Below are positions 1 through 64,000 of a stretch of DNA of 64,000 nucleotides, piece after piece. The stretch spans positions 1 to 64,000 of the IMG/VR virus record IMGVR_UViG_3300008113_000007, one strand, 5' to 3'. Both the position numbers and the translations under genes were made by a program. The notes under the pieces were generated by a model, which saw only the letters and a list, made by a program, of their open reading frames with translations, ran no database searches and was not told the DNA's origin. The stretch comes from a virus (taxonomy: Duplodnaviria; Heunggongvirae; Uroviricota; Caudoviricetes). The stretch's first letter is position 1; each line of letters opens with the position of its first letter.

Positions 1-43
1 GAAGGAGAAGAAGAACTTCCAGTCTAACATACTATACAAAAAA

Positions 44-69
44 CCCGTCGGAAAACGACGGGTTTTTTT
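44..69. terminator. rho-independent terminator (hairpin cccgtcg-gaaaa-cgacggg followed by a T-run), after the upstream partial gene that ends at 27
   Basis: GC-rich inverted repeat followed by TTTTTTT; A-run upstream makes it potentially bidirectional. Confidence 0.6.
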
Positions 70-73
70 ATTT

Positions 74-82
74 AATATATAA
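74..82 (+). promoter_or_regulatory. late-promoter-like AATATATAA box 4 nt upstream of the ATG at 87
   Basis: Same 9-mer with identical 4-nt spacing to the ATG also at 3292-3300 and 18640-18648; resembles the T4 late promoter TATAAATA. Confidence 0.4.
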
Positions 83-86
83 CGAT

Positions 87-1688
87 ATGAGGTACTTAAA
101 GACTTTCGAATCCGCCACGGAGTTCAACCCTGTCGACGTCATTTCTAAATATTGGGAAGTCGACTTTGATATGCTGAAGGACATGATGAGTTCACTTGCG
201 CTTACTTACGACACGCACGGTTTCGATATTTTTTTCTACCTTAGGCTAAACGATGAGGATTGTAATGTAATACAATACGACGAGAATAAGTTCAAGAAAG
301 GACCGTGGTGGGACAACCTGCTAGATATTATGGAAGGTGCTAGTAGAGGCCACAACAAGGTAGAGCCGAAGATCGAGTTCTGGATTGATATTCCGAACGA
401 CTACGACGGTTTTGTGCGTGATATGGACGATTTCATTTCCGACTCCGGCTTACCTTACCATAGTGCTGGTTTCATAGAGTTGAGTGATCACCTTTTCTTC
501 GCTTTGATGTATGAAGGTAAGACCGAGGCTTACTCATTGGACGAGTCTTCGGTTCCTGATCCTGTGGCGTTCGTCGTGGATAAGTGGAACGTTGACCCTC
601 ACGAGTTCAGGGACATAGCGGCCGCCACACTCGAGGGTTTCGACGAGTATGAGTTCGATCTAGAGTTCTCCATAATCTACCATTCCTCTCTTCTCGGAGG
701 TGATAGGCACCACCTCATAAAGTTCGAGGGTAGCAAGCTTGTTTGGAACACAAGTGGAATGTACTACGACCTGCCGATTTACCTGAATCTCATCAATGAC
801 GTGCCTGACAGGATAGAGTACTGCATATCGCTATCGCTGCCGATAGACAGGACGAAGGACAACGCAGACTTCGTGAAGCAGATATGTGCCGAGTTCAGCG
901 AAAGGCTCGGCCTGTGGGACAGCGAGTGGTCTCCGACCGAGATACTTGACGTGATGAGAGGTAACCAGTATTTGACGATGATAGGCTTCGCTCGCAAGGG
1001 TAAAAGTCAAAAGAAGAACCATCCGTACTCTTTCGAGGGTATGAGGTATCTTAAGACCTTCGAGTCTCACTCCTCGGACGACGTGCTAATCATAGTCGAC
1101 GTGCAGAAGTCTTTCAGTAAGTACTTCACCGACAAATATGTGAGTGAACTCAAGGACTACTGCCGTGGCTTCGGTCGCGTCTACCAGATATGGGACAACC
1201 ACGTTGAGGGTAAGAACGTAGACAAAGACTACCTATACGACGAAGATCCTGAGGATCCTATGAACGGAGACCTTTTCCACTTTCCGAACCAGGCGGACCT
1301 GATAGAGAAGAGGTACAACTACGACGTCGACGCGGACTTCTACAAGAAGATACTCGACAAGTCTGTCTACGGAGAAATAAAGTCAAAGGAGGACGACGGC
1401 TCTCTGGTTAGGGGTGACAGCTTTCCTACGAAGGAGGGAACTCTCATTATATTCATAGGCAACAACCACAAATGGTACCATATGCCGAAGAGCCTTTACG
1501 AGCTTTTCGAGGAGATAAGCCAGGCACAGTCGATGAACGAGAGTCTATCGGTTGACAAGGTCGTGCTTGTGGGTGGCGCGGATCGTGAGTGTCTCGACGA
1601 CGTCGAGACCGCGGCCAAAGTTATGGGCGTACGTCTTCAGAGGAATGACAAGTTCATATACTCTGCTACGCACTGTCCTATAAAATAA
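87..1688 (+). CDS. two-module protein: N-terminal module of unknown function plus C-terminal isochorismatase/nicotinamidase-like cysteine hydrolase module; carries a duplicated MRYLKTFES peptide (residue 1 and residue 319)
   Basis: Residues ~330-533 show 'VLIIVDVQKSF' (compare PncA/YcaC 'LLVVDVQNDF') and a later 'VVLVGGADRECL' with the conserved Cys. Exact 9-aa repeat MRYLKTFES at nt 87 and nt 1041, with synonymous nucleotide differences between the two copies. Confidence 0.5.
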   Translation: MRYLKTFESATEFNPVDVISKYWEVDFDMLKDMMSSLALTYDTHGFDIFFYLRLNDEDCNVIQYDENKFKKGPWWDNLLDIMEGASRGHNKVEPKIEFWIDIPNDYDGFVRDMDDFISDSGLPYHSAGFIELSDHLFFALMYEGKTEAYSLDESSVPDPVAFVVDKWNVDPHEFRDIAAATLEGFDEYEFDLEFSIIYHSSLLGGDRHHLIKFEGSKLVWNTSGMYYDLPIYLNLINDVPDRIEYCISLSLPIDRTKDNADFVKQICAEFSERLGLWDSEWSPTEILDVMRGNQYLTMIGFARKGKSQKKNHPYSFEGMRYLKTFESHSSDDVLIIVDVQKSFSKYFTDKYVSELKDYCRGFGRVYQIWDNHVEGKNVDKDYLYDEDPEDPMNGDLFHFPNQADLIEKRYNYDVDADFYKKILDKSVYGEIKSKEDDGSLVRGDSFPTKEGTLIIFIGNNHKWYHMPKSLYELFEEISQAQSMNESLSVDKVVLVGGADRECLDDVETAAKVMGVRLQRNDKFIYSATHCPIK

Positions 1689-1700
1689 AGTGATTTCGTT

Positions 1701-1904
1701 ATGCCGGCAAAGAGCAAGAACCAGTTCAAGTACATCTGGGCGATGCGCAGGAAGTACAAGTCTAAGAAGAAGGCTCCTAAGAGCATGAAGTGGGTATTCA
1801 ATGATGAGTGGACCGATGTCGAGTACAAGGATTTACCTAAGAAGGTCAAAGAGAGGTACGTACATAGCTACATAGATTTCCTGAACGAGCACTACAGGCG
1901 ATGA
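1701..1904 (+). CDS. small basic (Lys/Arg-rich) protein, hypothetical
   Basis: 67-aa ORF tightly packed after the upstream gene; composition suggests nucleic-acid binding. Confidence 0.35.
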   Translation: MPAKSKNQFKYIWAMRRKYKSKKKAPKSMKWVFNDEWTDVEYKDLPKKVKERYVHSYIDFLNEHYRR

Positions 1905-2279
1905 TTACAGAACGGCCACGTATACGTCGTAGTCCTTTAGTCTGAAGTTTATCTCCATCCATTCCTGGTACCTTTCGGGGTCGTCGTAGAACTTCACGTC
2001 GACCGTGAAGTTTATCTCTGCGATTTCCGATATGTAGGTGAATATCTGCTGTTCAATCTCACCCTCGACAAAGTCGGATGACACTTTGCTCTCGTGTAGG
2101 AGTTCCTCTAGGTTGCAACCCATGTCGGGAAATCCGAGAACGTCACCTTTGTTCGTGAAAAGAAGTACCTCGTATTTCTGTATTATCACCCTTATCACGT
2201 CGTCCTCTATTAGTTCCGTCGTGTTGTACCTCGGATGACCCGGGTAGCATATGTAGAAGTCTGTGAAGTTCAGAGCCAT
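1905..2279 (-). CDS. baseplate wedge protein, gp25/GPW-like (lysozyme-like fold)
   Basis: 'GDVLGFPDMGCNLEELLHE' aligns with the T4 gp25 core 'GSRPFDPEFGCDLSDQLFE'; size (124 aa) fits the GPW family. Confidence 0.5.
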   Translation of the reverse strand: MALNFTDFYICYPGHPRYNTTELIEDDVIRVIIQKYEVLLFTNKGDVLGFPDMGCNLEELLHESKVSSDFVEGEIEQQIFTYISEIAEINFTVDVKFYDDPERYQEWMEINFRLKDYDVYVAVL

Positions 2280-2305
2280 ATGCTATATATAAATATTGGC
2301 TACTC

Positions 2306-3268
2306 TTATTTGAGTATCTCCCTGAACTTTCCTATGGCGGACATTCCGAGTATTATCGGGTCTGCGTTGGTCTCCAACAATGGAATGTATTGTGCGATTA
2401 CGTGGTTGCACTCGAAAAGGCGTTCTACTCCTTTCCCGTTCTCTATGCACCAGTCTATGAAAGGCTTTCCTAGCGTGGCTAGCATCTCGGAAATCTTGTC
2501 CTGTCCGAAAGAGTTCATCAGGAAGTGGTAGATGTGGTCGTAGTCGTGTTCCCCGTAGACTATCTGGTAAAGCTCGTTCCTGTCCTTCAGCGAGACGTTT
2601 CCTGTGCTTGCCTCGTCGGATCCGGCGAGCAGGAAGTCGTCGACCTCTACGAGTATTTTTCGAAAGTCTGGAAACCAACGGTTTATGATTGGTACGAGTT
2701 GTTCCTTCGACATATCCTTACCTTCCACCGGAAGTATGACGTTCTGTATTCGTTTGTATATTTCCTGCTTCATGTACCTCTCTTCCTCTATGTTCTGACA
2801 GTCGAAGTCAATCATCTTTATCCTTGACTTCATTCCGCCCCTCACTTTGTCTATATGGTTGGTTGAGAGTATGAATCTGACGCCTTTGTTGTTGTACTTC
2901 TCTATGAATGCTTTCAGTGCGTCCTGGTACTGCGGCGATATTCTCTCGAACTCGTCGAGTAGCACGAACTTCTCGTCCGAGTTGGTCTCGAACATCGGCA
3001 CGGTCTTGCAGAACCTTGTCACCTCTTCCCTAAGGAAGTCTATTCCTGTCTCCTCTGAGCAGTTCACGTCGAGAAACGCAGTTTCTTTTGAGTACTCGCC
3101 TATGAGTATCCTGGCGAGGCTGGTTTTTCCCGTGCCGAAGTGGCCGTGGAATATGTAGTGCTGAGTTATACCGTTCTCGAATCTCTTACGTATTCTCGGT
3201 AGTAGAATGAGGTCTTCAATCCTTTTGGGTCTCCATTTTTCCCAGAGTAGTAGGTTTTTGCTTGACAT
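2306..3268 (-). CDS. clamp-loader AAA+ ATPase subunit (T4 gp44 / RFC small-subunit-like)
   Basis: N-terminal 'WEKWRPKRIEDLILLP' RFC box; Walker A 'GHFGTGKTSLARIL'; Walker B 'LLDEFERI'; sensor-1-like 'LSTNHIDKV'. Compare T4 gp44 'EQKYRPSTIDECILP...SPGTGKTTVAKAL'. Confidence 0.8.
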   Translation of the reverse strand: MSSKNLLLWEKWRPKRIEDLILLPRIRKRFENGITQHYIFHGHFGTGKTSLARILIGEYSKETAFLDVNCSEETGIDFLREEVTRFCKTVPMFETNSDEKFVLLDEFERISPQYQDALKAFIEKYNNKGVRFILSTNHIDKVRGGMKSRIKMIDFDCQNIEEERYMKQEIYKRIQNVILPVEGKDMSKEQLVPIINRWFPDFRKILVEVDDFLLAGSDEASTGNVSLKDRNELYQIVYGEHDYDHIYHFLMNSFGQDKISEMLATLGKPFIDWCIENGKGVERLFECNHVIAQYIPLLETNADPIILGMSAIGKFREILK

Positions 3269-3291
3269 TTTTTTAGGTGCAGAGTTTACTT

Positions 3292-3300
3292 AATATATAA
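3292..3300 (+). promoter_or_regulatory. late-promoter-like AATATATAA box 4 nt upstream of the ATG at 3305
   Basis: Identical motif and spacing as at 74-82. Confidence 0.4.
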
Positions 3301-3304
3301 TGCT

Positions 3305-4282
3305 ATGATAGGTGAAAAGTTTAACTACGAGGACGTCTTCTTCCGCGATCTCACGGTCTGTGTTCTCGACACTCTCGAGGAGCAGATAAAGTGGACCAAC
3401 AGGTTCACCTCGGGCGACTACTTCGTCAAGGTGCCGATTTACTACTCGATGACTGGCGACGAGAGGTTCCTATTAGACAGCTTCTCTGATGATATAGTTT
3501 CGGATTCGAGGTATGTTGAGCTGAACACGGACGTGATACCGCGTGGCCATCTGACTATGACCGGTTTCAATATCAAGTCTGACGAGTTTGCCAATCCGAA
3601 TGTTTGGCTTAGAATGGTCATCGAGAACGAGAGTGAGATAAGGAAGGTTCTCACGAAAGTGCGTGCGGTTCCTATATCCGTGACCTACGACCTCACTATA
3701 TTCCTGAGTAGCGAAGTTGACAGTTTCAAGTGTAGCCAGTGTATTCTTAACACACTTTGGATTTACAGGTTCATGTACTTCGAGTTCAACTTTATGAACA
3801 TCGACGCCGTTATGACTATGCCGGACAGCAACCAGGTCGAGATGTCGAGGGAGAAGAACCTCACCTCTGATAACAGCATAAAGCTCAAGGTCAGCTTCAC
3901 CGTTGACACGTACTACCCTGCTTTCAGGCCTGACCGTATGAGTGGAGACGGAACCATAAGAGACTACGGATCTGGTATGTACGACTCTGACCTGAACGAC
4001 TACGTCTTCGAGGGTGAGATAAGCGAGTTCTTCGAGAGCCAGATAAAGTTCAACTCTGGATCGACCAAAGGAATCGTCACGAACCGCACCTGGAAGAACG
4101 GTCCGTGGACCGACACGAGCGTCTTCGGCCAGACCGGAAGCTTCCTGGACACAGGAGGAGGCGTCGGTGGCTCGGATCCGTTGGGTACCAGCACCAATCC
4201 GGACAACAAAATCGTTACTCCTAAGAGGTCAAGGTGGTTCAACGAGATACTCAAGTCCAGAGAGATAAACCGTGGAAGTTAA
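3305..4282 (+). CDS. virion structural protein, possibly a baseplate tube protein (gp54/gp48-like); weak
   Basis: Late-promoter box upstream; beta-rich composition; Gly/Ser/Thr-rich C-terminus 'GSTKGIVTN...GGGVGGSDPLGTSTN' reminiscent of the gp54 C-terminus; lies near the gp25-like gene. No strong motif. Confidence 0.3.
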   Translation: MIGEKFNYEDVFFRDLTVCVLDTLEEQIKWTNRFTSGDYFVKVPIYYSMTGDERFLLDSFSDDIVSDSRYVELNTDVIPRGHLTMTGFNIKSDEFANPNVWLRMVIENESEIRKVLTKVRAVPISVTYDLTIFLSSEVDSFKCSQCILNTLWIYRFMYFEFNFMNIDAVMTMPDSNQVEMSREKNLTSDNSIKLKVSFTVDTYYPAFRPDRMSGDGTIRDYGSGMYDSDLNDYVFEGEISEFFESQIKFNSGSTKGIVTNRTWKNGPWTDTSVFGQTGSFLDTGGGVGGSDPLGTSTNPDNKIVTPKRSRWFNEILKSREINRGS

Positions 4283-4341
4283 TGGAAAAAAATGGCTTTT
4301 TCCAATGAATATATACTCTATAAAAATAAATTGCTTTAGAT

Positions 4342-5625
4342 ATGAAGAATCTTAAACTCGAACTCTTCAACTTCAAGAAAAACCTTTCGTTGGATCAAGA
4401 GGAGATTTCAGTGATAGTTGAGGGACATATGAATGCCTGCAACGAGACTTCGGAGAAGGTGGTTATCCTTTCTTTGAACGAGAGGCTCAAGCCTTACACT
4501 TACGACAAGTCTGTTAAGGGTCTGCTTGAGTCACTCAACGACGACATGAAGAGCAACGAGCTTCTATACGAGCTTAAGAACCTCTACAACGTCTTGAACA
4601 CTAAGAACGGCGGTGAGCTTTATAGACAGCCAATCAACGTTCTACTACAAACGATAAACCTTGAGGACGATCAAGACAGGATGTCTAAGGTTCTCAACGA
4701 GCTCGCGGTCTACGACTGGGTTCCTGAGATAAAACTTTTCGTCCACAACCTGACTAAGTCGCCTGAGCAGAGGACTAACCTCCTCAGCGGTGGTAAAGGA
4801 GAGTCTGTTTTCACAATAGTGGAGCAGGTGGAGGACGGTCACATCGCGCTTGTCAAGGACTCTTGGTTCATACTCACTGAGAACCTTATCGAGAAGACGC
4901 TACTCGAGAACCACATCAAGGATGAGGCGGATCTAAGATCGCTCAGAGTACTCGAGACTGCTATGAAGTACGCTAACATTGTTGATGACAGGATCAACTT
5001 CAGAATATCTGAGTACCTTACAATCGGTCTTTCTGTTGATAAAAAAGGTGGACTTTTCATAAACGACGACGAGATGAATGGCGAGACTACTCTCGAGAGC
5101 CTTTTCAACTCACCAATCGTTCCTATCGTGAACAAGAACTTCTATCCTATCCTGGTTGAGGTTTCTAAGAACCTTGATAAGTTCGTAGAGCTCGACGTGG
5201 TGAAGAGGGTGAACAACCTTATAAACCCGTACCTCGAGTGTTTCGCATTCAACTACAAGAACACGACATTCCTTTACAGGTGTGATGAGAGATACGGAAA
5301 CTCTTTCTACAAATACGAGTCAGCACTCGAGCTTGTGAACGAGGTCAGAAACGAACTCAACTACGACCTTACTTACTTCTACGAGAACAAACTCGGTAAA
5401 GAGCTTATCGTGAAGAGAAAACTCGAAGACAAAGAGAGAGAGGTAACTTTGAAACTTGAGGATGTGAACTTCAACATAGACAAACTCAAAGGTTCTATCA
5501 AAATGATTGGTGAGTCTGAGGTACTTACTACCGCACTCAACAACCTCGAGAAGAGAAAGACAGTTCTCGACGCAGAGCTTGCTGGCGTGAAGGAGCTTCA
5601 GTACAGAGAGAGAGTGAAACTATAA
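4342..5625 (+). CDS. hypothetical protein with C-terminal coiled coil
   Basis: 427-aa ORF with even coding periodicity; charged heptad-like C-terminal ~80 aa; no recognisable catalytic motif. Confidence 0.45.
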   Translation: MKNLKLELFNFKKNLSLDQEEISVIVEGHMNACNETSEKVVILSLNERLKPYTYDKSVKGLLESLNDDMKSNELLYELKNLYNVLNTKNGGELYRQPINVLLQTINLEDDQDRMSKVLNELAVYDWVPEIKLFVHNLTKSPEQRTNLLSGGKGESVFTIVEQVEDGHIALVKDSWFILTENLIEKTLLENHIKDEADLRSLRVLETAMKYANIVDDRINFRISEYLTIGLSVDKKGGLFINDDEMNGETTLESLFNSPIVPIVNKNFYPILVEVSKNLDKFVELDVVKRVNNLINPYLECFAFNYKNTTFLYRCDERYGNSFYKYESALELVNEVRNELNYDLTYFYENKLGKELIVKRKLEDKEREVTLKLEDVNFNIDKLKGSIKMIGESEVLTTALNNLEKRKTVLDAELAGVKELQYRERVKL

Positions 5626-5760
5626 TCACTACAAGACATAAATCGAAGAAATCTACCTCAGGGTAGATTTCTTCATTTATAAACTTTTGTAAATCAAAGG
5701 TATATAAAATCTCATAAAATCGCACAGGTGCATCGGCACCGAAAAAAATAGCGATTATTG

Positions 5761-6126
5761 ATGTACTTAAATAACAGAGAGCTTTATATCGAACTTGTTG
5801 TCAGCAAGGCACAGGGTAGACTAACCAGACCGGCACAGAAGATGCTGGAACTTCTTGCCAAGAAGACGATAAAAAAGATGAGGTACTGGTCCAACGACGA
5901 CAAGATGGACTGCTACCAGAGCGGGCTTCTCTACGTTTTCCAGAACTGGTACAACTTCAACGAGGAGAAGTCGGTCAACGCCTTCGCCTACTTCACCGAG
6001 ATATTCAAGCGCGGCATAGCCAAAGGTTACAACGACCTCTACAAAAAGAAAGGCGACAATGAACACCAAATCAGGCTCATCTCAATCGAAGGATCAAACG
6101 ACGGAATGGGACTCCACTCTCTTTGA
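5761..6126 (+). CDS. late sigma factor, T4 gp55-like (N-terminal/central part; reading frame appears to continue in +1 at ~6110-6126)
   Basis: 'YLNNRELYIELV' versus T4 gp55 'YVNNKELLQAII'; 'AFAYFTEIFKRGIAKGYNDLYKKKG' versus '[26 protein letters not shown]'. The first ATG is at 5761 (the track start at 5758 is a TTG). Confidence 0.7.
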   Translation: MYLNNRELYIELVVSKAQGRLTRPAQKMLELLAKKTIKKMRYWSNDDKMDCYQSGLLYVFQNWYNFNEEKSVNAFAYFTEIFKRGIAKGYNDLYKKKGDNEHQIRLISIEGSNDGMGLHSL

Positions 6127-6256
6127 CACTTACGACATAGTGGCAAGTCCTGGATTCGACGTCCGTAGTGCACTTTCCCGTTTCTGGAGACACGAGAGAC
6201 GTATCGAAAAAATCCGCGAGCTTTGGAACTTCGATGAGTCAAAGGACACCGTATAA
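6059..6256 (+). CDS. probable C-terminal continuation of the gp55-like gene in the +1 frame
   Basis: Frame-2 translation 'DSTLFDTYDIV...' resembles the gp55 C-terminal region 'DDDMVALVDETFIQDIY'; combined length ~165 aa, close to gp55 (185 aa). Confidence 0.45.
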   Translation: MNTKSGSSQSKDQTTEWDSTLFDTYDIVASPGFDVRSALSRFWRHERRIEKIRELWNFDESKDTV

Positions 6257-6258
6257 AA

Positions 6259-6284
6259 AAGACCCGTAAGGGTCTTTTTCTTTT
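6259..6284. terminator. bidirectional rho-independent terminator between the convergent gp55-like and GS genes (gaccc-gtaa-gggtc plus a T-run)
   Basis: Hairpin flanked by an A-run and a T-run. Confidence 0.6.
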
Positions 6285-7341
6285 AGTCTTCAATTAGAAC
6301 ATCGTCCGTGAGTATCGTCCTGACAATCCTCTCTACTACTAGGTAAGGATCTGCGTTCGATGCTGGCCTTCTATCCTCGATGTATCCTATCGCGTCAGCC
6401 TCGTTGATTGTCGACGGTATCCTAATCGACTTTGTCCTGTCCGCTATTCCCCAGCCGAAGTCCGTTATAGACGAAGTCTCGTTCGCACCGGTGAGCCTTG
6501 CCTCGTTGTTCTCGCCGTAGACTGCTATGTGCTCTGCGTGCCTTCTCGAAAGCTTCTCGCACATCTCTATTGCAATCTCCTTTTTGTTGACCTTGTCCTC
6601 TCTTATGGTCTTGGTCGAGAAGTTCACGTGCATTCCGGACCCGTTCCATCTCTCTCCCTCGAACGGCTTAGGATCGAGCTCTATCCTGTAGTCGTACTTC
6701 TCGCTCAGCCTGTGCAGTATGTATCTCGAAATCCACAGCTGGTCGGCTCCTTCCTCTGCCGTGACCGTTCCTACCTGGTACTCCCACTGGCCGAGTGCGA
6801 CCTCTGCGTTTATACCAGATACAGATATACCTGCCTTGATACATAGGTCGGCGTGCTCTTCTACGAATTCTCTACCTGAAACGTTGTTTCCGCCGACACC
6901 GCAGTAGTATTCGCCTTGCTCCCTAGGCTCGCCGTTCCATCCGAGTGGAAGTTCTGTCTTGTTGTCGAATATGAAGTACTCCTGCTCCCAACCGTACATT
7001 GTCTCGTCGTCGTTCTCACTGAGTATGTCTATCATCGCCGCCCTTGTGTTTGTCTCGTGTGGAGTTCCGTCCATGTTGTAGACTTCGCACAGCACGATTA
7101 TTCCGTCTTTCACGAACGGGTTGAGGAAGTAGTTCTTCGGAACCAACGCCAGCTCCGATTTGGAAGTCTCTGCCTGGTAGGTAGACGATCCGTCGAAGTT
7201 CCAGTTTGAAGCGGACTGCTTGCCCGATTTGAACTGTCTCAGTAGCTCTTCTGTGTCCCACGATGATTTTACAATCTTCGTCTTTGATCTTAGTTGCTGT
7301 GGTTTTGCACCATCAAGCCACACATACTCTAGTTTTTTCAT
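6283..7341 (-). CDS. glutamine synthetase, type II (eukaryote-like GSII) or a related gamma-glutamyl ligase
   Basis: GS signatures 'GEYYCGVGG' (GS 'G.YYC.VG'), ATP-binding 'KPFEGERWNGSGMHVNFSTK', 'VALGQWEYQVG', C-terminal 'SIRIP' arginine region; ~350 aa is typical of GSII. Confidence 0.85.
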   Translation of the reverse strand: MKKLEYVWLDGAKPQQLRSKTKIVKSSWDTEELLRQFKSGKQSASNWNFDGSSTYQAETSKSELALVPKNYFLNPFVKDGIIVLCEVYNMDGTPHETNTRAAMIDILSENDDETMYGWEQEYFIFDNKTELPLGWNGEPREQGEYYCGVGGNNVSGREFVEEHADLCIKAGISVSGINAEVALGQWEYQVGTVTAEEGADQLWISRYILHRLSEKYDYRIELDPKPFEGERWNGSGMHVNFSTKTIREDKVNKKEIAIEMCEKLSRRHAEHIAVYGENNEARLTGANETSSITDFGWGIADRTKSIRIPSTINEADAIGYIEDRRPASNADPYLVVERIVRTILTDDVLIED

Positions 7342-7512
7342 ATAAGTGCCTAATTTTTAGTTATCTATTAAAAAAAATAGGTCCTTTTTTACAAAACCGG
7401 TAAAAATATAGGGCCTATGTAACGGAATTAGTAAAAATATCTTATCGTGTCTTTTTGTGTTGCGTAAACTTTTCCTTTCTTTTGTCATAACAAAGGCATA
7501 ACAATAACGAAC

Positions 7513-7803
7513 ATGAACCGAGCCTACCTACAGGTCTGGTGTCTATCAGAGAGAGGACGTGATGTCTTGCCCGACGGCGGATCGCTGCACATCGACGTCC
7601 TTCAAAGAGACGCATACATAAAAGACATTTACTCAAAGAGACGCTCGGAAGTACCGAACGAGTACGAGTACCCCGTAGGCCTGGCCTTCGAGGTATTCCT
7701 GGACGATTCTTTGAACGACGAGCTCGTCGAGAACGGAAGCATACGCCTGAGCGAGGCCTCGTTGAGGAACCTATTCGGTATGGACGAAATAATGGTTAAG
7801 TAA
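7513..7803 (+). CDS. hypothetical protein
   Basis: ORF only. Confidence 0.35.
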   Translation: MNRAYLQVWCLSERGRDVLPDGGSLHIDVLQRDAYIKDIYSKRRSEVPNEYEYPVGLAFEVFLDDSLNDELVENGSIRLSEASLRNLFGMDEIMVK

Positions 7804-7804
7804 A

Positions 7805-8143
7805 ATGGTTGATTTATTCTACGCGGCACTGGTCGCTTTCGCGCTCAACGAGTTCTTTTTCGTTTTCAACAGGAAGCGTCTCGACACGAACTTCAAGAAC
7901 AAAGACGTCATGTCGGTCAAGAGGATAGATGTACTGCACTACATGCTGAAGGTGCTTTCCGTGTTTTGGCCGTTCATCGGTCTCATGTCCTCGATGTGGT
8001 CTATGTTTCTTGTGTTGATTTCTGTGTGGTTTCTGAAGTTTTTGCTTTACCACATCAGTGTTCGCACATACTCTGTCTGGACGATATTCTCTCCTTTTGT
8101 GAACATCGCTCTGTACCTTGTGATATTCTTCCTCAGACGTTGA
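7805..8143 (+). CDS. small hydrophobic/membrane protein, hypothetical
   Basis: Several predicted TM-like hydrophobic stretches. Confidence 0.4.
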   Translation: MVDLFYAALVAFALNEFFFVFNRKRLDTNFKNKDVMSVKRIDVLHYMLKVLSVFWPFIGLMSSMWSMFLVLISVWFLKFLLYHISVRTYSVWTIFSPFVNIALYLVIFFLRR

Positions 8144-8660
8144 ATCTCTTGAGGTTCTCCTCCGTGATTATTATGAACTCGAAGCCCTTCTTGTTGCACC
8201 ACTCGATCATCGTCTCCCACTTGCTCTTGTTCTTGTAGGCCATCTTCAGGTCGTACTCGAAGCCCTTCAGCTTCTTCGTTCCTTTCTCCGGTACCTGCAG
8301 TTTACCCTCTGTGAGTGCTATCACCATGTTGTACTCCTTCTGTGGCTTTACCTCGACGACGACCTCCCTGAGTACGCCGTCAGAGCTTCTCATCCTGTAG
8401 AAGAAGTCCGGGTAGTACCTGTGAGACTTGACCCTTGCGTCTCCGTTGTCGAAGTGTGTCATCTGGTAAGGTATCTCAAGGCATTCTGCCCCCCATTGTA
8501 TTATCTCGGGCTTGAGGTCGAGCCAGACCATTATCTTCTTCTCCCAGGAGCTCCTGAAGTAGACACCGCCTTGCGAGTTAAGTTTCAGAACCTTGTCTTT
8601 GTTCTTGGGTATGTAGTTTCCTGAGTTGTAGCTTGAGTTCGACGGTCTGGAGTTTATCAT
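8133..8660 (-). CDS. PD-(D/E)XK nuclease-fold protein (TnsA/endonuclease-like)
   Basis: '...YYPDFFYRM...GVLREVVVEVKPQKE' matches a PD...(D/E)xK arrangement; upstream 'SSWEKKIMVWLD...IPY' resembles TnsA/Vsr-type N-terminal modules. Confidence 0.45.
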   Translation of the reverse strand: MINSRPSNSSYNSGNYIPKNKDKVLKLNSQGGVYFRSSWEKKIMVWLDLKPEIIQWGAECLEIPYQMTHFDNGDARVKSHRYYPDFFYRMRSSDGVLREVVVEVKPQKEYNMVIALTEGKLQVPEKGTKKLKGFEYDLKMAYKNKSKWETMIEWCNKKGFEFIIITEENLKRFNV

Positions 8661-8679
8661 AGTCCGGCATTTTTGGTTT

Positions 8680-8688
8680 TATATATAA
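8680..8688 (+). promoter_or_regulatory. late-promoter-like TATATATAA box upstream of the 8703 gene
   Basis: Motif family recurs upstream of many genes. Confidence 0.35.
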
Positions 8689-8702
8689 AATAAAACTCTT
8701 CT

Positions 8703-9398
8703 ATGGGCCATCTAATCGAGCTCGTCAAGCTGAACCGCCTTGTATTCGGCGATTTGCCTTTGCAGTACAAAGAAAACACTATGGAGTTGCTCGAGCGGTA
8801 CAAAAGGACCGACGATGAGGTCAAGGCCATAAGGCTCGCAGAGATAAAGCCAGGACTTTTCTATTTCTTTCACTACCTCGACGATTCCAACTGGATAAAG
8901 TACTCTCCGGTCTTCGTGATAGACTTCAAGAAGTTCGGTAACATAATCGTGCTGAACTGCATCAACCTGAACTTTATACCTCTTCAGATAAGGCCGTCCA
9001 TATTCGACCCTTACATTCAGGAGAAGGACTTCGAGAACAAGAACTTCTTCCTGAAGACGAAGTTCGAGACGGTTTACAAAGAGCTCAGGAAGTACGGATT
9101 CCAGTGGTCGATAATGGAGTACAACGTCGCGCAGATACAGAAGGTGCACAGGATCTCGTTTGATCTTCTTCCGAAGTTTCTGATGTCGGGACACCCTAAG
9201 GCTAAGTACGATCCGGCGAAGCTCATCCAGATTTGGAAGAAGAAGATTGGTGAGCAGGACAAGCGCGACCAGGAGATGATGCAGGCCAACATACAGGAGT
9301 TCTACGACTTCGAGAACGAGATATCCGACAAGTACGAGGCACTGAAGGGACACATACAGCGCCTGCAGAGATCGACCAAAAAGTACGGCGGTGGATGA
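8703..9398 (+). CDS. hypothetical protein
   Basis: ORF with good coding periodicity; the antisense ORF 8712..9515 is judged spurious. Confidence 0.5.
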   Translation: MGHLIELVKLNRLVFGDLPLQYKENTMELLERYKRTDDEVKAIRLAEIKPGLFYFFHYLDDSNWIKYSPVFVIDFKKFGNIIVLNCINLNFIPLQIRPSIFDPYIQEKDFENKNFFLKTKFETVYKELRKYGFQWSIMEYNVAQIQKVHRISFDLLPKFLMSGHPKAKYDPAKLIQIWKKKIGEQDKRDQEMMQANIQEFYDFENEISDKYEALKGHIQRLQRSTKKYGGG

Positions 9399-9431
9399 TT
9401 TTTCCTTATCTTTGAATAAATAAAAACAAAG

Positions 9432-9878
9432 ATGAGATACACCACATATATTTCCGCAGCGGACAAGCTTTCCGCACTTGGCCAGAAGGAGTTGGCTAAG
9501 AAGTTTCTGACACACGCAAACGACATCGTGAACAAGAGGGTCTCAGAGTTCGACTTCGACATACTGGTGGGTCAGGTGAAGACCTTCAACGGTGCTAAGT
9601 TCGCAGAGACGCGCATTTTGAGGGAGAAGGAGGCCAACACGATAATGTTCATCTTCAAGTCTGGGACGAACACGCACCGCATAAACACAACTCTTAGACA
9701 CAACGGCGAAATCGTATGGCACGACGGAAACCACTTCAGCAACCGAAAGTCTGTGAGATCCTTCGAAAAGCTCATACAGATAATAGTCGAATATAGCATG
9801 GACGCTCAGAAGCTTTTGGCCGAGATGCAGATAAGTCCTTCCAGTCTGAAGGTCATACAGAGAACCTTCTATTTGTAG
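9432..9878 (+). CDS. hypothetical protein
   Basis: ORF followed by a terminator. Confidence 0.45.
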   Translation: MRYTTYISAADKLSALGQKELAKKFLTHANDIVNKRVSEFDFDILVGQVKTFNGAKFAETRILREKEANTIMFIFKSGTNTHRINTTLRHNGEIVWHDGNHFSNRKSVRSFEKLIQIIVEYSMDAQKLLAEMQISPSSLKVIQRTFYL

Positions 9879-9882
9879 TAAA

Positions 9883-9914
9883 GACGCGGCACACAATGCC
9901 GCGTTTCTTTTTTA
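9883..9914 (+). terminator. rho-independent terminator (gacgcggc...gccgcgt plus a T-run)
   Basis: GC hairpin then TTTCTTTTTT. Confidence 0.6.
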
Positions 9915-9929
9915 GGGGCAGCCGTTTTT

Positions 9930-9938
9930 TATATATAA
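9930..9938 (+). promoter_or_regulatory. late-promoter-like TATATATAA box upstream of the portal gene
   Basis: Motif lies 20 nt upstream of the ATG at 9959. Confidence 0.4.
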
Positions 9939-9958
9939 TTCAAATCACGGCGTAAAAG

Positions 9959-11701
9959 ATGGCCTCTTATAACTATTTCAATAACAACAATAACAACAAC
10001 CAGGCGTTCGGTATTCAGAACTCCGGTGAGAACAAAGGCTTCTTCAACCGTATACTGAGGAACCTGTCGAACCACGGTATGAACTATGACGACATGATCA
10101 TTCGCAATCAGGTCGGTGTTGGAATAAACGAGGATCCTTACGCATCTAAAGGAAATTCGATGTATGATTTCTTTAGTCAACGAGCAGTGGCGTCGGTTCT
10201 CGGCCGCAAGTCCGTTCCGTATCTTGATCGTTCGTATCCCGACAAGAGGAGAATACTGAGAGAGTACTCGATTAAGGACGAGATCAGGGACTTCGTGAGC
10301 CAGGTGGCCGACGAGTGTGTGGTTTACAACGATGACAGGGATTTCTGCTCTGCGCGCGCTCTTTCCACCGGATACAGCAAGGAGATACAGGACAAATACC
10401 TCGAGTACTTTGAAAGGATATACAACAAATACGGCTTCTCTGACAGTGTCACGGCTTTCAACCTGATAAAGGACTTCCTAATCGACGGGTACGTTGCTAT
10501 GGAGATAGTCTACGATGACAAGAAGAAGAACATAATCGCTTTCAACCGACTGAGACCTGAGACCATCGTCCCTGCATACGAGCCAAACGTGGGTCATCTA
10601 TGGATACAGTATCCTGAGGATCCTCAGCTCAGAAGGATTTTTCTCGACTCTCAGATAGTTTTCATATCTTACTCTACTCAGAACGACTTCTCAGAGACTT
10701 CCTACGTGGAAGGTCTCATCAAGCCATACAACCAGCTGAAGATACTCGAGCAGACGAAGATAATGTTCAACATCATCAACGCGACGCTCTACCAGGAGTT
10801 CAAGATTCCAATCAAGGGTCTTTCCAGGCAGAGGGCAGAGGAGCAGATTGGTCAGCTGATACACGACTACTCCGAGGAGGTCGAGTGGGACGACACTCTG
10901 GGAACGCTGACAATCAACGGTTCTAAGCACCTTCCGTTCAACAAGCAGATTTGGTTTCCTGAGGGCGACGCTGGATCGCCGTCGATGGAACTTAAGTCTC
11001 CGCAGGGTCACGACCTCAACGAGGACGGTATGCTTAAGTGGTTCCACCAGGCGCTCAAAAGGGCGTCTAAGATACCTCTGAACCGATTCGAGGGCGAGGC
11101 CGGCGGTGGTAACCTCATAACTGACGCGGCCGAGATGACGCGCGACGAGATAAAGTTCCACAACTTCATCGGAAGACTACGTGCCAACTTCAAAGAATTG
11201 ATAGTCAAGCCTTTGAAGCTACAGCTGCTTATAGAGTTTCCTGAACTTATAGATGACGATAAATTCCTAAACGAGGTAGACATCGAGTTCTACTCGAACC
11301 AGGTATTCGAGGAGTGGAAGAAACTTGGTAACCTTGAGAAGAAAGCCGGTATAGTCGGAACGCTACTTGGTGTTATGAACGGTGAGAAGCCTTACTTCCA
11401 CATCGAGTGGATTATGGACAACGTATTCAAGTTGTCTCCTGAAGAGAAGGCCGAGAACGCAAGATACTGGGCCAAGGATCCAACTGCGGCCGGTTCGGCG
11501 CCTGAAGGCGGTGGTGAGGCGGGTGCTCAAGGCGGCGGCGGCGGTGGCGAGATGGGTGCCCAAGGTGGTGGCGAAGCTCCTGCACAGGGAGGTGCTCAGG
11601 CTCCTCCTGCCGAGGGTGGTGGCGAGGCTCAGGCTCCTCCGGCACAGGGAGGTGCTCAGGCTCCTCCGGCACAAGGCGGTGGTGGCGAGTTCGAGTTCTA
11701 A
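9959..11701 (+). CDS. portal vertex protein (T4 gp20-like) with a poly-Asn N-terminal tract and a Gly/Ala/Gln/Pro-rich C-terminal low-complexity extension
   Basis: 'QVADECVVYNDDRDF' versus T4 'EIVSDAIVYEDDTEV'; 'PYNQLKILEQTKIMFNI' versus 'PANQLKLLEDAVVIYRI'; 'WFHQALKRASKIPLNRF' versus 'WFRQALYMALRVPLSRI'; C-terminal '...EFEF' like T4 '...EDF'. Confidence 0.9.
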   Translation: MASYNYFNNNNNNNQAFGIQNSGENKGFFNRILRNLSNHGMNYDDMIIRNQVGVGINEDPYASKGNSMYDFFSQRAVASVLGRKSVPYLDRSYPDKRRILREYSIKDEIRDFVSQVADECVVYNDDRDFCSARALSTGYSKEIQDKYLEYFERIYNKYGFSDSVTAFNLIKDFLIDGYVAMEIVYDDKKKNIIAFNRLRPETIVPAYEPNVGHLWIQYPEDPQLRRIFLDSQIVFISYSTQNDFSETSYVEGLIKPYNQLKILEQTKIMFNIINATLYQEFKIPIKGLSRQRAEEQIGQLIHDYSEEVEWDDTLGTLTINGSKHLPFNKQIWFPEGDAGSPSMELKSPQGHDLNEDGMLKWFHQALKRASKIPLNRFEGEAGGGNLITDAAEMTRDEIKFHNFIGRLRANFKELIVKPLKLQLLIEFPELIDDDKFLNEVDIEFYSNQVFEEWKKLGNLEKKAGIVGTLLGVMNGEKPYFHIEWIMDNVFKLSPEEKAENARYWAKDPTAAGSAPEGGGEAGAQGGGGGGEMGAQGGGEAPAQGGAQAPPAEGGGEAQAPPAQGGAQAPPAQGGGGEFEF

Positions 11702-11719
11702 GAAACCTCATCATACTGA

Positions 11720-11747
11720 AAAAGACCTCAATAGAGGTCTTTTTTTA
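11720..11747. terminator. bidirectional terminator (agacctc-aata-gaggtct plus a T-run) between the portal gene and a convergent minus-strand gene
   Basis: Perfect 7-bp hairpin flanked by A and T runs. Confidence 0.6.
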
Positions 11748-12194
11748 TGCGGCTTTGTCGCTTTTTGGGTGGTCGAAGTAAAGCGTCTTGTGACCTCGTT
11801 TGTTGTCGTAGTACCTGACCTTCACGTCCAGTCCTTCGTCGAGTATCGTCTTGATTGTTTGTCCAATTTGGCTAGGCAGGATCTCACCTGATATTTTCAC
11901 CTCGAGGATCTGCTCGTCCTTTATTATGAAGCTGATTGTGTCCGTCCTGAACGCTGCATTGTGTATGTACTGGATGGCGTCCGTGTTAGTGTATACGAGC
12001 AGGTTGGCATCTTCGATGTCGAACTGAACCTTCTTTCCCTGGTTTAGAAGCCCGGTGATCCTGACCTCTCTTTTGAACTCGGCCCACTGTTTGTACCTTC
12101 TTAGCATGCTCTCGAAGGATTCCAGGGTGATGCCTTCCTCGAGCTCTACATCGAAGGTGCTTACAACCATATCTCTTTCCTTCAGCTTTCCCAT
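11745..12194 (-). CDS. hypothetical protein, translationally coupled to the upstream RNase gene
   Basis: Start codon overlaps the stop of the 12194..14092 gene. Confidence 0.45.
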   Translation of the reverse strand: MGKLKERDMVVSTFDVELEEGITLESFESMLRRYKQWAEFKREVRITGLLNQGKKVQFDIEDANLLVYTNTDAIQYIHNAAFRTDTISFIIKDEQILEVKISGEILPSQIGQTIKTILDEGLDVKVRYYDNKRGHKTLYFDHPKSDKAA

Positions 12195-14092
12195 CAGTTG
12201 AACTTTATGAAGTCAATCTGTTTTTTCTCTAGGTCCACGGACTTGATGACGATCTTGATTGGATCGCCTAGCCTTATCTTTTCGCCGAACTCGTTCATCA
12301 CGGCGTAGCTGTCAGGATAGGCAGTCCATTTTCCGCCCATTTCCGAGATTCTTATCATTCCCTCGCACTTGCTCTCCGTGAGCTCTACGTAGATTCCTCT
12401 CTCGAGTACGCCTGATACGATTCCGTCGAACACCTGTCCGATTCTGTCCTGTAGGTACTCCGCCTGCTTGTACTTCACCGAGTCTCTCTGTGCCTTCGTC
12501 GCTACGACCTCCTGCTTGGAGATCCATTCGCACTGCTTGTCCAGCTCGCCGTGGTTTATCTCTTTGTTGTAGCCTTCTGCGTTGAGCGCCTTCGAGAGAA
12601 GTCTGTGTGCGAGTATGTCACTATACCTCCTTATTGGTGATGTGAAGTGTGAGTAGTGTTGGAACCCTAGTCCGTAGTGTCCGATGTCTTTGGTCGAGTA
12701 CTTCGCCTTCTGCTGAGCCCTTATGATTAGGGTGGTTATGATGTTCTCCTCTGGTGTTCCTTTGGAGTCTCTCATAAGCTGGTTTATGGCCAGCTTGGTC
12801 TTCTCTGCTGAGTTTCCGTAGTTTATCATATAGCCAAGCCCGGAGATGAAGGTCTTCACGTGCTCTAGCTTTTCCTCTGCTGGCTCTTCGTGTATCCTGT
12901 TCACGCACGGAAGGTGCCTAGACTTTATGAAGCGCGCGACCTCCCTGTTGGCGAGTAGCATGTACTCCTCGATGAGGTGGTTGGCGTCCTTCTGTTCCTT
13001 AAGGTAAACGCCAACCGGCTTCTTCCCGTCTCCGTCGAGTTTGAACTTGACCTCTACCCCGCCGATTTCCATCGAGCCTCCGTTCATCCTTCTCTTCCTC
13101 ATCTTCTTTGCCAGTCGGTCTAGCTCGAGTATGGCCTTCTCTGTGTCTAGCTCGGCGTTGCCTCTCTCGATTACCTCCTGTGCCATCTCGTATGAGAAGT
13201 CTTTGTCGACCCTTACCGCGGTTCTTCCGAACCAGCTGTCCTCTATCCTACCGTCGTTGTTCAACTCGACTATGACTGAGTAGCACAGCTTGTCACTTCC
13301 GGATTTCAGTGAGCATATTCCGTTTGATAGCTTGTGTGGTATCATCGGCACGCACCTGTCAACTAAGTAGACGGAGCTGGAGCGCTTGTACGCCTCTTTG
13401 TCTAGTTCGCTTCCCGGCCTTACGTAGTGTGATACGTCTGCTATGTTTATTGCGATTAGTCTTCTTCCGTTCTCGAAGTGTAGAGAGATTGTGTCGTCCG
13501 CGTCCTTCGAGTCGTGAGGGTCAATACCGATCGTGGTCCACGACCTTATGTCTCTCCTCTTCTTTATCTCCGACTCCGGTATGACCTCTGTTATGAGCTC
13601 CGCCTCGTTCAGTACTTCCTGCGGGAAGTCGATAGGTAGGTTGTATTCGTACATTATGGCGTTCATTTCCGTCTCGTTCTCGCCTTTCAATCCCAGTACT
13701 TTGGTTATCCTTCCTCTCGGAGATTTCTTTTCCTTTTCCCAGTCGATCATCTCGACGATGACTTTCTGGCCATCCTGTGCTTTGTGGTCTCCTTTGATGT
13801 AGAAGTCGACGACCATCTTCGGGCTGTCTGGGACAACGAAGGTGTGGTTCTTGCTAACCTGTGCAGTTCCTACGAAGGTCGTCTTGAACCTCTCTAGCAC
13901 GTCGACGACCTTCGCCTCCATTTTGCGTTCGCCTTTGAACAGAACTGCCCTGACCTTATCGAGGTGCAGGGCGTTGGCGGTCTTCTTCTTGTGCACGAAG
14001 AACTCTCTTTCGTCGATTTTGATTGTTGCGTTACCGGAACCGGTGAACTCTATCTGGGCCTCTATCGTGTCGCCCTCTGTGTATTTACTCAT
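12194..14092 (-). CDS. RNB-family 3'-5' exoribonuclease (RNase R / RNase II-like) with N-terminal OB/cold-shock domains and a C-terminal S1 domain
   Basis: RNB motif I 'IDPHDSKDADDTISL'; catalytic 'HYGLGFQHYSHFTSPIRRYSDILAHRLL'; C-terminal S1-like 'GQVFDGIVSGVLERGIYVEL'. Confidence 0.85.
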   Translation of the reverse strand: MSKYTEGDTIEAQIEFTGSGNATIKIDEREFFVHKKKTANALHLDKVRAVLFKGERKMEAKVVDVLERFKTTFVGTAQVSKNHTFVVPDSPKMVVDFYIKGDHKAQDGQKVIVEMIDWEKEKKSPRGRITKVLGLKGENETEMNAIMYEYNLPIDFPQEVLNEAELITEVIPESEIKKRRDIRSWTTIGIDPHDSKDADDTISLHFENGRRLIAINIADVSHYVRPGSELDKEAYKRSSSVYLVDRCVPMIPHKLSNGICSLKSGSDKLCYSVIVELNNDGRIEDSWFGRTAVRVDKDFSYEMAQEVIERGNAELDTEKAILELDRLAKKMRKRRMNGGSMEIGGVEVKFKLDGDGKKPVGVYLKEQKDANHLIEEYMLLANREVARFIKSRHLPCVNRIHEEPAEEKLEHVKTFISGLGYMINYGNSAEKTKLAINQLMRDSKGTPEENIITTLIIRAQQKAKYSTKDIGHYGLGFQHYSHFTSPIRRYSDILAHRLLSKALNAEGYNKEINHGELDKQCEWISKQEVVATKAQRDSVKYKQAEYLQDRIGQVFDGIVSGVLERGIYVELTESKCEGMIRISEMGGKWTAYPDSYAVMNEFGEKIRLGDPIKIVIKSVDLEKKQIDFIKFN

Positions 14093-14474
14093 TTTCTCTT
14101 TTCTTTTTGGAGATGTTGTCTACGCCGTACTTCTCCATTATTGTTTTCTTCATTTTACCGAGCACCATCTTGTTCTGTATCGGATAGTCGACGCCGAAGT
14201 TCTTTCTGAGCGTCTTTATTCTTTTGATCTCGGAGCACTTTCTGCAATAGTACTCTCCGAAGTTGTTACCGTATCTGAGGTAGTTCTTGTAAATGACTTG
14301 TTTCTCTATGCCGCATCCGTCGCACTGGCAGGTTATCTTGTAGTGTGATCCTTTGGGTAGTAGCTCGACCGGTATTACAATGGTCTCGCCCAGCGCGGTG
14401 TCGTAACCCAAGTCGTCGTAGTACTGGTAGTTGTGGTCTGTAATCTTTACGGGTATTTCCCTGGTTGTTATCAT
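14085..14474 (-). CDS. zinc-ribbon protein (CxC...CxxC), first gene of the RNase operon
   Basis: 'CQCDGCG ... CRKCSE' Cys pairs; overlaps the start of the RNase gene. Confidence 0.45.
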   Translation of the reverse strand: MITTREIPVKITDHNYQYYDDLGYDTALGETIVIPVELLPKGSHYKITCQCDGCGIEKQVIYKNYLRYGNNFGEYYCRKCSEIKRIKTLRKNFGVDYPIQNKMVLGKMKKTIMEKYGVDNISKKKRENE

Positions 14475-14608
14475 CGTAAAAAATCCTCTATTGTTCTATT
14501 CGTGGAAAGACATTTGTTTCATCTTTCTCTGTAAAAAAACCACCCATATACAAATGTAGCGAAAAGAAAGATATATATACACTAAACGCACAAAAAATAA
14601 CTAATTAC

Positions 14609-16786
14609 ATGAAACCAGTATTGATTGTAGAAAACTCTACTAACTCTCTTGTGAGGGAAAGTGGCGGGACTGGTAAGAAGGATTATGTATTGGGCGGTAC
14701 ATTCACCGAGTTCGACATTAAGAACAGAAACGAGAGAGTGTACACGGCCGACAGATTCCTTCCTGCGCTTACTGAGATGAACGAGAGGATGAACAACCTC
14801 GGAGTCGTCTACGGTGAGTTCGACCACCCGGATGTTTTCGATACTTCTCTTTCTAGGGCGTCTCACATAATCACGAAAGCTGATTATATCAAGGAGCAGA
14901 ACCTAGTGGCGGGTGAAATCAGGTTACTTAGTACTTATTGGGGTAAGGAAGCAAAGGCACTCGTCGACGACGGCTGCCCTCTTTTTGTTTCTTCTCGCGC
15001 CGCAGGTATTACTGAATCTGATGGTACAGTCTCATTGAAGAAGCTTTTCACTTACGACATCGTGGCGGACCCTGGGTTTGCTTCGGCTAAGATGAGTGTG
15101 AAGGTCCTTAATGAGTCACTTGGCTTTGATAACCCGAAATCTAACTTTAGGATATACGAGATGTCCGATGAGTCAAAAATCAACGATTTATTCAACATGA
15201 ACAAAAACGAGTACGTTACTAAACAGCAGTTGACTGACTACTCTCAGTATTTGGTCAAGGAGTTGGCTTCTACTAAGAAGGAGGTTAAGAGTGCCATCAC
15301 TAAGGGCAACATGAACCCTAAGAGGCTTGAGCAACTTCTCGAGTACTACGAGGAGCTCAACAAGACAAATTCACAAGTTGTGAAATACCTAGACTACCTG
15401 GCTGAGAAAGTTCAGATCATGGTAAACGAAAACAAGTCTTTGAAGGAGACTACTGACAAGCTTATCAAGCACAACGACTACCTCGCTGAGAACCTTGAGA
15501 AGGCTGTAAACTATTCTGAGTACCTTGCTGAGAACCTAGACAAGAACATCGCTTATTCTGAGTATGTTGCTGAGAACCTAGACAAGAACATCTCTTATTC
15601 TGAGTACCTTGCAGAGAACCTTGATAAGAACATCGCTTATTCTGAGTATATCGCAGAGAACCTCGACAAGAACATTTCCTACTCTGAGTACATTGCAGAG
15701 AACCTCGACAAGAACATCGCTTACAGCGAATACCTTGCTGAGAACCTAGACAAGAACATCGCTTATTCTGAGTACATTGCAGAGAACCTCGACAAGAACA
15801 TCGCTTATTCTGAGTACATCGCTGAGCACGTAGACAACTCTATTGCTTATTCTGAGTACCTCGCTGAGCACGTAGAGGGTAACATCGCTTATTCCGAGTA
15901 CCTCGCTGAGCACCTCGATGACAACATCGCTTACTCTGAGTACATCGCAGAGAACCTCGACAAATCAATCTCTTACGCAGGAATGATTACCGAGAAACTC
16001 AACGGCGGAAAAGTTTTCGAATCAGTTGAGGACAACTTCCCATCACTTACTGCTCACGGTTTTGAGGCGGTAGAGGATGACGATGATGATGCTGATGCTG
16101 ACTACGATAATATGAACAACGACGACGACGACGCAGATTGCGGCCCTGGTATCGCCGAGGTTTCACCTGAGAAGGTACACGCACACAACGCTGATGCAGA
16201 TATGGATCACGATGACGACGCAGATGCTGACGCTGACGCACACAACTGGAACCGCGAGGTATCAGGACACAACGAGTCTGAGTTGTCTTCACAAATAAAT
16301 ATGCTAATCGAAGAAGCTAAAAAACGTAAAGTTTCCGAGACATCTGACCTGAACTTCCTTAAGTTCTTGTCTAAATCACAGGTAGATAGTTTCTACGCGC
16401 TCACAAACGAAGAGCAAGAAGCAGTTAAACTTCACATAAACGAAAGAAGTTACTTCACACAGAAGGACGTGCTTACACTCATCTCTGAGGCGCTTTCTAC
16501 CAAAACTGAATCTCTTGAGGAAAGAGTGATCAGAATGATGCCTGAAAACACCAAGGCTATCTGGGCTCAACTTACCGAATCGGCTAAGAAGTCTATACTT
16601 TCACAAGCAAGACTTTACCCTGAGGAAATGTTGATGACCGAATCACAAGTAGAGCACTTCTGGGCTACCAGAGCACTCAAGAAAAACGAGTCTACTAAGA
16701 AGCTTGTATCTCACGACATCATCCAAGAGGATAGATTGTCTGACAACGAGATGAACGCTATCATGGAGAGGTTCAAAAACGTGTAA
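14609..16786 (+). CDS. prohead core protease (T4 gp21-like, residues ~1-210) fused to a scaffold-like C-terminal region with ~12 tandem 14-aa repeats and poly-acidic tracts
   Basis: 'PVLIVENS...GGTFTEFDIKNRNERVYTADRF' versus T4 gp21 'PQLLIESW...GIFMQAEVVNRNKRLYPKRIL'; 'GEFDHPDVFD' versus 'GELNHPPRAN'; 'VSSRAAGITESDG' versus 'VSSRGLGSLTDTNEG'. The repeats and the acidic C-terminus resemble the gp22 scaffold. Confidence 0.85.
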   Translation: MKPVLIVENSTNSLVRESGGTGKKDYVLGGTFTEFDIKNRNERVYTADRFLPALTEMNERMNNLGVVYGEFDHPDVFDTSLSRASHIITKADYIKEQNLVAGEIRLLSTYWGKEAKALVDDGCPLFVSSRAAGITESDGTVSLKKLFTYDIVADPGFASAKMSVKVLNESLGFDNPKSNFRIYEMSDESKINDLFNMNKNEYVTKQQLTDYSQYLVKELASTKKEVKSAITKGNMNPKRLEQLLEYYEELNKTNSQVVKYLDYLAEKVQIMVNENKSLKETTDKLIKHNDYLAENLEKAVNYSEYLAENLDKNIAYSEYVAENLDKNISYSEYLAENLDKNIAYSEYIAENLDKNISYSEYIAENLDKNIAYSEYLAENLDKNIAYSEYIAENLDKNIAYSEYIAEHVDNSIAYSEYLAEHVEGNIAYSEYLAEHLDDNIAYSEYIAENLDKSISYAGMITEKLNGGKVFESVEDNFPSLTAHGFEAVEDDDDDADADYDNMNNDDDDADCGPGIAEVSPEKVHAHNADADMDHDDDADADADAHNWNREVSGHNESELSSQINMLIEEAKKRKVSETSDLNFLKFLSKSQVDSFYALTNEEQEAVKLHINERSYFTQKDVLTLISEALSTKTESLEERVIRMMPENTKAIWAQLTESAKKSILSQARLYPEEMLMTESQVEHFWATRALKKNESTKKLVSHDIIQEDRLSDNEMNAIMERFKNV
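15476..15980 (+). repeat. in-frame tandem repeat, 42-nt unit x ~12, encoding N(I/S)(A/S)YSEY(L/I/V)AE(N/H)(L/V)DK
   Basis: Direct inspection of the translation; every unit carries an (L/I/V)-A-E tripeptide. Confidence 0.85.
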
Positions 16787-16873
16787 TCTGTAAAAAGTCC
16801 ACTAGTTCAAAAAATAGATAAAAGTAGACAAATATATAGATTACTATTCACAAAAAAAAATAAAAATTCAAAA

Positions 16874-18589
16874 ATGTCACACATTAGAATAGACAAGGCG
16901 AAAGCCACTAAAAAGTGGGCACCGGTTCTCGAGAACATGGGTGTCACAGGTGATAGAGTAGAATGGATGGCGGAGTACGCTGAGTTCCACTCAATCAACG
17001 AGAACGCGTATGTAAACGCTTCTAACGTAGGCGGTATGGGCGCTGTATTGAACCCGGTTGTTGGTGACCTCGCAGGTAACCCAAGAACAGGTAACGTACT
17101 TTCACCAGTTGCTGGTTCAGGTGACGTAGGTCAAAACCTTCTTCCAGTTGCGATGAAGATTGCAGCTCAGACTATCGGTCTTGACCTCGTAGCTGTTAAG
17201 CCGTCTCCAGGTCCGAAAATCGACCTTCTTTACATCGACTTCCAATACGACGATGTTAGGTCTACAGACGGAACTGACGAGAGACCACAGGTGTTCAAAA
17301 TCAAATTGAGCTCTGATGACATGATCAAAGTAAAAGACACTGTTACTAAATTTGTTGGTAACGCAGTTCTTACTACTGGCGGTCTTACAAGTGGTAGACT
17401 TTTCGTAGACAACATTCAAGGTAGCTCTGATCTTAAGACTACTGAGTCTGCTGCTGCTCTTGCTACTACTAAGTACAAAAAACTCGAGTTCCTCGGATAC
17501 TCAAGGGTAGACGGTTACCCAATGTTCAGAGCTTGGAGACAAGACAACACAGCTCACACTGCTACTGGTGTTGCTGCCGCATCTACTCGTGCTTTCTGGT
17601 CTTTCGATCAAACAAGAAACACGTTCAACCCAACACAGTCTATGGCTGATCAGATTTCGTACATCGGTACTGCGTCTGTAACACCACAAGAGATTCAGTT
17701 GATTTCTGCACTTGAAGACCACATCCCTGGTTTCTCTGCAAACTGGACAGCTAACATCTCTTCTGGAGACTACCCAATGAACAGGAAACAAGATGACGAT
17801 TCTTACGCTGGTGTTATCGGACCTAAGATCTCTTCTAAGACTATCCAAGTTGGTACTATCGAGGTATCTTCTGCACTCAGAAGAACTGAGATTGAGGACA
17901 TCAAAGCTAACACAGGTATGGACATCGTACAAAAGATGGAATCTATCCTCGTGAACGAGCTTTCCCAAACTATCTCTAAGCAAATCGTCGCTAAGATTTT
18001 CGAAATGGGTGACCTCAACAGAACATCTGCACCTGCATTCGGTGGAAGTGCAACTATCACTGGTCACACAATCTTCGACCTTGACACAGCATACGCTTCT
18101 GGTGGTTCCCTTGGTGGTGAGACTACTCACGCTGTACAAAGGAAGCTTATCACTAAGATAGCTCACGCTTCTAACTTCATCGCGACTGAGGGTCGTGTAG
18201 GTCCTGCTCAATACCTTATCACAAACGGAGGTCTTGCTGCTGCTCTACAAGACATCGCTGGTTACACAATCAACCCAGTGAAATCTAAACTCAACGGACA
18301 AGGTCAGCTTTATCCAGTTGGTTCAATAGGCGACATCGCTATCTACGTTGACCCATACATGAGATACAACGACAACAGAATCGTCCTTGGTAGGAAGAAC
18401 AACCCTGATCAACCAGGTATCATCTTCGTTCCTTACCTTATGGCACAATCTATCTCAGTTATTTCTGAGGCGACTTTCGCACCAAGAATGCTCTTGAGAT
18501 CTAGATATGCTGTTGCAGAAGTTGGTTGGTTCCCACAAAAACAATTCATGACTATCCAAGTAAGAGATGTAGCTCAATTGCTCAACTAA
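16874..18589 (+). CDS. major capsid protein (T4 gp23-like)
   Basis: 'KATKKWAPVLENMGV' versus T4 gp23 'KAELLNKWKPLLEGEGL'; 'LLPVAMKIAAQTIGLDLVAVKPSPGP' versus 'IGPAVMGMVRRAIPNLIAFDICGVQPMNSP'; 571 aa; lies downstream of the protease/scaffold gene as in T4. Confidence 0.9.
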   Translation: MSHIRIDKAKATKKWAPVLENMGVTGDRVEWMAEYAEFHSINENAYVNASNVGGMGAVLNPVVGDLAGNPRTGNVLSPVAGSGDVGQNLLPVAMKIAAQTIGLDLVAVKPSPGPKIDLLYIDFQYDDVRSTDGTDERPQVFKIKLSSDDMIKVKDTVTKFVGNAVLTTGGLTSGRLFVDNIQGSSDLKTTESAAALATTKYKKLEFLGYSRVDGYPMFRAWRQDNTAHTATGVAAASTRAFWSFDQTRNTFNPTQSMADQISYIGTASVTPQEIQLISALEDHIPGFSANWTANISSGDYPMNRKQDDDSYAGVIGPKISSKTIQVGTIEVSSALRRTEIEDIKANTGMDIVQKMESILVNELSQTISKQIVAKIFEMGDLNRTSAPAFGGSATITGHTIFDLDTAYASGGSLGGETTHAVQRKLITKIAHASNFIATEGRVGPAQYLITNGGLAAALQDIAGYTINPVKSKLNGQGQLYPVGSIGDIAIYVDPYMRYNDNRIVLGRKNNPDQPGIIFVPYLMAQSISVISEATFAPRMLLRSRYAVAEVGWFPQKQFMTIQVRDVAQLLN

Positions 18590-18607
18590 TACTAGAAATG
18601 AATACAG

Positions 18608-18639
18608 AAAAGCCACTCGAAGAGTGGCTTTTCTCTTTT
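18608..18639 (+). terminator. rho-independent terminator after the capsid gene (agccactc-gaa-gagtggct plus a T-run)
   Basis: 8-bp hairpin plus TTTCTCTTTT. Confidence 0.65.
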
Positions 18640-18648
18640 AATATATAA
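18640..18648 (+). promoter_or_regulatory. late-promoter-like AATATATAA box 4 nt upstream of the ATG at 18653
   Basis: Same motif and spacing as at 74-82 and 3292-3300. Confidence 0.4.
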
Positions 18649-18652
18649 ACTT

Positions 18653-19129
18653 ATGATTATAAAGAGATTTTCAAAGTATCTTGAGAACTTCGTTGATCCG
18701 GTAAAGGTCGACCTGAAGAAGTTCGACGGAAGCGTCAGGCACAAGATTTTCAACTCATCATCCGGTGAAGTGTTCAACGTCTGGATATCTAAAGACGTTG
18801 ATGCCTCGCTGAAGCTCACACGGCTCTACGTCGGTAAGCACGCGCTCGACCTCGGCGGTTACGCGCCCAGCACGAACGACGTTTGGCTCGGTAAAGAGGA
18901 ATATGTTGCTGTGGTCAAGACGAACAAAGACGACATAGTGCCTAAAGACGTACTTATCGATGTCGCATTCGAACTGAGAAGACTGGCGAATACTCACAAA
19001 GAGGACTTAGACGAAGTTGAAATGTCTAAGAGCTCATTCGTTTCAGTTCGCAACGGAGAGGTTTTGATAGACAGAAAAAACTCTGGTAGAGTGATATTCT
19101 CGCCGGGAAATGTTAGATTTGAATTATGA
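18653..19129 (+). CDS. hypothetical protein
   Basis: ORF; its stop overlaps the start of the peptidase gene (ATGA). Confidence 0.45.
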   Translation: MIIKRFSKYLENFVDPVKVDLKKFDGSVRHKIFNSSSGEVFNVWISKDVDASLKLTRLYVGKHALDLGGYAPSTNDVWLGKEEYVAVVKTNKDDIVPKDVLIDVAFELRRLANTHKEDLDEVEMSKSSFVSVRNGEVLIDRKNSGRVIFSPGNVRFEL

Positions 19130-20148
19130 GAAAAAGAATAGACGAAAAGGAGTTCGGTGGCGACTACACAGACGTGAGGTCGACCTTCCTTTCGCTTACG
19201 TCGAAGACATACCCGCACGGCCACGAGGAAGAGGTTCTCGAACTACTACCATCGCTGGACAGAGACGAGTTCGGAAACTACTACAAAGTAATCGGCGAAC
19301 GTCCAACAACGATGTTCACGTCGCACCTCGACACCGCAGATCACAGGCAGAACAAGACCGAAAGATACTCTTCAATCGAGAACGGCGAAGAGCAAATCAC
19401 AACCGATGGTAACACAATACTCGGCGCAGACGACAAAGCCGGCGTCACGGTAATGCTCTACATGATGGAAAAGAAAGTCCCGGGTCTTTACTACTTCTTC
19501 ATCGGTGAGGAAAGAGGAGGCATAGGATCCAAGAGGCTCGCAAACGATTACGACTCTGTCGAGTTAGTAAAAGACGTGGTAAGATGTGTTTCTTTCGACA
19601 GGAGAGGCACAGGATCCGTAATAACCAAGCAGCTCGGAAGACAGTGCTGCTCTGATACCTTTGCCAACGCGCTCGCCGAGCAATACAACGGCCTGGGTAT
19701 GCAGATGGCACCTGACCCGACCGGAATCTTCACCGACTCTGCGATGCTGATGGGTCTGATACCGGAGTGTACCAACATCTCCGTTGGGTATATGAACGAG
19801 CACACTGGCAAAGAGGTGCAGAACATCACACACCTCGAGAAACTTTGTGTGGCCAGCTGCAAGGTCGACTGGGAATCACTGCCGACCGAGAGAAGTCTCG
19901 AAGACGCCAAAAAGTCTGAAAACGACTATCCCAGTGAGTACAAAGGCATAGTCAAGGACGCCAAGAAACTGGATTCATTCGGTGGTGTAGCAGAAGAGCA
20001 ATATGGTTGGGCACTTTACTTCGACATAGAGGGCCTCAAGCCTTCGGCCGCGGCGTCCGAGCTTAACGGCATCTCTCAACTAATCGATAAGCACGAGTTG
20101 GACAGCCAGTGCTATACCGACAACGGATATCTAATAATAGCACTATGA
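19126..20148 (+). CDS. MH-clan zinc metallopeptidase (M20/M28/M42-like)
   Basis: Metal-ligand motifs in canonical order: 'SHLDTAD' (HxD), 'GADDKAGV' (bridging Asp), 'IGEERGGIGS' (catalytic and metal-binding Glu-Glu). Confidence 0.6.
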   Translation: MRKRIDEKEFGGDYTDVRSTFLSLTSKTYPHGHEEEVLELLPSLDRDEFGNYYKVIGERPTTMFTSHLDTADHRQNKTERYSSIENGEEQITTDGNTILGADDKAGVTVMLYMMEKKVPGLYYFFIGEERGGIGSKRLANDYDSVELVKDVVRCVSFDRRGTGSVITKQLGRQCCSDTFANALAEQYNGLGMQMAPDPTGIFTDSAMLMGLIPECTNISVGYMNEHTGKEVQNITHLEKLCVASCKVDWESLPTERSLEDAKKSENDYPSEYKGIVKDAKKLDSFGGVAEEQYGWALYFDIEGLKPSAAASELNGISQLIDKHELDSQCYTDNGYLIIAL

Positions 20149-20402
20149 GACTGAACAGATACAGAAAATTCGTCGAGTCCAACGGATCCGAATTGAGACG
20201 GTTGATAGACGAAATACACGGACACGAGATGAAGGTCGTCGAGCACGACGACATGATCGAGGTAACTTTCCACCTTGGTAACAGCTTCGAAATATCTAAT
20301 CTTCAGGATCTCTTCGAGCAGGTCGCAAAGGTCGAGAAGAGGTTTCCGGACATAACATGGAAGGACGACGGAGCAGATTTCGTTTTCGAGTTCTACTTTT
20401 AA
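20145..20402 (+). CDS. hypothetical protein; probable true start is MRLNRYRKFVES (CTS-like N-terminus) within track ORF 20109..20402
   Basis: In-frame ATG at 20145 gives an N-terminus matching the recurring MR(L/Y)xK..FxE motif. Confidence 0.4.
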   Translation: MRLNRYRKFVESNGSELRRLIDEIHGHEMKVVEHDDMIEVTFHLGNSFEISNLQDLFEQVAKVEKRFPDITWKDDGADFVFEFYF

Positions 20403-20418
20403 TTGTTATATTTGTGGA

Positions 20419-20856
20419 ATGGTCACAGAGACGACATTCCAGAACATGATCAGGTTCGCCTTCCACTTCAACCGCCATATGGGTAACAAAGTCGAGGATA
20501 TGGATGCTACGTACATACTCGAGAAGTGGAACGCCTACTTCGGCGACTCCGTTCCGCCGGTTCCGACTACGGATTTCCTCGAACAATATGTTGCCTCGCT
20601 TTGGTGCCAGAGGTGGTCCAACTTCGAACGCGTCGCCGGACACATCCAGCTTATACAGAGAATGAACACGAAATTGACGCCGCAGAGGATCCTCGAGGTT
20701 TTCGAGGGCACTCAGTGGGACGATAACAGAAATTCCGTCTACGAGAACCTACATCCCAATGTACGCCAGGTCATGGACGGGTGGTTGTCCGCACACAATA
20801 AGGAGATGAAGCAGGTGCTCCGAGAAATTCGCCTGGACGCGTTAACTTCCAAATAA
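20419..20856 (+). CDS. hypothetical protein
   Basis: ORF only. Confidence 0.4.
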   Translation: MVTETTFQNMIRFAFHFNRHMGNKVEDMDATYILEKWNAYFGDSVPPVPTTDFLEQYVASLWCQRWSNFERVAGHIQLIQRMNTKLTPQRILEVFEGTQWDDNRNSVYENLHPNVRQVMDGWLSAHNKEMKQVLREIRLDALTSK

Positions 20857-20874
20857 AAGCCCTATATTCGCTAT

Positions 20875-21069
20875 ATGAAACCGTTACAGAGAGTGATAAG
20901 CACATTCGACGTCGACGCCGCGCTTTACGAGGCCAGACAGCGATGCCATTGGTACATAGACGGCTACTTCCTGCACGGTCTAACCCCTGAGCTTTTCTCC
21001 TCTCTTTCCACGGAAAGGATCTGTGAGATTTACAACGTAGAAATCGATTACTTTAAAATAAGAAAATGA
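20875..21069 (+). CDS. small hypothetical protein
   Basis: ORF only. Confidence 0.3.
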   Translation: MKPLQRVISTFDVDAALYEARQRCHWYIDGYFLHGLTPELFSSLSTERICEIYNVEIDYFKIRK

Positions 21070-21263
21070 AAAAAATAGCAAGCATCGCACTGCACTTGAT
21101 AGGCTTCGTGGCCTGGGTGTCACTTACGTCTTTTCTTTTGGACCATTTCATAAGCCGTCCAACAAATCCAATCATACAGACAGGAATATTTATTTTTATA
21201 ATGCTGTACACAATGGGATTTATTCACTATATTTACACTCGTATAACCAATAAAAACAAATAA
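21066..21263 (+). CDS. small membrane protein (two hydrophobic helices), possibly an NfeD-like partner of the SPFH protein
   Basis: Hydrophobic 65-aa ORF immediately upstream of the SPFH gene with overlapping start/stop. Confidence 0.35.
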   Translation: MKKIASIALHLIGFVAWVSLTSFLLDHFISRPTNPIIQTGIFIFIMLYTMGFIHYIYTRITNKNK

Positions 21264-22208
21264 ATGATAACTACAATTCTGGTCATAGTGGCCTTGGCCT
21301 TTGCTGCCTACAAAATCATCACTGGTATCCAGACGATACAGGGTGCAGGTTACAACAACAAAACACAGGAGGCGGAAGGTCGAAAGTCCGTCACGATCGG
21401 TATTGTAGGTGGGGTAGGTATTATTATCTTCGCCTTCATACAGCCTTTCTCGATTGAGAGGGTAGACGCGGGACACGTCGGGATCAAGGTGAACCTTACA
21501 GGGGACAACAGGGGCGTCTCGAAGTACCAGTATAAGACAGGATGGGTCGTTTACAACACCTGGACGGAGAACCTGTACGAGTTCCCGACGTTCCAGCAGC
21601 ACATCGAGTTCGACCAGCAGCAGGTCATCACAAAAGGTGGCTTCCCGGCTGACATCAAGCCTTCTTTCAACTACTCGTTGAAGCCTACCGCGGTCGGCGA
21701 CATGTTCGTGAACCTTCGACTCCCTATCAAGGACGTAGAGCAGGGTTGGCTTAAGAACGCGATTGTCGGTGCAGTGAACGACGTCGCTAACACCTGGGAG
21801 GTCGACTCCATCTTCGGTCACCGCCAGGCATTCGAGACTGCCATCGTGAACGAGTGCAACATACGTCTTTCTAAATGGTTCGCCGTTTCTCAGATGAGAT
21901 CTAACATCGTCCCGCCTGAGGCATTACAGGAGGCAATCGTTGCCAAAACGAGATCTGTTCAGCAGGCAGAGGCGTCGAAGCAGCAGGCTTTGGCTGCACA
22001 GGCAGACGGACAGCGCAAGATTGCCGTTGCGAAGGCTGACTCCGCAGAGACCGTAATCAACGCGTCGGCGAAGGCGAAGGCGATGGAGCTTACGCAGCAA
22101 AAGCTTACTCCTCTTTACGTAGAGTACAAGAAGGTTGAGAAATGGGACGGCCACAACTCAAGCACCGTACTTGGCAACGGCAGCAACACGTTGGTAAACG
22201 TAAAATAA
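21264..22208 (+). CDS. SPFH/Band-7 (stomatin/prohibitin/HflK-like) membrane protein
   Basis: N-terminal TM helix followed by a Band-7-type core ('GHVGIKVNLTGD...') and an Ala/Gln-rich coiled-coil C-terminus 'QQAEASKQQALAAQADGQRKIAVAKADSAE'. Confidence 0.7.
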   Translation: MITTILVIVALAFAAYKIITGIQTIQGAGYNNKTQEAEGRKSVTIGIVGGVGIIIFAFIQPFSIERVDAGHVGIKVNLTGDNRGVSKYQYKTGWVVYNTWTENLYEFPTFQQHIEFDQQQVITKGGFPADIKPSFNYSLKPTAVGDMFVNLRLPIKDVEQGWLKNAIVGAVNDVANTWEVDSIFGHRQAFETAIVNECNIRLSKWFAVSQMRSNIVPPEALQEAIVAKTRSVQQAEASKQQALAAQADGQRKIAVAKADSAETVINASAKAKAMELTQQKLTPLYVEYKKVEKWDGHNSSTVLGNGSNTLVNVK

Positions 22209-22216
22209 CACATATT

Positions 22217-22253
22217 CAATCGGGCGGGTTGCCCTGCCCGATTGAACTTTTTT
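22217..22253 (+). terminator. rho-independent terminator (caatcgggc...gcccgattg plus a T-run)
   Basis: 9-bp inverted repeat followed by TTTTTTCG. Confidence 0.6.
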
Positions 22254-22269
22254 CGTTCTTTGATTATAA

Positions 22270-22278
22270 TATATAACA
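22270..22278 (+). promoter_or_regulatory. AATATATAA box immediately upstream of the tmRNA-like gene
   Basis: Same motif as upstream of the structural genes; about 10 nt before the GGGG 5' end. Confidence 0.35.
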
Positions 22279-22288
22279 AACACACAAC

Positions 22289-22660
22289 GGGGATGTCATG
22301 GATTCGCCTAGCGGAATACAGGTAGTTGTGCAGGTATCGGGTTGTCGAATGTCCGATTAACAAATTAGACGGCGAACTGTCGTAAATGGCAAAACAAATG
22401 AAGTAGGAACCCGTGAAGACTTAGTAGCGGCCCTCGCAAAGATCGGCTCTAAAGAGCTCGAGTTGGCGTAGAAATATACCGACGAACAAAAATTCTCCAA
22501 GCTGTCCCGCGCAGTCCACAAATGCGGAACCAGATTGTTAGAGTGATGGGTCAGTTCAACTAACTATTTTGTGAGCTTCGAAAAACTCTCTAAGCCTGTG
22601 AACGAGCACCTATTGGTAGCCGATTAGTACATCGGGGTCAGTGCCCGATCATCTCCACTA
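22289..22660 (+). ncRNA. ssrA: tmRNA (ssrA)-like gene, one-piece
   Basis: 5' 'GGGGAUGUCAUGGAUUCGCC' versus the E. coli tmRNA 5' 'GGGGCUGAUUCUGGAUUCGAC'. 3' T-arm-like 'UCGGG-GUCAGUG-CCCGA' followed by 'UCAUCUCC', which pairs with the 5' 'GGGGAUG' to give a 7-bp acceptor stem with one G-U pair. ~372 nt with no protein ORF; own terminator downstream. The 3' end reads ACUA rather than ACCA. Confidence 0.55.
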
Positions 22661-22696
22661 AAAAAAACAAGCCCTCGTAAGAGGGCTTTGTTGTTT
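22661..22696 (+). terminator. rho-independent terminator after the tmRNA-like gene (aagccctc-gtaa-gagggctt plus a T-run)
   Basis: Perfect 8-bp hairpin plus TGTTGTTT. Confidence 0.65.
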
Positions 22697-22715
22697 AATC
22701 CTTATCTTCGCCACT

Positions 22716-23003
22716 ATGAAGCACGGCAACAAGCACTGGGAAAGAGAGAAGCGATACAGGGCGCTCCGAATGGAGTACCTCGGTCGCGACGTGTCCGAGT
22801 CGCGCGAGGCCTGGCTCGAGTCCTACCTGGACCGAAACTTCTACGACTGGAACGTCTACTACAACTCCGCGCCTAAGCACTTCCGCAAGATGCTCAACCG
22901 CGGCCGACGCGCGCACAACAAACAAATACTCTTCAACATCCTAAAAGGAATAGACGCCGAGTTCGACGACAACTACAAGGACGCGGCTTGGCACTACTGG
23001 TGA
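22716..23003 (+). CDS. hypothetical protein (Trp/Tyr-rich)
   Basis: ORF only. Confidence 0.4.
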   Translation: MKHGNKHWEREKRYRALRMEYLGRDVSESREAWLESYLDRNFYDWNVYYNSAPKHFRKMLNRGRRAHNKQILFNILKGIDAEFDDNYKDAAWHYW

Positions 23004-23006
23004 TTT

Positions 23007-23495
23007 ATGATAAACAGCTTCAGCGGAAGATACAGCTTCCTTTCCAACTTCTACCCGTGCAAGATTTTGCACCAGGGCATAACGTACCCCTCGGTCGAGC
23101 ACTTCTACGTCGCGATGAAGTGCAACGGCCCGCAGCAGATGAACGGCGTGCAGTACACCCCTATTGACTTCCGTGAGATGCTCGCGCGAATACCGGAGCC
23201 CGGTGTCGTCAAGAAAATAGGCAACAAGATAGTTCTCAGAAAGGACTGGGACGACAAGAAGCTGGAGTTCATGAACTGGGCGGTTCGTGAGAAGTTTTCG
23301 GACAACAAGCTGGCTGAGTTACTTCTCATGACCGGCGACGAGCCACTCGTCGAGGGGAACAACTGGCGAGACACGTTCTGGGGAGTGTGCGACGGCAAGG
23401 GCCAGAACCACCTAGGTAAGATACTGATGCAGGTCAGGGACGAGCTTCGCGGAACGCAGAGGACCGGCCTGGAGGCTGTGCTAGGTCTTAGGTAA
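23007..23495 (+). CDS. NADAR (YbiA-like, DUF1768) family protein
   Basis: 'FLSNFYPCKI...YPSVEHFYVAMK...WGVCDGKGQNHLGKILMQVRDEL' matches NADAR signature blocks. Confidence 0.75.
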   Translation: MINSFSGRYSFLSNFYPCKILHQGITYPSVEHFYVAMKCNGPQQMNGVQYTPIDFREMLARIPEPGVVKKIGNKIVLRKDWDDKKLEFMNWAVREKFSDNKLAELLLMTGDEPLVEGNNWRDTFWGVCDGKGQNHLGKILMQVRDELRGTQRTGLEAVLGLR

Positions 23496-23549
23496 ACTTC
23501 ACGGTCACTAACCCATATAACAAAGACAAAAACTAATAAAATCAAATAA

Positions 23550-24482
23550 ATGAGCGTTATCAGTTATTTCGGTGGCAAGGCCGCCTTCCAATCATTCATA
23601 ACCCCAAATATTCCATTTGAGGAGTGCACAACCTACCTAGAGCCGTTCTCCGGGTCGTTCGCGATCTACCTCGATTCCAAGATGGAGTTCAACACCGTGG
23701 TCTTCAACGACCGTAACAGGCACCAGGCGAACCTGATGAAGTGTTGCTCGGAGCCAGAGAAGTTTCTTCCTGTTTTGAAGGCTCTTCTCGCACCAGGTAA
23801 CAGGCTGCACTGCACCGCGACGTCTGTGGACGACAAATGGGACTTCTATAAGGCAATCTATAGGGAGTACGTACAAAACGACTTCCTGGACGATATGAAC
23901 TTCGAGATTGGTGATATGGACAAGGCCGCGATGTACGCGTTCCTGATTACATCGTCTTTCTCTAGCGTCTACCCTCGCGGCGGTGGCTTCACAGGCTATA
24001 AGAAGAAGAAGGACAAGCTGAACCTCAGCATACTCATCAACAAGCTCGAGAAGAACAAATACACCGAGCGTCTGAAGAAAATCACAGAGTTCCACAACAT
24101 GGACTTCGAGGAGGTCATCCGCAAGTACGACTCTGAGGACACATACATCTACCTTGACCCGCCATACGCTCGTTTCAACGAGGTGAAGCAGGACGACGAC
24201 GGCAGGAGGCTTTTCTGGTACGGATGCGACGACGAGAACGCGTTCGGGGTTGCGTCTCACAGGAGGCTTCTCGAGCTTCTGAAGACTACTAAGTCGAGAT
24301 GGTCGTTGTCCTACTACTACTTCCCTTTGCTCGAGGAGATTCTTCCGAAGGACAAGTACATCTGGACGTCTAAGGAGTTCCACAGACCTTCTGCGGTCAT
24401 CAAGACTGAGGGCGTCGAGAAGGAGAAGGGCATCGAGCTGCTGATTATGAACTACGATCCTGAAACAGGAAAAAGAGTTTAG
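23550..24482 (+). CDS. dam: DNA N6-adenine methyltransferase (Dam/D12 class)
   Basis: N-terminal SAM-binding motif 'SYFGGKA' (Dam motif X/I region) and catalytic 'YLDPPYA' (DPPY). Confidence 0.8.
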   Translation: MSVISYFGGKAAFQSFITPNIPFEECTTYLEPFSGSFAIYLDSKMEFNTVVFNDRNRHQANLMKCCSEPEKFLPVLKALLAPGNRLHCTATSVDDKWDFYKAIYREYVQNDFLDDMNFEIGDMDKAAMYAFLITSSFSSVYPRGGGFTGYKKKKDKLNLSILINKLEKNKYTERLKKITEFHNMDFEEVIRKYDSEDTYIYLDPPYARFNEVKQDDDGRRLFWYGCDDENAFGVASHRRLLELLKTTKSRWSLSYYYFPLLEEILPKDKYIWTSKEFHRPSAVIKTEGVEKEKGIELLIMNYDPETGKRV

Positions 24483-24484
24483 TT

Positions 24485-24769
24485 ATGTTCGAGGGTAGGT
24501 TCGAGGAGTTGCACGAGTTGGGTTTCGAGGTACAGTTGCATTGGAACGACTGGTTCGGAATCTACGACATGAGAGTTCACGAAAAGGTTCTCAGCTGCAA
24601 CTACGAGGACATAGGAATACCCTACACGAAGATGGTCGAGGAGTGCCTCGAGATGTTCGACGACTGGTACGAGCAGTCGACCAATCTGCCCGACGACGTT
24701 TCGTGGGAGTTCATCGGCGACATAACAAAGCGTGTCCGCCGGAATATGGGCATAGACAAAATCTTGTGA
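24485..24769 (+). CDS. hypothetical protein
   Basis: ORF followed by a strong terminator. Confidence 0.4.
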   Translation: MFEGRFEELHELGFEVQLHWNDWFGIYDMRVHEKVLSCNYEDIGIPYTKMVEECLEMFDDWYEQSTNLPDDVSWEFIGDITKRVRRNMGIDKIL

Positions 24770-24800
24770 AAAGGCCGCGAATTTCGCGGCCTTTTTTTGT
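24770..24800 (+). terminator. rho-independent terminator (ggccgcgaa-t-ttcgcggcc plus a T-run)
   Basis: 9-bp GC-rich hairpin plus TTTTTTTG. Confidence 0.7.
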
Positions 24801-24824
24801 TTATATTTGTAGAAAATTGTTTTT

Positions 24825-25562
24825 ATGATTTTCGCATTTTTCTTATTGTTTGTATTGATCCTGATACTTCTTTACAAACTTATTTATGCCGTTGGTGAAA
24901 TTCACTTCTCAGGTAATGGTAAGAAGACTGAGAAGATTGCCAAGATACTCGATTTGGTCGAGCGCGACTGGCTTTCCAGCAAGAACGTCTACATAAACAA
25001 GAATATGAAGCTCGATCCTTTCTACTGGTATATGAAGGCCAGGAAGGAGTCATTTTTCTTCGACAGTGAGTACGGCTTCGGAGACGAGTATTCCTATACG
25101 TTCGAGAACGACTACGTGCTGCGTTTCTATGTCGGTGACGACAGGTCCAGGATCGTCCTTCGTGACCGAACGGGTAGTAAGATTTCCGAGATTGACGTGA
25201 AGAAGACAAACGCCGCGTGTTCGGAGTTGCTCGATAAGATAAAGAGCATAAGGTATGTATGCCAGGACCTCAAGGATAGCATCGGTAGGGCTCAGAGAAA
25301 GTACAATGAATACCAGTATGATCAGGAGTACAACAGAAACCAACGTGCGTATTCAGGTTTTACGCAGTCTGGCTCGCAGCCTAAGAATGACGAGTATTCG
25401 GGATTGGATCTGAATAAGGCGGACAAGTTGAGGAAGTTGGACGAGAAGATAAAGCTTCGTCAGGAGCAGATAAACAAGATGCCGAAAGGCAGCGATCGCG
25501 ATGGTTTGGTCAACGAGTTGGACAACTACAAGCGCGCTCGCGAGAGGATGCTGAAGGTTTAA
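24825..25562 (+). CDS. membrane-anchored hypothetical protein (N-terminal TM helix, C-terminal coiled coil)
   Basis: Hydrophobic N-terminal 20 aa; charged heptad-like C-terminus. Confidence 0.45.
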   Translation: MIFAFFLLFVLILILLYKLIYAVGEIHFSGNGKKTEKIAKILDLVERDWLSSKNVYINKNMKLDPFYWYMKARKESFFFDSEYGFGDEYSYTFENDYVLRFYVGDDRSRIVLRDRTGSKISEIDVKKTNAACSELLDKIKSIRYVCQDLKDSIGRAQRKYNEYQYDQEYNRNQRAYSGFTQSGSQPKNDEYSGLDLNKADKLRKLDEKIKLRQEQINKMPKGSDRDGLVNELDNYKRARERMLKV

Positions 25563-25579
25563 TCACGGTATATAAACAA

Positions 25580-25608
25580 AAAGAGAGTCATTTAGACTCT
25601 CTTCTTTA
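25580..25608. terminator. bidirectional terminator between convergent genes (agagagtc-attta-gactctct)
   Basis: 8-bp hairpin flanked by A and T runs. Confidence 0.55.
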
Positions 25609-25620
25609 TATTATATTATA

Positions 25621-26166
25621 TTATCCCCTGAAAGGAGCATTTTGCGCAACTACCCTGAAAAAACTATAAGCATTTTCTATTAACTCCATTATACGGGTAT
25701 ATTTTTCTACAATACCTTTATTGGTATTCCAGAAAGCATCGGCGATTGGGTTTCCTTGACTGTCATTACCTAGCACTTCGAACTCTTCAGCCATATCCGC
25801 GAATTTTTCCTTTATATCCTGTGGACTTGCGTCAAGTTCTTTCTTAAGATGATATGAGAGCTTATCATAGTACTTATTGATTGTGGAAATATTCCTGCCT
25901 TTGTCATCTCTTGTGTTCTCGACAATCTTGTCTTGCTCTATTGTGTCAAGCTTGTCCTCCACCTCTGGTAGTGTGACCTGCGTCACCTTCCTGGTAATCG
26001 GATCGAACTCGTTCCTGTCGTTCTGTGGGAAGTTCTGCCTGTCGGAGTTAGGCTGGAAGCTTCTCCTTACCTTTCCTAGCTTATCCTTCTCGACGTCGGC
26101 GCTGAAGTCCTTGAAGTTGGCGACCTTTCTGTTCGCGTTGAATACTGGTTGGTTGTCCCTGTTCAT
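25621..26166 (-). CDS. hypothetical protein, distal gene of the minus-strand 'internal protein' operon
   Basis: ORF only. Confidence 0.4.
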   Translation of the reverse strand: MNRDNQPVFNANRKVANFKDFSADVEKDKLGKVRRSFQPNSDRQNFPQNDRNEFDPITRKVTQVTLPEVEDKLDTIEQDKIVENTRDDKGRNISTINKYYDKLSYHLKKELDASPQDIKEKFADMAEEFEVLGNDSQGNPIADAFWNTNKGIVEKYTRIMELIENAYSFFRVVAQNAPFRG

Positions 26167-26170
26167 ATCT

Positions 26171-26425
26171 CTATTGTATTTTGTTTTTCTTCCATCCGAA
26201 GATTCTTCTCTCCAGAAGCGCGAAGGTGAAGTTGAACTCCTTCATTATCTGCTCGGCCATCGCGTCTATGTCCGCAGCGGTCTCCCCTGTGTCGTGCCCG
26301 TCCTCCGCGAGGAGCCTCTCAATCTCAGCACGGCATCTCTCGAATGTGATTGGCTCCAGTCCTGGCTGCTCGAGCGACTCGACTATCTTGCTGAACTTTG
26401 GCATTCCTTTGTCGTTTCCTTGCAT
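26171..26425 (-). CDS. small acidic hypothetical protein
   Basis: ORF only. Confidence 0.35.
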   Translation of the reverse strand: MQGNDKGMPKFSKIVESLEQPGLEPITFERCRAEIERLLAEDGHDTGETAADIDAMAEQIMKEFNFTFALLERRIFGWKKNKIQ

Positions 26426-26429
26426 AATC

Positions 26430-27122
26430 TTATTCTTTTGTTGATATGGTAACGATTACGACGTCCTGGTCGTCCTCGTCGTGCCTGAAGCTAACGTTGG
26501 CTTTCGACATGTCTATCCCCTTTGTGAAGGCCGCCCATTTCCTATTCGTGAATACGCCTAGGTTGCCGCCGCACCTTATGGAGAAGCTGTCATTGACTTT
26601 TTCCACTTCGCGCGGCTCCCAGAGCATGTGCCTGGCGAAGTCCGTGCTGGTCTTGTAGAATTTGCCCCTGAGTGCGGTGAAGAGTTCCTTGAGAGCGATC
26701 TCTTTGTCCGAGGAATTCGTCTCGTCCACGACGTGCAGTATGGTGAACTTTATTTGGCTGTCATACCACGTCATGCTCAGTGCCGAGCCGTCTTCGCTGA
26801 GCCTGCTGCACAGGTTTCCGACCTCTGCAATGAGCTCGAAAATCCTCTGGTCGCTGGTGTAGGCACGATCGAACGTTCCTTCTTTGAAATTGAAGACGTC
26901 CACTTCCGCGTTTAGTTCGTCGACGTATTTGTTCTTCACCCAGATGACTATGGAACGGACCATCTTTTTGTACAGGTGCGACGATGTGTCTGTCACCGGC
27001 TGCGGTTCAGAGATACGCACCTCGAAGCCGAGGTCCTTTATCGGTAGCAGCATCTCCTCTACCGCGCTATCGTCCCACTCGGCGGCCTCCTTTATGTACT
27101 CGTAGAATTTCTGTAGTCTCAT
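26430..27122 (-). CDS. hypothetical protein with a CTS-like N-terminus (MRLQKFYEYIKE)
   Basis: N-terminus matches the recurring MR(L/Y)xK(x)(F/Y)xE motif. Confidence 0.45.
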   Translation of the reverse strand: MRLQKFYEYIKEAAEWDDSAVEEMLLPIKDLGFEVRISEPQPVTDTSSHLYKKMVRSIVIWVKNKYVDELNAEVDVFNFKEGTFDRAYTSDQRIFELIAEVGNLCSRLSEDGSALSMTWYDSQIKFTILHVVDETNSSDKEIALKELFTALRGKFYKTSTDFARHMLWEPREVEKVNDSFSIRCGGNLGVFTNRKWAAFTKGIDMSKANVSFRHDEDDQDVVIVTISTKE

Positions 27123-27132
27123 ATTGTATATA

Positions 27133-27615
27133 TCACTTCACCTTGAAGGTCTTTTCTATCTTGTCCGCCACCGGGTTGAACAGCAGCAGGTTTCTCGTTC
27201 CTCCCTCGTAGACCCAGACGCCGTCGTAGTTGCCCTCGATCCAGGACATCAGCTGCTCGTCCGCCTCTATCGGCGACCAGCTGTCGCTGTGGTGGTATAG
27301 TTGGTCGGCGGTGCTCACCAGGAACTCCGGCTCGTCGGACGAGTAGTACGGATCCTCGAGAGGCCCGAACTCGTCTATTATTTTCTGGCAGTCCTCGATC
27401 TTGTTTGTGTCGAGAAGCCTCAGGTCCTTCTTCAGGTCGACCTTGTAGACGTGGTTTCCGTACATCTTCGCCTCGTTCGGGCTTGTCGAGAAGAACGTCC
27501 CGTTGGCCAGGTCTCCCCTTTTTCCGAACTCGTGCTCGTCGGGCGTGCCGTGGTATACGACCGCCGCGCCGTGCTCGTTGTACGTGAACTCGTCGAATAC
27601 CTTTACGTACCTCAT
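27133..27615 (-). CDS. putative ADP-ribosyltransferase of the H-Y-E (diphtheria-toxin/PARP-like) type, with a CTS-like N-terminus (MRYVKVFDEF)
   Basis: 'VVYHGTPDEH...GTFFSTSPNEAKMYG' parallels diphtheria toxin 'SYHGTKPGYV...GFYSTDNKYDAAGY' (His, then Y-rich STS-like segment); downstream acidic candidates 'VWVYEGG'/'IEADEQ'. Alternative: Tpt1/KptA-like 2'-phosphotransferase. Confidence 0.35.
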   Translation of the reverse strand: MRYVKVFDEFTYNEHGAAVVYHGTPDEHEFGKRGDLANGTFFSTSPNEAKMYGNHVYKVDLKKDLRLLDTNKIEDCQKIIDEFGPLEDPYYSSDEPEFLVSTADQLYHHSDSWSPIEADEQLMSWIEGNYDGVWVYEGGTRNLLLFNPVADKIEKTFKVK

Positions 27616-28319
27616 CTCACGCCGGTCTTCAGTTTTTTGTCGAGCATCTTGGCGAGGTTAGAGCCGATGAAGTAGTGTATGTTCTTCAGGTCCTCGGTCT
27701 CGTGCGTCTCTATCTCGTCCATGAACCTGAACTGGAACTTGTAGTGGTCTACGTCCTCGTCCGACTCGCGGTCGACCTTGTAGATCGAGAGCTCTACGTT
27801 GTAGTTGTTGTTTATGTTTATCTTGAAGTCGAACGTCGTGTCAGCGCACGGCGTGGTCTTGAACTTCGGCTCGTACTCCACGTCGAATATCGAGTAGTCC
27901 TCGATCTTGGCCCTCTTCATGTAGTAGTTGAGGAACATCGCCGGTGCCTCGATGAAGTCTGAGAGGATGATTAGGTCCTCGCCGAAGTTGTTTGTCTCGA
28001 TTACGTTCTCTATCTTCTCCTTGAGGTCGATGATGTTGTCGAACTCGACCTTGTGGTACACGCAGTTTATGTCGTAGAGGTAGATGAATTCCCTCTCTAC
28101 TATCTCTCTCTTCTCGAGGTCTGTCTTGAACAGGAACTTCGTGTGTATGATGTTCGAGTCATCTGTGCTTAGCCCGTGTATGGATATCACGAGTTTCAGG
28201 AAGTCGGCGTCCTCCTTCTTCGGCCTTTCGTAGATTGTCTCTACCGTCTTCACCACGCCATCCTCCTCCTGGAAGACCTCTTTGAAAATGTCCTCTATCT
28301 CGGCAATCTTGATCTTCAT
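27612..28319 (-). CDS. hypothetical acidic protein within the operon (overlapping start/stop with neighbours)
   Basis: ORF with 4-nt overlaps on both sides. Confidence 0.45.
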   Translation of the reverse strand: MKIKIAEIEDIFKEVFQEEDGVVKTVETIYERPKKEDADFLKLVISIHGLSTDDSNIIHTKFLFKTDLEKREIVEREFIYLYDINCVYHKVEFDNIIDLKEKIENVIETNNFGEDLIILSDFIEAPAMFLNYYMKRAKIEDYSIFDVEYEPKFKTTPCADTTFDFKININNNYNVELSIYKVDRESDEDVDHYKFQFRFMDEIETHETEDLKNIHYFIGSNLAKMLDKKLKTGVR

Positions 28320-29098
28320 ATGGAGTTGTCTTTTTTCTCGAACTGTCTGTCGTAGGCCAACCTCTTCATCTTCATCACTTTGTCAGTGTATCCGTTTCTT
28401 CTGAGAAGCTTGAAAACGAGGTTTCCTATCGAGAACTCGCCGCTCTCACTCTCGAGACCGGACTTACGGAAGTCTTTGATTCTCTTCCAGACCCCGTCTA
28501 GTTTTTTTACGAACTCTTCGTATTTATCCTCGTTTAGTTCTTCTTCAAGTTCGTCTATCTGAGACATAACGGTCTCCGCTTTCGACCTGATAAGTTTCTC
28601 ATCTGGTACGAAGTCCTTTCTTTCTGGCTTTCTGATCCATTTGTCTTTCATCAGTGAGTAGACTCCACCCATTCTGCCACCTTTTATGGCATCGTTCATA
28701 TCGTCCTCGTCCTGTATCATCACCTCGACTTCGTATCCTGCGATTTTGATGTCGTGCTTGAGGTTCCATATCTTCTTGCTTAGGTCACATACCTTCTCGG
28801 CTAGCTCGAAATCGTCGTCTATATCTTTGTAGTGTATTATTACGTGTAAATCGTAGTCCGAATATCTCTCTGACCAGTTGTAGTTACAGAGTGATCCACA
28901 GAGAACCACGTCAACCACGTCGGCCTTCAGGTCGGACTCCGCATAGAAGTCCTGTCCTATCATAAGCAGGTTTCTTCTGACCTCATCATCGAGGTCACCG
29001 TTTTCCCAAAGCTTTTGGTTAAGCTCGTCCTTCATATGAAATGAGCTTATGGCCTCGAAGTCGGCCTGCACGAATTCGTAGTATTTGTCCAGTCTCAT
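28316..29098 (-). CDS. nucleotidyltransferase-fold protein (Pol-beta superfamily) with a CTS-like N-terminus (MRLDKYYEFVQ)
   Basis: NTase signature 'LCGSLCNYNWSERYSDYDLHV' (hG[GS]...DhD); first gene behind a minus-strand TATATATA box near 29105. Confidence 0.5.
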   Translation of the reverse strand: MRLDKYYEFVQADFEAISSFHMKDELNQKLWENGDLDDEVRRNLLMIGQDFYAESDLKADVVDVVLCGSLCNYNWSERYSDYDLHVIIHYKDIDDDFELAEKVCDLSKKIWNLKHDIKIAGYEVEVMIQDEDDMNDAIKGGRMGGVYSLMKDKWIRKPERKDFVPDEKLIRSKAETVMSQIDELEEELNEDKYEEFVKKLDGVWKRIKDFRKSGLESESGEFSIGNLVFKLLRRNGYTDKVMKMKRLAYDRQFEKKDNSI

Positions 29099-29102
29099 AG
29101 AC

Positions 29103-29113
29103 TATATATAAAA
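29103..29113 (-). promoter_or_regulatory. late-promoter-like box (minus strand reads TTTTTATATATAG) upstream of the internal-protein operon
   Basis: Motif family; positioned 5-15 nt upstream of the start at 29098. Confidence 0.35.
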
Positions 29114-29124
29114 ACAGGAAACCG

Positions 29125-29337
29125 TTATATCACTATCTCAACTATATCGAAAAGGTAGTCCAGTCCGTTTACAAAGAAGTACGGGTACAACTCTTTCTCA
29201 GTCGTCTCTGTATTGAATGTGACGAGTAACTGACCAGCCATACTTATTATTTCACCCACGCCCAAATATTCGAGCTTCAGTTCGAGTCTATGTGTTAGTT
29301 GATCGAAAGTGGGTACGTTACTAAAACCTCCTACCAT
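29125..29337 (-). CDS. small hypothetical protein (possible fiber chaperone), uncertain
   Basis: Short ORF at the promoter-proximal end of the fiber locus. Confidence 0.25.
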   Translation of the reverse strand: MVGGFSNVPTFDQLTHRLELKLEYLGVGEIISMAGQLLVTFNTETTEKELYPYFFVNGLDYLFDIVEIVI

Positions 29338-30220
29338 AATACCATCTGTAAAAATTTTCCAACCTGATTTGTTCCGAGGGGTTCAACCAGTAGTCGAACG
29401 TCATCGCACTGGCTATCTGTGATCCACCGTTTGTTGCGGATGAGTTGTTACCGAAATAGTAGGTGTTACCGAAAAAGGTTCCAGTCGACGCACCGAAAGT
29501 TGTGGTGATTGGTGCCATATTTAGTTTTCCGTTCAGGTACATCTCAACTTCGGATCCTGGACCGTTCGGTTGGTAAAGTCTGAACTTCACGGTGAGTACG
29601 TGCCAATGGTACAGCCCCTCTACAAGTTTGTCGTATGTCTCGTATACAGCACTGGTCGTCGTTGGATTTCCGATGAAGGATACCCTGACCCTGTTTCCAC
29701 CCTCCGTGGTTATCTGTATATCGCCAGTAGTTGCAGAGAATGTGGAGTCGACGTTGTAGAAAAGAAGACGTGTGTTTGATGTACTGGATATCCTGAACAC
29801 CATCATTACTGTTAACTCTGTCTTTCCTGAACCCATCAGTGTCTGTGTCGTAGATACGGAGTCGGCACCGGAGTTGAAGTCGATGTAGGCACGGTTGTTG
29901 TAGACACCCCCGTTTCCTCTGTATGGTGGTTGGTAGGCTGGTGAAGATCCGATGACATATGTCGTCTTTCCTGGTGATAGTTGAGTAAGCCCTGCGATTG
30001 TTCCTCCTACGGTCCTCGTCGTGTTGTAGTCCGCTATGAAGAAAGACGACGGTTGTTTATTTCCTTGTAGTAGTGTAGGGTCCTGCACCTTTGTGTGCAT
30101 TCCGGGTTCACTAACGAGTCCTTTTTTCAGACCACTCTCCATTCGGGAGAATCCGAATCCTGATTTATACCCCTGTAACCATCCCTGACTTAGACCACCG
30201 TTTATTCCGTTCCTACTCAT
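29321..30220 (-). CDS. fiber/adhesin-associated protein with a concanavalin-A/LamG-like jelly-roll signature
   Basis: 'LYHWHVLTVKF...EMYLNGKL' resembles the LamG/ConA-like lectin core; Gly/Thr/Ser/Asn-rich composition. Confidence 0.45.
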   Translation of the reverse strand: MSRNGINGGLSQGWLQGYKSGFGFSRMESGLKKGLVSEPGMHTKVQDPTLLQGNKQPSSFFIADYNTTRTVGGTIAGLTQLSPGKTTYVIGSSPAYQPPYRGNGGVYNNRAYIDFNSGADSVSTTQTLMGSGKTELTVMMVFRISSTSNTRLLFYNVDSTFSATTGDIQITTEGGNRVRVSFIGNPTTTSAVYETYDKLVEGLYHWHVLTVKFRLYQPNGPGSEVEMYLNGKLNMAPITTTFGASTGTFFGNTYYFGNNSSATNGGSQIASAMTFDYWLNPSEQIRLENFYRWYYGRRF

Positions 30221-31157
30221 ACGTTTCTCCTATGGTTTTTATGTTTATCTGTGCAGCAGGTGCCACCGAGAACACGCCGTTTAAGCTCCATCCTGCAGGA
30301 AGGTTGAAGTAGTAGGATATACCCTCTGGATCCGCAGTACGGACGAATAGACCCTGTATAAACGCGTCGTAGAATAGATCCTGTGCGGATATAGCCGTGT
30401 TGTTGCCGGAGTTCGCCAGTACCGAAATTGTGTATATTAGGTAGTTCGTGGTTCCGTCGTTGAGACTTATTGCTAGTGTTCTTGCGGTTGAGTCTGTACT
30501 CGTTGCCTCTATACCGTAGATTCTCCTGTCGTGTGCCGCACTGGTGACGAGATCACGTCTGGTCGTACCTCCTGCGGTTGAGAACGTCGCTGTCTGTTGG
30601 AAATGTGTAGACGTGAATCTGTGTGTCACCCCGTCGTATTTCTCTCCAAAGGTGGTGAACGTCATCGCGTTACCTGCTGAGAGTGTGTTGGTGTACGTGA
30701 ACTTCATAGACCATGTTTTTGGTAGGTTGAAGTACCAAACACCCATATTATCCGCCATTGCGTAGGTCAGAAGACCTGAGAAGTCGGAACTGGTGAAAAT
30801 GTCGTTCGATCCGACCGAGATACTGTTTCCAGCATTCGCACTTATATCGTCTTTACCCATCTGATAATCGGTTGTTCCGTCACTGAGCCACAGTGTGCAT
30901 GCGTTGTGGTTCACTGCTGATGTGTTGGTGATAATCATTCCATAGATTCTTCTGTCGTGTGTGTTGTCTGCCGGTACGATTGTGTATGCGGTGTTTGCCA
31001 CACTCGACGATGTGAGCGACATACAATAGAGGTATGGTGTGTTTGTGAGTGTCAGTTGGTTCGCCATTTCGTCTAATAGTTTTCTCCAAACACGAAGGTG
31101 TAAAGCCTCTCCGCAGGTATGGTGTGCGTTGTGAGGTAAGACATCCTGATTGACCAA
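30213..31157 (-). CDS. structural protein made of two tandem copies of the ~140-aa 'DRR(I/V)YG...LNDGTT' domain
   Basis: Two internal copies ('HDRRIYGMIITNTSA...LWLSDGTTDYQM' and 'HDRRIYGIEATSTDS...ISLNDGTTNYLI') homologous to the 144-aa proteins downstream. Confidence 0.5.
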   Translation of the reverse strand: MVNQDVLPHNAHHTCGEALHLRVWRKLLDEMANQLTLTNTPYLYCMSLTSSSVANTAYTIVPADNTHDRRIYGMIITNTSAVNHNACTLWLSDGTTDYQMGKDDISANAGNSISVGSNDIFTSSDFSGLLTYAMADNMGVWYFNLPKTWSMKFTYTNTLSAGNAMTFTTFGEKYDGVTHRFTSTHFQQTATFSTAGGTTRRDLVTSAAHDRRIYGIEATSTDSTARTLAISLNDGTTNYLIYTISVLANSGNNTAISAQDLFYDAFIQGLFVRTADPEGISYYFNLPAGWSLNGVFSVAPAAQINIKTIGETYE

Positions 31158-31507
31158 CCCTTCGGTAGGTTGAAGTAGGTCACACCGTTCGCGTCTCTGG
31201 TCTTAGCAAGAACGGACTCAGCCAACGTACTTGAGAACACATCAGTCAACGGAGTACCCACGGCGTTTCCTGAGTTCGCAACGACGTTCACGTTGCAGAC
31301 CTGTATGTCTGTCGTGCCGTCGTTTAGGAATATCCTCACCGGGTTAGCGTTGTTGTCGTTGCTAACTATCGAAAGGCCGTATACCCTCCTGTCCACCGAA
31401 GACGTCGCTGTAAGTATGTCGAAAATGGTTCCGCCCGTTCTGGTCGCTTGTGATGAGACCGTGCACTGCATGAACGATCCTGATGTGAAAGTCAGTGCTC
31501 CTGCCAT
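31073..31507 (-). CDS. small beta-rich structural protein, member of the five-copy paralog family
   Basis: 'VDRRVYGLSIVSNDNNANPVRIFLNDGTTDIQV'. Confidence 0.5.
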   Translation of the reverse strand: MAGALTFTSGSFMQCTVSSQATRTGGTIFDILTATSSVDRRVYGLSIVSNDNNANPVRIFLNDGTTDIQVCNVNVVANSGNAVGTPLTDVFSSTLAESVLAKTRDANGVTYFNLPKGWSIRMSYLTTHTIPAERLYTFVFGENY

Positions 31508-31510
31508 ATT

Positions 31511-31945
31511 TTATGCGTAGGTTTCTCCGAAGACGAGTACATACAATGCTGATGTGGAAAGTGCGGTGTTATACTGGTATTGTATAGACCATGTCTTAGG
31601 TAGGTTGAAGTACGGAACTCCGTTGGCGTCCCTCTGTTTTTGTAGCACAGCTGCGCCGACGACCGAGCCCATTATGTCCACTGCAGCAACTGAAGTTGTG
31701 TTACCCGAACTCAACGGTACACTTACTACGAATGCCTGGTAGTGAACGGTTCCGTCGTTCAGCCATATTGTTACGGTCTGTGCCGACGCAGCTGATGTGT
31801 TGACGATTGATATTCCGTATACCCTACGGTCGTATGTCGCGTCTGCGGTAAGTATTGTGTATCTCGTGTTGGTCGTCGAGTTCGCTGCGGATGCGGTCAA
31901 TCCTTGTAGAAACGGCGCACTTGTAAACGTTAGGTTGCTTGCCAT
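31511..31945 (-). CDS. small beta-rich structural protein, paralog of 31073..31507
   Basis: 'YDRRVYGISIVNTSAASAQTVTIWLNDGTVHYQAF'; same length (144 aa). Confidence 0.5.
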   Translation of the reverse strand: MASNLTFTSAPFLQGLTASAANSTTNTRYTILTADATYDRRVYGISIVNTSAASAQTVTIWLNDGTVHYQAFVVSVPLSSGNTTSVAAVDIMGSVVGAAVLQKQRDANGVPYFNLPKTWSIQYQYNTALSTSALYVLVFGETYA

Positions 31946-31988
31946 CTTCGTTTTTTCTTTTATATATTACGAAAGTGGCCTTCTTCCT

Positions 31989-34900
31989 CTAAGTGTTGTT
32001 CGACATATATAGAAGTACCGTCTGTGTTATGAGGTTAGCTTCTACGAAGTTCGAGTTGTTTCCTGAGAACGTTCCGGTGAGTTCCATCGAGCCCTGTACG
32101 TGTAGTGTAGTTGCTGGTGATGCGGTTCCGATACCTACGTTTCCTGTCGAGTGTACTATGAAAGGTGTCGCGTCTGGATTGGCACTGTCTTCTACGACGA
32201 GTGCGTTTCCTGTTCCTGTCTGCGTTATCCTTACGAGATCTGTAGAGGACGCGCTTGAGACTACAAGGCCTGTCAGTGTGAGTGCACTTTGCCAGTTCGC
32301 GCTACCTATGTTGTCCTGTGAGACCAGGACTTTGTTCGTTCCTTCTGTTCCGTCTATTAGCCTGACGCTGTACTTCGTCTGGAATGAAGTGGTCTGCACG
32401 TTGAATATGCCGCCTATGTAGGTACCGATACCGAACAAGTCGTCCGACGAGTTCGCTACTATTCCCGCAACCGTTCCGCCGCCTGCGTCGGAAAACGCGT
32501 TGGTCACTATTCCGTAAGTGTCACCGTCCGAAGACGCAAACGCCTGTATCGCGGACGTAGCCCCGAGTGCGTACAATCCAGCGAGCGGCCCGTATGTCTC
32601 AATTCCGTAACTCGTCGATACAGAGTATATCCTGGCAGAGAGGCCGTCGTTTGTAGTTCCGGTCTTTAATCTTCCGTCGGCCGTTATGATGAAAGGCGTC
32701 GTATCTGGATTCGATGAGTCTTCCACGACGAGCGAGCTTCCTGTTCCGGTCTGAGTTATCCTGAGCAAGTCTTGCGAAGAAGAGCCTGATGCTATAATCA
32801 GTGGTACGGTCGTTGTGTTCGCTGTTGCTCGAAGTGTGTTTCCGTCGAAAGTGAGGTTTGCCTCGCCGTTGAGTCCGGTCGTCGTTCCGGTGGATGTTAC
32901 TACCCGGTTGTCACCAAAGTTCGTCACTGTGGTACCACCTCCTGAACTGGCTTGCCATGTCGCAACCCCGTTCGCGTCCGAAGTTAGAACATATCCTGCC
33001 TGCTGTGTTCCGTCGACTATCCTTACTGCACCACTCGTCGTTGAGAAGACATGAAGTCCGGTCGAAGGCGATGCCGTTCCCACACCGACGTTTCCTGCCG
33101 CAGTTATTATGAAAGGCGTTACATCAGGGTTCGCACTATCCTCAACAACAAGCGCGTTGCCCGTTCCTGTCTGCGTTATCCTAACTACGTCGCCAGTACT
33201 TGATGCCGAAGCTATTATTGATGTAACATATATGTTGCTGCTCCAGTTAGTGTCCCCACTCGCGTTGACAGATGTGAGAATTTTGTTTGTGTCCTGCGAT
33301 CCGTCTTGTAGTCTTAGAGCATACGCATTCTCTCCGAATCCGTCGGCGTAGAAGCTTCCTGCGATGTATGTGTTTCCGTTACTAGGCGTGTCTGACGGGT
33401 AGGCACTGGCTTTAATTCCGAAGTATGTGCCTACTGAGTCTCCGTACGCCAATGCCTCTACACCTGCAGCTTGTGAGCCTGGTGTGTTTGTCCTTCCGTA
33501 CAGACCGACTTTGGTTGCCGAGTCTCCGAAGATTCCACCATTAGTGGCGAGAACGTACGCTTTGTAACCAAATGCAGATGGTGTTGATAAACCTATACCA
33601 ACATTTCCGGCGTTGTCTATCACGAACGGAGAAGAGTCTGGATTTGTTGCATCCTCGACGACGAAGGCGTTTCCGGTACCGGTCTGTGTTATCCTGAGTA
33701 AGTCCTGTGTCGACGAACCTGATGCAAGTATCAATGGTACAGTCGTGGTGTTTGCTGTCAAACGTAGCGTGTTTCCGTCGAATGTTAAGTTACTTTCTAC
33801 CGTTGCGTTTGGTGCTGAGCCGTTCAAAGTTATGACACCATTGTCGGTTGTCCCTGTAAGGCTTAGTAATCCCGATGTTCCGGACGAACCTGATGTTCCT
33901 GAACTTCCACTACTTCCCCTGGTACCTGAGGAACCGGAAGAACCTGATGTGCCCGAAGATCCGGAGTTACCAGACGAACCGGAAGATCCTGTGCTACCTG
34001 AAGTTCCTGATGACCCAGAAGAACCAGTGTTGCCAGATGATCCTGAAGATCCGGTTGAACCACTTGATCCAGAAGTTCCGGAAGACCCTGAGCTTCCACT
34101 ACTACCGGTAGAGCCCGACGAGCCACTTGTTCCCGAGCTACCAGATGAACCACTTTGTCCGGATACATTGAAACTGACAAAGCACAAATCATTGTTTGTG
34201 AAGTTGGCGTCTGCTATAACGTTACTTATAGTTATTGTCCACCATCCGGTGTTATCGGTCGTTGCACTAAATTCATATGTGTGAAACCAAGTTAAGTCAC
34301 TTTGCTTAGTTATCTTTATGAAGCCTCTTCTACTTGCAGATCCGTAGTTTGCAAGTGAACTGAAGAAGTTTTGTAAGTCGTTATTACCATTTCTATCAAA
34401 TCTATCTATGTAAAGTGCAGTGGCACTACCCATAGTTAGGTTGTTTAGTCTGAAGAAACCTGATCCCGGATCCGACGCGGTTATTGTTGTACTGTAAGTA
34501 TACTCAAAACTCGCAGAGTCTATACCGTTCACACCTGATGTTCCTGTAGAACCACTACTTCCTGTGGATCCAGAAGTTCCGGAAGAACCTCTCGTTCCAG
34601 AAGAACCTGATGATCCAGAAGTTCCTGAAGACCCTGAACTTCCTGTAGAACCGCTCGAACCTGAACTTCCGGTTGAGCCCGATGTGCCACTTGAACCACT
34701 GCTTCCTGTAGAACCGCTTGAACCGGTGCTACCTGATGTTCCTGATGTTCCAGAAGACCCAGAAGACCCTGAACTTCCAGTTGAACCAGATGACCCAGAA
34801 GACCCTGATGTTCCCGAAGACCCCGAACTTCCGGTTGAACCGCTTGAACCGGAACTTCCGGTTGAACCCGATGTACCACTCGAACCACTACTTCCTGTAG

Positions 34901-37900
34901 AACCGCTTGAACCTGTGCTACCCGATGTTCCTGATGACCCAGATGACCCAGAACTTCCCGTTGAACCGGAACTACCCGATGTTCCGGAAGAACCTCTCGT
35001 TCCCGAAGACCCCGATGAACCAGAGCTACCGGACGAACCTGTAGATCCTGCACTACCCGATGTTCCTGAAGATCCACTACTTCCTGTAGAGCCACTTGAC
35101 CCAGACGAACCTGATGTTCCGCTACTGCCGGACGAACCAGTAGATCCACTTGAACCAGACGAACCTGATGTTCCGCTACTGCCGGATGTACCAGTGGATC
35201 CACTTGAACCAGAAGACCCCGATGTTCCACTACTACCGGATGTACCAGTAGAACCACTGCTCCCTGAAGATCCAGAAGACCCCGATGATCCTCTTGTACC
35301 AGAAGATCCAGAAGACCCTGATGTTCCACTTGAACCAGACGAACCCGATGAACCAGAAGTTCCAGAACTTCCGGATGAACCGGAAGACCCTGATGTTCCG
35401 GAAGAACCGCTCGAGCCCGAAGAACCATTTCCACCGGAAGCACCATCTAAGTTCGTTGTCCAGGATGAAAATGTGCCTGCACCATTTATTTCTGTTACAC
35501 TCAGTACCAAATTACCGGTTGAATCTGAGTAAGAAATCACATCACCGTGAAAGTGATTTGCGTTGGTGTTGGCAACAATCAAATGTTGTGCTATCGAATA
35601 CTCCAATCCAATACTTGTCGTCAGAGAATAGGTGTTTCCTATTATGAGACTGGATAAATTGATAGTATCTGTCGAACTCCCTATGTATTGTGCTGATATT
35701 CCAGATGTACCCGAAGAACCAGATGTTCCGGCACTACCTGAAGAACCAGCAGAGCCACTTGAACCGCGAGTTCCTGATGATCCACTTGAACCCGAAGTTC
35801 CAGACGATCCTGTTGAACCTGAAGTTCCTGCTGAACCTGAAGAACCAGACGATCCTGTAGAACCAGATGTTCCTGCTGAACCTGATGACCCAGACGAACC
35901 TCTTGTTCCGGATGAACCTGAACTTCCTGACGTTCCCGAAGACCCGGAAGAACCAGAAGTTCCTGATGAACCTGATGACCCAGACGAACCAGAAGTTCCT
36001 GCTGAGCCTGAAGAACCAGACGACCCGGTTGAACCAGAAGAACCAGATGTTCCTGTTGACCCTGTTGACCCAGACGACCCTGTTGATCCAGACGATCCAG
36101 AAGTTCCTGCTGAGCCTGTTGACCCAGACGACCCGGTTGAACCAGAAGAACCAGATGTTCCTGTTGACCCTGTTGACCCAGACGACCCTGTTGAACCTGA
36201 TGACCCAGATGTTCCTGATGAACCTGAAGAACCAGACGACCCGGTTGAACCTGATGACCCAGACGACCCTGTTGAACCAGAAGAACCTGAAGTTCCTGAT
36301 GACCCTGTTGAACCTGATGACCCAGACGACCCTGTTGAACCAGAAGAACCAGATGTTCCTGATGACCCTGTTGAACCAGAAGAACCTGAAGTTCCTGATG
36401 ACCCTGTTGAACCAGAAGAACCTGAAGTTCCTGATGACCCAGATGACCCAGACGACCCAGATGACCCAGATGTTCCTGTTGAACCTGATGACCCAGACGA
36501 CCCTGAAGAACCGGACGTTCCGGACGAACCCGCAGACCCGGAAGTTCCAGTTGAACCGGAAGAACCAGATGTACCTGAAGACCCTGAAGAACCAGAAGTT
36601 CCGGATGAACCGGAAGACCCAGATGTTCCTGACGATCCTGTTGATCCTGAAGTTCCAGATGAACCGGACGATCCAGATGTTCCTGACGATCCGGAAGAAC
36701 CAGAAGTTCCTGTAGACCCGGAAGATCCTGTTGAACCTGATGACCCGGAAGACCCGGTTGAACCTGAAGAACCAGAAGTTCCTGCTGACCCAGAAGAACC
36801 AGACGACCCAGAAGTTCCTGACGACCCCGATAAGCTTAAATCACTTCTATATGCAATATAACCGCTACCATCTCTAACTAATATATCCGTCTCGGTTGTA
36901 CCGGATGGTATATTTGGTGCAAATAATGAATTTGCTGCCACCTCAAACATCACAGAACCACCGTCTAAGTTAATTGGTTGTATTCCCAACCCACTTTTGA
37001 ATTGAAAAACGGTATTTGATGTTTCTGAACCTATTACAAATTTATTGGAAGTTGAACTACCATCTGTACCAAACACCGTCGTATATTCTCCGGTTTTTGC
37101 TAAAGTAAATACTATATTTTTGGTATTTGAACCAGATGTGAAATGATATGCCGTTTGTGATGGGCTATTGCTAGCGTCAAAGTTTTCATTTACTGAAAAT
37201 CCATTATCACCTTGAGGAAAAAATTGTTGAGTCCCTATAGAAAAACTATCATTGGCAATTACACTACCATATAGATTTTGCGTTCCTGAAGATGTTCCAA
37301 AATTGGAAGAACCAATCATTGTTAACAAACTACCATCAAATGTTAGATTACCTTCAGCAACCGCGGCGTTTGTAGTTCCATCCGATGTCAATAATCTGTT
37401 ATCAGACGGATTTGAAATTGTGTCAAATCCTGTTCCACTAGTTCCTGAAGAACCTGCTGACCCAGACGATCCGGACGAACCAGAACTTCCTTCGGTCCCT
37501 GATGTTCCGGATGAGCCTGAACTACCAGAAGAGCCAGAGCTTCCTTCGGTTCCTGATGTCCCTGATGAACCTGAGCTACCGGCGGAGCCTGAAGTACCAG
37601 AAGAACCGGATGAACCTGTAGAACCGGAAGTTCCTGATGAACCTGTGCTACCAGAAGATCCTGATGTTCCTGCAGAACCAGAACTTCCTTCGGTCCCTGA
37701 TGTTCCTGCAGAACCAGAGCTTCCTGACGTACCCGATGAGCCAGAAGATCCTGATGTTCCTGATGAACCGTCGCCCCCTGTTGTACCGTCAAGATTTATT
37801 GTGAAATCCGGTCCGTTTGGACTACCGTAGACGTACTTCACTATCACGTACATATCACCGGTCGCGGGATTGTAACTCTGTATTATTCCTTCCAAATAGT

Positions 37901-38528
37901 TGTAGGCGTCCTCCGCCGCCACTATTGACTGCCCGACTGTGTACGCAAGGCCAGTGTCGAGTGACTCAAATAGTATTACGTCGTCAATGTTTGGAACCGA
38001 CATCGTGTGGACGGTTTCGGTCTTATATTTCTCCGATGTGCCGGACGTGCCTGAAGAACCGGATGTACCTGAAGATCCTGACGAACCACTCGAACCTCCT
38101 GTACCTGAAGATCCTGACGAACCACTCGAACCGCTTGAACCTCTTGTACCTGACGATCCGGAAGAACCAGAGCTTCCAGACGAACCTGATGTTCCGGAAG
38201 AACCGCCTTCCCCTGAAGAACCAGATGAACCAGTGGTTCCTGAAGAACCTGATGTTCCTATGCCTGATGTTCCTGAAGAGCCGATGCCTGATGTTCCTGA
38301 GGATCCAGCGACGCCTGTTCCTGATGTGCCTGAGCTGCCGGGAAGACCGGATGTGCCTGTTTGTCCTGAAGTTCCGGAAGAGCCTGGAACGTTACCGAGG
38401 CCTCCTGCGCTGCCTATGTTTAATACGTTTCCGAAACCGTCGTAATAGACGCCATTTATTATCTGTACTAGTCGGCCAAAGCCGTCGGTTGCCAGGTTTC
38501 GTATCTGGTATTTGGGGTTCCTCGACAA
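31989..38528 (-). CDS. giant fiber protein (2179 aa): N-terminal anchor motif, four long collagen-like (G-S/T-S/T)n segments alternating with globular knobs, and four C-terminal ~170-aa fiber-repeat modules
   Basis: Continuous minus-strand ORF with TTG start at 38528 and a late-like box at ~38551-38560; hundreds of Gly-X-Y triplets with X,Y = Ser/Thr/Ala; repeated 'TANTTTVPLI(I/L)ASGSSTQDLLRITQTGTGNA(F/L)VVED..NPD..PF(V/I)I...GNVGIG' modules. Confidence 0.8.
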   Translation of the reverse strand: MSRNPKYQIRNLATDGFGRLVQIINGVYYDGFGNVLNIGSAGGLGNVPGSSGTSGQTGTSGLPGSSGTSGTGVAGSSGTSGIGSSGTSGIGTSGSSGTTGSSGSSGEGGSSGTSGSSGSSGSSGSSGTRGSSGSSGSSGSSGTGGSSGSSGSSGTSGSSGTSGTSEKYKTETVHTMSVPNIDDVILFESLDTGLAYTVGQSIVAAEDAYNYLEGIIQSYNPATGDMYVIVKYVYGSPNGPDFTINLDGTTGGDGSSGTSGSSGSSGTSGSSGSAGTSGTEGSSGSAGTSGSSGSTGSSGTSGSTGSSGSSGTSGSAGSSGSSGTSGTEGSSGSSGSSGSSGTSGTEGSSGSSGSSGSAGSSGTSGTGFDTISNPSDNRLLTSDGTTNAAVAEGNLTFDGSLLTMIGSSNFGTSSGTQNLYGSVIANDSFSIGTQQFFPQGDNGFSVNENFDASNSPSQTAYHFTSGSNTKNIVFTLAKTGEYTTVFGTDGSSTSNKFVIGSETSNTVFQFKSGLGIQPINLDGGSVMFEVAANSLFAPNIPSGTTETDILVRDGSGYIAYRSDLSLSGSSGTSGSSGSSGSAGTSGSSGSTGSSGSSGSTGSSGSTGTSGSSGSSGTSGSSGSSGTSGSTGSSGTSGSSGSSGTSGSSGSSGTSGSSGSTGTSGSAGSSGTSGSSGSSGSSGSTGTSGSSGSSGSSGSSGTSGSSGSTGSSGTSGSSGSTGSSGTSGSSGSTGSSGSSGSTGSSGTSGSSGSTGSSGSSGSTGSSGSSGSSGTSGSSGSTGSSGSTGSTGTSGSSGSTGSSGSTGSAGTSGSSGSTGSSGSTGSTGTSGSSGSTGSSGSSGSAGTSGSSGSSGSSGTSGSSGSSGTSGSSGSSGTRGSSGSSGSAGTSGSTGSSGSSGSAGTSGSTGSSGTSGSSGSSGTRGSSGSAGSSGSAGTSGSSGTSGISAQYIGSSTDTINLSSLIIGNTYSLTTSIGLEYSIAQHLIVANTNANHFHGDVISYSDSTGNLVLSVTEINGAGTFSSWTTNLDGASGGNGSSGSSGSSGTSGSSGSSGSSGTSGSSGSSGSSGTSGSSGSSGTRGSSGSSGSSGSSGSTGTSGSSGTSGSSGSSGSTGTSGSSGTSGSSGSSGSTGSSGSSGTSGSSGSSGSTGSSGSSGTSGSAGSTGSSGSSGSSGSSGTRGSSGTSGSSGSTGSSGSSGSSGTSGSTGSSGSTGSSGSSGTSGSTGSSGSSGSTGSSGSSGTSGSSGSSGSTGSSGSSGSSGTSGTSGSTGSSGSTGSSGSSGTSGSTGSSGSSGSTGSSGSSGTSGSSGSSGTRGSSGTSGSTGSSGSTGTSGVNGIDSASFEYTYSTTITASDPGSGFFRLNNLTMGSATALYIDRFDRNGNNDLQNFFSSLANYGSASRRGFIKITKQSDLTWFHTYEFSATTDNTGWWTITISNVIADANFTNNDLCFVSFNVSGQSGSSGSSGTSGSSGSTGSSGSSGSSGTSGSSGSTGSSGSSGNTGSSGSSGTSGSTGSSGSSGNSGSSGTSGSSGSSGTRGSSGSSGTSGSSGTSGLLSLTGTTDNGVITLNGSAPNATVESNLTFDGNTLRLTANTTTVPLILASGSSTQDLLRITQTGTGNAFVVEDATNPDSSPFVIDNAGNVGIGLSTPSAFGYKAYVLATNGGIFGDSATKVGLYGRTNTPGSQAAGVEALAYGDSVGTYFGIKASAYPSDTPSNGNTYIAGSFYADGFGENAYALRLQDGSQDTNKILTSVNASGDTNWSSNIYVTSIIASASSTGDVVRITQTGTGNALVVEDSANPDVTPFIITAAGNVGVGTASPSTGLHVFSTTSGAVRIVDGTQQAGYVLTSDANGVATWQASSGGGTTVTNFGDNRVVTSTGTTTGLNGEANLTFDGNTLRATANTTTVPLIIASGSSSQDLLRITQTGTGSSLVVEDSSNPDTTPFIITADGRLKTGTTNDGLSARIYSVSTSYGIETYGPLAGLYALGATSAIQAFASSDGDTYGIVTNAFSDAGGGTVAGIVANSSDDLFGIGTYIGGIFNVQTTSFQTKYSVRLIDGTEGTNKVLVSQDNIGSANWQSALTLTGLVVSSASSTDLVRITQTGTGNALVVEDSANPDATPFIVHSTGNVGIGTASPATTLHVQGSMELTGTFSGNNSNFVEANLITQTVLLYMSNNT

Positions 38529-38550
38529 AAGATATACTCTTTTTTGAGGT

Positions 38551-38560
38551 TATATATTAA
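38551..38560 (-). promoter_or_regulatory. late-promoter-like box (minus strand reads TTAATATATA) upstream of the giant fiber gene
   Basis: Motif family; ~23 nt upstream of the start. Confidence 0.35.
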
Positions 38561-38585
38561 ATCCTGGATACTGCCAATGGATTAA

Positions 38586-39563
38586 CTAAAAGGATGTTAT
38601 TATAACGAGACCGTCTCCGCCTCTTCCACCTGCCCCCGATATCGTCGTAGTACCTGTTGTTTGATTGGCACCGCCACCACCGCCACCACCGCATCCGATG
38701 GCACCGTCTCCACCTTTCCCCGCTATTACGGTTCCTGATGCTCCAACTACTCCGCCGGTGGCCGCGCCTCCTGTGAAGACCAGTGGATTTCTGTTCGTGT
38801 AAGACTTGCCCGGCATCCGGAGAATGAATCCGTCGGGTGCGTTGCTTCCGGTGAAACTTCCCGCCGGGGCGTTGCCTGCTATGCCCGAGAGCGTCGGCAC
38901 AATGCCGCTTCCGGTTATCGAACCGCCGCTCGAAACTCCGGTACCCGCCGAGGTCCCGCCGCCTCCGGCGCCACCGCTGACTATCTTAGTAACGGACACG
39001 GAATCGCCTGCGGTCACGTTCGTGTTTCCGGAGCCGCCTGCCTGGCCCGCCACAGCGGAGATTTGTCCGAGGTTTACGAACGCGCCGGTTCCTGTCCAGA
39101 TTGTCTCACCGGATCCGACGTTACCATCCCCGGTTGTTCCTCCACCGCCCCCAGTGGCGGCGACGTTACCGCTCTGCATCACTATGTATGATGTCGAAGT
39201 TGTCGCGCCCAATGAAACGTAGCTGATCTCGCCACTTCCTCCGTTACCACCGTTTGCCTGTATCGATTGTGCTGACCCGCCAACACCGCCAGTTCCTACC
39301 TGCACATAAAGTACATCCGGTAGAAGGTCTGCCTGAAAGAAGCCGACCGAGACGGCACCGGAGCCACCTCCACCACCACCTGCTGTGGTGTTAGATGTAG
39401 ACCTCCTGCCACCTCCGCCACCGCCACCGGAGCCTATAACCACCATGTAGACGAACTTGCAGTTGTTCGGCTTTTTCCATATCTGCCAATTGACTACGTC
39501 TGCCGAGCCAAAGAAAACCTGGTTGTTCATCGAGTCGTCGGGAAGGTTGTTTATGTCAATCAT
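38586..39563 (-). CDS. Gly-rich fiber/spike-like protein, paralog 1 of 3
   Basis: Conserved N-terminus 'MIDINNLP...NWQIWKKPNNC', poly-Gly tracts, C-terminal 'GGRGGDGLVIITSF' (RTX-like GGxGxDxUx nonapeptide). Confidence 0.55.
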   Translation of the reverse strand: MIDINNLPDDSMNNQVFFGSADVVNWQIWKKPNNCKFVYMVVIGSGGGGGGGRRSTSNTTAGGGGGGSGAVSVGFFQADLLPDVLYVQVGTGGVGGSAQSIQANGGNGGSGEISYVSLGATTSTSYIVMQSGNVAATGGGGGTTGDGNVGSGETIWTGTGAFVNLGQISAVAGQAGGSGNTNVTAGDSVSVTKIVSGGAGGGGTSAGTGVSSGGSITGSGIVPTLSGIAGNAPAGSFTGSNAPDGFILRMPGKSYTNRNPLVFTGGAATGGVVGASGTVIAGKGGDGAIGCGGGGGGGANQTTGTTTISGAGGRGGDGLVIITSF

Positions 39564-39564
39564 A

Positions 39565-40509
39565 TCAAGTGCATGTTATTATTATCAGTCCGTCGCCACC
39601 CTTGCCACCAGGACCGCTACCGTTTGTTATTCCGGCGCCGCCACCACCGCCACCACCTCCGTAGATCGCGTTGCCTCCCGCGCCGCCTGAGCCGCCGTCA
39701 GAGGATCCGCCTCCGGAACCGCCCGCGAGGAAGAAATTCTCTACGGAGTAAGTCGTGGCGGCTGATGGATAGCAGGTCAAGAACGTGCTGCCCGCGCCGC
39801 CTGCCACAGTGCTTCCGGCAGAGCCGCCTGCAGGTCCGCCAACAATTGTCGGTACGCTGCCGGTTCCTGTTATGTTCGCACCTTTTATCGATGTTGCACC
39901 GTTTGTTCCCGCTCCGGCGCCGCCGCCTGTCAATATTCCCGATATTGTTATGTCAGTTGGAGCACCCGGTGCCGTTCCCGTGCCGCCTGCCTGGCCTGCC
40001 ACAGGAACTATCAGTCCGAATATCAGTATGTTTGTCGACGCCTCGACCCATATTGTTCCTGCCGCGCCTCCCGTCGATGGGTTCGTGGCACCCGCTATGC
40101 CACCTCTTGCGGCAACGCTTCCGCTTTGTATCAATATGTTTGCGGGTGTTGTGTTCGGTTGTATCGACACGTACGATATCGAGCCTGTCGCGCCGTTCGT
40201 GACCGATGTCCCTCCTGATCCTCCTGCGCCACCTGGCCCTACCTGAAGGTAAAGTGTGTCCGGTAGATAGGTCGCCGGAAAGAGTGCGTTCGTATACGCC
40301 GCTGATCCCCCGCCACCTCCGCCTCTCCTGGCAGTTCCAGTTCCTGCACCCTGGCCGCCGCCTCCACCGCCACCGCCACCGAGGCAGAATATGTGTACGA
40401 ACCTGCAGTTGTGTGGCTTGTTCCACACCTGCCAGTCAGAGGTCGAACCTCCTGAGGTGAATACCTGCCTGTTCGTGACGTTAGTTGGTAAATGGTTGTC
40501 GTATATCAT
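39565..40509 (-). CDS. Gly-rich fiber/spike-like protein, paralog 2 of 3
   Basis: 'MIYDNHLP...DWQVWNKPHNC', poly-Gly, C-terminal 'GGKGGDGLIIITCT'. Confidence 0.55.
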   Translation of the reverse strand: MIYDNHLPTNVTNRQVFTSGGSTSDWQVWNKPHNCRFVHIFCLGGGGGGGGGQGAGTGTARRGGGGGGSAAYTNALFPATYLPDTLYLQVGPGGAGGSGGTSVTNGATGSISYVSIQPNTTPANILIQSGSVAARGGIAGATNPSTGGAAGTIWVEASTNILIFGLIVPVAGQAGGTGTAPGAPTDITISGILTGGGAGAGTNGATSIKGANITGTGSVPTIVGGPAGGSAGSTVAGGAGSTFLTCYPSAATTYSVENFFLAGGSGGGSSDGGSGGAGGNAIYGGGGGGGGAGITNGSGPGGKGGDGLIIITCT

Positions 40510-40513
40510 GTCT

Positions 40514-41461
40514 CTAATGCCAGGTTATTATGACGAGCCCGTCGCCTCCTTTTCCGCCACCGCCAGCACCGCCGACGGAGTTACTCCCGTTACCTCCTCC
40601 GCCTCCGCCACAACCGTATCCGCCGTTTCCACCTCTTCCGCCCTGATTGGCGTTCGCCGCTCCACCGCCAGAACCTCCCGTGAAAAAGAGCGGTTTGTCC
40701 GGGTTTAGTAGCCAGACTACACCGTTTTGACCGTCACTTCCGACCGCACTGGAAGAGCCCGCCCTAGCACCGGCGGTGACGCTCGGTGCTGGTCCGTACG
40801 CAGCGACCGAACCGCCGTCGAAAAGCGTGGCCGTCGTGTTCTTTCCGCCTCCGCCCGCACCTGGTGATAGTATCAGAGTTGGTGTTATTGATGTACCTGC
40901 GGCACCTGCGTTACCGGCGCCACCAATCGCTCCCGCCGCACCGCTGACCATTGCCATCTGTGAGATTGTTGATGTGGCAAGAGTGAAAACAGTTCCGGCC
41001 GATCCTCCAGCACCTGACGCGGCACCGCCACCGGGTGCGGCGTTTCCACTTGCAAGTATAAGATCGGATATGAATGTCGAACCCGGTGTTGAACTTACAT
41101 AGGAAAGAGAACCGGCAGAGCCTGCCGCAGTAGAAAGCCCAGATGGTGCTCCGGCACCACCGTATCCTACCTGTATGTAGAGTGTGTCTGGAAGGTACAT
41201 CGCCGGGAACACAGCGTATGCGTAGGCAGAGCTACCGCCTCCTCCTCCACCTGCCACGTTGGCACCGCCTCCTCCGTTTAGCTGTGTCGGTCCTGAGCCA
41301 CCTCCGCCACCTCCACCGATTGCCATTATGGCGACGATACTTGCACTTTGTGGTTTTTGCCAGGTCTGCCATGCAGTACCACTGGCGTAGAATGCCTGAG
41401 TGAATTTCTCAGTCGGAAGGTTCTGTAGATCAATCATTGTTTCGCAGCCATTCTGGTACAA
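40514..41461 (-). CDS. Gly-rich fiber/spike-like protein, paralog 3 of 3
   Basis: 'MIDLQNLP...WQTWQKPQS', poly-Gly, C-terminal 'GGKGGDGLVIITWH'. Confidence 0.55.
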   Translation of the reverse strand: MYQNGCETMIDLQNLPTEKFTQAFYASGTAWQTWQKPQSASIVAIMAIGGGGGGGSGPTQLNGGGGANVAGGGGGGSSAYAYAVFPAMYLPDTLYIQVGYGGAGAPSGLSTAAGSAGSLSYVSSTPGSTFISDLILASGNAAPGGGAASGAGGSAGTVFTLATSTISQMAMVSGAAGAIGGAGNAGAAGTSITPTLILSPGAGGGGKNTTATLFDGGSVAAYGPAPSVTAGARAGSSSAVGSDGQNGVVWLLNPDKPLFFTGGSGGGAANANQGGRGGNGGYGCGGGGGGNGSNSVGGAGGGGKGGDGLVIITWH

Positions 41462-41654
41462 GTGCCTCCGATGCGTCTACCAGAATTGAGTTCGATACGT
41501 CAGTTTCTGAGATATCGATTGTGTCTCCGTTCGAATTGGCAAACCTCGTAAGCTCCTCATTTATATACTCTTTGTAAAATAGAGTTTCGACTTCCGCTGA
41601 CGTAAATGACCATAGTTCGTACCTAAGATAGTATTGCCTTATGTCATTTATCAT
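41430..41654 (-). CDS. small hypothetical protein
   Basis: ORF overlapping the end of the upstream paralog. Confidence 0.3.
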   Translation of the reverse strand: MINDIRQYYLRYELWSFTSAEVETLFYKEYINEELTRFANSNGDTIDISETDVSNSILVDASEALVPEWLRNND

Positions 41655-41660
41655 ACGTCC

Positions 41661-42077
41661 TTAGTATTTTCCTCCTATGACACTCACTGCATATCCAGCG
41701 GATGCGGTCACACCCAAAGTGACGAATAAGCGGTAACTCGGTGGTAGAGCAAAGTTAAGCGGTAACTCGGTCGTACTGAGCGCACTGGTCTCGGAGACTG
41801 TTGTCGCCGCCAGCGATACCTCGTCAAAAAGCACGTTGTTTGCGGCCGTGCCAGTACTCGAGCCGTTGTTTATCCATAGCCTCGCCACGGTGGCCTGATT
41901 TGTGCCGAGTGGCCTGAATCTGATCCTCTGAACGTATCCGCCGTTCGTAGAGTCTGCAACAAATACAGAATAGGTGATACCCGTCGTCAGGTCCTTTGTC
42001 GTGTTGGCGGCGGAAGCCGAAGCACCCGACCACTGAATGTCTCCTATTCTCGAAAAGATTGGTTGGTTGTTTGGCAT
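41661..42077 (-). CDS. small beta-rich structural protein, fifth member of the 'W(L/I)N(D/N)G' paralog family
   Basis: 'YVQRIRFRPLGTNQATVARLWINNGSSTG' aligns with 'DRRVYGISIVNTSAASAQTVTIWLNDGT'. Confidence 0.45.
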   Translation of the reverse strand: MPNNQPIFSRIGDIQWSGASASAANTTKDLTTGITYSVFVADSTNGGYVQRIRFRPLGTNQATVARLWINNGSSTGTAANNVLFDEVSLAATTVSETSALSTTELPLNFALPPSYRLFVTLGVTASAGYAVSVIGGKY

Positions 42078-42113
42078 TGTTGACGTTTTATTTTATATAT
42101 CTTTTACTTCTCT

Positions 42114-45100
42114 TTATGTCAGGTAATTGAAGTTGGTCATTACGTAAGTCATTCCGTAGTTGAAAAGAGCAGGCGATGTCGAGTCGCTGTAGTTCACGTA
42201 CCCCGAAGTGTCTCTGGTTAGTATCTGAGTGTTTGTTGTCGAGTAAGTTGGCGTGTTGCTTATCCTCAGCGAAGTTACGCTTATGTCGCTCTTCCAGTTT
42301 GCCTTCCCGTCTGATGAAACGGATGTCAGTAGCTTGTCCACACCTTCCGTACCATCGACGAGTCTAATTGAGTAGTTAGTTCCGTTCGCCGAGCCAGCAA
42401 CAAAGTATGCACCGATATATGTTCCACTACCAGTATCGTTCTCAATCGCGAAACCTTGTACACCAATCTGTGTTCCTGTATCCGATTGTGCTATACCGTA
42501 TACACCTATATCTCCTTGTCCTTTAACTCCAGCGTTGGCACCGGTACCCACACCTACGATTCCGGTCCCGTTGGTTGAGTAACCGTATATCGCCGGGTTT
42601 GTCGAGTCTTGTACGTATAGACGACCTGCAGCGGGATTTGCACCTATACCCACGCTTCCAATCGAGTTGATTACGAACATTGTTCCGTCTGGATTTGCAC
42701 TATCTTCGACTACGAAGGCGTTTCCGGTTCCGGTCTGCGTTATTCTTACCAGGTCCTGCGTAGAGGATCCGGAAGCTATGATGAGGGGTACGGTAGTTGT
42801 GTTCGCGTTCAATTTCAACGTGTTCTGGAAAATCTCCATCACATTGCTCGGCGTTGTGCCGCTTGGTGCTATGTATCCAAACTCTATTTTGTTGTCGTTT
42901 GTTGAAGTGCCGACGCTTTGTGAGACCAGCCAGCTACCCATTCCGACTTCATCTTTTATGAACGTTGATCCGTTGTACTGTATGTTTGACGTCCATGCGT
43001 GGTTGTTGTTCTTCCACGAGAAGAAGCTAGTGTCTGTGTCGCCGGAGTTTATGCTGGATATGAGTAGCCTAGCCGCTCTACTGGAATTCAATGCGACGTA
43101 AAGGTCACCGTAAATATTTGTTGTGTATGGTAAGGTTATGCTCGATCCTGTGTCAATAATCGAAGAAGTTCCGATTGTCGTGGTCGATGTGAACTTTACA
43201 AGTTTGTTAGTTTCACCGGTTATAGATAGTGAGGTTCCAGAAGTTCCTGAACTACCACTTGATCCAGAGGTCCCGGATGAACCACTTTCACCAGAGGAAC
43301 CGCTGGAACCAGAAGAACCTGAGCTACCAGACGTACCGGAAGATCCAGAGCCGGCACCTCCTGTTTGGTCTACCCATTGCGTGTTGTAGTCGGTTGCATC
43401 TATTTTTGCTAATACTTGACCACTTGTTCCGCCGGCAGGTACTCCAAATCCAGATGTTCCTGAAGAACCTGTGCTTCCTGAAGATCCAGATGTACCGGCT
43501 GAACCAGAGGATCCCGTCGAACCTGAACTACCGGAACTTCCGGCTGAACCGCTAGTACCTGAACTACCGGATGAACCTGATGTTCCAGACGAGCCAGTCT
43601 CACCGGAACTACCGGATGAACCAGCACTACCACTGCTACCACTAAAACCTGAGGATCCTGAAGTTCCGGATGAACCTGAGAATCCAGAGGATCCGGTCTC
43701 GCCGGAACTACCGGATGATCCTGTAGAGCCAGAAGTTCCGGATGAACCAGTTGAACCTGAGGATCCTGATGTTCCTGACGATCCGGTCTCACCAGAGCTT
43801 CCTGAACTACCGGACGATCCGGTGGACCCTGAACTACCTGAAGATCCTGAGCTGCCTGACGTACCAGACGAGCCAGACTCACCAGAGCTTCCAGAACTAC
43901 CGGACGATCCGGTCTCACCAGAGCTTCCGGAACTACCGGACGATCCGGTAGAACCCGAAGTTCCAGATGATCCGGTTTCACCTGAACTACCTGACGAGCC
44001 GGTGGATCCTGAACTACCTGAAGATCCTGAGCTGCCTGACGTACCAGACGAGCCTGTCGATCCAGAGGTTCCCGAGGAACCGGAGAGACCTGTTTCGCCG
44101 GAGCTTCCAGAGGATCCAGTGGACCCCGAGGTTCCCGAAGAACCTGAGCTACCTGACGTACCAGACGAGCCTGTTTCGCCGGAGCTTCCGGAACTACCCG
44201 AAGAACCTGTCGATCCAGAAGTTCCTGTTGAGCCAGAACTACCAGAAGATCCGGTCGAACCAGAACTACCGGAAGAACCTGACGTACCGGAAGAACCGCT
44301 TTCACCAGAGCTTCCAGAGCTACCGGAAGAACCTGTACTACCGGAAGAACCTGTACTACCGGAAGAACCTGTACTACCGGAAGAACCACTTGTACCAGAT
44401 GAACCATTTTCACCAGAACTACCTGAAGATCCTGACGTACCGGAAGAGCCGCTTTCGCCCGATGAACCGCTCGAACCTGTAGAGCCTGAACTACCAGATG
44501 TTCCTGCCGAACCGGAAGAGCCGGTCGAGCCTGAACTACCAGAGGAACCAGAAGTTCCTGAGGATCCATCTTGGCCCGAGCTTCCCGAAGTTCCTGTAGA
44601 GCCTGAGCTTCCGGATGAACCGGTGCTTCCGGATGAGCCTGTGCTACCACTCGTACCGGACGAACCATTCTCTCCGCTGCTACCGGATGAACCTGTGCTA
44701 CCGGATGAACCGGAAGTTCCTGTTGAACCTGAACTTCCTGAAGATCCAGTCGAGCCAGATGAACCCGAGCTTCCGCTTGTACCAGAAGAACCATTCTCTC
44801 CACTACTACCTGATGAACCCGAGCTTCCGGTGCTACCTGATGAACCCGAGCTTCCGGTGCTACCTGAAGACCCTGTGCTACCGGATGAGCCTGTGCTACC
44901 GCTAGTGCCAGACGAACCATTCTCTCCGCTGCTACCAGATGAACCTGTGCTTCCGGATGAACCAGAAGTTCCTGTTGAACCTGAACTTCCTGAAGAGCCA
45001 GTCGAGCCAGAAGAGCCAGAGGATCCACTGGTACCCGAAGAGCCGTCCTGCCCGCTGCTTCCTGAGGAGCCTGTGCTACCGGCCGTACCTGAGCTTCCTG

Positions 45101-47015
45101 TTAAGCCAGAGCTACCAGAGCTTCCAGAAGATCCAGTGCTACCAGATGAACCGGTGCTTCCTGATGTGCCCGAAGAGCCGTCCTGCCCGCTGCTACCAGA
45201 AGAGCCTGTGCTTCCGCTTGTGCCCGAGCTACCTGTGATACCCGAGCTACCGGAACTACCAGTAGAGCCGCTAGTTCCAGTAGAACCAGAAGAGCCGGAG
45301 GATCCTCTCGTTCCCGAAGATCCACTAGAACCGCTAGAACCATTTGTTCCGTTCTTCGCAAACGAGAGGACTACGGTGTCTGCCAAATCTAAGTTGAAGC
45401 TTCCTGTAGTCAACAATATGTTTACGTCCAACCTGACAAATCCTATTTCGTCAGTGGCGTTGGTTATCACGAAGTTCGCGAAGTTCGTTCCGCCGTTTGC
45501 CGCACTCTTTATCATTAAAGTTCCACTGTCCCAAGAGTTGAGCAGCACCTCGTTGTCGACAGAGTTCGCGTCAATGTCGTTTATGAGTACCTCGTAGACT
45601 GTGAGTACCGTCGAACTCCTTCTGAACTTTATGTTTCCGGTGCCAGGATCGACGTTTGTTCCTGATATTATGTAGTTGTAGAGAAGACCGCTTGCCTCTC
45701 CCTGTGCACCAGACGTGCCGGAAGTGCCGGAACTACCAGTGGATCCCGAAGAACCAGAGGAACCTCTCGTACCGGAAGAGCCTGACGAGCCGGAACTTCC
45801 TGATGTTCCGGTCGAACCTGAAGAGCCGGATGAACCTGTTGAACCCGATGAACCTGTTGAACCCGAAGATCCTGTCGATCCTGAGCTACCTGTTGAACCA
45901 GAGCTGCCCGAGGTTCCTGACGAACCGTTTTGGCCGCTTGATCCGGATGAGCCAGTAGAACCTGAGGATCCAGAACTGCCGGACGTTCCGGAAGAGCCAG
46001 TCGAACCCGAGCTACCGGTCGAACCCGAGCTACCGGTCGAACCGGAAGTTCCTGAAGAACCATCCTGACCACTCGACCCTGAGCTGCCGCTCGAACCCGT
46101 GCTACCTGAAGTTCCGCTGCTACCTGAAGAACCACTGGAACCCGAAATTCCACTGGAACCTGATGTGCCCGAAGTTCCTGATAGATTTGCCGCCAATGTA
46201 GTAACTATGTTCGAAAGCGTGGAGTCTCTCATCTCTATCGAGAACGCCGTGTTGAATCCGGTTGTCCTGACGTAGACGGATACTCTGATCCTTGAAGAAA
46301 CCGATGAAAGGACGTACGAAGGAACGTATTTCGTGTAGATGTAGTTCGATTGGACGTTCGTTATGTTCGTCGCGGACGATGAGTTTCCAGATGCTATCGT
46401 GCCGATTAACGTAGTACCATCGGATGCGACCTCGTCTATTATTATCCAGTAGCCCAAAGTGCCCGTGCCCGAAGTCCTTTGTGCGAACAAATTGTTCACC
46501 CAAAGACCCGGAATTATGGTTGTTGTGAGTAAGTCCACTGCCGGTGTCACAAAGCTGGCTATCAGCACGTTGTCGTCTGTCGGTGATAAGTTGCTTATCG
46601 TTATCTTTGACTGGGTCGACGTGTTCGGTGTCAACGAAAGATTGTCGTTTATCGGTGTAAGCGGAAGTGACTGAGTGTTGTTTTCGCCGTCGTAGTAATA
46701 AACCAAACCACCCGAGATACCGTTTATACCGTCGATGCCAGAAGTCCCTGATGATCCTGAAGAGCCAGATGTGCCCGAGGAGCCGCTAGTTCCTGAAGTT
46801 CCTGATGAACCTGAAGAGCCGGAACTTCCGGTAGAGCCCGAAGAGCCTGTAGTCCCTGAAGTGCCGGAAGAGCCGCTAGTTCCGGAAGACCCTGCCGGTC
46901 CAATTTCGCTTAGGCCGATTGTCATCCAGGCATAGCCGTCCCATTTCCAGGACTCGCCTGTTGAGAGTGTGTATACTTGGCCTATCGACGGCGACGTTGG
47001 AAAGCTAATCGGCAT
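42114..47015 (-). CDS. giant fiber protein (1633 aa) with collagen-like (G-S/T-S/T)n segments, globular inserts, and one C-terminal fiber-repeat module
   Basis: Continuous ORF; long 'GSSGTSGSTGSSG...' tracts; C-terminal 'NANTTTVPLIIASGSSTQDLVRITQTGTGNAFVVEDSANPDGTMFVINSIGSVGIG' homologous to the modules in the 2179-aa protein. Confidence 0.8.
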   Translation of the reverse strand: MPISFPTSPSIGQVYTLSTGESWKWDGYAWMTIGLSEIGPAGSSGTSGSSGTSGTTGSSGSTGSSGSSGSSGTSGTSGSSGTSGSSGSSGTSGIDGINGISGGLVYYYDGENNTQSLPLTPINDNLSLTPNTSTQSKITISNLSPTDDNVLIASFVTPAVDLLTTTIIPGLWVNNLFAQRTSGTGTLGYWIIIDEVASDGTTLIGTIASGNSSSATNITNVQSNYIYTKYVPSYVLSSVSSRIRVSVYVRTTGFNTAFSIEMRDSTLSNIVTTLAANLSGTSGTSGSSGISGSSGSSGSSGTSGSTGSSGSSGSSGQDGSSGTSGSTGSSGSTGSSGSTGSSGTSGSSGSSGSTGSSGSSGQNGSSGTSGSSGSTGSSGSTGSSGSTGSSGSTGSSGSSGSTGTSGSSGSSGSSGTRGSSGSSGSTGSSGTSGTSGAQGEASGLLYNYIISGTNVDPGTGNIKFRRSSTVLTVYEVLINDIDANSVDNEVLLNSWDSGTLMIKSAANGGTNFANFVITNATDEIGFVRLDVNILLTTGSFNLDLADTVVLSFAKNGTNGSSGSSGSSGTRGSSGSSGSTGTSGSTGSSGSSGITGSSGTSGSTGSSGSSGQDGSSGTSGSTGSSGSTGSSGSSGSSGLTGSSGTAGSTGSSGSSGQDGSSGTSGSSGSSGSTGSSGSSGSTGTSGSSGSTGSSGSSGENGSSGTSGSTGSSGSTGSSGSTGSSGSSGSTGSSGSSGSSGENGSSGTSGSSGSSGSTGSSGSSGSTGTSGSSGSTGSSGSSGENGSSGTSGSTGSSGSTGSSGSSGSTGTSGSSGQDGSSGTSGSSGSSGSTGSSGSAGTSGSSGSTGSSGSSGESGSSGTSGSSGSSGENGSSGTSGSSGSTGSSGSTGSSGSTGSSGSSGSSGESGSSGTSGSSGSSGSTGSSGSSGSTGTSGSTGSSGSSGSSGETGSSGTSGSSGSSGTSGSTGSSGSSGETGLSGSSGTSGSTGSSGTSGSSGSSGSSGSTGSSGSSGETGSSGTSGSTGSSGSSGSSGETGSSGSSGSSGESGSSGTSGSSGSSGSSGSTGSSGSSGSSGETGSSGTSGSSGSTGSSGTSGSTGSSGSSGETGSSGFSGSSGTSGSSGFSGSSGSAGSSGSSGETGSSGTSGSSGSSGTSGSAGSSGSSGSTGSSGSAGTSGSSGSTGSSGTSGFGVPAGGTSGQVLAKIDATDYNTQWVDQTGGAGSGSSGTSGSSGSSGSSGSSGESGSSGTSGSSGSSGTSGTSLSITGETNKLVKFTSTTTIGTSSIIDTGSSITLPYTTNIYGDLYVALNSSRAARLLISSINSGDTDTSFFSWKNNNHAWTSNIQYNGSTFIKDEVGMGSWLVSQSVGTSTNDNKIEFGYIAPSGTTPSNVMEIFQNTLKLNANTTTVPLIIASGSSTQDLVRITQTGTGNAFVVEDSANPDGTMFVINSIGSVGIGANPAAGRLYVQDSTNPAIYGYSTNGTGIVGVGTGANAGVKGQGDIGVYGIAQSDTGTQIGVQGFAIENDTGSGTYIGAYFVAGSANGTNYSIRLVDGTEGVDKLLTSVSSDGKANWKSDISVTSLRISNTPTYSTTNTQILTRDTSGYVNYSDSTSPALFNYGMTYVMTNFNYLT

Positions 47016-47018
47016 CTT

Positions 47019-48233
47019 TTATCTGTAGTATTTTATGTTCACACCTGTCCTGAACTTGGCGGTGTTGCTTGTCGCCTTTATGCAGACCCACCATTCCTCA
47101 GAGGTCTGGTCGATCCTGTATCCTAGTGAGAACGCGCTGTCATCCATGTTCGCCTTCTCTTGCGAAAGAGCGCCCGCCTTGCCCATGAAGCTGCCGATCA
47201 CGAAGCCCTCCTGTGCGACGGTGAGTGTGCCCGTTCCGAAAGAATACTCTATTGGCGAGTTCGCTATCTGCGTCCAGTTCGAAGTGTCGGACAGTGTCGG
47301 TGCTTTCTGCAAGGTCACCAGGTAGTTGTCGTTTGACGTCTGCAGAACGTCTATCGCAGATAGCATCGCCGAGACGCCGAGCTGCCTCTGGCTGGTCGAC
47401 AGCCTGATGCCAAGTACCGCGTAGTCGACGCCTCCGGTCAACAAAGTCCTCTCCGTGAAGTCGGTAATCGAGACCGTCCTGTAGAGTGAGTTTATGGAAC
47501 CCTCCATCGAGACGCCAGAGCATATCATGCCGAACGTGCCGCTTCCTGTGCCGTTCTGCCTAATCTCGTATCTTATAGGCTTGTTCGGGTTGTCCATGTA
47601 CACCGTCGAAAGGTTGTTCATGCCGGTGTGCTCGTAGAATAGTCTCGGTGTCCCATCGATGACCATGTAGAACCTTAGTCTGCCGACGCCTAGCCACTGG
47701 AAGTCCACGAACATCAGCTGTGTCTTCGTCCAGTCTATCTGCGAAACGTCGTAGTCGGTGTCTAACCAGGTGGAAGATGTTGCCGTCAGCACGTTGGTTC
47801 CGCCCTTCCATATCTGGAAGCTTATCGAATTGTTTGTTCCGTTCGACTCGAGGAAGAATCCGTCGAAGCCGTTACCGTAGTTGCTGGCGGTGCCCGATGT
47901 GTAGTAGCCGACCCTCTTGATTACGTTCGACTGCGTCGCGAAGTTGGTGAAGGACGCCTCTACCAGCTGGCTTTTTCCGGACTGGTAAGGCGCGGCCTTA
48001 ATGGATTGCCTCACCACGTAGTCGCTGTTGGTAGAGGTCGACATCGTCACGCAAGCATCCGCCCACGAGGCCGTTCCGTTTCCGCCGTTCTTCTCGTCTA
48101 TGAAAAGTGGTAGTTTGTCGTACAAATGCTTCAGGTCCAGCAACGTCGTCGTCTGCGATACCCTTAGCCTGCTGAAGGCGTCGAGGTTCGCTGAGTCGCT
48201 GTACTTTATTTCGTTGCTGTAGACGTAAGACAT
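47019..48233 (-). CDS. virion structural protein (beta-rich), function unknown
   Basis: 404-aa ORF in the fiber operon; Ser/Thr/Gly/Asn-rich. Confidence 0.45.
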   Translation of the reverse strand: MSYVYSNEIKYSDSANLDAFSRLRVSQTTTLLDLKHLYDKLPLFIDEKNGGNGTASWADACVTMSTSTNSDYVVRQSIKAAPYQSGKSQLVEASFTNFATQSNVIKRVGYYTSGTASNYGNGFDGFFLESNGTNNSISFQIWKGGTNVLTATSSTWLDTDYDVSQIDWTKTQLMFVDFQWLGVGRLRFYMVIDGTPRLFYEHTGMNNLSTVYMDNPNKPIRYEIRQNGTGSGTFGMICSGVSMEGSINSLYRTVSITDFTERTLLTGGVDYAVLGIRLSTSQRQLGVSAMLSAIDVLQTSNDNYLVTLQKAPTLSDTSNWTQIANSPIEYSFGTGTLTVAQEGFVIGSFMGKAGALSQEKANMDDSAFSLGYRIDQTSEEWWVCIKATSNTAKFRTGVNIKYYR

Positions 48234-48236
48234 ATT

Positions 48237-49028
48237 CTATATTGTTTTCCAGGATGAGTTTCTGTACATGAACGTCAGCGACATCCTGTCCATCTTCATC
48301 AGCACGCTCTGCTCGCCGTTTATGAGTTGTGACGCCGTACCCTGCACCTTTATACCCCTACCGTATTTATTTATACCGCCTACTTCGTCCGCTATGGTTA
48401 TGAACTTTCCGTCGTTTTCCGGAGAGGTTCCGTAAGGTAGTGTCACCGTACATTGGCCGCCCATGTATACTACGCCCAGGTAGTCGTAAAGGAACGACGC
48501 CGAGTACGCAGGGCCCGTTATCTCGCCGGTGCTGTTCTTCATCGAGGTCAGCTGGGTAGGCTGCATCCAGTTGTAGCTCGATCCGTCGTAGACCCAGACG
48601 TACTCCTTTCCTGTGTCGCTGTCTATCCACCTCGAGCCGAGAACCGTCGGGTCCACTACCGGCCTGCCTGGCTGGAAGTAGAAAGGCGCGTACTGGCCTT
48701 CAACGAACAGATCCCAGCTGGCAGTCGCCACGTCGGGCGAAAGATAAGGCGGCGATCCGACAATCGGTCCGACGCACACGTACGCGCTTCCGTTGTACTG
48801 AACGACGTCTTTGTCGAAGTACAGCATCATGTCGTCCCAGTCGCCCATCCAGTTGAACGATGAGCCTGCCGGGCCGGTCGGCCCTTGTGGACCAATAGAA
48901 GCGGTACCCGCGCCGAGGTCGAGTAGGTTTCCGAACCCGTCGTAGTAGGTGTCCGGGCTTCCGTGGATTACCTGGACTATACGTCCGTAGGAACCTGAGA
49001 CGGTGACGCCGGTCAAATCATAACTCAT
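48237..49028 (-). CDS. fiber-like protein sharing the N-terminal anchor motif with the 2179-aa protein; contains a short collagen-like 'GPQGPTGPAG' stretch
   Basis: 'GRIVQVIHGSPDTYYDGFGNLLDLGAG' versus the giant N-terminus 'GRLVQIINGVYYDGFGNVLNIGSAG'. Confidence 0.5.
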   Translation of the reverse strand: MSYDLTGVTVSGSYGRIVQVIHGSPDTYYDGFGNLLDLGAGTASIGPQGPTGPAGSSFNWMGDWDDMMLYFDKDVVQYNGSAYVCVGPIVGSPPYLSPDVATASWDLFVEGQYAPFYFQPGRPVVDPTVLGSRWIDSDTGKEYVWVYDGSSYNWMQPTQLTSMKNSTGEITGPAYSASFLYDYLGVVYMGGQCTVTLPYGTSPENDGKFITIADEVGGINKYGRGIKVQGTASQLINGEQSVLMKMDRMSLTFMYRNSSWKTI

Positions 49029-49069
49029 TCCTTATATATTAACTATCATGAGTCTAGCCCTGCATTTAT

Positions 49070-49081
49070 TAATATATAAAC
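49070..49081 (+). promoter_or_regulatory. TAATATATAAAC late-promoter-like box upstream of the 49098 gene; a mirror-orientation box at ~49031-49044 serves the minus-strand fiber operon
   Basis: Divergent arrangement of the motif family. Confidence 0.35.
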
Positions 49082-49097
49082 GAAAAAATAGGGCCAT

Positions 49098-49487
49098 ATG
49101 CCAATAGTTCACTCGAACCTTCTCAACGCGGATCTGAACTGGACCGACCAGGAGTACGCGGCTAAGAAGAAGTACCTAAAGTGGGAAGAGGTCACACTGA
49201 ATTGGGAGGACGTAGAACTCACGTGGGACGAAGTATTCATAGTGCTGGAGCTTGTCCGCAGAGGAGGAGGAGGCGGCTCCTACCGCGACGAGTACGAGAA
49301 AGGCAATCCATGGAGGAAGATGGCCAAAGACCTCGGCGAGGAGAACACGAAAAAGGTCATAAAGCTTTACTGCAGGGTTCGCGGCGTCGAGTACGAGGAC
49401 ATAAAGGAGCCGATGGAAGACGTGAAGGTCACAGTCGGCGAGTTCACCAGGTTCATCAACGAGGTCAGGGTAAAAGTTGGCATTTAA
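49098..49487 (+). CDS. hypothetical protein
   Basis: ORF only. Confidence 0.4.
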   Translation: MPIVHSNLLNADLNWTDQEYAAKKKYLKWEEVTLNWEDVELTWDEVFIVLELVRRGGGGGSYRDEYEKGNPWRKMAKDLGEENTKKVIKLYCRVRGVEYEDIKEPMEDVKVTVGEFTRFINEVRVKVGI

Positions 49488-49504
49488 AATTGAATATATA
49501 AGTC

Positions 49505-50287
49505 ATGGAAAACGATAAAGATGTATTTAGATTCGAGGATTTCGTCGATGTTGACAAGCTACAGAAGATGAAGTCAAACCTGTTGAGAGAAGGCATTCTC
49601 AGCGAGGACGAAAGAGATGACTTCGAGGACGAAGAGATTGACCCGTCTTTGAATCCGTATAACGTAGGTCGCGGAGACAGCGTCGACTACGATGCCGTCG
49701 CGGATGCTATGAGGCAGTCTTACGGCGACGCCGTTATGAACAACATCGAGGACTTCGAGAAGTCCAAGTCGTACACCGGAACCACAGACACCGCCGAGTA
49801 CGTCGACCAGTTCTCGACATACATGAACTTCTTCGGATCCGGGGAGACCGAGGATGACTACGAGGACGAGGAGCACTTCGACTTCCACAACGAGAGCAAC
49901 GAAGTCGAAGACTATTACAAGCTCTACAAGGACAAGGCTGAGGAGTTCACCTGCGACATCGCCATCGAAGGAGTTAAGCAAGAGGACACCGAGGTCAGGC
50001 TCATAGTCGAGAGCGATGAGTGGACGCTTATGTTCACAGGAGAGGTGAGGAAAGGCCAGTGCGTCATACCTATGAAGAAACTCAGCATACTGAACGAGGG
50101 AGCTACGGGTACCATCCGACTCGAGGTGAACGCTGACGGAACTCTTTTCACGCCGTGGGAAGACACTTTCATCGTGAAGGCTTCGAAGAAGGTCACTGTA
50201 CAGGTGAACGAGAGCAAGTCATCCAAAAACAAGAAACCCGCCACCAAAAAGGCGCCGGGTGTCAGTGTGAAGGTGAGAAGATCATAG
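49505..50287 (+). CDS. highly acidic hypothetical protein
   Basis: Asp/Glu-rich 260-aa ORF. Confidence 0.45.
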   Translation: MENDKDVFRFEDFVDVDKLQKMKSNLLREGILSEDERDDFEDEEIDPSLNPYNVGRGDSVDYDAVADAMRQSYGDAVMNNIEDFEKSKSYTGTTDTAEYVDQFSTYMNFFGSGETEDDYEDEEHFDFHNESNEVEDYYKLYKDKAEEFTCDIAIEGVKQEDTEVRLIVESDEWTLMFTGEVRKGQCVIPMKKLSILNEGATGTIRLEVNADGTLFTPWEDTFIVKASKKVTVQVNESKSSKNKKPATKKAPGVSVKVRRS

Positions 50288-52399
50288 GAAACTTACCCAA
50301 CCTTTCTCTACTATCTTAGAAATAACGTCGTTCGCGCGAATTGACTTCGTGCATTCGAACTGCCTGTCGGTTCCTTGGTGGTCCGGGCACCAGTTCCAAT
50401 CTCCAGGGTTGAACCTGTGCCTGTTGTAGCATCCGTTGCAAACGTCACCGTTGAAGATCCTTATGACGTCGTCGCCCTCGAACTCCGACTGCGGCGTGCT
50501 GAAGCCCGATATGAGTACGGTCCTTATTCCCAGTGTCCATGCAAGCCAGCTCAGACCCGATCCCAGTCCTATGAACATCTGGCACGAAAGTATCTCCGAC
50601 TTCAAGGTCTCGAAGTCACCCGGTGGCAGGACACTTGCGCCAGTAGGGTAGCTGTTGCCCATATACCCATCGCCTTCGTTAGACAGTACTATCACCTCGT
50701 ATCCTATCGATGTTAGGAAGTTTGTGACCTCCTGCCACCCGGTCGGGTTGTTCCAGTATTTTGGCTGCGCTGTAGAGTGCACTCCAATTCCTACCCTTTT
50801 CCTTTTCGCGAAGTCGACCGGCTTCAGCTTGGCACGCGTCTGTACGTAGTCCAGACCGAGAATGTCCGCCGCGGTCTGCGAGAGTGGCAGCTTTTTGAAC
50901 TCTCTCGGGTGGTATTGTGGGTGGTGAGAATCTCCTTCGAAGTACCAGCCTATATTGAACATAGCGTATATCCCGTGAACCACGGTACCCGGTGGTACGA
51001 ACTGTATCTCGGGATAGGATTCGACGAACTGCTCGTTCATGAAGGTTGAGCATACGACTTCGCAATTCCACTTCTTTCGAAAATTGTCTACCTGTGGGAA
51101 CCAGGCCATAGTGTCGCCCAGAGACTTAGAGTCTAAGCTGATTAGTACTCTTTTACCCGTAGGGTTGAATTCTTCCTCGAAAACTCGACCGTCGGATTCG
51201 CGGACGAACCTTATGTGCCAGTCTGCCGCGAACTTGAGAGTCGCCTTGGCCCAGCAGTCGTTGCCCACAATCGAGCTATAGTGCACGATACCGGTGCTTC
51301 TGTCTGTGAACGTGACGTGGAAGGTGTCGCCCGGTGCGTCGTGTATGTGCGCGTAAGGCCCGTCAACGAAGTTCACCGTGAAAGATGGGTCGATTTTCCT
51401 TATTTCCGAGTTTCTTTGAACGCCGTAGTAGAGGTTGCTCACGCCAAGCTCCGAGTGTGCGGTCAGTATCGCCTTAGCCGCCTGCTCTACGTCGTCCTCG
51501 AAGTAGGTGGCCACCCCGTCGTACTCGTTCTCGTATGTATCCAGGTTGCGTATCGCCAGAGGCAATCCGAAGCTTCTCGCCTCCTTCAGTGAAAGCGGGT
51601 TCAGCTCGAACAAAGAAGGAAATACGAAAACGTCTGCGGCCTTGTAGAACTCATCGACGTCGCTCCTCTCGCCGTGCCAGGTGCAGTTGTCGGGAAGGTT
51701 TTCCATTATCGGCCTCCAGTAGTCACTGAAGTTGTCTGCTTGGTTTCCAACGAAGTGGAACTCGACGTTCGGGTTGTAGTTCTTCATGAACTTGGCCACC
51801 TCGACGATGAACGACTGGTTCTTTCCCGGAGTGAAAAGACCTACGTGTAGGACGTGTATCGTTCCGTACTGGTCGTCGAAGCCGAGCCGGTTCTTGGCAG
51901 CGCCTTTGTCGTAGGTTATAGTCTCGACCGGGTATTCCCAGACGCTGCACATCTCGTTGCCGAACTCTGCAGCGAACCTGCGGTGGCTCCAGTTTGAAAC
52001 CAGCACGTACCTGTCTGGAATGTAACGTATCTTCGCCGGGTTCGTGTATGAAGAGTGCGTCGTTACGACAATGTCGTACGTCCTGTCGTCGTACCATACA
52101 GCGTTCAGTATGTCCAAGGGTACGAAAGTCTCCGGTATCTCCTGGAAGTGTATTATGTCCGGCTCGACGGAATCGATAAGCCTGAGGAACTCGTACTTTT
52201 CCTCGCCCAGCGTGACCAGTCGGTCACCGATCAAATTCTGTATCCTGTTTCTTTGCACGACGAGGACACCGCCGGTGATGTTGTCCCATTCCACGCACCA
52301 CACCTCGTACTCGCCCATCATCGACTCTATCTGCCTCACCGTGTACTGTGGCAGGCCGCCAGTCGAAAGGTGCGGCACGACGATTATTAACTTTTTCAT
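50282..52399 (-). CDS. bifunctional glycosyltransferase: N-terminal GT4 (GT-B) domain plus C-terminal GT9 heptosyltransferase-like domain. The probable true start is MKKLIIVV (approx. nt 52398); track ORF 50282..52609 has a ~70-aa upstream extension
   Basis: GT4 EX7E-type motif 'FPSLFELNPLSLKEARSFGLPL'; GT9-like N-terminal 'SLGDTMAW' and 'KYWNNPTGWQEVTNFLTSIGYEVIVLS' (compare RfaF/RfaC); Cys-rich 'CNGCYNRHRFNPGDWNWCPDH' reminiscent of adhesin heptosyltransferases. The upstream 70 aa are low-complexity and precede an in-frame ATG with a TATATATA box. Confidence 0.65.
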   Translation of the reverse strand: MKKLIIVVPHLSTGGLPQYTVRQIESMMGEYEVWCVEWDNITGGVLVVQRNRIQNLIGDRLVTLGEEKYEFLRLIDSVEPDIIHFQEIPETFVPLDILNAVWYDDRTYDIVVTTHSSYTNPAKIRYIPDRYVLVSNWSHRRFAAEFGNEMCSVWEYPVETITYDKGAAKNRLGFDDQYGTIHVLHVGLFTPGKNQSFIVEVAKFMKNYNPNVEFHFVGNQADNFSDYWRPIMENLPDNCTWHGERSDVDEFYKAADVFVFPSLFELNPLSLKEARSFGLPLAIRNLDTYENEYDGVATYFEDDVEQAAKAILTAHSELGVSNLYYGVQRNSEIRKIDPSFTVNFVDGPYAHIHDAPGDTFHVTFTDRSTGIVHYSSIVGNDCWAKATLKFAADWHIRFVRESDGRVFEEEFNPTGKRVLISLDSKSLGDTMAWFPQVDNFRKKWNCEVVCSTFMNEQFVESYPEIQFVPPGTVVHGIYAMFNIGWYFEGDSHHPQYHPREFKKLPLSQTAADILGLDYVQTRAKLKPVDFAKRKRVGIGVHSTAQPKYWNNPTGWQEVTNFLTSIGYEVIVLSNEGDGYMGNSYPTGASVLPPGDFETLKSEILSCQMFIGLGSGLSWLAWTLGIRTVLISGFSTPQSEFEGDDVIRIFNGDVCNGCYNRHRFNPGDWNWCPDHQGTDRQFECTKSIRANDVISKIVEKGWVSFL

Positions 52400-52426
52400 A
52401 ACGATTATACTAAACCAAATGCCACT

Positions 52427-52440
52427 GGTTTTTATATATA
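52427..52440. promoter_or_regulatory. divergent TTTTATATATAATG box between the GT gene (minus) and the 52470 gene (plus)
   Basis: Palindromic TATATATA core can serve both strands. Confidence 0.35.
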
Positions 52441-52469
52441 ATGACGATTGATAAAAAACGAGAATCAAC

Positions 52470-53798
52470 ATGGCGAAACTAATAACACTTAACGACAACG
52501 AGGGATCCGAATTCCTGAACTCACTGCTCAGGGATGAGCTCATAGTAATAGAGGACGTGCAGGGTAGCAAGATCTGGATCAACTGGGACGGGAAAGACTT
52601 CGTCATCAAACCGAAGTCGATAAGCAGCGAGCCTATAAACCTGGTCGACCTGGCGATGCAGAACTTCTACAACGCCGCGTTCGACTATATGAGGTCTCTC
52701 GACAACAGGGTCAAGTCCCTGCTGAACAAAAAGTGGTGGTTTTGCTTCGAGTACTTCCCCGACAGCCAGCCGGCCAACATCGAGTACGACCGTATGCCGA
52801 AGAACGGCCTGGTGCTTACTTCGATATACAAGGGTGGCAAGTACGAGTTCAACGTAGAGGAGCTCGACGAGTACAGCAGGCTGCTCGATGTCGAGATGAT
52901 ACCCGTGATATTCCAGGGTAAGCTGACTGAACGCATGATAGAGGCGATAAAGTACTTCCTGAACACAAGCGAGGACGACCTCGAATACGTCTTCGGCGAG
53001 AAGAACTTCTCGTTCTTCTTCTACAAGATACTCAACCCGACGATAGACTCGTCTTTCCTTATGGACGACTCTTTCCAGGCCAACCTCGAGAAGCTCATAT
53101 TCAGGCTAGGCGACGGCGACAAGTCGTTCGAGCTTCTTAACCCGCTCTACAAAAGAGTGAGCGACGGCAACTCCACAGACTTCGTGGAGATATACACACT
53201 CATACTTATAAACTTTATGAACTTCTGCCAGTCAGTCGTTGTCGAGGATATAAAGCTTCGCGGTAAAACGCGTGAAGAGGCTTACATCTACCTCATATCA
53301 AAGCTTTACAACCTTTATCTATCTGAGGTCAAGGAAGATTTGCTGGATTTCGAGTTCACAATCCCTGAGTTTTTCGACAAGGACAAGTTCAAGATAAACT
53401 CTGAGCTGATAGAAAACAAGACTACGAGATCGTACATCGCCGAGAGCGACAAGCTGGAGTACATATTCAAGGTCATACTCGGATCGTTCAACAAGCGTAA
53501 GAAGAAGCCAATCGGCATATTCACTGACAGCACAGTCAACCTTTTCAACCTTTTCGTTTCACGTATATCCGACCACGTCGAGACTTACCTCAACAGGACT
53601 AACGAGGTCGAGCTCACGCGTGCCGGCCTTCTCGACTTCGGCGACTTCTTCGACATCAAGTACGACACCGACGCCGAGGGCGAGGTCTATCCGGACGTAT
53701 ACTCAGAGATTGAGAAGGGTGCGGACGAGAAGTCGAAGAAGAAAGGCATGAAGGGAAAGGTTCCTACGACAACTGACCAAGAAAAACCAGCGATATAG
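52470..53798 (+). CDS. hypothetical protein (442 aa)
   Basis: ORF; weak, unconvincing resemblance of 'EDVQGSKIWI' to the RNA-ligase motif-I region, but the lysine is not conserved. Confidence 0.45.
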   Translation: MAKLITLNDNEGSEFLNSLLRDELIVIEDVQGSKIWINWDGKDFVIKPKSISSEPINLVDLAMQNFYNAAFDYMRSLDNRVKSLLNKKWWFCFEYFPDSQPANIEYDRMPKNGLVLTSIYKGGKYEFNVEELDEYSRLLDVEMIPVIFQGKLTERMIEAIKYFLNTSEDDLEYVFGEKNFSFFFYKILNPTIDSSFLMDDSFQANLEKLIFRLGDGDKSFELLNPLYKRVSDGNSTDFVEIYTLILINFMNFCQSVVVEDIKLRGKTREEAYIYLISKLYNLYLSEVKEDLLDFEFTIPEFFDKDKFKINSELIENKTTRSYIAESDKLEYIFKVILGSFNKRKKKPIGIFTDSTVNLFNLFVSRISDHVETYLNRTNEVELTRAGLLDFGDFFDIKYDTDAEGEVYPDVYSEIEKGADEKSKKKGMKGKVPTTTDQEKPAI

Positions 53799-53800
53799 AT

Positions 53801-53995
53801 ATGAACGACTACGAGAGATACGACTTCTGGCACAGAGAGATGGAATCTGTCGTGCCGGAGAAGAAAAGAACAATGAAGCAGCTGATTGATTCGAACCGAA
53901 GGTTCGACGATAAGGTCGCAGCAGAAGAACGAAGGTCCGAGGACATAGACGGATACGCCGTATCCATTATAAACAATGTATTATATTACAACTGA
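53801..53995 (+). CDS. small hypothetical protein
   Basis: ORF only. Confidence 0.3.
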   Translation: MNDYERYDFWHREMESVVPEKKRTMKQLIDSNRRFDDKVAAEERRSEDIDGYAVSIINNVLYYN

Positions 53996-54058
53996 TTTTA
54001 TTGCCCGATACGTTCGGGCATTTTCGGCAACAAACGAGAGCAAACGAGTATAAAAGTT

Positions 54059-54247
54059 ATGGAGAGAACAGACATAAATATGACTGGGGTTGAAGTTCAG
54101 GCGGAGACAAGGCCGCTGCGCGCCTCGTGGACCAGGGAGACGTTCGGGGACCTCAAGATAGACTTCAAGAGCTACTCGATACAGAGCGTTTTCAGGGCAT
54201 CAAACAGAGTCAAAATTATAAAGGAGCTGTATGGTATCGGAGACTAG
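54059..54247 (+). CDS. small hypothetical protein
   Basis: ORF only. Confidence 0.25.
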   Translation: MERTDINMTGVEVQAETRPLRASWTRETFGDLKIDFKSYSIQSVFRASNRVKIIKELYGIGD

Positions 54248-55466
54248 CATAAGGAAGAAGCTCGAGAAGAAGAAGAGCAGCCTTCAGTTCCTGCCGTCTA
54301 AGATGGTCGCGGCTTCCGTAAGTAAGAGATTTGAGTACAAAGGTAAGACGCTCAAGACTTCTTATGCGGTGGACATCATACACAATATGATCCTGAAATA
54401 CTACTTCAGGAAGGAAAACAGCTTCAACCTACACTCTTCCATTCTCAAAGAGAAGTACGGTCACCTTTACAATCACTACATGGACTATCTCGTCGAAACC
54501 GGTGTCATCGAGATGACAAAAAACTACCTCTCGGGCCGGAACGCCAGGATTTACAGAATAAAGCCTGACGTACTGAAGTCCGATATAAAGAGGTACGTCA
54601 ACACCGACGCAACGCTGATAAAGAAGTACAGGAACAAAGTCTCTCAGGTCGAGGAGGCCGGCATACACGACTCACTCATCGATCCGGACATAAAGGCCCG
54701 TTTGGTTGACGATCTTTTCTACGTAGAGGTCGACCACGCCAAGTCAATCTTCTTTCTCGACCACCTCAAAGACAAAGGTGGCGAGATTTACAACAGGAAC
54801 GTCTACTCGGTCGAGTGCATCGGCGGAAAGCACATTTTCTATCACTTCGACGACTACGGCAGGATGCACACGAACTTTACCATCCTAAAGTCTTTCATCA
54901 GGAAGAATTGTCTTATGATAGATGGTGAGGCCACGCACGAAATAGACATAAAGAATAGTCAGCCTCTATTTCTGACAAAGATAATAGAGGAATCTGGCAG
55001 CAAATGGGTTAGGTCCGACGAGTTCGAGTTGTTCAAATACCTTACGCAGAAAGGTATGTACTACCAATACTTCATGGACTGCACCGGTGTGAAGGACAAG
55101 AAGACGATAAAGGAATGGACCTACAAAGTTCTTTTCGGCAGGAACGCCTCGAATAGCAAGGCGGACCGTGCATTTTTGTCGATATTCCCGACCATACACA
55201 ACTTCATAAAGCTGTATAAAAAGGACGCCGGTGACTACAGGATTCTTTCACACAGGCTGCAAAGGGCAGAGTCGAGACTTATCTTCAACAAACTCGTCAG
55301 AAGGATAATGGATAACTTACCAGACGTTCGTATGGTCACCGTTCACGACAGCATAATAGTCCAACAGCGACACCGCACCGAGGTTCAGGCCATATTCGAC
55401 GATGTCATGTCCGAGGAGTTCGGATTTCCAAAAACGTATGAGGAAGAATTAATATATACGGTATGA
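54231..55466 (+). CDS. hypothetical protein (411 aa)
   Basis: ORF only. Confidence 0.45.
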   Translation: MVSETSIRKKLEKKKSSLQFLPSKMVAASVSKRFEYKGKTLKTSYAVDIIHNMILKYYFRKENSFNLHSSILKEKYGHLYNHYMDYLVETGVIEMTKNYLSGRNARIYRIKPDVLKSDIKRYVNTDATLIKKYRNKVSQVEEAGIHDSLIDPDIKARLVDDLFYVEVDHAKSIFFLDHLKDKGGEIYNRNVYSVECIGGKHIFYHFDDYGRMHTNFTILKSFIRKNCLMIDGEATHEIDIKNSQPLFLTKIIEESGSKWVRSDEFELFKYLTQKGMYYQYFMDCTGVKDKKTIKEWTYKVLFGRNASNSKADRAFLSIFPTIHNFIKLYKKDAGDYRILSHRLQRAESRLIFNKLVRRIMDNLPDVRMVTVHDSIIVQQRHRTEVQAIFDDVMSEEFGFPKTYEEELIYTV

Positions 55467-56002
55467 GTGGACTAGAACAGCCTAACGCATCGTACCTTAT
55501 AGTATCGGCGGACAATATGGACGCGCTGACGTCGATACTATGGTCTAAGGAGTACAACATACTGCCGATACAAGGCTACTACGAGGGCAGTTTTGAAGAC
55601 TCCGTGCTTGCATACAAATCAGTCGACAACGACGAGCTGAGGAGAGACGCGATAAAGATACTCGACCTACACGGCCAGGAGTCTGCGATAATAAAGTATC
55701 TCGGTGAGTCCGAGCCGAGGAAGATCTTCTACAACGGAGAGGAGAGGCCGATGGGTGTGGTCATGTACAACACCGACGCCAAAAACAAGTCTTATCTCCA
55801 CAACGGTGTCTCGTTCTCGTTCGTAGAGAAGACTATGTACTGGTTTCCTAAGTCGAAGTCGGATCTTGCACAGGGCATGGTAGTCGAGTTTCTGAATAAC
55901 AACAAGTGGCTAGAGAAAAGAATACACGACCTTGACGAGGAGTGGGACAAAATGCTGTCTTTGTTGGTTAAGTACGAAAAGCTCCGAGTGGAGCGAGTCT
56001 AA
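55463..56002 (+). CDS. hypothetical protein
   Basis: ORF only. Confidence 0.4.
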   Translation: MSGLEQPNASYLIVSADNMDALTSILWSKEYNILPIQGYYEGSFEDSVLAYKSVDNDELRRDAIKILDLHGQESAIIKYLGESEPRKIFYNGEERPMGVVMYNTDAKNKSYLHNGVSFSFVEKTMYWFPKSKSDLAQGMVVEFLNNNKWLEKRIHDLDEEWDKMLSLLVKYEKLRVERV

Positions 56003-56625
56003 ATCTTCCTGTAGACGACGATGTCGTCGACCTCAATCTCCTCTAAGCCCGAAATCTTCGACAATGTTTCTTTGAGGCCTTTACCGCAGTTTCTCGATTC
56101 GATTATTACGGCACCTGGCCTAATCTCACCAACTACTTTTTCGTAGAATGCGGTCAGCTTCTCTTCGGTCTTGAACGGCGAGTATGTGTAGACCAGGTCG
56201 TATTTAGAGTATTCGTGGTCCATTATGTCGCCTATCAACAACTCGAGGTTCCCATCCCAGTAGTGCATCAGTTTCTCAATAAGAAAGTCCGAATACCTGG
56301 CGTGCTTCTCAATCCCGGAGAATTTGAATTTTTTGCCAGCAATATCTTCGGACTGTAGGTACAGATCGAACATTGTCGATGCCAAACCTATTCCGCAGTC
56401 GAAGATCCAGTTGCTTTCGCCGAGTAGCCCTCTTTCGTCAAGCCTTCTCAGTAAGAATATGTTCTGCTCCAGCTCTGAGGGTATGTAGTGCCACTCGTCG
56501 TGGTTTATGAATTCTCCTCGCGTTCCGTCGAAGTCTGTGAAAAGGCCCTGTGCGTCTGCTAGGTACTCCATCAGTTTCGGATGTGGGTCTACGAATTCGG
56601 TAGCGTACTCTCTGTTTTCTTCCAT
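55999..56625 (-). CDS. class I SAM-dependent methyltransferase
   Basis: Motif I 'IFDCGIGLAS' (hhDhGxGxG-type). Confidence 0.55.
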   Translation of the reverse strand: MEENREYATEFVDPHPKLMEYLADAQGLFTDFDGTRGEFINHDEWHYIPSELEQNIFLLRRLDERGLLGESNWIFDCGIGLASTMFDLYLQSEDIAGKKFKFSGIEKHARYSDFLIEKLMHYWDGNLELLIGDIMDHEYSKYDLVYTYSPFKTEEKLTAFYEKVVGEIRPGAVIIESRNCGKGLKETLSKISGLEEIEVDDIVVYRKI

Positions 56626-56627
56626 GG

Positions 56628-57410
56628 TCAGAAGTTGTCGTATTTGTTCTTCATTCCAATCTTAGGAAGTGTGCCTACTATGTGTCTTTGTAGTTCATCC
56701 TTGTTCAGCGCTCCGAGTTTCTGTAGTAGTTGTAGGTTTCTCTGGTACCACTTCGTTTCCGGTGCCTCTCTCTCGTGGAATAGGTGGTAGCATTTGCCCG
56801 GCATTTCGTGCCAGGAAAGGAAGTTTTTCACCTTTACCGCCATGAAGTCGTCCTCGCCTCCCCAACCGACGAAGTCCTCGTTGTAGCCGCCGATTCTCAG
56901 AAAGGCATCCTTTCTGAATATTGTCATTCCTCCGCAGATGTTTATTTTCTGGTTGTCTGTCTCTCCTCTTCCCGGCCTTTGTATCTTTACCATTTCTTCC
57001 AGTTTCCCGAGAGACTCAGTCACGTTTAGGTCGACGACTGAGCTATAAGGACTTACGCACTCGTAGTTGGTCATAAGCCTCAGGCCTTCGATGAAGTTGA
57101 ACGGATCCATTATGAGATCGCAGTCCGTCAGAACTACGACGTCCGCCTTGGCGTGTTTTACCCCGACGTTGAAGCCCCACGATCTGTTGAACGGCATCTC
57201 TGTCTTAGTGAAGATGTGCTTCACCGGAAGGTTGAAGTGTCCTATCTTTGAGTGCTTGTCCTGTTCGACGAGTATTATCTCCGATTCCGAGAAAGATGTT
57301 GCCCACTCAAGAACTCTCTTGAGGTTCTGTAGCCTGACGAGGTCTTTGTGTCTGTAGAGTATGACGAAGGAAAACGAGAGGTTCTCTTTTATCTCATGAG
57401 TCTGAATCAT
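56628..57410 (-). CDS. GT2-family (GT-A fold) glycosyltransferase, beta-1,4-galactosyltransferase-like
   Basis: DXD 'LTDCDLI'; C-terminal 'GGYNEDFVGWGGEDDD' hallmark of GalT-like (Glyco_transf_7C-type) enzymes. Confidence 0.7.
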   Translation of the reverse strand: MIQTHEIKENLSFSFVILYRHKDLVRLQNLKRVLEWATSFSESEIILVEQDKHSKIGHFNLPVKHIFTKTEMPFNRSWGFNVGVKHAKADVVVLTDCDLIMDPFNFIEGLRLMTNYECVSPYSSVVDLNVTESLGKLEEMVKIQRPGRGETDNQKINICGGMTIFRKDAFLRIGGYNEDFVGWGGEDDFMAVKVKNFLSWHEMPGKCYHLFHEREAPETKWYQRNLQLLQKLGALNKDELQRHIVGTLPKIGMKNKYDNF

Positions 57411-57479
57411 TCTTTTTCTTTGTTTTTTGTTTTATAAACTAAAATGATAACTTTGTTTTCATCCTGAACTACAATCGTT

Positions 57480-58025
57480 ATGATAGATCTAAAGAAGTTC
57501 AACTACTTCTCGGGTGAGGAGAGTGCCGTCGGTAAGGCGGTTCACCAGATATGCCAGATGCACGAGCTCGCTGGGAATATGTCGATACTGTTTCATTCGC
57601 GTACCGGCGGTGAAATCGGGCTTCACCACTCCATGCAGCCAGCCCACTCCTACCGAACGGATGCCGATCTACTGGCCATGCTCGAAGACAAAGGCTTAAT
57701 GTTCAGGGCCGACATAGTGGTCATCGACGCGTGGAAGATGAAGTCGGACCGTCTTGACAGAGTAGTCTCTCGAATGAAGGAGTTAGGACATCTCTTCATC
57801 ATAATGTCGCAGTCCTACCACGTCGTCGCGAACAACGACGAGGTTGCAGAGTACACTGCGCAGTCGAATATAGTAGAGGGAAAGCAGAGGAACGTCGTCG
57901 GCTTTTCAGTGCCGTTGAGAGAGACACGTATAAAGAGCAAGACCGAGAACTGGTCGGCGACCACCGACGAGCTAAAGTCCGCCTTCGTCAGAGACAAGAG
58001 GATTGACGATCTTTTAGGCGAATAA
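57480..58025 (+). CDS. hypothetical protein
   Basis: ORF followed by a bidirectional terminator. Confidence 0.4.
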   Translation: MIDLKKFNYFSGEESAVGKAVHQICQMHELAGNMSILFHSRTGGEIGLHHSMQPAHSYRTDADLLAMLEDKGLMFRADIVVIDAWKMKSDRLDRVVSRMKELGHLFIIMSQSYHVVANNDEVAEYTAQSNIVEGKQRNVVGFSVPLRETRIKSKTENWSATTDELKSAFVRDKRIDDLLGE

Positions 58026-58028
58026 AAA

Positions 58029-58053
58029 AAGAGGCAAATCGCCTCTTTTTTTA
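58029..58053. terminator. bidirectional terminator (agaggc-aaat-cgcctct plus a T-run, A-run upstream)
   Basis: Hairpin between convergent genes. Confidence 0.6.
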
Positions 58054-58710
58054 TTTCAGTTGAATCATATATGGTTCATCGAGCCATCCGTCGATTTGAT
58101 CTTTCTGTATCAGGTTGAGATGGGAAATTCTGTCTGCGTCGAATTTTGAAAACTCGAAGAACGGGTTGGTCATCTCGATGGCATCTCTCTTCATTGGTCT
58201 CATAACACCACAACCGAAGTCGGTATCGACGACACACATCATCATTTCTGTGTTTTGGCAAACATTTTTGTAAACGGCTTTCCATACGGTTCCAGTCCAT
58301 TCGTTCCTTGCTACAGTGTGGTGGTCTGCCTGTGCTGCGCGTGTGTGGTACTCTGTTGGTGGGTTGCAGTCGTGTAGTACGATTGTGCCGTTTTCCGAAA
58401 GATGTCTCATTGAGTTTATTATATCTTTCTCGACCTGTTCACACGTGTGCAGCCCGTCGATGAAAATTATGTCCCATTTGTAGTCCGCTTGTAGATCCAA
58501 CTCATTGCTCTCGAGAAGTTCGAAGAACTTGTCGGATTCGAATTTGTAAGTTGCCATATTCCACGGGTTCTCATAACCTGGATCTACAGAATGCTTAGTT
58601 GAACACTTTATGTGATCAAAACAATAAGTTGGATGAAACAGTCCTATCTCGAGGTATTTGCTGTAACCGTATTTCTCAACCGCCTTGTTAATAATGTCCT
58701 TTCTCTCCAT
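58051..58710 (-). CDS. class I SAM-dependent methyltransferase (Methyltransf_24 / CmcI-like O-methyltransferase)
   Basis: 'YLEIGLFHPT' motif I; 'WDIIFIDGLH' typical of the DxxFIDadH block of this family. Confidence 0.55.
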   Translation of the reverse strand: MERKDIINKAVEKYGYSKYLEIGLFHPTYCFDHIKCSTKHSVDPGYENPWNMATYKFESDKFFELLESNELDLQADYKWDIIFIDGLHTCEQVEKDIINSMRHLSENGTIVLHDCNPPTEYHTRAAQADHHTVARNEWTGTVWKAVYKNVCQNTEMMMCVVDTDFGCGVMRPMKRDAIEMTNPFFEFSKFDADRISHLNLIQKDQIDGWLDEPYMIQLK

Positions 58711-58756
58711 AAATTTTTTTTTATTTTTTATAGATAGAAAAAAACATTTGGTTCTA

Positions 58757-58942
58757 TTAGCCTAATATGATTCCTGGCGATTTGTACTCTTTCTGTGATA
58801 CAATCTCGAGCATTTGTGTCGTGCTTAGTTCTTTCGCGTTCCAACCCTTTTTCTTGGAGTACTCATTGATGAACCTCTCTCTCATCAGTATCATCTCGTC
58901 TTGAGTGATAGGCTCGTTCTTGATCATTTTGTTCTTGTCCAT
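58757..58942 (-). CDS. small hypothetical protein
   Basis: ORF only. Confidence 0.3.
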   Translation of the reverse strand: MDKNKMIKNEPITQDEMILMRERFINEYSKKKGWNAKELSTTQMLEIVSQKEYKSPGIILG

Positions 58943-58975
58943 GACGTAATTTTTATTTTATATATTATTTTGCAA

Positions 58976-59509
58976 TTACATCCTGTGTTCGTAAATATCA
59001 AAAACCTTTCTGAAGTCCTCCGAGCAGAGTAGCGGTACTATCTCGTTTATCTGTGCGTCCTCTAAATCCCACCACTTTAGTCTCAGTAAGGCATCTATCG
59101 TCTCATCGTCGAACCGCTTCTTTATGACTCTCGCCGGGTTTCCACCTACGATTGTGTATGGTTCTACGTCTTTCACGACGTGTGCTCCGTTGGCTAGTAC
59201 AGCGCCGTCGCCAACCGTTACTCCCGACATAATCGTGACGTCGTTACCTATCCAGACGTCGTTTCCGATCACGACGTCGCCCTTTGTGGCAGGATGGCCC
59301 TTCCCATCGAATTTGTTGAAAGTGTCAGTAAATATGTGTCCGAATGGATAAGTGGTTCCCCAGTGTGTGTTGTGGTTCCCACCAAGCATTATAGTTATGT
59401 TGTTGGCGATCGAGCAAAACGATCCTATTTCGAGCTTGACACCTTCCTGCCAGAACAGCGCCCTTATGTTTTCCACACCGTACGTGTGCCTTCCTATTCT
59501 GTAAGCCAT
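58976..59509 (-). CDS. hexapeptide-repeat (LbH) acetyltransferase, xenobiotic acetyltransferase (XAT/Vat/CatB-like) family
   Basis: Hexapeptide repeats '[34 protein letters not shown]', '[14 protein letters not shown]', C-terminal 'WWDL'. Confidence 0.75.
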
Positions 59510-59558
59510 AATATTTTATTTTAAAAATTTTATAACTATATTTGATTAAAATTGATTT

Positions 59559-60026
59559 ATGTTTTCACTTTTTACGCTAATAATTTCGATATTGAGCTTC
59601 GTCGGGCTGGTATACTTCGTGTACAAGTTCGTCAAGTCATCACAGAGTCGGACATCTATCGAGTACAGGCTAGGTATCGGCCACCTCTGCTACTCGTGCA
59701 AGGCCGTCACAAGTAAGGCCGACTTCGACTGGGACATCAAGGCGAAGATGGACAAGCACTGCCTCTGCAAGATCTGCAAGAGGAACGAGGACATAGACAC
59801 ACTCACCGGCAAGTACTGGACGATGCTAGTGAACCGCTTAAAGTTCATACTCATAAAGCACTACCTGGGGTTCAGCATAGTACACTTCTCGATAATGGTC
59901 GCGCTCTGTGCGATTGGTATTACCATGAGCATAGGGTTTCTTTCGACGATCGTGAACGTGGCCAACTGCGGCTACTCTTATGTTAACTACAGGAGACTGT
60001 TATTATTGACTGAAAAGAATGGATGA
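59559..60026 (+). CDS. membrane protein with Cys-rich loop, hypothetical
   Basis: Two hydrophobic helices flanking 'CYSCKAV...CLCKICKRNE'. Confidence 0.4.
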   Translation: MFSLFTLIISILSFVGLVYFVYKFVKSSQSRTSIEYRLGIGHLCYSCKAVTSKADFDWDIKAKMDKHCLCKICKRNEDIDTLTGKYWTMLVNRLKFILIKHYLGFSIVHFSIMVALCAIGITMSIGFLSTIVNVANCGYSYVNYRRLLLLTEKNG

Positions 60027-60372
60027 TTTTTTCGACAGCTTCAAGAGGCCGGAGAAGAAGCACGACCACAAGGTAAGAGTGGTGCACTTCAAGAAGGAGC
60101 CATACGACATCTACATCGGCAGGCTTCCTGGTGGTCAGCACAACAAATGGGCCTACCCTAAGGAGCTGAGGAACAGCTTTCCTGAAGGAACGCCGAGAAA
60201 GGAGATAATAGCGGCCTACGAGGAGTACCTGCTGTCGAACGAGGAGCTTATGGCCTCGCTATGCGAGCTGAAGGACAAGGTTCTCGGTTGCTGGTGCAAG
60301 AACGAGGGAGGCGGCGGAAAGTCCTGCCACGGAGACATACTTGTAAAATGGGTAAAGAAGAAATGCAACTGA
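60019..60372 (+). CDS. DUF4326-family protein
   Basis: 'VVHFKKEPYDIYIGR' N-terminus and 'CHGDILVKW' C-terminal block characteristic of DUF4326. Confidence 0.55.
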   Translation: MDDFFDSFKRPEKKHDHKVRVVHFKKEPYDIYIGRLPGGQHNKWAYPKELRNSFPEGTPRKEIIAAYEEYLLSNEELMASLCELKDKVLGCWCKNEGGGGKSCHGDILVKWVKKKCN

Positions 60373-60394
60373 CTTATACCGAACTCGTTGCTTT

Positions 60395-61123
60395 TTATTT
60401 ATTGAAGCTTTTGAATTTTCTTAGATGATTGAAAGACTCGTTCGCATCTCCTTCTCCCGGTATCTTGTCATAGAAATCTTTGCTGGCCTTGAAGTAGAAA
60501 CCGTTATTTTCGAATTCGTTTCTGTTCATCGGTATTTCTTTTCCGTCTATCTTCCCGTCTTTGAAGTCGGGATAAGTCGTCCATAGAGAAATAAGCCCTT
60601 TTCCGTTCACTTCTCCTATCTTGGATCCTACGATAGTAATGAAGTTGGTCTTTTCGGCTTCCTCTTCCTTGACCGCGATCGTTTCCGGAACCATCTGGCC
60701 TCTTACCGGCCTATCGTATGTATATGACTTCTTGTCGCTATCCTTCAGATTTCCGTCAAACCCTATTGTCACGCATCCTACGTGAGCGCCTGCGTCTACT
60801 CCGGTCCACGCGGTCCTGAAAGGAGGATTTTCGCCAACTTTTGGCTCGTATTTAGAAATAGCATACTCTATTCCTTTTCTCCAGCTGTCTGTGTAGTAGG
60901 ATCCAGGCGCGTCTCCTATTTCGGTGCTAGGTCCCATATGCGATTTGATGTGGTCAATAGTCTGCTGCGAAATATAGACCAACCATTTTTCGGAAGAAAT
61001 CAACTTTTCTTCTGTGACGTTTTTGTCGGAAATGTATTGGTTTTCTCCGACTATCTTTTTGACCTGTTCTATTTCGCTCGATTCGATGCTTTCGAACAAT
61101 CTAAATCTTTTGATCTTCTTCAT
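60395..61123 (-). CDS. hypothetical protein; the probable start 'MKKIKRFRLFESIE' (CTS-like) is internal to track ORF 60395..61237
   Basis: In-frame ATG at ~61123 yields 'KRFRLFES', similar to 'MRYLKTFES'; the upstream 38 aa overlap a promoter region. Confidence 0.4.
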   Translation of the reverse strand: MKKIKRFRLFESIESSEIEQVKKIVGENQYISDKNVTEEKLISSEKWLVYISQQTIDHIKSHMGPSTEIGDAPGSYYTDSWRKGIEYAISKYEPKVGENPPFRTAWTGVDAGAHVGCVTIGFDGNLKDSDKKSYTYDRPVRGQMVPETIAVKEEEAEKTNFITIVGSKIGEVNGKGLISLWTTYPDFKDGKIDGKEIPMNRNEFENNGFYFKASKDFYDKIPGEGDANESFNHLRKFKSFNK

Positions 61124-61197
61124 ATCATGATAGTTTTTTTGATAGGGTGTCGATGTGTTCTTTGAACATACTTTTAACAATAATAGATCTTTTATTT

Positions 61198-61212
61198 TCT
61201 TGTATATATAAA
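61198..61212. promoter_or_regulatory. divergent TATATATAAATG box between the 60395 (minus) and Fpg/Nei (plus) genes
   Basis: Motif family. Confidence 0.3.
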
Positions 61213-61236
61213 TGTATATTACCAATATTTGAGACA

Positions 61237-62022
61237 ATGCCTGAGTTAGCGGAACTAAAAATAATGGCCGACTTCGTCAATGCGAAGTCAAAAGGAAGAA
61301 CCTACAACGCGGCGTACGACGTCGCTAAGGGAAACATACCGTCCAAATCGGGCGTTCCAGATGGCGACTTCAACGTGAAGGCAGAATCCTTCGGTAAAGA
61401 GCTGGTTATCAGTCTATATCATGATGTTGCACAAACAGACGTGCACGTGTTCATGGGTATGTCTGGCAACTGGAAGTTCGTTCCGACCGAGAGCTGGAAC
61501 GACACCAGGTTCGTCCGTCTTCGTCTCGACACTACCGACGGACACTCATTGCTGCTCTATGGATCGTATATGGGTCCTAAGTACAAGATTGGACCTTTTG
61601 CGACCAAGCGCGGTCCCGATCCGACCAAGTACTTCGACAGGTTCAAAGAGAACGTTCTGGCCAATCTTGCCAAGAAGGCATTCGACAGACCGATATGTGA
61701 GGCGTTGCTCGAGCAGAAGTACTTCAACGGCATCGGAAACTACCTCAGATCGACCATCCTTTACTACCTCGGTGAGAATCCTTTCGAGAAGGCAAGGGAC
61801 GTCATACAGAGACGCCCTGACATACTCGAAATGTGCCGCGACGTTCCTCTTCAGGCCTACAGGTACAACGGCGGCCAGCTCAGGGACTGGCACAACCCGA
61901 ACGGCGGTGACGCGAAGGACTTCACCGACTGGGTCTTCTACCAGAAGGGCCTAGGTGTCAGGGACAACACAGGTAGGACATTCTGGTTCGATGAAAGGTG
62001 GATCGAACACTGCCCGTACTGA
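61237..62022 (+). CDS. Fpg/Nei-family DNA glycosylase (endonuclease VIII-like, H2TH). True start MPELAEL at 61237; track ORF 61147..62022 is extended upstream
   Basis: N-terminal 'MPELAEL' (catalytic Pro2-Glu3 as in Fpg 'MPELPEV'); H2TH motif 'QKYFNGIGNYLRSTILYYLGENP'; no C-terminal zinc finger recognised (NEIL-like). Confidence 0.65.
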   Translation: MPELAELKIMADFVNAKSKGRTYNAAYDVAKGNIPSKSGVPDGDFNVKAESFGKELVISLYHDVAQTDVHVFMGMSGNWKFVPTESWNDTRFVRLRLDTTDGHSLLLYGSYMGPKYKIGPFATKRGPDPTKYFDRFKENVLANLAKKAFDRPICEALLEQKYFNGIGNYLRSTILYYLGENPFEKARDVIQRRPDILEMCRDVPLQAYRYNGGQLRDWHNPNGGDAKDFTDWVFYQKGLGVRDNTGRTFWFDERWIEHCPY

Positions 62023-62054
62023 AAACTTAGTAGTGAGATCCTTTTATAATAGTC

Positions 62055-62609
62055 ATGCCAAACACACTTATAAGGCTTGACAGCAACAACTGGACGCGTT
62101 TCTACGCTGATTTCACAACGAGGCTAGAGTCCTCTGGATATCAATCCATTCTTCTTACGCACAAGGAGTTTTTGACCAGCCTCTATTTGTGCAGCTCGAA
62201 GTTTACGTTCCGTTTCACGCTTACCGCGGACATCGTAGAGGACTCGAAAAGGCTTGATCTCGTTCGTGAGCTCGTCGAGAAGGAGCCTAACACTATCGTC
62301 TTCGTCGATGGTATCACGGTACACCACCTCATACCAGACTACCCATTGGTGCATTACTTGGGTCTCATCAAAAGGATAAAGTGCGACGTCTTTGTCGATG
62401 ATGAAACCAATTTCGAACCGACCACCAAAGGATACTGCATCAACTACGACAAGCACATAAGGCACTACGAGGCAAGGTACGCCACGCTCCTGCCACGCTC
62501 CCCTTTGCGCAGCGAGCACAACGTGGAGGATCCAGATTTTGGTGTTATGAGTCTGGATGAGTGGTGCAAGGCATATGTAAGGAACAAGAAAATAAACGAG
62601 ATAATATGA
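62055..62609 (+). CDS. hypothetical protein
   Basis: ORF only. Confidence 0.4.
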   Translation: MPNTLIRLDSNNWTRFYADFTTRLESSGYQSILLTHKEFLTSLYLCSSKFTFRFTLTADIVEDSKRLDLVRELVEKEPNTIVFVDGITVHHLIPDYPLVHYLGLIKRIKCDVFVDDETNFEPTTKGYCINYDKHIRHYEARYATLLPRSPLRSEHNVEDPDFGVMSLDEWCKAYVRNKKINEII

Positions 62610-62890
62610 GCAAACTTAATGAGGGCCTCGACCCTAACAACCCAGCACACAAAGTCATCATCGACATCAACAACAGGAACGAGAAACTTTACGGTCCTTA
62701 CAATGAGAAGCACAAGTTGTTTCAGGCTTTCGTACCGAAGCCCAAACCTTACACAATACCATCCGAACACGTGGAGTGGGTAAGTAAGATGGTCGAGTTC
62801 GGTATTTACGAGATGGAGAAAGGTGGTAGAAAGGCACCCGACACTGTATACGAGGTACTGAACGGATTAAAAGAAGCGGCGTGGGTATGA
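62561..62890 (+). CDS. hypothetical protein
   Basis: ORF overlapping its neighbours at both ends. Confidence 0.35.
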   Translation: MVQGICKEQENKRDNMSKLNEGLDPNNPAHKVIIDINNRNEKLYGPYNEKHKLFQAFVPKPKPYTIPSEHVEWVSKMVEFGIYEMEKGGRKAPDTVYEVLNGLKEAAWV

Positions 62891-63717
62891 ACAAGGCGGA
62901 CGAATACTACCTCATAAATCTTCATAAGATACTTGAGGAAGGGTCCTGGGACGAGAACCCACGACCACGATGGAAGGACGGAAAGCCGGCACACACTAAG
63001 TTCATAACCGGCGTCTTCGAGGAGTACGACCTCGAGGCAGGAGAGTTTCCGCTTACGACGCTCAGGAACACCGCGATAAAAATCGGTATAAAGGAGATAC
63101 TCTGGATCTACCAGAGGCAGTCGAACTCGTTGGCCGAGGCCAGAGAGATGGGCATAAACTGGTGGGACGAGTGGGACATCGGCGACGGAACCATCGGTCA
63201 GAGGTACGGCGCCACCATAAGGAGGTACGGACTTATGAACAAGCTGCTCGACGGTCTGATCAAGGATCCTTTCGGACGCAGGCACATCATAGACATGTAC
63301 CAGTACGCGGACCTTGAGGAGACGTCTGGGCTTCACCCGTGTGCGTTTATGACGAAGTACTCCGTACGCAGGAAGAACGGCGATCTTTACCTCGACATGA
63401 CACTGGACCAGAGGTCGAACGACTACGTTATGGCCGGTTACATAAACAAGATACAGTACGTCGCGCTTCAGATGATGGTCGCGTCGCACTGTGGGTTCAA
63501 GGTCGGTAAGTTCTGCCATATGGTCCAGAACCTGCACGTCTACGACCGCCACTTCGACGCGGTGAAGGAGATAATAGACAGAGAGCCGCTGGAGCAGAGC
63601 CCACGCATTGCTTTGGAAACAAGTAAGAGCTTCTGGGATATAAACATCGACGACTTCAAAATCTACGACACCAACGGAATTCAAAAGCTTTCTGAAAAGC
63701 TTGAGATTGCAGTATAA
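62881..63717 (+). CDS. deoxynucleotide (dCMP/dUMP) hydroxymethylase of the thymidylate-synthase superfamily (T4 gp42-like)
   Basis: Catalytic Cys in 'LHPCAFMTKY' (T4 gp42 'DFMCTNTVQY'); 'DQRSNDYVMAGYIN' versus gp42 'MRSNDVVFGFRND' (thymidylate synthase instead has DMGLGVPFN); 'NLHVYDRHF' versus gp42 'SLHVYSRHF'. Confidence 0.7.
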   Translation: MGMNKADEYYLINLHKILEEGSWDENPRPRWKDGKPAHTKFITGVFEEYDLEAGEFPLTTLRNTAIKIGIKEILWIYQRQSNSLAEAREMGINWWDEWDIGDGTIGQRYGATIRRYGLMNKLLDGLIKDPFGRRHIIDMYQYADLEETSGLHPCAFMTKYSVRRKNGDLYLDMTLDQRSNDYVMAGYINKIQYVALQMMVASHCGFKVGKFCHMVQNLHVYDRHFDAVKEIIDREPLEQSPRIALETSKSFWDINIDDFKIYDTNGIQKLSEKLEIAV

Positions 63718-63735
63718 AAAAACAAATATAGCAAA

Positions 63736-64000
63736 ATGGATAACGAATACATCTACGGATCTGGCGATCCTTCATCACTCTACGACTTCGTCAGGGAACA
63801 ACTACAGGACGTGGACACTGCCGAGCTCAGCGACGACGTTAGCGACGACGTTCTAATCGACATCACGCCGGAGAAGGTCTATTTCTGGTCCAGGCTGTAC
63901 CTGACAGCAGAGGATCCTAGTCTGAACATCGGTGACACGATCTGGATCGAGTACACGCCGAGTGGCGAGAGGATCGAGACGAAGTTCATCACCTACGGAA
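63736..64000 (+). CDS. partial hypothetical protein (5' part; runs off the window end)
   Basis: ATG at ~63736, open to the window end. Confidence 0.3.
   Translation, partial: MDNEYIYGSGDPSSLYDFVREQLQDVDTAELSDDVSDDVLIDITPEKVYFWSRLYLTAEDPSLNIGDTIWIEYTPSGERIETKFITYG

Follow-up and report, generated by a model that had tools for sequence, protein, structure and literature searches.

The 64-kb stretch of phage DNA analysed here (the window) carries a genuine phage-encoded tmRNA gene, which belongs to a divergent family of very large T4-like phages. The one-piece, ssrA-like gene is at positions 22289-22660 of the plus strand, as are all features of the gene and its flanks given below, and it is defined by a match to the Rfam model RF00023, by homologs and by covariation. 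The mature RNA probably spans 22289-22657, with a CCA added post-transcriptionally. This reading is based on tmRNA homology, a conserved secondary structure, a conserved translatable tag frame, synteny and co-occurrence with SmpB. The best explanation, and a likely one on these sequence data, is that a large T4-like phage has its ssrA gene here, whose one-piece tmRNA would perform trans-translation during infection. The function of the RNA in general we infer, as we do its transcription and processing, its charging, its binding to SmpB, the tagging and what becomes of the tagged proteins. Phages with tmRNA have been described before; the family described here adds a divergent variant.

The locus was singled out from its letters as a tmRNA candidate, and this original prediction is supported: the defining tmRNA parts are present, each with covariation across 29 distinct homologs. 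The segment begins with GGGGATGTCATGGATTCGCC at 22289, as had been described, and it is free of substantial open reading frames, the overlapping ones all being shorter than 60 aa.

Detection of the tmRNA gene

ARAGORN and Rfam searches had been proposed as checks. At gathering thresholds Rfam gives no match in the window. In E-value mode, RF00023 is the sole match with E <= 0.01 in the whole 64 kb when scanned against 4227 Rfam families; model positions 1-374 of 374 align to the segment end to end (33.4 bits, E 1e-09), and the posterior probability is high at either terminus. The Rfam result is negative by the RF00023 gathering score of 47 but positive as a full-length match, and the resemblance to tmRNA is far beyond chance. 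ARAGORN at default settings calls no gene in the window, and nothing at loci L001 and L002 or at any other locus of the family. Rfam in E-value mode finds no match in the whole of L001 and L002 (12.7 kb), the L002 gene alone gives only a partial alpha_tmRNA match (15.6 bits) and the homolog in LR756502 gives no RF00023 match at all.

What hides these genes? ARAGORN calls the window gene once the T arm alone is made canonical in silico. Among the 29 sequences, this repair restores detection only for the window and locus L003, and repair of the T arm together with a GG in the D-loop does so in five. Because the repairs rescue only five of 29, other family members deviate from the tmRNA norm in further ways.

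Could the likeness to tmRNA be accidental, the segment being a different structured non-coding RNA or a small protein gene? The lack of a match at curated thresholds might be read in this way, but the end-to-end RF00023 alignment with its well-supported termini, the covariation and the evidence from a sister lineage effectively refute the idea, which is hardly credible. The G3:U70 pair is found throughout, sister sequences are called by ARAGORN and exceed the Rfam gathering score, and the 27-codon frame, which lacks its own start codon and ribosome-binding context, lies exactly at the tag position of the model. The window gene is similar in overall length to the bacterial one-piece tmRNA (RF00023; ssrA), with ~370 nt versus 374 model positions, and has the same order of parts: PK1, resume codon, a short tag frame closed by an in-frame stop, structured elements and T arm. 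It differs in that the family falls below the Rfam gathering threshold and is invisible to ARAGORN.

The tRNA-like domain

The acceptor stem is formed by GGGGAUG at 22289-22295 and CAUCUCC at 22650-22656, the latter followed by the discriminator A (22657) and CUA, such that the 3' element ends at 22660. The seven pairs of the original prediction are confirmed, including G3:U70; they are 98% paired in the 29 sequences, where position 5 occurs as A-U, G-C, C-G or G-U. G3 (22291) pairs with U70 (22654), and neither this pair nor the discriminator A, both alanine identity elements, is missing from the window or from any of the homologs inspected.

A D-loop-like segment, UCAUGGAUUCGC, follows at 22296-22307, as located by the RF00023 and homolog alignments; in the window it carries the GG of the consensus (UGGAUUCG) and has no D stem. 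The canonical GG is kept only in the window and L003, whereas most relatives have AG (AUAGAAU) in place of the GG of bacterial tmRNA.

The T-arm-like hairpin at 22631-22649 is present as described, with a 6-bp stem AUCGGG/CCCGAU and a 7-nt loop GUCAGUG, and is supported by covariation, five of the six pairs in this helix (helix 12) showing compensatory change. To the earlier account can be added that the arm is non-canonical throughout the family: it has an extra base pair and a loop that lacks the U54/U55/A58 signature. The loop reads GGCAGUA in most relatives, and the family pattern is G[G/U]CAGU[A/G], unlike the canonical tmRNA T arm of 5 bp with a TΨCRANN loop (UUCGAAU type). Such an altered T arm could affect the binding of EF-Tu or SmpB and the packing of the D-loop against the T-loop.

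The encoded 3' end is A-CTA at 22657-22660 and not A-CCA, again as had been pointed out. Across the family it is ACAA in 21 sequences and ACUA in eight, with ACCA in none of the 29, and in this the family departs from the bacterial one-piece consensus. Because all 59 tRNA genes of the complete relative LR745206 also lack an encoded CCA (51 of them end in N-C-A-A), the absent CCA represents a lineage trait and not a defect. Shared with bacterial one-piece tmRNA are the 7-bp acceptor stem with G3:U70, the discriminator A, the D-loop-like segment that lacks a D stem and a T arm that adjoins the 3' acceptor strand.

The long helix, pseudoknots and hairpins

A structure of 70 pairs describes the family. 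Its cells are 95.0% paired over the 29 sequences, versus 35-47% in slid controls, compensatory change is found in 39 of the 70 pairs, and none of 500 shuffles reaches any of the measures. The long helix P2 has its 5' strand at 22308-22335 and its 3' strand at 22594-22627; its 23 pairs (helices 2 and 3) are 97-100% paired and eight show compensatory change.

Pseudoknot PK1 (22336-22373; helices 4 and 5) sits just upstream of the resume codon. Stem 1 joins AUCGG (22336-22340) with CCGAU (22353-22357) and is 100% paired, with two of five pairs compensatory; stem 2 joins GUCG (22344-22347) with CGGC (22370-22373) and is 94.7% paired, with three of four pairs compensatory. PK2 (22502-22527; helices 9 and 10) consists of CUG (22502-22504) with CAG (22512-22514), and CCGC (22507-22510) with GCGG (22524-22527), compensatory change being seen in three of four and four of four pairs, respectively. 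The PK3 position is occupied by a hairpin, P8 (22537-22564; GUUAG ... CUAAC), for which the 29 homologs show 19 different stem sequences, and the PK4 position by hairpin P10 (22571-22590; GUGAG-CUUCGAAAAA-CUCUC; helix 11), which has 16 distinct 5-bp stems and compensatory change in four of five pairs. A near-invariant UAAGCCUG lies directly 3' of P10.

A fold with four pseudoknots, PK1-PK4, had been put forward as a further check. Both stems of PK1 and PK2 covary, but neither column-pair scans nor per-sequence folding found the second, pseudoknot-forming stems for PK3 and PK4. The long P2 and a PK1 placed directly before the resume codon are thus held in common with bacterial one-piece tmRNA, whereas the simple hairpins at the PK3 and PK4 positions set the window family apart.

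The tag reading frame

The resume codon had not been placed in the original prediction. The RF00023 alignment sets the consensus resume codon on GGC (Gly) at 22388-22390, preceded by UAAAU (22383-22387), and the U-A-A-N-N resume context is that of bacterial one-piece tmRNA. The tag frame runs from this GGC to the GCG that ends at 22468, 27 codons encoding GKTNEVGTREDLVAALAKIGSKELELA, and closes with TAG at 22469-22471; resume context, frame and stop (22383-22471) are supported by the RF00023 alignment, by ARAGORN after repair and by the homologs. The frame is the one first proposed, and ARAGORN chooses the same after repair of the T arm. A shorter candidate frame, GCA AAA CAA AUG AAG UAG, was rejected, as it is not conserved.

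In all 29 sequences the tag frame is open for 27-29 codons, with insertions and deletions in multiples of three, whereas the two other frames are mostly closed within 2-8 codons; in-frame stops number zero, versus 140 and 62. The synonymous fraction is 0.257 in the tag frame versus 0.072 and 0.102 in the others. All four Val codons are used for the terminal Val across the family, and the changes between the window and its closest relative, L003 (GGC TCT AAA GAG versus GGT TCG AAA GAA) are both synonymous and pair-preserving. The first residue of the tag is Gly, except for one sequence with Asp, and the last is V in 21 of the 29 and A in eight, e.g. ELELA, LATV, LAVA or ...AVA. These endings are non-polar, yet differ from the canonical LAA, and the atypical ending noted in the window is borne out by a family that ends in ...ELA, ...ATV or ...AVA.

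The frame also carries RNA motifs. A conserved hairpin at 22411-22430 (helix 7; CCGU/GCGG) surrounds the loop GAAGACUUAGUA; all four pairs show compensatory change and the helix is 96.6% paired, and 11 of the 12 loop positions are invariant in the family, with GAU in most relatives versus GAC in the window. Since the frame contains two conserved hairpins as well as invariant stretches, its conservation is partly at the RNA level. Tags of the bacterial one-piece type end in ALAA, in contrast to the 27-29 residues ending in V or A, with two internal hairpins, of the window family. Mycoplasma-type tmRNA tags are also long, ~27 residues versus 10-11 in most bacteria; their T arms are canonical, and they have no sequence relationship to the family described here.

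Is the RNA perhaps a decoy, derived from tmRNA, that binds SmpB (or AlaRS or EF-Tu) through a retained tRNA-like domain without tagging, and so inhibits or titrates the trans-translation of the host? The non-canonical T arm and D-loop are consistent with this, and there is a precedent in the mycobacteriophage DS6A, which has an RNA consisting of the tRNA-like domain (TLD) only; molecules of this kind act as inhibitors of tmRNA, possibly through titration of SmpB (Hudson et al., 2014; PMC4131195). For a decoy, however, a reading frame would be superfluous, and here frame, stop position and resume context are kept in all 29 sequences with an excess of synonymous change. Covariation is also seen in PK1 and PK2, whose role lies in the mRNA-like function, and a full-length SmpB with an intact C-terminal tail, encoded by the phage lineage itself, makes little sense for blocking the pathway. 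A decoy is thus an improbable explanation.

Putative transcription signals

An intrinsic terminator, a 14-bp hairpin with a T-run detected by terminator scan at 22215-22246, ends the upstream Band_7/SPFH gene (21264-22208; Band_7 match, E 8e-17) and parts it from the tmRNA transcription unit. A promoter-like region follows at 22242-22276: TTGAAC (22242-22247), a spacer of 17 nt and TATAAT (22265-22270), which match the sigma-70 pattern at 10 of 12 positions. The AATATATAA box described earlier upstream of the tmRNA is present at 22268-22276, where it overlaps TATAAT; 12 nt separate it from the mature 5' end. The box occurs 10 times in the window, versus 0.21 expected, always just upstream of open reading frames, and an A/T-rich ATATTATATATA-type motif is conserved upstream of homologs. 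Judged from the motifs, the AATATATAA region is a putative promoter.

Downstream, a terminator-like hairpin, AAGCCCUC-GUAA-GAGGGCUU followed by UGUUGUUUAA, was found by terminator scan at 22669-22696. The hairpin proper (22669-22688) has an 8-bp stem and a GTAA loop; its presence agrees with the original prediction, but the description as a perfect terminator was overstated, as the T-run is interrupted (TTTGTTGTTT). An A-run ahead of the hairpin gives it a bidirectional appearance. Homologs carry at this position a different GC-rich hairpin with a T-run.

SmpB, RNase R and a proposed mechanism

Where is the protein partner? No SmpB gene was found in the 64-kb window: tblastn with E. coli SmpB (an approximate query sequence) gave nothing credible, and a 149-aa open reading frame (11745-12194, minus strand), downstream of an RNase R-like gene, has no Pfam match. 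A full SmpB gene (PF01668) is present in each of the complete relatives, LR745206 (E 1.6e-52) and LR756502 (367597-367989; E 1.8e-49), and the SmpB of the phage lineage is full-length with its C-terminal tail intact. The host's own SmpB would be available as well. LR745206 has 59 tRNAs, no tmRNA called by ARAGORN, exactly one copy of the window-family RNA and a full SmpB; the RNA also occurs together with SmpB on two IMG/VR contigs (476 and 483 kb). For the SmpB of these phages, the window-family RNA is probably the partner that had been missing. The RNase R homolog noted earlier is real (12194-14092; PF00773, E 2e-99), and the tmRNA may act in synergy with it.

The following pathway is proposed. 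The tmRNA would be transcribed as its own unit between the two terminators, from the A/T-rich box common to neighbouring genes. The 5' leader would be removed, presumably by RNase P, and the 3' trailer trimmed and CCA added, as the phage's own tRNAs must also require. Host AlaRS would charge the RNA with alanine via G3:U70 and the discriminator A, and the RNA would bind SmpB, most likely phage-encoded and located elsewhere in the genome, and enter the empty A site of stalled ribosomes. Translation would then resume at GGC (22388), add Ala plus GKTNEVGTREDLVAALAKIGSKELELA and terminate at UAG, whereby the ribosome would be freed and the truncated protein marked.

A more specialized version of this pathway is possible, albeit doubtful: trans-translation might be private to the phage, with an altered tRNA-like domain (a 7+6 bp acceptor/T helix, a non-TΨC loop and AG in the D-loop) that co-evolved with phage SmpB and possibly other phage translation factors. 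The tag (27-29 residues, core NEV..EDLV.AL) would then not be a simple ClpXP-type degron but be read by a different partner, e.g. as a signal for a phage protease or adaptor, or as a shield of phage proteins from host proteolysis.

Relation to known phage tmRNAs

Complete tmRNA genes occur in lytic large-genome phages such as the mycobacteriophage Bxz1 group and Bacillus phage G (PMC4131195), tmRNA was reported in Melnitz and in about 2.3% of phage genomes (PMC9004378), and huge phages carry tmRNA together with SmpB and many tRNAs (PMC7162821). The window family resembles these in consisting of complete genes in large lytic phages. Earlier phage tmRNAs, however, were all found with ARAGORN or an equivalent, to which the window family is invisible, including in two published genomes of >630 kb; because of this, the RNA was most likely not counted there in earlier surveys. 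Surveys based on ARAGORN and Rfam thus have a blind spot and undercount phage tmRNAs, and a family-specific covariance model would improve the annotation of huge-phage genomes.

The largest known phages (>630 kb, Mahaphage clade) encode SmpB, but in the complete relative LR745206 ARAGORN calls no tmRNA to go with it, a gap that the RNA family probably fills. These phages would then carry the complete core ribosome-rescue system, both RNA and protein, and in the window an RNase R-like nuclease is nearby. The family is also a natural experiment, in which tRNA-like domain and tag have drifted while pairing and frame stayed under selection, and it bears on the question of which T-arm features are truly needed by tmRNA-SmpB.

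Homologs, synteny and a sister lineage

About 50 full-length homologs were found, in IMG/VR contigs and in two 'Mahaphage' genomes of 634-642 kb. They lie at one syntenic position (capsid gene ... tmRNA ... NADAR, Dam), and the context in the window is a structural module of a T4-like phage. An attP-type ssrA fragment of a temperate phage was considered and rejected, as the gene is complete and syntenic in a lytic-type T4-like structural region.

Did the gene originate by capture from a bacterium, and is it now a decaying, non-functional relic? Its position below threshold in both standard detectors and its degenerate T loop would fit such a history, but the same locus is kept in ~50 contigs whose capsid proteins are only ~70-90% identical, and the compensatory changes in 39 of 70 pairs, the 95% of cells paired and the synonymous, pairing-neutral differences between the window and L003 tags all speak against decay. 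No frameshifts, stops or broken helices were seen among the homologs. When 185,579 bacterial species genomes were scanned with a signature pattern for a bacterial source or host copy, 10 matches resulted, none of them homologous. A relic is therefore very improbable.

ARAGORN does call tmRNA in more distant relatives, which lie on phage contigs. The detectable IMG/VR loci L083 and L100 are an apparent sister lineage of the window family; L083 scores 79.5 bits on RF00023, above the gathering score, and has a Band_7 gene upstream, as in the window. The segment from P10 to P2 is nearly identical in the two lineages (UAUUUUGU...GAAAAA...CUAAGCCUGUGAAUGAG), and both have a non-CCA 3' end (ACAA/ACUA) and long tags, of 24-25 aa in the sister lineage, with an ...ED... 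core and a LAVA-type ending. The sister lineage retains the canonical 5-bp T stem and the UUCGAUU/UUCGAAU loop, both of which the window family has lost. A scan of viral contigs with the 16-mer CTAAGCCTGTRAAYGA gave mostly chance matches and recovered the sister lineage as well. Locus L074 looks intermediate between the sister lineage and the window family.

Gene borders and detection by standard tools

The candidate phage tmRNA gene (22289-22660, +) has the ends described in the original prediction. GGGGATGTCATGGATTCGCC stands at the start of the segment (position 22289), and the T-arm-like hairpin (ATCGGG-GTCAGTG-CCCGAT, 22631-22649) is followed directly 3' by CATCTCC (22650-22656), whose pairing with GGGGATG (22289-22295) gives a 7-bp acceptor stem with G3 opposite U70. 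The 3' end is non-CCA, a discriminator A and then CTA, and the segment is ORF-free in that all overlapping ORFs are shorter than 60 aa. The AATATATAA box lies upstream at 22268-22276. The terminator, predicted to be perfect, does have an 8-bp GC-rich hairpin (22669-22688), but its T-run is interrupted. As a second terminator (22215-22246) closes the upstream Band_7 gene, the tmRNA segment looks like its own transcription unit.

ARAGORN, proposed as a check, called no tRNA and no tmRNA in the whole window. Rfam gave nothing at curated thresholds, but in E-value mode RF00023, the one-piece tmRNA family, aligned with 22289-22660 over model positions 1-374 at 33.4 bits (gathering score 47), with high posterior probabilities at both termini. 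This was the sole match with E <= 0.01 in the whole 64 kb in an E-value scan of 4227 families (E 1e-09), so the tmRNA resemblance is not due to chance. Standard annotation would miss the gene.

Why do the detectors miss the RNA? The T stem of the family has 6 bp instead of 5, with an invariant A-U and an invariant G-C flanking four covarying pairs, and the T loop (GUCAGUG in the window copy, GGCAGUA in most relatives) is without U54, U55 and A58 of the TΨC loop. Once the T arm alone is replaced by a 5-bp stem and UUCGAAU, ARAGORN calls the window gene with exactly the tag frame described below. Across the family, this repair alone rescues the window copy and its closest relative, L003; with GG placed in the D-loop as well, 5/29 are rescued, the frame always being the same. 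The window copy is the most canonical family member, and the homolog in LR756502 has no RF00023 match at all. Only the window (22301-22302 with 22638) and L003 combine a D-loop GG with U at T-loop position 2, nearly all other members having AG and G (columns 14-15 with 382 of the A2 alignment); this may be D-loop/T-loop tertiary covariation, resting on one evolutionary event.

Homologs and synteny

A blastn search of phage records found two partial matches, in LR745206.1 (634,780 bp) and LR756502.1 (642,428 bp), both unannotated metagenomic phage genomes. Their sizes fall in the > 634 kb class assigned to the 'Mahaphage' clade, with predicted Bacteroidetes hosts (Al-Shayeb et al. 2020, PMC7162821). 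IMG/VR pattern scans followed by nhmmer yielded about 50 full-length homologs, of which 29 distinct sequences form alignment A2. The gene order is conserved in about 45 loci: a gp23-like capsid gene, a conserved ORF, the tmRNA, sometimes a 95-aa ORF, NADAR and Dam methylase, with capsid proteins about 70-90% identical to that of the window. The window is a T4-like structural region, with portal gp20 (9959-11701), a gp15-like gene and the gp23-like major capsid protein (16874-18589). An origin from a host genome found no support in a signature-pattern search of 185,579 species genomes.

Structure and covariation

RNAalifold on A2 recovered the acceptor stem, the long P2 helix, the first PK1 stem, a tag-region hairpin and the T arm, with compensatory changes in 25/51 pairs. 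Column-pair scans add the second PK1 stem, both PK2 stems and a second tag hairpin. In the full structure used for counting on A2 (70 pairs, pseudoknots included), 95.0% of cells are paired, compared with 35-47% after sliding the partners by 1-3 columns; both sides change in 39 pairs, and 0/500 column shuffles reach any of five measures. Compensatory pairs occur in every helix but the invariant P2 base: 4-5/6 in the T arm, 2/5 and 3/4 in PK1, 3/4 and 4/4 in PK2, and 4/5 in P10. The conserved pseudoknot architecture looked for in the original prediction is supported for PK1 and PK2, both stems of each covarying. At the PK3 and PK4 positions there are covarying hairpins only (P8, 19 distinct stems; P10, 16 distinct 5-bp stems), and second stems were not found in the A2 sequences. 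No sequence lacks G3:U70; the pair-count table lists a few exceptions, but these stem from two rows whose 5' ends are shifted by two columns in the alignment. Could the gene be a decaying relic? This is unlikely given the compensatory changes.

A UUAG motif occurs four times in the family, after PK1 and in the loops of the tag hairpin, P8 and P10, and a near-invariant single CUAAG precedes the P2 3' strand (A2 columns 81-85, 138-142, ~277-281, ~317-320 and 334-338; window ~22365, 22421, 22540, 22578 and 22590). The recurrence suggests possible alternative pairings or a common protein-binding motif.

Tag reading frame

The tag frame had been read correctly, and the resume codon can now be placed by the Rfam alignment at GGC (22388-22390), preceded by UAAAU, a geometry that matches the RF00023 consensus UAAuU|GCa. 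The window tag is GKTNEVGTREDLVAALAKIGSKELELA, with stop UAG at 22469-22471. All 29 sequences keep the equivalent frame open over 27-29 codons, whereas the other two mostly close within 2-8 codons. Indels in the tag frame are multiples of three, the synonymous share of differing codon pairs is 0.257 (0.072 and 0.102 in shifted frames), and in-frame stops number 0 (140 and 62 in shifted frames). Among the 29 sequences, the resume codon is GGC in 23, GGA in 5 and GAC in 1; the last residue is Val in 21, with all four codons used, and Ala in 8; and the stop is TAA in 27 and TAG in 2. Judged by these codon patterns, the tag frame is a genuine reading frame.

The tag region is under constraint at the RNA level as well as in its coding, since two hairpins inside the frame covary (helices 7 and 8) and GAAGUAG and GAAGAUUUAGUA are invariant or nearly so. 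Between the window and L003, GGC TCT AAA GAG becomes GGT TCG AAA GAA; all the codon changes are synonymous, and in the second tag hairpin one C-G pair is replaced by U-A.

A decoy that merely titrates SmpB has a point of comparison in the TLD-only RNA of phage DS6A (PMC4131195), but is unlikely here, since neither the frame nor PK1 or PK2 has been lost.

Probable SmpB partner and missing 3' CCA

No SmpB gene lies within the 64-kb window. LR745206 and LR756502 both encode full-length SmpB with the C-terminal tail intact (PF01668, E 1.6e-52 and 1.8e-49), and the RNA also occurs together with SmpB on two IMG/VR contigs (476 kb and 483 kb). In LR745206, reassembled from 13 pieces, ARAGORN finds 59 tRNAs and no tmRNA, and an A2 profile search finds exactly one copy of the RNA (204891-205274), which is therefore the only candidate partner of that genome's SmpB. 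Of its tRNA genes, 0/59 encode CCA and 51/59 end N-C-A-A, like the tmRNA; the missing CCA is thus a lineage-wide convention and not a defect. This implies that CCA would be added post-transcriptionally, with dependence on a CCA-adding enzyme.

Origin and proposed function

Distant relatives in a sister lineage have the P10-to-P2 segment and the ACAA/ACUA end in common with the window family, and their long tags (DVELSTMTFEDAMSFVGADYAIAA and ANVELSTMTFEDAMSFVGVDLAVAA) resemble those of that family. Their T arms are canonical and they are called as tmRNA by ARAGORN; one, L083, scores 79.5 bits on RF00023. The window family thus derives, as a branch, from an ordinary lineage of phage tmRNAs. An intermediate locus, L074 (7280-7628, minus strand), has a tag of the window-family type, a T loop nearer to canonical (UUCGAU, one base short) and a shortened PK2/P8 region; ARAGORN does not detect it.

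A functional tmRNA is the best-supported reading of the window gene. Its homology, structure, reading frame and synteny, and the co-occurrence with SmpB, are established by the sequence comparisons. We infer charging (with alanine), binding and tagging, and with them the fate of tagged proteins: the tmRNA would act together with the phage's own SmpB, stalled ribosomes would be rescued during infection, and a tag of 28 residues (Ala + 27) would be added.

Phage tmRNAs as such are well known, from Bxz1-type mycobacteriophages and phage G (PMC4131195), from about 2.3% of phage genomes, two-piece forms included (PMC9004378), and from huge phages, together with SmpB (PMC7162821). ARAGORN was used in all these surveys (PMC4131195, PMC9004378, PMC7162821). 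The novelty lies in a derived family whose T arm is non-canonical and whose tags are long. Both standard detectors miss it, its locus is the same throughout a clade of very large T4-like phages, and it probably supplies the missing RNA partner for their SmpB.

Neighbouring genes and the putative promoter box

The RNase R homolog noted at 12194 is an RNB-domain RNase R/II-like protein (12194-14092, -; PF00773, E 2e-99) with RNB, CSD2 (cold-shock) and S1 domains, encoded between the portal and capsid genes. Directly after it is a 149-aa ORF (11745-12194, -) of about SmpB size that neither matches a Pfam family nor resembles E. coli SmpB. The structural module also contains several scattered accessory genes: glutamine-synthetase-like (6283-7341, -), TnsA-like endonuclease (8133-8660, -), Band_7/SPFH (21264-22208, +), directly upstream of the tmRNA, NADAR-domain (23007-23495, +) and Dam-type methylase (23550-24482, +).

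The window has 10 copies of AATATATAA where 0.21 would be expected, all of them close in front of an ORF. They lie at 74-82, 3292-3300, 18640-18648, 22268-22276, 49071-49079 and 49493-49501 on the plus strand, and at 31960-31968, 38550-38558, 49032-49040 and 58958-58966 on the minus strand. The box is a putative promoter. Five copies, beside structural genes, end 3-4 nt before ATG; the box may act as a late-type promoter from which near-leaderless mRNAs start or, given that short distance, a translation-start element. A sigma-70-like TTGAAC-17-TATAAT overlaps the box before the tmRNA. Upstream of the homologs lies an A/T-rich motif of the ATATTATATATA type, in many cases with TAcaTTTG after it; the latter resembles the Bacteroidetes -7 element.

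Follow-up and report, generated by a model that had tools for sequence, protein, structure and literature searches.

A conserved NEIL1-like DNA glycosylase beside a predicted ThyA-type thymidylate synthase in a T4-like huge phage

Do a DNA methyltransferase, a DNA glycosylase and a homologue of thymidylate synthase (TS) encoded by the same phage constitute one DNA modification and repair module? The window, the whole 64 kb stretch of DNA analyzed here, comes from a T4-like huge phage with a capsid protein 72% identical to that of uncultured phages of 634-642 kb. A preliminary description had proposed such a module, including a hydroxymethylase of the T4 gp42 type. All three open reading frames exist, and their broad family assignments were confirmed:

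23550..24482, plus strand: orphan D12-class N6-adenine DNA methyltransferase ("Dam-like"; PF02086, 69.9 bits)
61237..62022, plus strand: NEIL1-type Fpg/Nei DNA glycosylase/lyase with a zincless finger (261 aa)
62887..63717, plus strand: predicted ThyA-type thymidylate synthase (276 aa; PF00303, 208.5 bits)

The genes are not contiguous. A distance of 37 kb, with fibre genes and a glycan-type gene cluster, separates the glycosylase and TS pair from the methyltransferase gene, which is located in the capsid/late region. We consider it quite probable that the three genes are functionally unrelated, with housekeeping or auxiliary roles in a T4-like huge phage, and do not form a DNA-hypermodification pathway. 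We observed family membership, active-site residues, predicted fold and the order of genes with its conservation; substrates, co-transcription and biological roles are inferred.

The glycosylase starts with MPELAEL, has just two Cys in its last 62 residues and lacks the CxxC...CxxC zinc-finger motif. An Fpg/Nei enzyme without zinc finger had been called uncommon in phages, which agrees with only two weak NEIL1-like matches in 50,697 deposited phage genome records. The protein matched human NEIL1 with E = 1.1e-32, compared to 2.4e-9 for E. coli Nei and 1e-4 or worse for Fpg, and its best solved relatives were human NEIL1. It has Pro2, Glu3, Lys54 and the zincless-finger Arg, and P2, E3, K54, M75, N168 and R247 were invariant across 33 homologues. 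The AF2 model had a pLDDT of 90.7, and the top 50 Foldseek matches were all NEIL1 (TM ~0.8). The enzyme would be bifunctional, with Pro2 as Schiff-base nucleophile and Glu3 and Lys54 in catalysis, and would bind DNA through its H2TH, with a zincless finger carrying the conserved Arg. It most likely excises oxidised or ring-opened bases from replicating phage DNA, which would amount to base excision repair for a very large genome.

We found the NEIL1-like gene in 53 IMG/VR contigs, where a TS gene usually follows closely. A search of 185,579 representative bacterial and archaeal genomes gave no relatives, and the family therefore looks phage-restricted. The notable item here is this glycosylase and its conservation in a clade of uncultured huge phages. 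Its gene is flanked by the following genes:

60019..60372, plus strand: DUF4326 protein (PF14216, 56.2 bits)
62055..62609, plus strand: 184-aa ORF between the NEIL1-like gene and the TS gene, apparently in the same operon
62606..62890, plus strand: 94-aa ORF, function unassigned, with ATGA overlaps at both ends
63736..64000, plus strand: 5' part of a conserved 167-aa acidic ORF, located after TS in most related loci

The 184-aa ORF is separated from the NEIL1-like gene by 32 bp, shares 4 bp with the next ORF and had no match in Pfam, NCBIfam or PHROG. The glycosylase and TS genes are apparently co-transcribed. The TS gene heads a replication and nucleotide-supply block, in which it is followed by the 167-aa ORF, a family-B DNA polymerase, an XPD-like helicase, DnaB and then the RNR large subunit. 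The 167-aa ORF was rejected as a candidate DHFR (hhalign probability against the phage DHFR family, 0.1%).

The NEIL1-like enzyme could instead act mainly in conflict or counter-defence, by excising bases chemically altered by host defences or by attacking host DNA, and may do so with the neighbouring DUF4326 phosphatase-like protein. In about 25 of 56 loci of related phages, a DUF4326 gene precedes the NEIL1-like gene at a distance of 0-2.8 kb. The DUF4326 protein is a predicted rhodanese-phosphatase-superfamily enzyme (PMC9503650) and has been tied to NAD/ADP-ribose conflict systems (PMC9503650, PMC7824862), and a NADAR and an ART-like protein are also encoded in the window. The lesion-recognition loop, where an invariant phage-specific GGQLxDWxNP replaces GG(K/R)GYG of NEIL1, and the apparent restriction of the family to phages are consistent with such a role. 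However, the gene has a conserved place beside TS, where the replication and nucleotide-metabolism block begins, and every catalytic residue matches a classical oxidised-base glycosylase. One distant NEIL1-like homologue is adjacent to a gene for the UvdE repair nuclease, an arrangement that fits ordinary repair. We find a counter-defence role unlikely, and prefer base excision repair.

The TS gene likely begins at ATG 62887, within an ATGA where it overlaps the preceding ORF; the GTG start given previously (62881) lies two codons 5' of it. The same sequence occurs in a JGI contig, where an independent gene prediction also gave 276 aa. The top PDB match was B. subtilis ThyA (1.6e-39). In blastp the protein scored higher against ThyA of B. 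subtilis (140 bits) and of E. coli (93 bits) than against T4 gp42 (34 bits) and four dUMP hydroxymethylases (29-47 bits; SPO1 gp29, Det7, PhiW-14 and a homologue from Pseudomonas phage Max, taken as M6-like). A neighbour-joining tree placed it in the TS clade with B. subtilis and E. coli ThyA, away from gp42 and the four hydroxymethylases. Against the NCBIfam TS equivalog NF002495 it reached 323.2 bits, just below (4 bits) the trusted cut-off of 327. E58, W80, W83, Y94, R126/R127, C146, R166, S167, D169, H207 and Y209 are kept, and the C-terminus (...LEIAV) is a hydrophobic, TS-type tail. The four hydroxymethylase references, at 348-383 aa, all carry Asn147, and none has W80.

At the pyrimidine-specificity position (E. 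coli 177) the protein has Asn, where T4 gp42 has Asp. Asp or Asn at this position decides between dCMP and dUMP (rule cited in PMC8670742), and dCMP was ruled out as a substrate on this basis. Judged from the sequence, Asn177, W80/W83, the C-terminal tail, the bit scores and the tree placement speak against the gp42-type hydroxymethylase, and the suggestion of hmC or hmU in virion DNA falls with it. The RSND block on which that call relied is real and present in T4 gp42, but it is not diagnostic, since SPO1 gp29 and genuine B. subtilis ThyA carry it too ('ARSNDMALG' in PDB 1B02). The TS subfamily deviates from canonical TS at the folate-site positions G173A, P175Y, F176I and D205N-T206L, and positions 205/206 resemble hydroxymethylases. 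The protein encoded at 62887-63717 would be a thymidylate synthase of the B. subtilis ThyA/thyP3 type that depends on folate to methylate dUMP to dTMP.

Of the 53 IMG/VR loci with a NEIL1-like gene, this TS type follows at a distance of 0.2-2.4 kb in about 24; in about 22 its place is taken by a canonical ThyA that is up to 41% identical to the E. coli enzyme, and a gp29- or gp42-like gene occurs in none. The nearest cultured TS homologue is 56% identical and comes from Bacillus phage Sophrita; a DHFR gene lies two genes downstream of it, and a thymidine kinase gene is also close downstream. DHFR was not found in the available sequence of the source phage, and a DHFR scan of IMG/VR only re-found a different sub-group.

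The methyltransferase gene is preceded by:

23007..23495, plus strand: NADAR-domain protein (PF08719, 90.2 bits)

The methyltransferase has the invariant DPPY and FSGSF as motif I. Its assignment as a D12-class N6-adenine methyltransferase holds, but the name Dam overstates the resemblance: the score against the Dam family TIGR00571 was 48.7 bits, with a cut-off of 114.85, and E. coli and T4 Dam were not retrieved in a PDB search. A copy that is 62-63% identical occupies the same position in LR745206 and LR756502, and the adjacency to NADAR is kept in LR745206. The enzyme, conserved beside a NADAR gene in the late region, probably deposits m6A for self-protection or regulation.

The GS-like, glycosyltransferase and methyltransferase genes considered in connection with hypermodification, an acetyltransferase gene and the fibre genes are:

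6283..7341, minus strand: GlnII-like glutamine synthetase, the earlier "GS-like ligase" (PF00120, PF03951)
31989..38003, minus strand: giant collagen-repeat protein, presumed fibre (PF01391, 11 stretches, 394 bits)
42114..47015, minus strand: second giant collagen-repeat protein (PF01391, 407.7 bits)
50282..52606, minus strand: GT1 + GT9 (heptosyltransferase-like) two-domain glycosyltransferase (PF13692, PF00534, PF01075), adjoining collagen-like fibre genes
56628..57410, minus strand: GT2/Glyco_transf_7C glycosyltransferase
58051..58710, minus strand: class I SAM methyltransferase (Methyltransf_24; PF13578, 36.7 bits) in the glycan-type cluster
58976..59509, minus strand: hexapeptide-repeat acetyltransferase (Vat/CatB-like; NF000311, 164 bits, cut-off 300)

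The glycosyltransferase genes and those for the O-methyltransferase-like protein and the acetyltransferase are located among collagen-like fibre genes. Their products more plausibly assemble or modify a glycan on surface structures of the virion or the host. The GS-like gene scored 350.6 bits against GlnII (NF041605, cut-off 500). It falls outside the range of the preliminary description and is 55 kb from the TS homologue.

In the approximately 57 ORFs scanned, no 5-hmU kinase (5-HMUDK), aGPT-pyrophosphorylase, TET/JBP or similar domain, or dTMPase- or dCTPase-type enzyme was detected. The sequence covered comprises 64 kb and a further 10 kb downstream, whereas the whole genome probably exceeds 500 kb; genes for base modification could therefore be present outside it. 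Hypermodification is not supported; the enzyme proposed to hydroxymethylate bases resembles an ordinary thymidylate synthase, and nothing here therefore points to exotic DNA. That a gp42- or gp29-like enzyme makes hmdCMP or hmdUMP and, with the glycosyltransferases, methyltransferases and GS-like ligase, yields hypermodified, restriction-resistant virion DNA would fit the shared RSND block, the partly hydroxymethylase-like positions 205/206 (N-L), the non-canonical 175/176 and the presence of glycosyltransferases and an amidoligase-like (GS) gene, amidoligase domains being known to co-occur with thymidine hypermodification genes elsewhere (PMC8989533), but is very improbable given the TS-type residues, tail and clade, the alternation with canonical ThyA, the Sophrita neighbourhood, the lack of hallmark genes in the ORFs scanned, the distant GlnII-like gene and the glycosyltransferases among fibre genes.

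Compared to B. subtilis ThyA and thyP3 of phage phi3T (PDB 1B02, 1BKO), the TS homologue aligns over its full length (E = 1.6e-39, ~34% identity) and shares 'DG.PAHT', 'RSND', a non-His residue after the catalytic Cys, W80/W83 and Asn177; it differs in the folate site, with 'MAGYIN' for 'LGNPFN' and 'NLHVY' for 'DCHVY'. T4 gp42 dCMP hydroxymethylase has the TS fold, catalytic Cys and RSND block in common with it, but only ~21% identity (34 bits); gp42 carries Asp at the specificity position and Val at 83, and the closing tail at its C-terminus is missing. The SPO1 gp29-type dUMP hydroxymethylases (Det7/ViI-like, PhiW-14 and the Max homologue) share the TS fold and Asn177, and dUMP would therefore be the substrate of both. 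They differ by the missing W80, Asn147, an extension of ~100 aa, a separate clade and low scores (29-47 bits). The methyltransferase resembles the GATC N6-adenine methyltransferases of E. coli and T4 (Dam) in D12 class, DPPY catalytic motif and motif order, whereas the second Gly of motif I is Phe and two insertions are present; it is ~20% identical to E. coli Dam and scores below the family cut-off, and GATC would be no more than a possible target. E. coli endonuclease VIII (Nei) and Fpg share superfamily, N-terminal catalytic Pro-Glu and H2TH with the phage glycosylase, but have a Cys4 zinc finger and match far more weakly. Compared to human NEIL1 (PDB 1TDH, 5ITQ-5ITY, 6LW*), the glycosylase is bacteriophage-encoded, has 261 aa and no disordered C-terminal tail, and carries GGQLRDW for GG(K/R)GYG, with Arg118/Phe120 not conserved in the alignment. 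The two proteins nevertheless agree in Pro2, Glu3, Lys54 and the Met81 equivalent, in fold (TM ~0.8, 30-35% identity), in the nearly identical H2TH segments (AFDRPICEALLEQKYFNGIGNYLR in the phage, AFDRPICEALLDQRFFNGIGNYLR in NEIL1) and in the zincless finger, where GRTFWF of the phage matches GRTIWF of NEIL1.

The window encodes a T4-type portal protein (PF07230), a Gp23-type major capsid protein, a gp15-like tail protein and a prohead protease-like protein. The capsid protein was found to be 72% identical to those of LR745206 and LR756502, which are uncultured phages of 634-642 kb, and 51% identical to its counterparts in genomes of 636-735 kb; the Lak megaphages were more distant. The same DNA is present in JGI and ENA metagenomes, on contigs as long as 118 kb, and no close DNA relative was found among 50,697 deposited phage records. 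The sole match of near-identical DNA in deposited phages, 42 bp shared with ViI-like phages, was chance-like and was discarded. Based on the huge and uncultured capsid relatives, the matching metagenome contigs and the lack of close deposited DNA, the window is assigned to an uncultured huge phage. A search of the 64 kb for tRNA genes came up empty.

A preliminary description had placed a methyltransferase, a glycosylase and a putative hydroxymethylase in one DNA modification and repair module covering 23550-63717. All three open reading frames were confirmed in the window, with the start of the last moved from 62881 to 62887. They do not, however, form a single module. The methyltransferase gene sits 5 kb past the capsid gene, and the other two genes form a pair 37 kb away from it; the interval is filled by fibre-type and glycan-type genes, as listed here.

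Features of the window (coordinates, strand where assigned, description)
6283-7341, minus strand: glutamine synthetase homologue of the GlnII type (350.6 bits against a GlnII equivalog cut-off of 500)
8133-8660, minus strand: protein with a TnsA-like endonuclease N-terminal domain, immediately upstream of the gene for the portal protein
12194-14092, minus strand: full-length RNase II/R homologue (RNB 333 bits, CSD2 and S1 domains), between the portal and prohead genes
21264-22208, plus strand: SPFH/Band-7 domain protein, in the capsid-proximal region
23550-24482, plus strand: predicted D12-class methyltransferase
31989-38003, minus strand: giant collagen triple-helix repeat protein of 2004 aa, presumed fibre
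38586-41437: three paralogous glycine-rich (Gly_rich_2) proteins between the giant collagen-repeat genes, presumed fibres
42114-47015, minus strand: second giant collagen triple-helix repeat protein, 1633 aa, presumed fibre
50282-59509: glycan-type cluster adjoining the fibre genes (GT1+GT9 fusion, GT2/GT7C, Methyltransf_24, Vat/CatB-like hexapeptide acetyltransferase)
61237-62022, plus strand: NEIL1-like Fpg/Nei glycosylase
62887-63717, plus strand: thymidylate synthase (TS) homologue

The most probable start of the TS homologue is the ATG at 62887, which overlaps the upstream open reading frame as ATGA, and an independent gene call gave a protein of 276 aa. It matched PF00303 (Thymidylat_synt) with 208.5 bits (cut-off 24.3), and its best NCBIfam model was the thymidylate synthase equivalog NF002495, where 323.2 bits fell just short of the cut-off of 327. 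The best solved structure was ThyA of B. subtilis (1B02/1BKO, E = 1.6e-39). In blastp comparisons ThyA of B. subtilis scored 140 bits and that of E. coli 93 bits, against 34 bits for T4 gp42, the dCMP hydroxymethylase that the protein had been proposed to resemble; by sequence it is thus nearer to genuine thymidylate synthases than to gp42. As references for dUMP hydroxymethylases we used SPO1 gp29 and the enzymes of Det7, PhiW-14 and Pseudomonas phage Max, the last three taken as stand-ins for ViI-like, PhiW-14 and M6-like phages. ViI, PhiW-14 and M6 are named as hypermodifiers that derive their bases from hmU (PMC8989533). These four enzymes scored 29-47 bits and formed a clade of their own, whereas the TS homologue clustered with ThyA of B. 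subtilis and E. coli.

The discriminating residues agree with this placement (E. coli ThyA numbering). E58, Y94, R126/R127, C146, R166, S167, D169, N177, H207 and Y209 are all kept. Both W80 and W83 are retained in 'WWDEW', and the C-terminus '...LEIAV' lines up with '...APVAI' of the E. coli enzyme. W80, W83 and a short hydrophobic C-terminal tail, which closes the active site for hydride transfer, are established traits of thymidylate synthase. The four gp29-type enzymes are without W80, have Phe or Tyr at position 83 and Asn147, and are 348-383 aa long with a C-terminal extension, while the TS homologue has both tryptophans, Ala147, 276 aa and a TS-type tail. Pyrimidine specificity is set by Asn177 in E. 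coli TS and Asp179 in gp42, with Asp selecting cytosine (PMC8670742). The TS homologue has Asn at this position ('GYINK') where gp42 has Asp ('FRND'), and a dCMP enzyme is thereby excluded. The RSND block on which the hydroxymethylase call had leaned is indeed present and is found in T4 gp42, but it is also found in SPO1 gp29 and in the genuine ThyA of B. subtilis ('ARSNDMALG'), and is therefore useless for telling a hydroxymethylase from a thymidylate synthase.

Judged by these comparisons, 62887-63717 most probably encodes a ThyA-type thymidylate synthase and not a hydroxymethylase. The subfamily departs from canonical TS at some folate-site positions (A173, Y175, I176 and N205-L206), and for this reason we leave a very slight chance that the protein acts as a hydroxymethylase. 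A lineage of huge phages is thereby kept from being wrongly annotated as having hmC, hmU or hypermodified DNA. For annotation, the residue at position 177 (Asn or Asp), W80/W83, the C-terminal tail and clade membership separate the two enzyme types, while RSND cannot.

The genes around the TS homologue were also compared between phages. The closest cultured homologue (56% identical) is that of Bacillus phage Sophrita, where a dihydrofolate reductase (DHFR) gene follows two genes later and a thymidine kinase is also encoded. The slot 3' of the NEIL1-like gene was inspected in 53 IMG/VR loci; a TS of the window type was found in about 24 and a canonical ThyA in about 22, the latter reaching 41% identity to the E. 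coli enzyme and being about 350-365 aa long with a large insertion. None of the 53 loci had a gp29- or gp42-like gene in this slot. That two non-orthologous TS types swap in one slot argues that they have the same function.

In the window, the NEIL1-like gene, two small open reading frames, the TS gene and a conserved 167-aa open reading frame point the same way, spaced by 32, -4, -4 and 18 bp, and past the window end the contig encodes a family-B DNA polymerase, an XPD-like helicase, DnaB and the large subunit of ribonucleotide reductase. From the shared direction, the tight gaps and the run into replication genes we infer an early or middle operon; a search for promoter and terminator patterns near the genes of interest gave nothing useful. 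The open reading frames around the NEIL1-like and TS genes (184, 94, 241, 155, 411, 442, 179, 208 and 181 aa) had no informative match in Pfam, NCBIfam or PHROGs. The 167-aa open reading frame was considered as a divergent DHFR and this was ruled out (hhalign probability of 0.1% against the phage DHFR family). A scan of IMG/VR with phage DHFR recovered only a sub-group in which DHFR is close to the NEIL1-like gene and no TS adjoins it. Among the related loci compared (L015-L067), a third group, besides those with either TS type, carries DHFR 3-6 kb from the NEIL1-like gene, with no TS within 6 kb on either side.

The methyltransferase matched PF02086 with 69.9 bits and has an invariant D203-P-P-Y206. 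Motif I reads FSGSF and not FxGxG, which is common to its relatives. Its sole PDB match was 7M6B (E = 2.8e-5). It had been called Dam; the D12 class and the DPPY motif stand, but the score to the Dam family model TIGR00571 (48.7 bits) lies far below the cut-off of 114.85, and identity to E. coli Dam is only 20%. By these matches it is a D12-class N6-adenine methyltransferase, for which deposition of m6A is plausible. GATC was of no help in assigning a Dam specificity, since the 245 sites in the window (249.5 expected from composition, 304 from a Markov model) are neither avoided nor enriched. Over the whole window CTAG and CATG were depleted about two-fold (0.47-0.49 of Markov expectation) and TTAA was at 0.62. 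Copies of the methyltransferase, 62-63% identical, are found in the two nearest huge phages, LR745206 and LR756502. A NADAR gene lies directly 5' of the methyltransferase gene (the pair spans 23007-24482), and the same pair is present in LR745206 (7531-8942 of L068, its methyltransferase region). A weak ART-PolyVal ADP-ribosyltransferase-like open reading frame was seen at 27133-27615.

The preliminary description had further combined a glutamine synthetase-like ligase, glycosyltransferases and methyltransferases into a hypermodified genome. Genes for thymine exclusion and hypermodification expected with a gp29-type enzyme are a dTMPase/dTTPase, a 5-hmU DNA kinase and an aGPT-pyrophosphorylase (PMC8989533). 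None of these was detected by Pfam, NCBIfam and PHROGs among the about 57 open reading frames of the window or in the 10 kb downstream, and the same open reading frames held no hallmarks of either thymidine or cytosine hypermodification. The ligase is GlnII-like, is separated from the TS gene by 55 kb and may be an auxiliary metabolic gene. The glycosyltransferases lie beside the fibre genes, in a cluster interspersed with several open reading frames of 180-440 aa of unknown function. Without an enzyme donating hydroxymethyl-pyrimidines, DNA would offer no obvious sugar acceptor, and a protein or surface glycan would be the more economical target. Hypermodification is not supported, and neither the TS nor the methyltransferase is out of the ordinary.

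The third gene had been described as an Fpg/Nei glycosylase without an evident zinc finger and uncommon in phages, and both points were borne out. The start at 61237 (MPELAEL) is the only one to give the N-terminal Pro required in the family. By far the closest solved relative was human NEIL1 (E = 1.1e-32), followed by E. coli Nei (2.4e-9) and Fpg (1e-4 or worse). Pro2, Glu3, Lys54 (G53-K54-E55-L56) and the Met81 equivalent are present and invariant in 33 homologues, as is an H2TH segment nearly identical to that of human NEIL1. The Pfam H2TH score of 27.6 bits is under the cut-off of 34.7, and the fold agrees by structural match. There is no Cys4 zinc finger, as the C-terminal 62 residues contain only two Cys. 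Instead, 'DNTGRTFWF' aligns with the zincless finger 'DRHGRTIWF' of NEIL1, R247 (NEIL1 Arg277) is invariant in the 33 homologues, and modelled strands at 239-242 and 248-251 form the hairpin region. The AlphaFold2 model had a pLDDT of 90.7, and its top 50 PDB matches in Foldseek were all NEIL1 (E about 1e-21, TM 0.78-0.82). Sequence and model together make the 61237-62022 product a true phage member of the NEIL1 family with a divergent recognition loop, one that has apparently not been described before.

Relatives of the protein were represented by two matches, both weak, in the 50,697 deposited phage records. In a metagenome protein database 1384 clusters (90% identity) matched at E <= 1e-3, the best 120 of them with 58-100% identity and including genes from contigs 286-656 kb long. 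Clustering at 50% identity left 339 clusters that scored below 1e-10. IMG/VR held 53 viral contigs with a relative, some of up to 476 kb. In 185,579 representative genomes of bacteria and archaea no relative was found, either with the protein alone or with a family alignment as query; these scans are pattern-based and of limited sensitivity. Two distant short homologues that we examined were both in a phage context, one adjoining a UvdE repair nuclease and the other on a contig with T4 gp13. The two named long homologues (>500 aa) are eukaryotic NEIL1-like proteins from crab and Pelomyxa, and a rough neighbour-joining tree set mostly long proteins, including these, apart from the short ones. 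No relevant paper on Fpg/Nei/NEIL1 in jumbo or huge phages was found, and a survey of 224 jumbo phages names EndoV and UvdE among repair enzymes, without Fpg/Nei. Eukaryote-style NEIL1 glycosylases are a conserved gene in a clade of uncultured huge phages and in other large phages. This points to very large phage genomes encoding oxidised-base repair of their own, tied to the replication module.

A DUF4326 gene lies 0-2.8 kb upstream of the glycosylase gene in about 25 of 56 loci. The gene (60019-60372 in the window) is strongly conserved, with 72-85% identity in most loci, and is directly upstream in many of the related contigs (L007, L017, L022, L026 and others); in the window a reverse-strand open reading frame of 241 aa and unknown function (60395-61120) is inserted between the two. 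DUF4326 has been predicted to be a phosphatase-superfamily enzyme (PMC9503650). By homology, the glycosylase would act on replicating DNA, excising oxidised or ring-opened bases by way of a Pro2 Schiff base and beta,delta-elimination, with TS supplying dTMP in the operon, and we speculate that DUF4326 is the 3'-phosphatase partner after beta,delta-elimination. On a related contig of 587 kb (L006, 1-2471 and 15897-16403), a PNKP-like kinase/phosphatase, an RNA ligase, tRNA synthetase fragments and DHFR were seen within 10 kb of the NEIL1-like gene.

Taken jointly, the short NEIL1-type glycosylases (about 250-290 aa, with a zincless finger and an invariant GGQLxDWxNP), widespread in huge and T4-like phages, may be a phage-specific radiation that forms, with its neighbours, a compact repair pathway independent of AP endonuclease. 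The gene is fixed beside TS in the clade and often beside DUF4326, which could give the 3'-phosphatase step. We regard this joint reading as tentative and rather improbable as a whole. If true, the short phage family would bear on the origin of animal NEIL1.

Compared to NEIL1, the phage glycosylase shows several differences. The lesion-recognition loop of NEIL1 (K/R242, Y244) is replaced by the invariant GGQLxDWxNP. Of Met81, Arg118 and Phe120 in NEIL1 only the Met81 equivalent is kept, as the void-filling Arg118/Phe120 are not conserved and the aligned region reads Y-M-G. A phage pathway of the tentative kind sketched above might recognise a base lesion or modification other than the NEIL1 substrates. 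The C-terminal tail of NEIL1 is absent as well, and the phage homologues, being compact and tail-less, may be handy for biochemistry.

Follow-up and report, generated by a model that had tools for sequence, protein, structure and literature searches.

Organization of the two genes

Two long minus-strand reading frames in the window, the whole 64,000-nt stretch of Caudoviricetes DNA that was analyzed, raise the question of what is built from hundreds of Gly-X-Y triplets that consist almost entirely of Gly, Ser and Thr. An initial annotation, made from the letters alone, had called both frames, their Gly-Ser/Thr triplets alternating with globular knobs, a pair of mutually homologous globular modules and a C-terminal module present four times in one protein and once in the other; all of these were confirmed by translation, segmentation and comparison of the modules (Table 1).

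Segmentation gave 335 triplets (46% of the protein) in the first protein, P1, and 301 (55%) in the second, P2, so that together they contain 636 triplets in 10 tracts, the longest an uninterrupted run of 212. With residues between tracts in brackets, the layout of P1 is [48]-(GXY)8-[18]-(GXY)25-[82]-(GXY)40-[200]-(GXY)126-[83]-(GXY)103-[119]-(GXY)33-[624], and that of P2 is [38]-(GXY)22-[175]-(GXY)54-[114]-(GXY)212-[32]-(GXY)13-[371]. Pfam Collagen (PF01391) matched P1 at E = 6.6e-127 and P2 at E = 5.2e-125. Each gene is one ORF across all of its tracts and globular modules, and both are real genes.

Pfam and PHROG searches with the N-termini of P1 and P2 matched no characterized anchor domain. 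The GRLVQIINGVYYDGFGN motif of P1 is also present in a 263-aa fiber-like protein encoded at 48237-49028, and P1-type N-termini were found in P0046/P0070 and at 3-3449 of L074. The N-terminus of P2 recurs in ~700-aa non-collagen fibers (L004 5294-7441 and L007 11221-13329), which occupy the equivalent position in related phages.

Table 1. Positions of the two genes, their segments and conserved neighbors in the window
Feature	Position	Strand	Description or basis
P1 accessory cassette, conserved, after P1	29321..31945	-	144-aa, 144-aa, 314-aa (two fused copies) and 299-aa proteins
P1, segmented collagen-like fiber gene	31989..38528	-	2179 aa, TTG start at 38528; ORF and translation
P1 C-terminal region, aa 1556-2179	31989..33863	-	Two ~310-aa super-units, end ...LLYMSNNT
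P1 knob C, aa 1338-1456, predicted beta-sandwich	34161..34517	-	Collagen-associated domain family; AF2, BFVD, profile
P1 tract 5, 103 triplets	34518..35444	-	Segmentation
P1 knob A2, aa 946-1028	35445..35693	-	Homologous to knob A1
P1 tract 4, 126 triplets	35694..36827	-	~8 copies of a 108-nt (12-triplet) unit (TRF)
P1 knob B, aa 368-567	36828..37427	-	Neck motif DNRLLTSDGT..NLTFDG at its start
P1 knob A1, aa 166-247	37788..38033	-	33% identical to knob A2, E = 5e-14
P1 putative N-terminal anchor, aa 1-48	38385..38528	-	Motif GRLVQIINGVYYDGFGN; translation
P2 accessory cassette, conserved, after P2	38586..42077	-	138-aa protein and three Gly_rich_2 paralogs (Pfam PF21722)
P2, segmented collagen-like fiber gene	42114..47015	-	1633 aa, ATG start; ORF and translation
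P2 C-terminal region, aa 1263-1633	42114..43229	-	One beta-helix module, 46% identical to P1 module
P2 short motif between tracts	43347..43442	-	FGVPAGGTSGQVLAKIDATDYNTQW; phrog_33012, E = 1.7e-7
P2 tract 3, 212 uninterrupted triplets, 636 aa	43443..45350	-	Segmentation
P2 knob C', aa 442-555	45351..45692	-	P1 knob C family
P2 knob D, aa 105-279	46179..46703	-	By-eye likeness to a module of the L004/L007 fibers and P0046/P0070
P2 tract 1, 22 triplets	46704..46901	-	18-nt (GSSGTS) indel site at 46789-46805; assembly comparison
P2 putative N-terminal anchor, aa 1-38	46902..47015	-	MPISFPTSPSIGQVY..W.WDG.AW; translation
Upstream partners	47019..49028	-	404-aa virion structural protein (phrog_1645) and 263-aa tail-fiber-like protein

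Composition and Gly phase of the tracts

Gly occupied the first position in 636 of 636 triplets, with all four Gly codons in use. The triplets included 342 GSS, 117 GTS, 93 GST and 17 GSA, and at the 1272 X and Y positions Ser made up 73% and Thr 19%, with 2 Pro and 36 charged residues (2.8%); 27% of these positions were non-Ser, and only 8 were Gly. The triplets of both genes contained 229 distinct 9-mers, and adjoining nucleotide blocks in the longest tract of P2 were 53-60% identical. TRF arrays had 61-90% matches, except for two very short arrays at 100% (1.9-2.4 copies). Exact repeats over the 15 kb reached 71 nt at most (36016-36086 and 36124-36194, P1 tract 4), all others being of 50 nt or less, so the nucleotide-level near-repeats described in the initial annotation are weak ones. 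Retention of Gly at every first position in DNA that is not a simple repeat argues for selection for a triple helix, and the strict Gly periodicity of the tracts is under selection. A recent slippage array was rejected as the origin of the tracts, the diversity of codons and 9-mers being too high. Antisense coding (e.g., 43471-45597, plus strand, 708 aa, PEEPDD...) was also rejected: the antisense reading frames, which are open only because GGN-TCN-TCN contains no stop codon when read in reverse complement, end at the knobs, and the minus-strand frame runs on through the conserved modules.

An ortholog of P1 with a conserved knob order was found in an independent 249-kb viral contig (L074). 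This 2446-aa protein is 97% identical to P1 in knob B, 92% in knob C and 79% in knob A1, and carries an unrelated 171-aa knob in place of knob A2. It has 341 triplets versus 335 in P1; every tract differs in length, and the Gly phase is kept throughout. A comparison of repeat number with relatives, as the initial annotation had suggested, thus returned differences at each tract, and these differences in tract length are real.

Knobs and C-terminal modules

Pfam and PHROG scans of all globular modules, among them knob B, returned nothing useful except the match of P2 aa 1192-1223 to phrog_33012, a family without known function. Besides the A1/A2 pair, the two proteins share a second knob type, knob C, which the initial annotation had overlooked. 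A knob-C profile built from outside sequences only, with P1 and P2 excluded, matched P1 at E = 3e-47 and P2 at E = 7.5e-20. The structure of P1 knob C was predicted by AF2 with a pLDDT of 90.7 and matched BFVD entries at TM 0.75-0.90. Knob C is a very large, uncatalogued family (3887 cluster representatives), seen in tail fibers of phages in alternation with collagen tracts: among the best 150 family matches, 62 have at least 10 GXY triplets, the architecture is (GXY)n-[~117 aa]-(GXY)n, and Thr/Pro collagen tracts fill the equivalent slot in the other knob-C proteins examined. Its members include gp22, a tail protein of Pelagibacter phage HTVC010P, and a Synechococcus phage S-H34 protein with the BFVD label "baseplate wedge tail fiber connector"; further BFVD matches to the fold were collagen-repeat proteins from Marseillevirus, Indivirus and Klosneuvirus.

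The motif ...RITQTGTGNAxVVED...GNVGIG occurs once in P2 (aa 1424) and four times in P1 (aa 1612, 1783, 1923 and 2100, at spacings of 171, 140 and 177 aa), the four RITQTGTGNALVVED...GNVGIG motifs lying within the two super-units of the P1 C-terminal region. Profiles of the C-terminal region matched the Bdellovibrio MAT fiber Bd2133 (PDB 8OND) at E = 3.9e-11, with further matches to Bd3182 (8OJN) and 8OL4, and weak matches to 8OML (E = 0.033) and MYRF (E = 0.42). The MAT structures are intertwined trimeric beta-helices, like the L-shaped fiber of T5 and the stalk of the K1F endosialidase (PMC10769870), and profile similarity indicates that the C-terminal module is homologous to these solved trimeric fibers. 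Homologs of the P1 module numbered 619 and often finish in a Peptidase_S74 or phage tail Collar domain. The C-terminal regions of P1 and P2 had no Pfam hit, Peptidase_S74 included, down to a cutoff of E = 1, no known tip domain was found in P1 or P2, and a tblastn search of 50,697 phage records with the P2 C-terminus gave no match. The AF2 monomer model for the final super-unit of P1 was of low quality (pLDDT 57, pTM 0.27).

Proposed fiber structure

P1 and P2 are likely to be homotrimeric, segmented virion fibers of a huge T4-like (myovirus-type) phage, composed of collagen-type rods, knobs and a distal beta-helix. They would form "beads-on-a-string" fibers of roughly 300 nm and are probably tail fibers; we infer triple-helix formation in the tracts, a trimeric state of the knobs and attachment to the tail. 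Each fiber is predicted to dock on the virion through a short anchor at its N-terminus, followed by triple-helical rods, nearly all Gly-Ser/Thr-Ser/Thr and broken by compact globular knobs, and to end distally in trimeric beta-helix modules of the tail-fiber or tailspike-stalk type, on which the host-binding end would be carried or presented. In such a fiber the rods would serve as thin spacers, with a tract length adjustable in 9-nt steps; at 0.286 nm per residue their sum would be ~287 nm for P1 and ~258 nm for P2, and P2 tract 3, if triple-helical, would measure ~180 nm. Trimerization and register clamps would be provided by the knobs and by the C-terminal beta-helix, allowing a weak Pro-free helix to fold segment by segment.

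Stabilization of the tracts

Bacterial and viral collagens are stabilized by Pro at X, abundant Thr at Y or charge pairs (PMC11923368, PMC8968730), and without galactosylation (Gly-Pro-Thr)10 is a random coil (PMC11923368). The tracts are without any of the helix-stabilizing compositions that are usual in collagens without defining them (Pro/Hyp; Pro at X with Thr at Y; Lys/Arg-Glu/Asp pairs), so an unmodified (GSS)n helix may be marginal. The Persikov/Brodsky host-guest scale reportedly places Ser below the middle of the ranking, both for X and for Y. We tentatively propose, with more doubt than confidence, that (Gly-Ser/Thr-Ser/Thr)n tracts are a distinct type of collagen helix without Pro or charge, held by side-chain hydroxyl and hydration networks or O-glycans and by the knob clamps, which would form uninterrupted helices of ~180 nm and in which total length would be selected while single tracts drift by 9 nt. 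Such selection on total length would fit the totals in the two phages (335 and 341), whose individual tracts all differ.

It is likewise possible, if somewhat doubtful, that the collagen depends on glycosylation, the Ser and Thr residues of the tracts being O-glycosylated. Glycosylated Thr is a documented stabilizer of the collagen helix (PMC11923368 and references there, PMC8968730). A glycosyltransferase (GT) cluster, 3.3 kb from P2, encodes a GT4+GT9 fusion, a GT2/Glyco_transf_7C protein, a methyltransferase and a hexapeptide acyltransferase, with GTs at 50282-52609 and 56628-57410. Mycobacteriophages reportedly O-glycosylate virion proteins with their own GTs, a result attributed to Freeman et al. 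in 2023. The initial annotation had tied the tracts to this cluster (50282-59509), a link that synteny did not support: the GT2/7C gene and two unrelated core genes form a trio that is conserved across 21 related huge-phage contigs, and a GXY ORF was found within 10 kb of it in 0 of these 21. Homologs of the window GTs were also absent from the stored flanks (up to 10 kb) of the collagen-fiber loci L074, L060, L041, L045 and L087, a check that is weak because the upstream stretch in L074 and L060 is mostly or wholly fiber genes. Recombinant EPclA, a prophage collagen, is stable without sugar (PMC3368898), and GT clusters of large phages can target DNA or the host envelope instead. O-glycosylation of the tracts is a conjecture.

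Gene neighborhood and site on the virion

P1 and P2 sit in a structural gene block. The window encodes a portal, a prohead protease, a major capsid protein and the phrog_1645 virion structural protein, together with a weak sheath-stabilizer-like match (phrog_227, E = 0.0006). The P1 accessory cassette follows P1-type fibers in matching order in L074 and L060 and in part in L067 and L030, and the P2 cassette recurs in L025 and L040. The 263-aa neighbor matched phrog_5073 (tail fiber), and the Gly_rich_2 neighbors matched minor tail and tail fiber PHROGs. The 404-aa, 263-aa and Gly-rich neighbors had no match by sequence in the PDB. A 3496-aa "tail fiber protein" of cyanophage S-RIM32 was rejected as an analog, as it is without a GXY tract, knob C and the beta-helix module; it lies near the phrog_1645 homolog of S-RIM32.

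Adjacency of the fiber block to the head genes would also suit neck whiskers or head fibers, giving a "hairy" capsid or collar like that made by T4 fibritin or giant-virus fibrils. The closest cultured homologs of the adjacent phrog_1645 protein lie between neck and terminase genes in T4-like cyanophages, and the occurrence of the knob C fold in giant-virus collagen-repeat proteins points the same way. We nevertheless regard this placement as unlikely, since knob C, the beta-helix module, the Gly_rich_2 neighbors and the 263-aa neighbor all lead to tail-fiber relatives, which favor the tail and do not fix the attachment site.

Tract length and assembly

Intrinsically disordered, flexible tethers between trimeric knobs, which would make the fiber a floppy string with a larger capture radius, are a rather improbable alternative to triple-helical rods. 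The composition of the tracts resembles that of engineered flexible Gly/Ser linkers, nearly without Pro or charge, and unglycosylated Thr-type collagen peptides are random coils (PMC11923368). A linker, however, needs composition and not phase, yet Gly is invariant at first positions, rare at X and Y, and kept through heavy synonymous and X/Y divergence; the L074 ortholog also keeps the phase in every tract, and conventional collagen tracts flank members of the knob-C family in other proteins. The AF2 monomer model gives no information for or against disorder in the tracts.

Contigs from three public data sets were 100% identical to the window over the parts covered. An 80-kb JGI contig (Ga0415385_0001108) spans all of P2, which is 1639 aa there; the sole indel between assemblies was 18 nt, or 2 triplets, in P2 tract 1. 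Window positions 32150-36085 (~3.9 kb of the 6.5-kb P1 CDS, from ~aa 815 onward) matched a 20.5-kb contig exactly, and JGI contig Ga0415385_0016154 is 100% identical to the window throughout P1 tract 5. JGI contigs stop at the edges of the 71-nt exact repeat (36085 and 36125), so that a 39-nt junction in P1 (36086-36124) is outside both, and short contigs of other data sets stop at 38391, 38217 and 46790 (the last an NCBI contig). The length variation and assembly trouble that the initial annotation had foreseen are apparent in the indel, in the contig ends, which in three public data sets fall within tracts or at their edges, and in the tracts of the ortholog. A reading in which assembly collapse makes the tracts too long was not supported; if anything, one tract may be under-assembled. 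That the tracts are inflated or misjoined and the true genes much shorter or separate is very improbable, for while these contig ends and the 18-nt difference would fit such an artifact, the remaining exact repeats are short and the tracts strongly diverged, the 80-kb contig spans all of P2, the 20.5-kb contig matches P1 over ~3.9 kb, an independent ortholog has a similar number of triplets, and a loop at the 71-nt repeat would lengthen, not shorten, the real tract.

Relation to known collagen-like proteins

Phage collagen fibers are already known, and P1 and P2 are unusually long and without any known helix stabilizer. Described phage collagen tracts are far shorter, of tens to about 100 triplets. 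GXY runs rich in Pro, Ser and Thr are present in tail fibers of T4-like cyanophages (PMC1079782, which cites Smith et al. 1998 for "bacteriophage collagen"), and EPclA of an E. coli O157 prophage is trimeric, with trimerization domains at its flanks (PMC3368898). The phage collagen tail fibers P-SSM2 orf028 and EPclA resemble P1 and P2 in having GXY tracts flanked by trimerization domains; they contain Pro and/or charge, whereas X and Y in the P1 and P2 tracts are 92% Ser+Thr, 0.2% Pro and 2.8% charged. Literature searches found no description of Ser-rich phage collagen or of collagen in huge or jumbo phages.

BclA of Bacillus anthracis, which has a C-terminal trimeric globular domain, is a hydroxy-amino-acid-rich collagen like P1 and P2, with Pro at X and Thr at Y where Ser dominates at both in the phage proteins. 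The repeat number of BclA varies among strains and sets filament length. Cuticle collagen of a hydrothermal vent worm, Gly-X-Thr(Gal), is similarly rich in hydroxy amino acids (Mann et al. 1996). The sequence ...GNVGIGTxxPxxxLHV of P1 and P2 matches repeated beta-helix segments of the MAT fibers Bd2133 and Bd3182 and is taken, by analogy, to be the "capping-loop" motif of the MAT authors (PMC10769870); the word collagen has 0 occurrences in that paper.

The ~117-aa beta-sandwich knob also alternates with GXY tracts in knob-C proteins of uncultured Caudovirales, the Synechococcus phages S-CAM7 and S-H34, and HTVC010P (gp22). Among the best 150 knob-C matches, tracts are of 5-49 triplets with Thr fractions of 0.07-0.45 and Pro up to 0.34, whereas P1 and P2 have one knob-C copy per protein and very long, Ser-dominated tracts. 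Giant-virus collagen-repeat proteins share the knob C fold and differ from P1 and P2 in the domain of the host and the type of particle. In Mimivirus, collagen-like proteins, L71 among them, are tied to glycosylated surface fibrils and to virus-encoded glycosylation machinery. Hydroxylation and glycosylation of Mimivirus collagen are carried out by the virus itself (PMC8968730), the modified residue being hydroxylysine and not Ser or Thr.

Among metagenomic phage-like proteins, Ser-dominated, Pro-free GXY tracts of 35-81 triplets are common; a number of the proteins richest in Ser (e.g., P0145, P0211, P0143, P0185 and P0134) also carry Peptidase_S74, and giant collagen fibers of 2246-2763 aa are encoded in other viral contigs. 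The initial annotation had called the tracts unusual, a description that does not extend to Ser-rich tracts or giant fibers as such and that holds for the combination, in which P1 and P2 are extreme: a run of 212 triplets without a break, nearly free of Pro and charge. This class of fiber is probably under-counted, because automatic gene callers place the tracts on the wrong strand, leaving the full proteins absent from the protein collections searched, and because assemblies break inside the tracts.

If triple-helical, the tracts would be a natural test of the limits of the collagen helix without proline, hydroxyproline or salt bridges, and could supply biomaterials with rods that are very long, hydrophilic and genetically tunable in length. 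In phage biology, they would give ~300-nm fibers assembled from swappable knobs and length-evolvable spacers, about twice as long as the T4 long tail fiber of ~145 nm.

The two giant fiber genes

P1 and P2, the two giant fiber proteins, are variants of known phage collagen fibers. Runs of at least five G-X-Y (GXY) triplets were taken as tracts, which gave the layouts [48]-(GXY)8-[18]-(GXY)25-[82]-(GXY)40-[200]-(GXY)126-[83]-(GXY)103-[119]-(GXY)33-[624] for P1 and [38]-(GXY)22-[175]-(GXY)54-[114]-(GXY)212-[32]-(GXY)13-[371] for P2, with 335 and 301 triplets, respectively. GSS (342), GTS (117) and GST (93) together account for 87% of triplets, and the X/Y residues of both proteins (n = 1272) include 924 Ser, 244 Thr, 2 Pro and 36 charged residues. 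Both ORFs are present and match Pfam Collagen (E = 6.6e-127 for P1, 5.2e-125 for P2). The initial annotation of giant fibers with GXY tracts between globular knobs is confirmed. No other window ORF scanned for GXY runs exceeds four triplets. The TTG start of P1 encodes an N-terminus alignable with that of a neighboring fiber-like protein.

Features of the fiber region, structural genes and glycosyltransferase cluster
Feature	Coordinates	Strand	Remarks
Portal	9959-11701		
Prohead protease	14609-16786		
Major capsid protein	16874-18589		
Post-P1 accessory genes	29321-31945	-	two ~144-aa genes, 314-aa ORF, 299-aa protein
P1 gene	31989-38528	-	2179 aa; TTG start at 38528
Knob C domain, P1	34161-34517	-	
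Three tandem Gly-rich paralogs	38586-41461	-	314-325 aa; Pfam Gly_rich_2, weak for 315-aa paralog
138-aa protein	41661-42077	-	precedes Gly-rich paralogs
P2 gene	42114-47015	-	1633 aa
Antisense ORF (rejected as gene)	43471-45597	+	708 aa; JGI call, 'PEEPDD...' product
Knob C domain, P2	45351-45692	-	
Tail-fiber-like protein	48237-49028	-	263 aa; P1-type N-terminus
GT4 + GT9 fusion	50282-52609		775 aa
p442	52470-53798	+	syntenic trio member with GT2/Glyco_transf_7C
p411	54231-55466	+	syntenic trio member with GT2/Glyco_transf_7C
GT2/Glyco_transf_7C	56628-57410	-	260 aa

Glycine periodicity and coding strand

The GXY periodicity is more than a DNA repeat, because the tracts use the full set of Gly (four) and Ser (six) codons, the 636 triplet units comprise 229 distinct 9-mers, adjacent 9-126 nt blocks of the 212-triplet tract of P2 are merely 53-60% identical, and the longest exact repeat across the 15 kb of both genes is 71 nt (the remaining ones are ≤50 nt), yet Gly holds the first position in 636/636 triplets. 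Arrays found by Tandem Repeats Finder (TRF) had 61-90% matches, with the exception of two very short ones (1.9-2.4 copies) at 100%. Residues other than Ser fill 27% of X/Y positions and Gly fills 8/1272; at the X/Y variation rate, the probability of zero Gly change is ~1e-88. A constraint of this position-specific type is expected of a triple helix and not of a linker under selection for composition alone.

Charged and polar non-hydroxyl residues in the 212-triplet tract of P2 (43443-45350, minus strand) are confined to GEN, GET, GES and GQD triplets, spaced roughly 14-21 triplets apart when read by eye, a spacing that agrees with the 126- and 252-nt TRF periods of the tract; their P1 counterpart is GTR. 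These triplets may be register marks.

JGI automatic calls within the tracts are antisense ORFs with Pro-Glu/Asp-rich products of up to 708 aa, which stay open because GGN-TCN-TCN gives no stop codons when reverse-complemented. They were rejected as genes: they terminate at the knobs, and the minus-strand frame alone crosses the conserved modules, which have hundreds to thousands of homologs. Since JGI calls are antisense, the searched protein collections yielded neither P1 nor P2 at full length and contain spurious 'PEEPDD' proteins instead; exact look-up of P2 gave no match there, and P1 is represented solely by a 581-aa C-terminal call. Loci L001, L002 and L009 also show such antisense calls.

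Tract lengths in other assemblies

Pieces of this phage genome were found at 100% identity in three public data sets (JGI 3300042691, JGI 3300008107 and NCBI GCA_031545155.1). The 80-kb JGI contig Ga0415385_0001108 covers all of P2, there 1639 aa, and differs by an 18-nt in-frame indel at 46789-46805 (one additional GSSGTS in the contig), a site with which an NCBI metagenome contig end (46790) coincides. In the assembly of Ga0415385_0001108, P1 lies on two contigs ending at 36085 and 36125, with 39 nt in neither. Both ends fall at the borders of the 71-nt exact direct repeat (36016-36086 and 36124-36194, copies 108 nt apart), a pattern typical of an unresolved loop. In the 126-triplet tract of P1, the number of 12-triplet units may be higher than in the window and is unlikely to be lower. 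The earlier caution on assembly is justified, and it points to a length that is under-estimated. In the other data sets, short contigs stop at the edge of a tract (38391, 38217 and 46790).

The strongest independent support for P1 is a 2446-aa ortholog at 3461-10798 of locus L074, an independent 249-kb IMG/VR contig, with the layout [61]-(GXY)17-[82]-(GXY)59-[200]-(GXY)101-[171]-(GXY)90-[119]-(GXY)74-[790] and X/Y fractions of 0.75 Ser and 0.18 Thr. Identity to P1 is 97% in knob B, 92% in knob C, 79% in knob A1 and ~45% in the C-terminal region; all tract lengths differ and one knob is exchanged, with totals of 335 (P1) and 341 triplets.

Comparison with known collagens

Collagen in phage tail fibers has been known since 1998 (cited in PMC1079782). 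Sullivan et al. described a cyanophage ORF with a GXY content of 49%, X/Y being 'often proline, serine, or threonine' (PMC1079782), and the collagen of prophage EPclA is a stable trimer between trimerization domains (PMC3368898). The stabilizers named in reviews of collagens from prokaryotes and viruses are Pro at X, Thr at Y and charge pairs, and (Gly-Pro-Thr)10 needs galactosylation to fold (PMC11923368, PMC8968730). P1 and P2 differ from the reviewed collagens in being Ser-dominated and without any listed stabilizer, and a literature search for Ser-dominated collagen found no description.

When 300 aa of the P2 tract served as query, the matches were 290-514 aa long. Of the 120 matches listed, 40 had Ser at ≥0.51 of X/Y and were essentially Pro-free (35-78 triplets; several also with an S74 domain), and the most triplets in any match listed was 81. 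Giant collagen fibers are also encoded on other viral contigs, one of 2763 aa (493 triplets, runs of 216 and 219, Thr 0.45) and others of 2246 and 1466 aa. In phages whose phrog_1645 protein is 47-52% identical, the positional homologs of P2 are ~700-aa fibers without collagen that have the N-terminus and, by eye, knob D in common with P2; one relative carries a 48-triplet GSS/GTS run. The architecture and the Ser-type composition are thus family traits of uncultured phages, and extreme length combined with both traits is found in this phage and its close relative. The fibers, earlier called unusual, are so in length and in the complete absence of known stabilizers, not in kind. They bear on collagen biophysics and on how huge phages build very long fibers.

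Globular and C-terminal modules

Pfam scans of the knobs and C-terminal regions gave no match, and the sole PHROG match was a short P2 motif, to a PHROG without known function. With knob C (P1 aa 1338-1456) as query, a library of 1.84 billion proteins yielded 3887 cluster representatives (E ≤1e-3), typically with 2-8 matching stretches per protein. Ten or more GXY triplets were present in 62 of the best 150 matches, where a ~117-aa knob alternates with short tracts, e.g. (GXY)19-[116]-(GXY)18-[119]-... A profile from outside sequences alone matched P1 (E = 3e-47) and P2 aa 442-555 (E = 7.5e-20). The AF2 model (43-sequence alignment) is a confident beta-sandwich (pLDDT 90.7, pTM 0.86) that matched predicted viral 'collagen triple helix repeat' proteins (TM 0.75-0.90) from uncultured Caudovirales, Synechococcus phages S-CAM7/S-H34, Marseillevirus, Indivirus and Klosneuvirus. 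Knob C is present, too, in gp22, a tail protein of the Pelagibacter phage HTVC010P, which is cultured: tblastn placed it three times, and two copies are evident in translation. The family, which spans tailed phages and giant viruses of eukaryotes, lacks both a Pfam model and a solved structural neighbor and looks like an uncatalogued 'collagen-interrupting' domain.

The C-terminal module, the ...GNVGIG beta-helix-type unit ending both proteins, had 619 homologs in the first search and occurs in at least 548 IMG/VR loci, frequently with Peptidase_S74, a phage tail Collar domain or collagen. Its profile matched the Bdellovibrio MAT fibers Bd2133 (8OND, E = 3.9e-11) and Bd3182 (8OJN), also 8OL4, and weakly 8OML (E = 0.033) and MYRF (E = 0.42). 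The segments matched in MAT fibers contain a recurring motif, GNVGIGTxxPxxxLHV, which by analogy would be the capping-loop motif described by the MAT authors in intertwined trimeric beta-helices, which they compared with the T5 L-shaped tail fiber and the K1F endosialidase stalk (PMC10769870). This match is the best evidence that P1 and P2 chains trimerize.

Genome context and glycosyltransferase cluster

The window is part of a huge-phage structural region, with portal, prohead protease and major capsid genes. A weak tail-sheath-stabilizer-like match (phrog_227, E = 0.0006) was found as well, and ~900-bp stretches are 74-78% identical to uncultured phages LR745206 (635-kb) and LR756502 (642-kb). 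The minus-strand order is 263-aa protein, 404-aa virion structural protein (phrog_1645), P2, 138-aa protein, three Gly_rich_2 paralogs, P1, two 144-aa paralogs, 314-aa fusion and 299-aa protein. Homologous fibers on other viral contigs have similar neighbors: the cassette from fiber through 144, 144 and 314 to 299 also occurs with P1-type fibers in L074 and L060, and that of fiber, 138-aa protein and two to three Gly_rich_2 genes also follows P2-type fibers in L025 and L040. The 314-aa Gly-rich paralog matched minor-tail and tail-fiber-assembly PHROGs. T2/S16-type phages have a Gly-rich gp38, by analogy with which the paralogs may be alternative tip adhesins. The ~144-aa family consists of two stand-alone genes, the pair of fused copies that makes up the 314-aa ORF, and a distant copy at 41661-42077. 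Neither this family nor the 299-aa protein had a match in Pfam or PHROG; they may be fiber accessory proteins or chaperones.

The glycosyltransferase (GT) cluster additionally encodes a Methyltransf_24 protein and a hexapeptide acyltransferase. Its proposed link to the fibers is unsupported. Among the 21 IMG/VR loci retrieved with the GT2/7C gene (contigs 24-483 kb), its unrelated neighbor p411 was present in 21/21 and a second one, p442, in 20/21 (trio identity 52-65%), and 0/21 of these large viral contigs had a GXY ORF within 10 kb of the GT2/7C ortholog. As this synteny exists without GXY ORFs, adjacency in the window is not evidence of a functional link. No homologs of the window GTs were found in the stored flanks of the other collagen-fiber loci. 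The check is a weak one, as the fiber genes themselves take up most or all of the upstream sequence stored for L074 and L060. Fiber glycosylation is a reasonable hypothesis on chemical grounds alone.

Proposed assembly

Most likely, P1 and P2 are homotrimeric fibers that would trimerize via their C-terminal beta-helix modules; we infer the triple helix, trimeric knobs, the site of attachment and any sugar. The collagen helix reportedly nucleates at the C-terminus and zips to the N-terminus (PMC11923368). Internal knobs would re-nucleate it and lock its register segment by segment, and this clamping could make a weak Ser-type helix viable over ~290 nm (P1) and ~260 nm (P2). Two N-terminal anchor types, that of P1 and the 263-aa protein and that of P2, would dock the fibers on the virion. 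Divergent distal modules, perhaps with the conserved small proteins encoded downstream, would contact the host, and tract length would evolve in in-frame 9-nt steps.

Within the 263-aa protein are a mini-collagen of four triplets with Pro (GPQGPTGPAGSS) and a weakly CBM_5_12-like stretch. In metagenomes, P0046 and P0070 are longer versions that have its N-terminus in common, followed by inserts of Ser/Thr tracts, a knob D-like module and the beta-helix module. The end of P1 (31992-32030, minus strand) and six metagenomic proteins (P0002, P0007, P0018, P0031, P0046, P0070) have a common tail, ...Q(T/A)xLL(Y/F)(M/L)SNN(T/C/F/L)-stop, constant in P1-type fibers of many metagenomes despite otherwise differing sequence, which may be a docking or processing signal.
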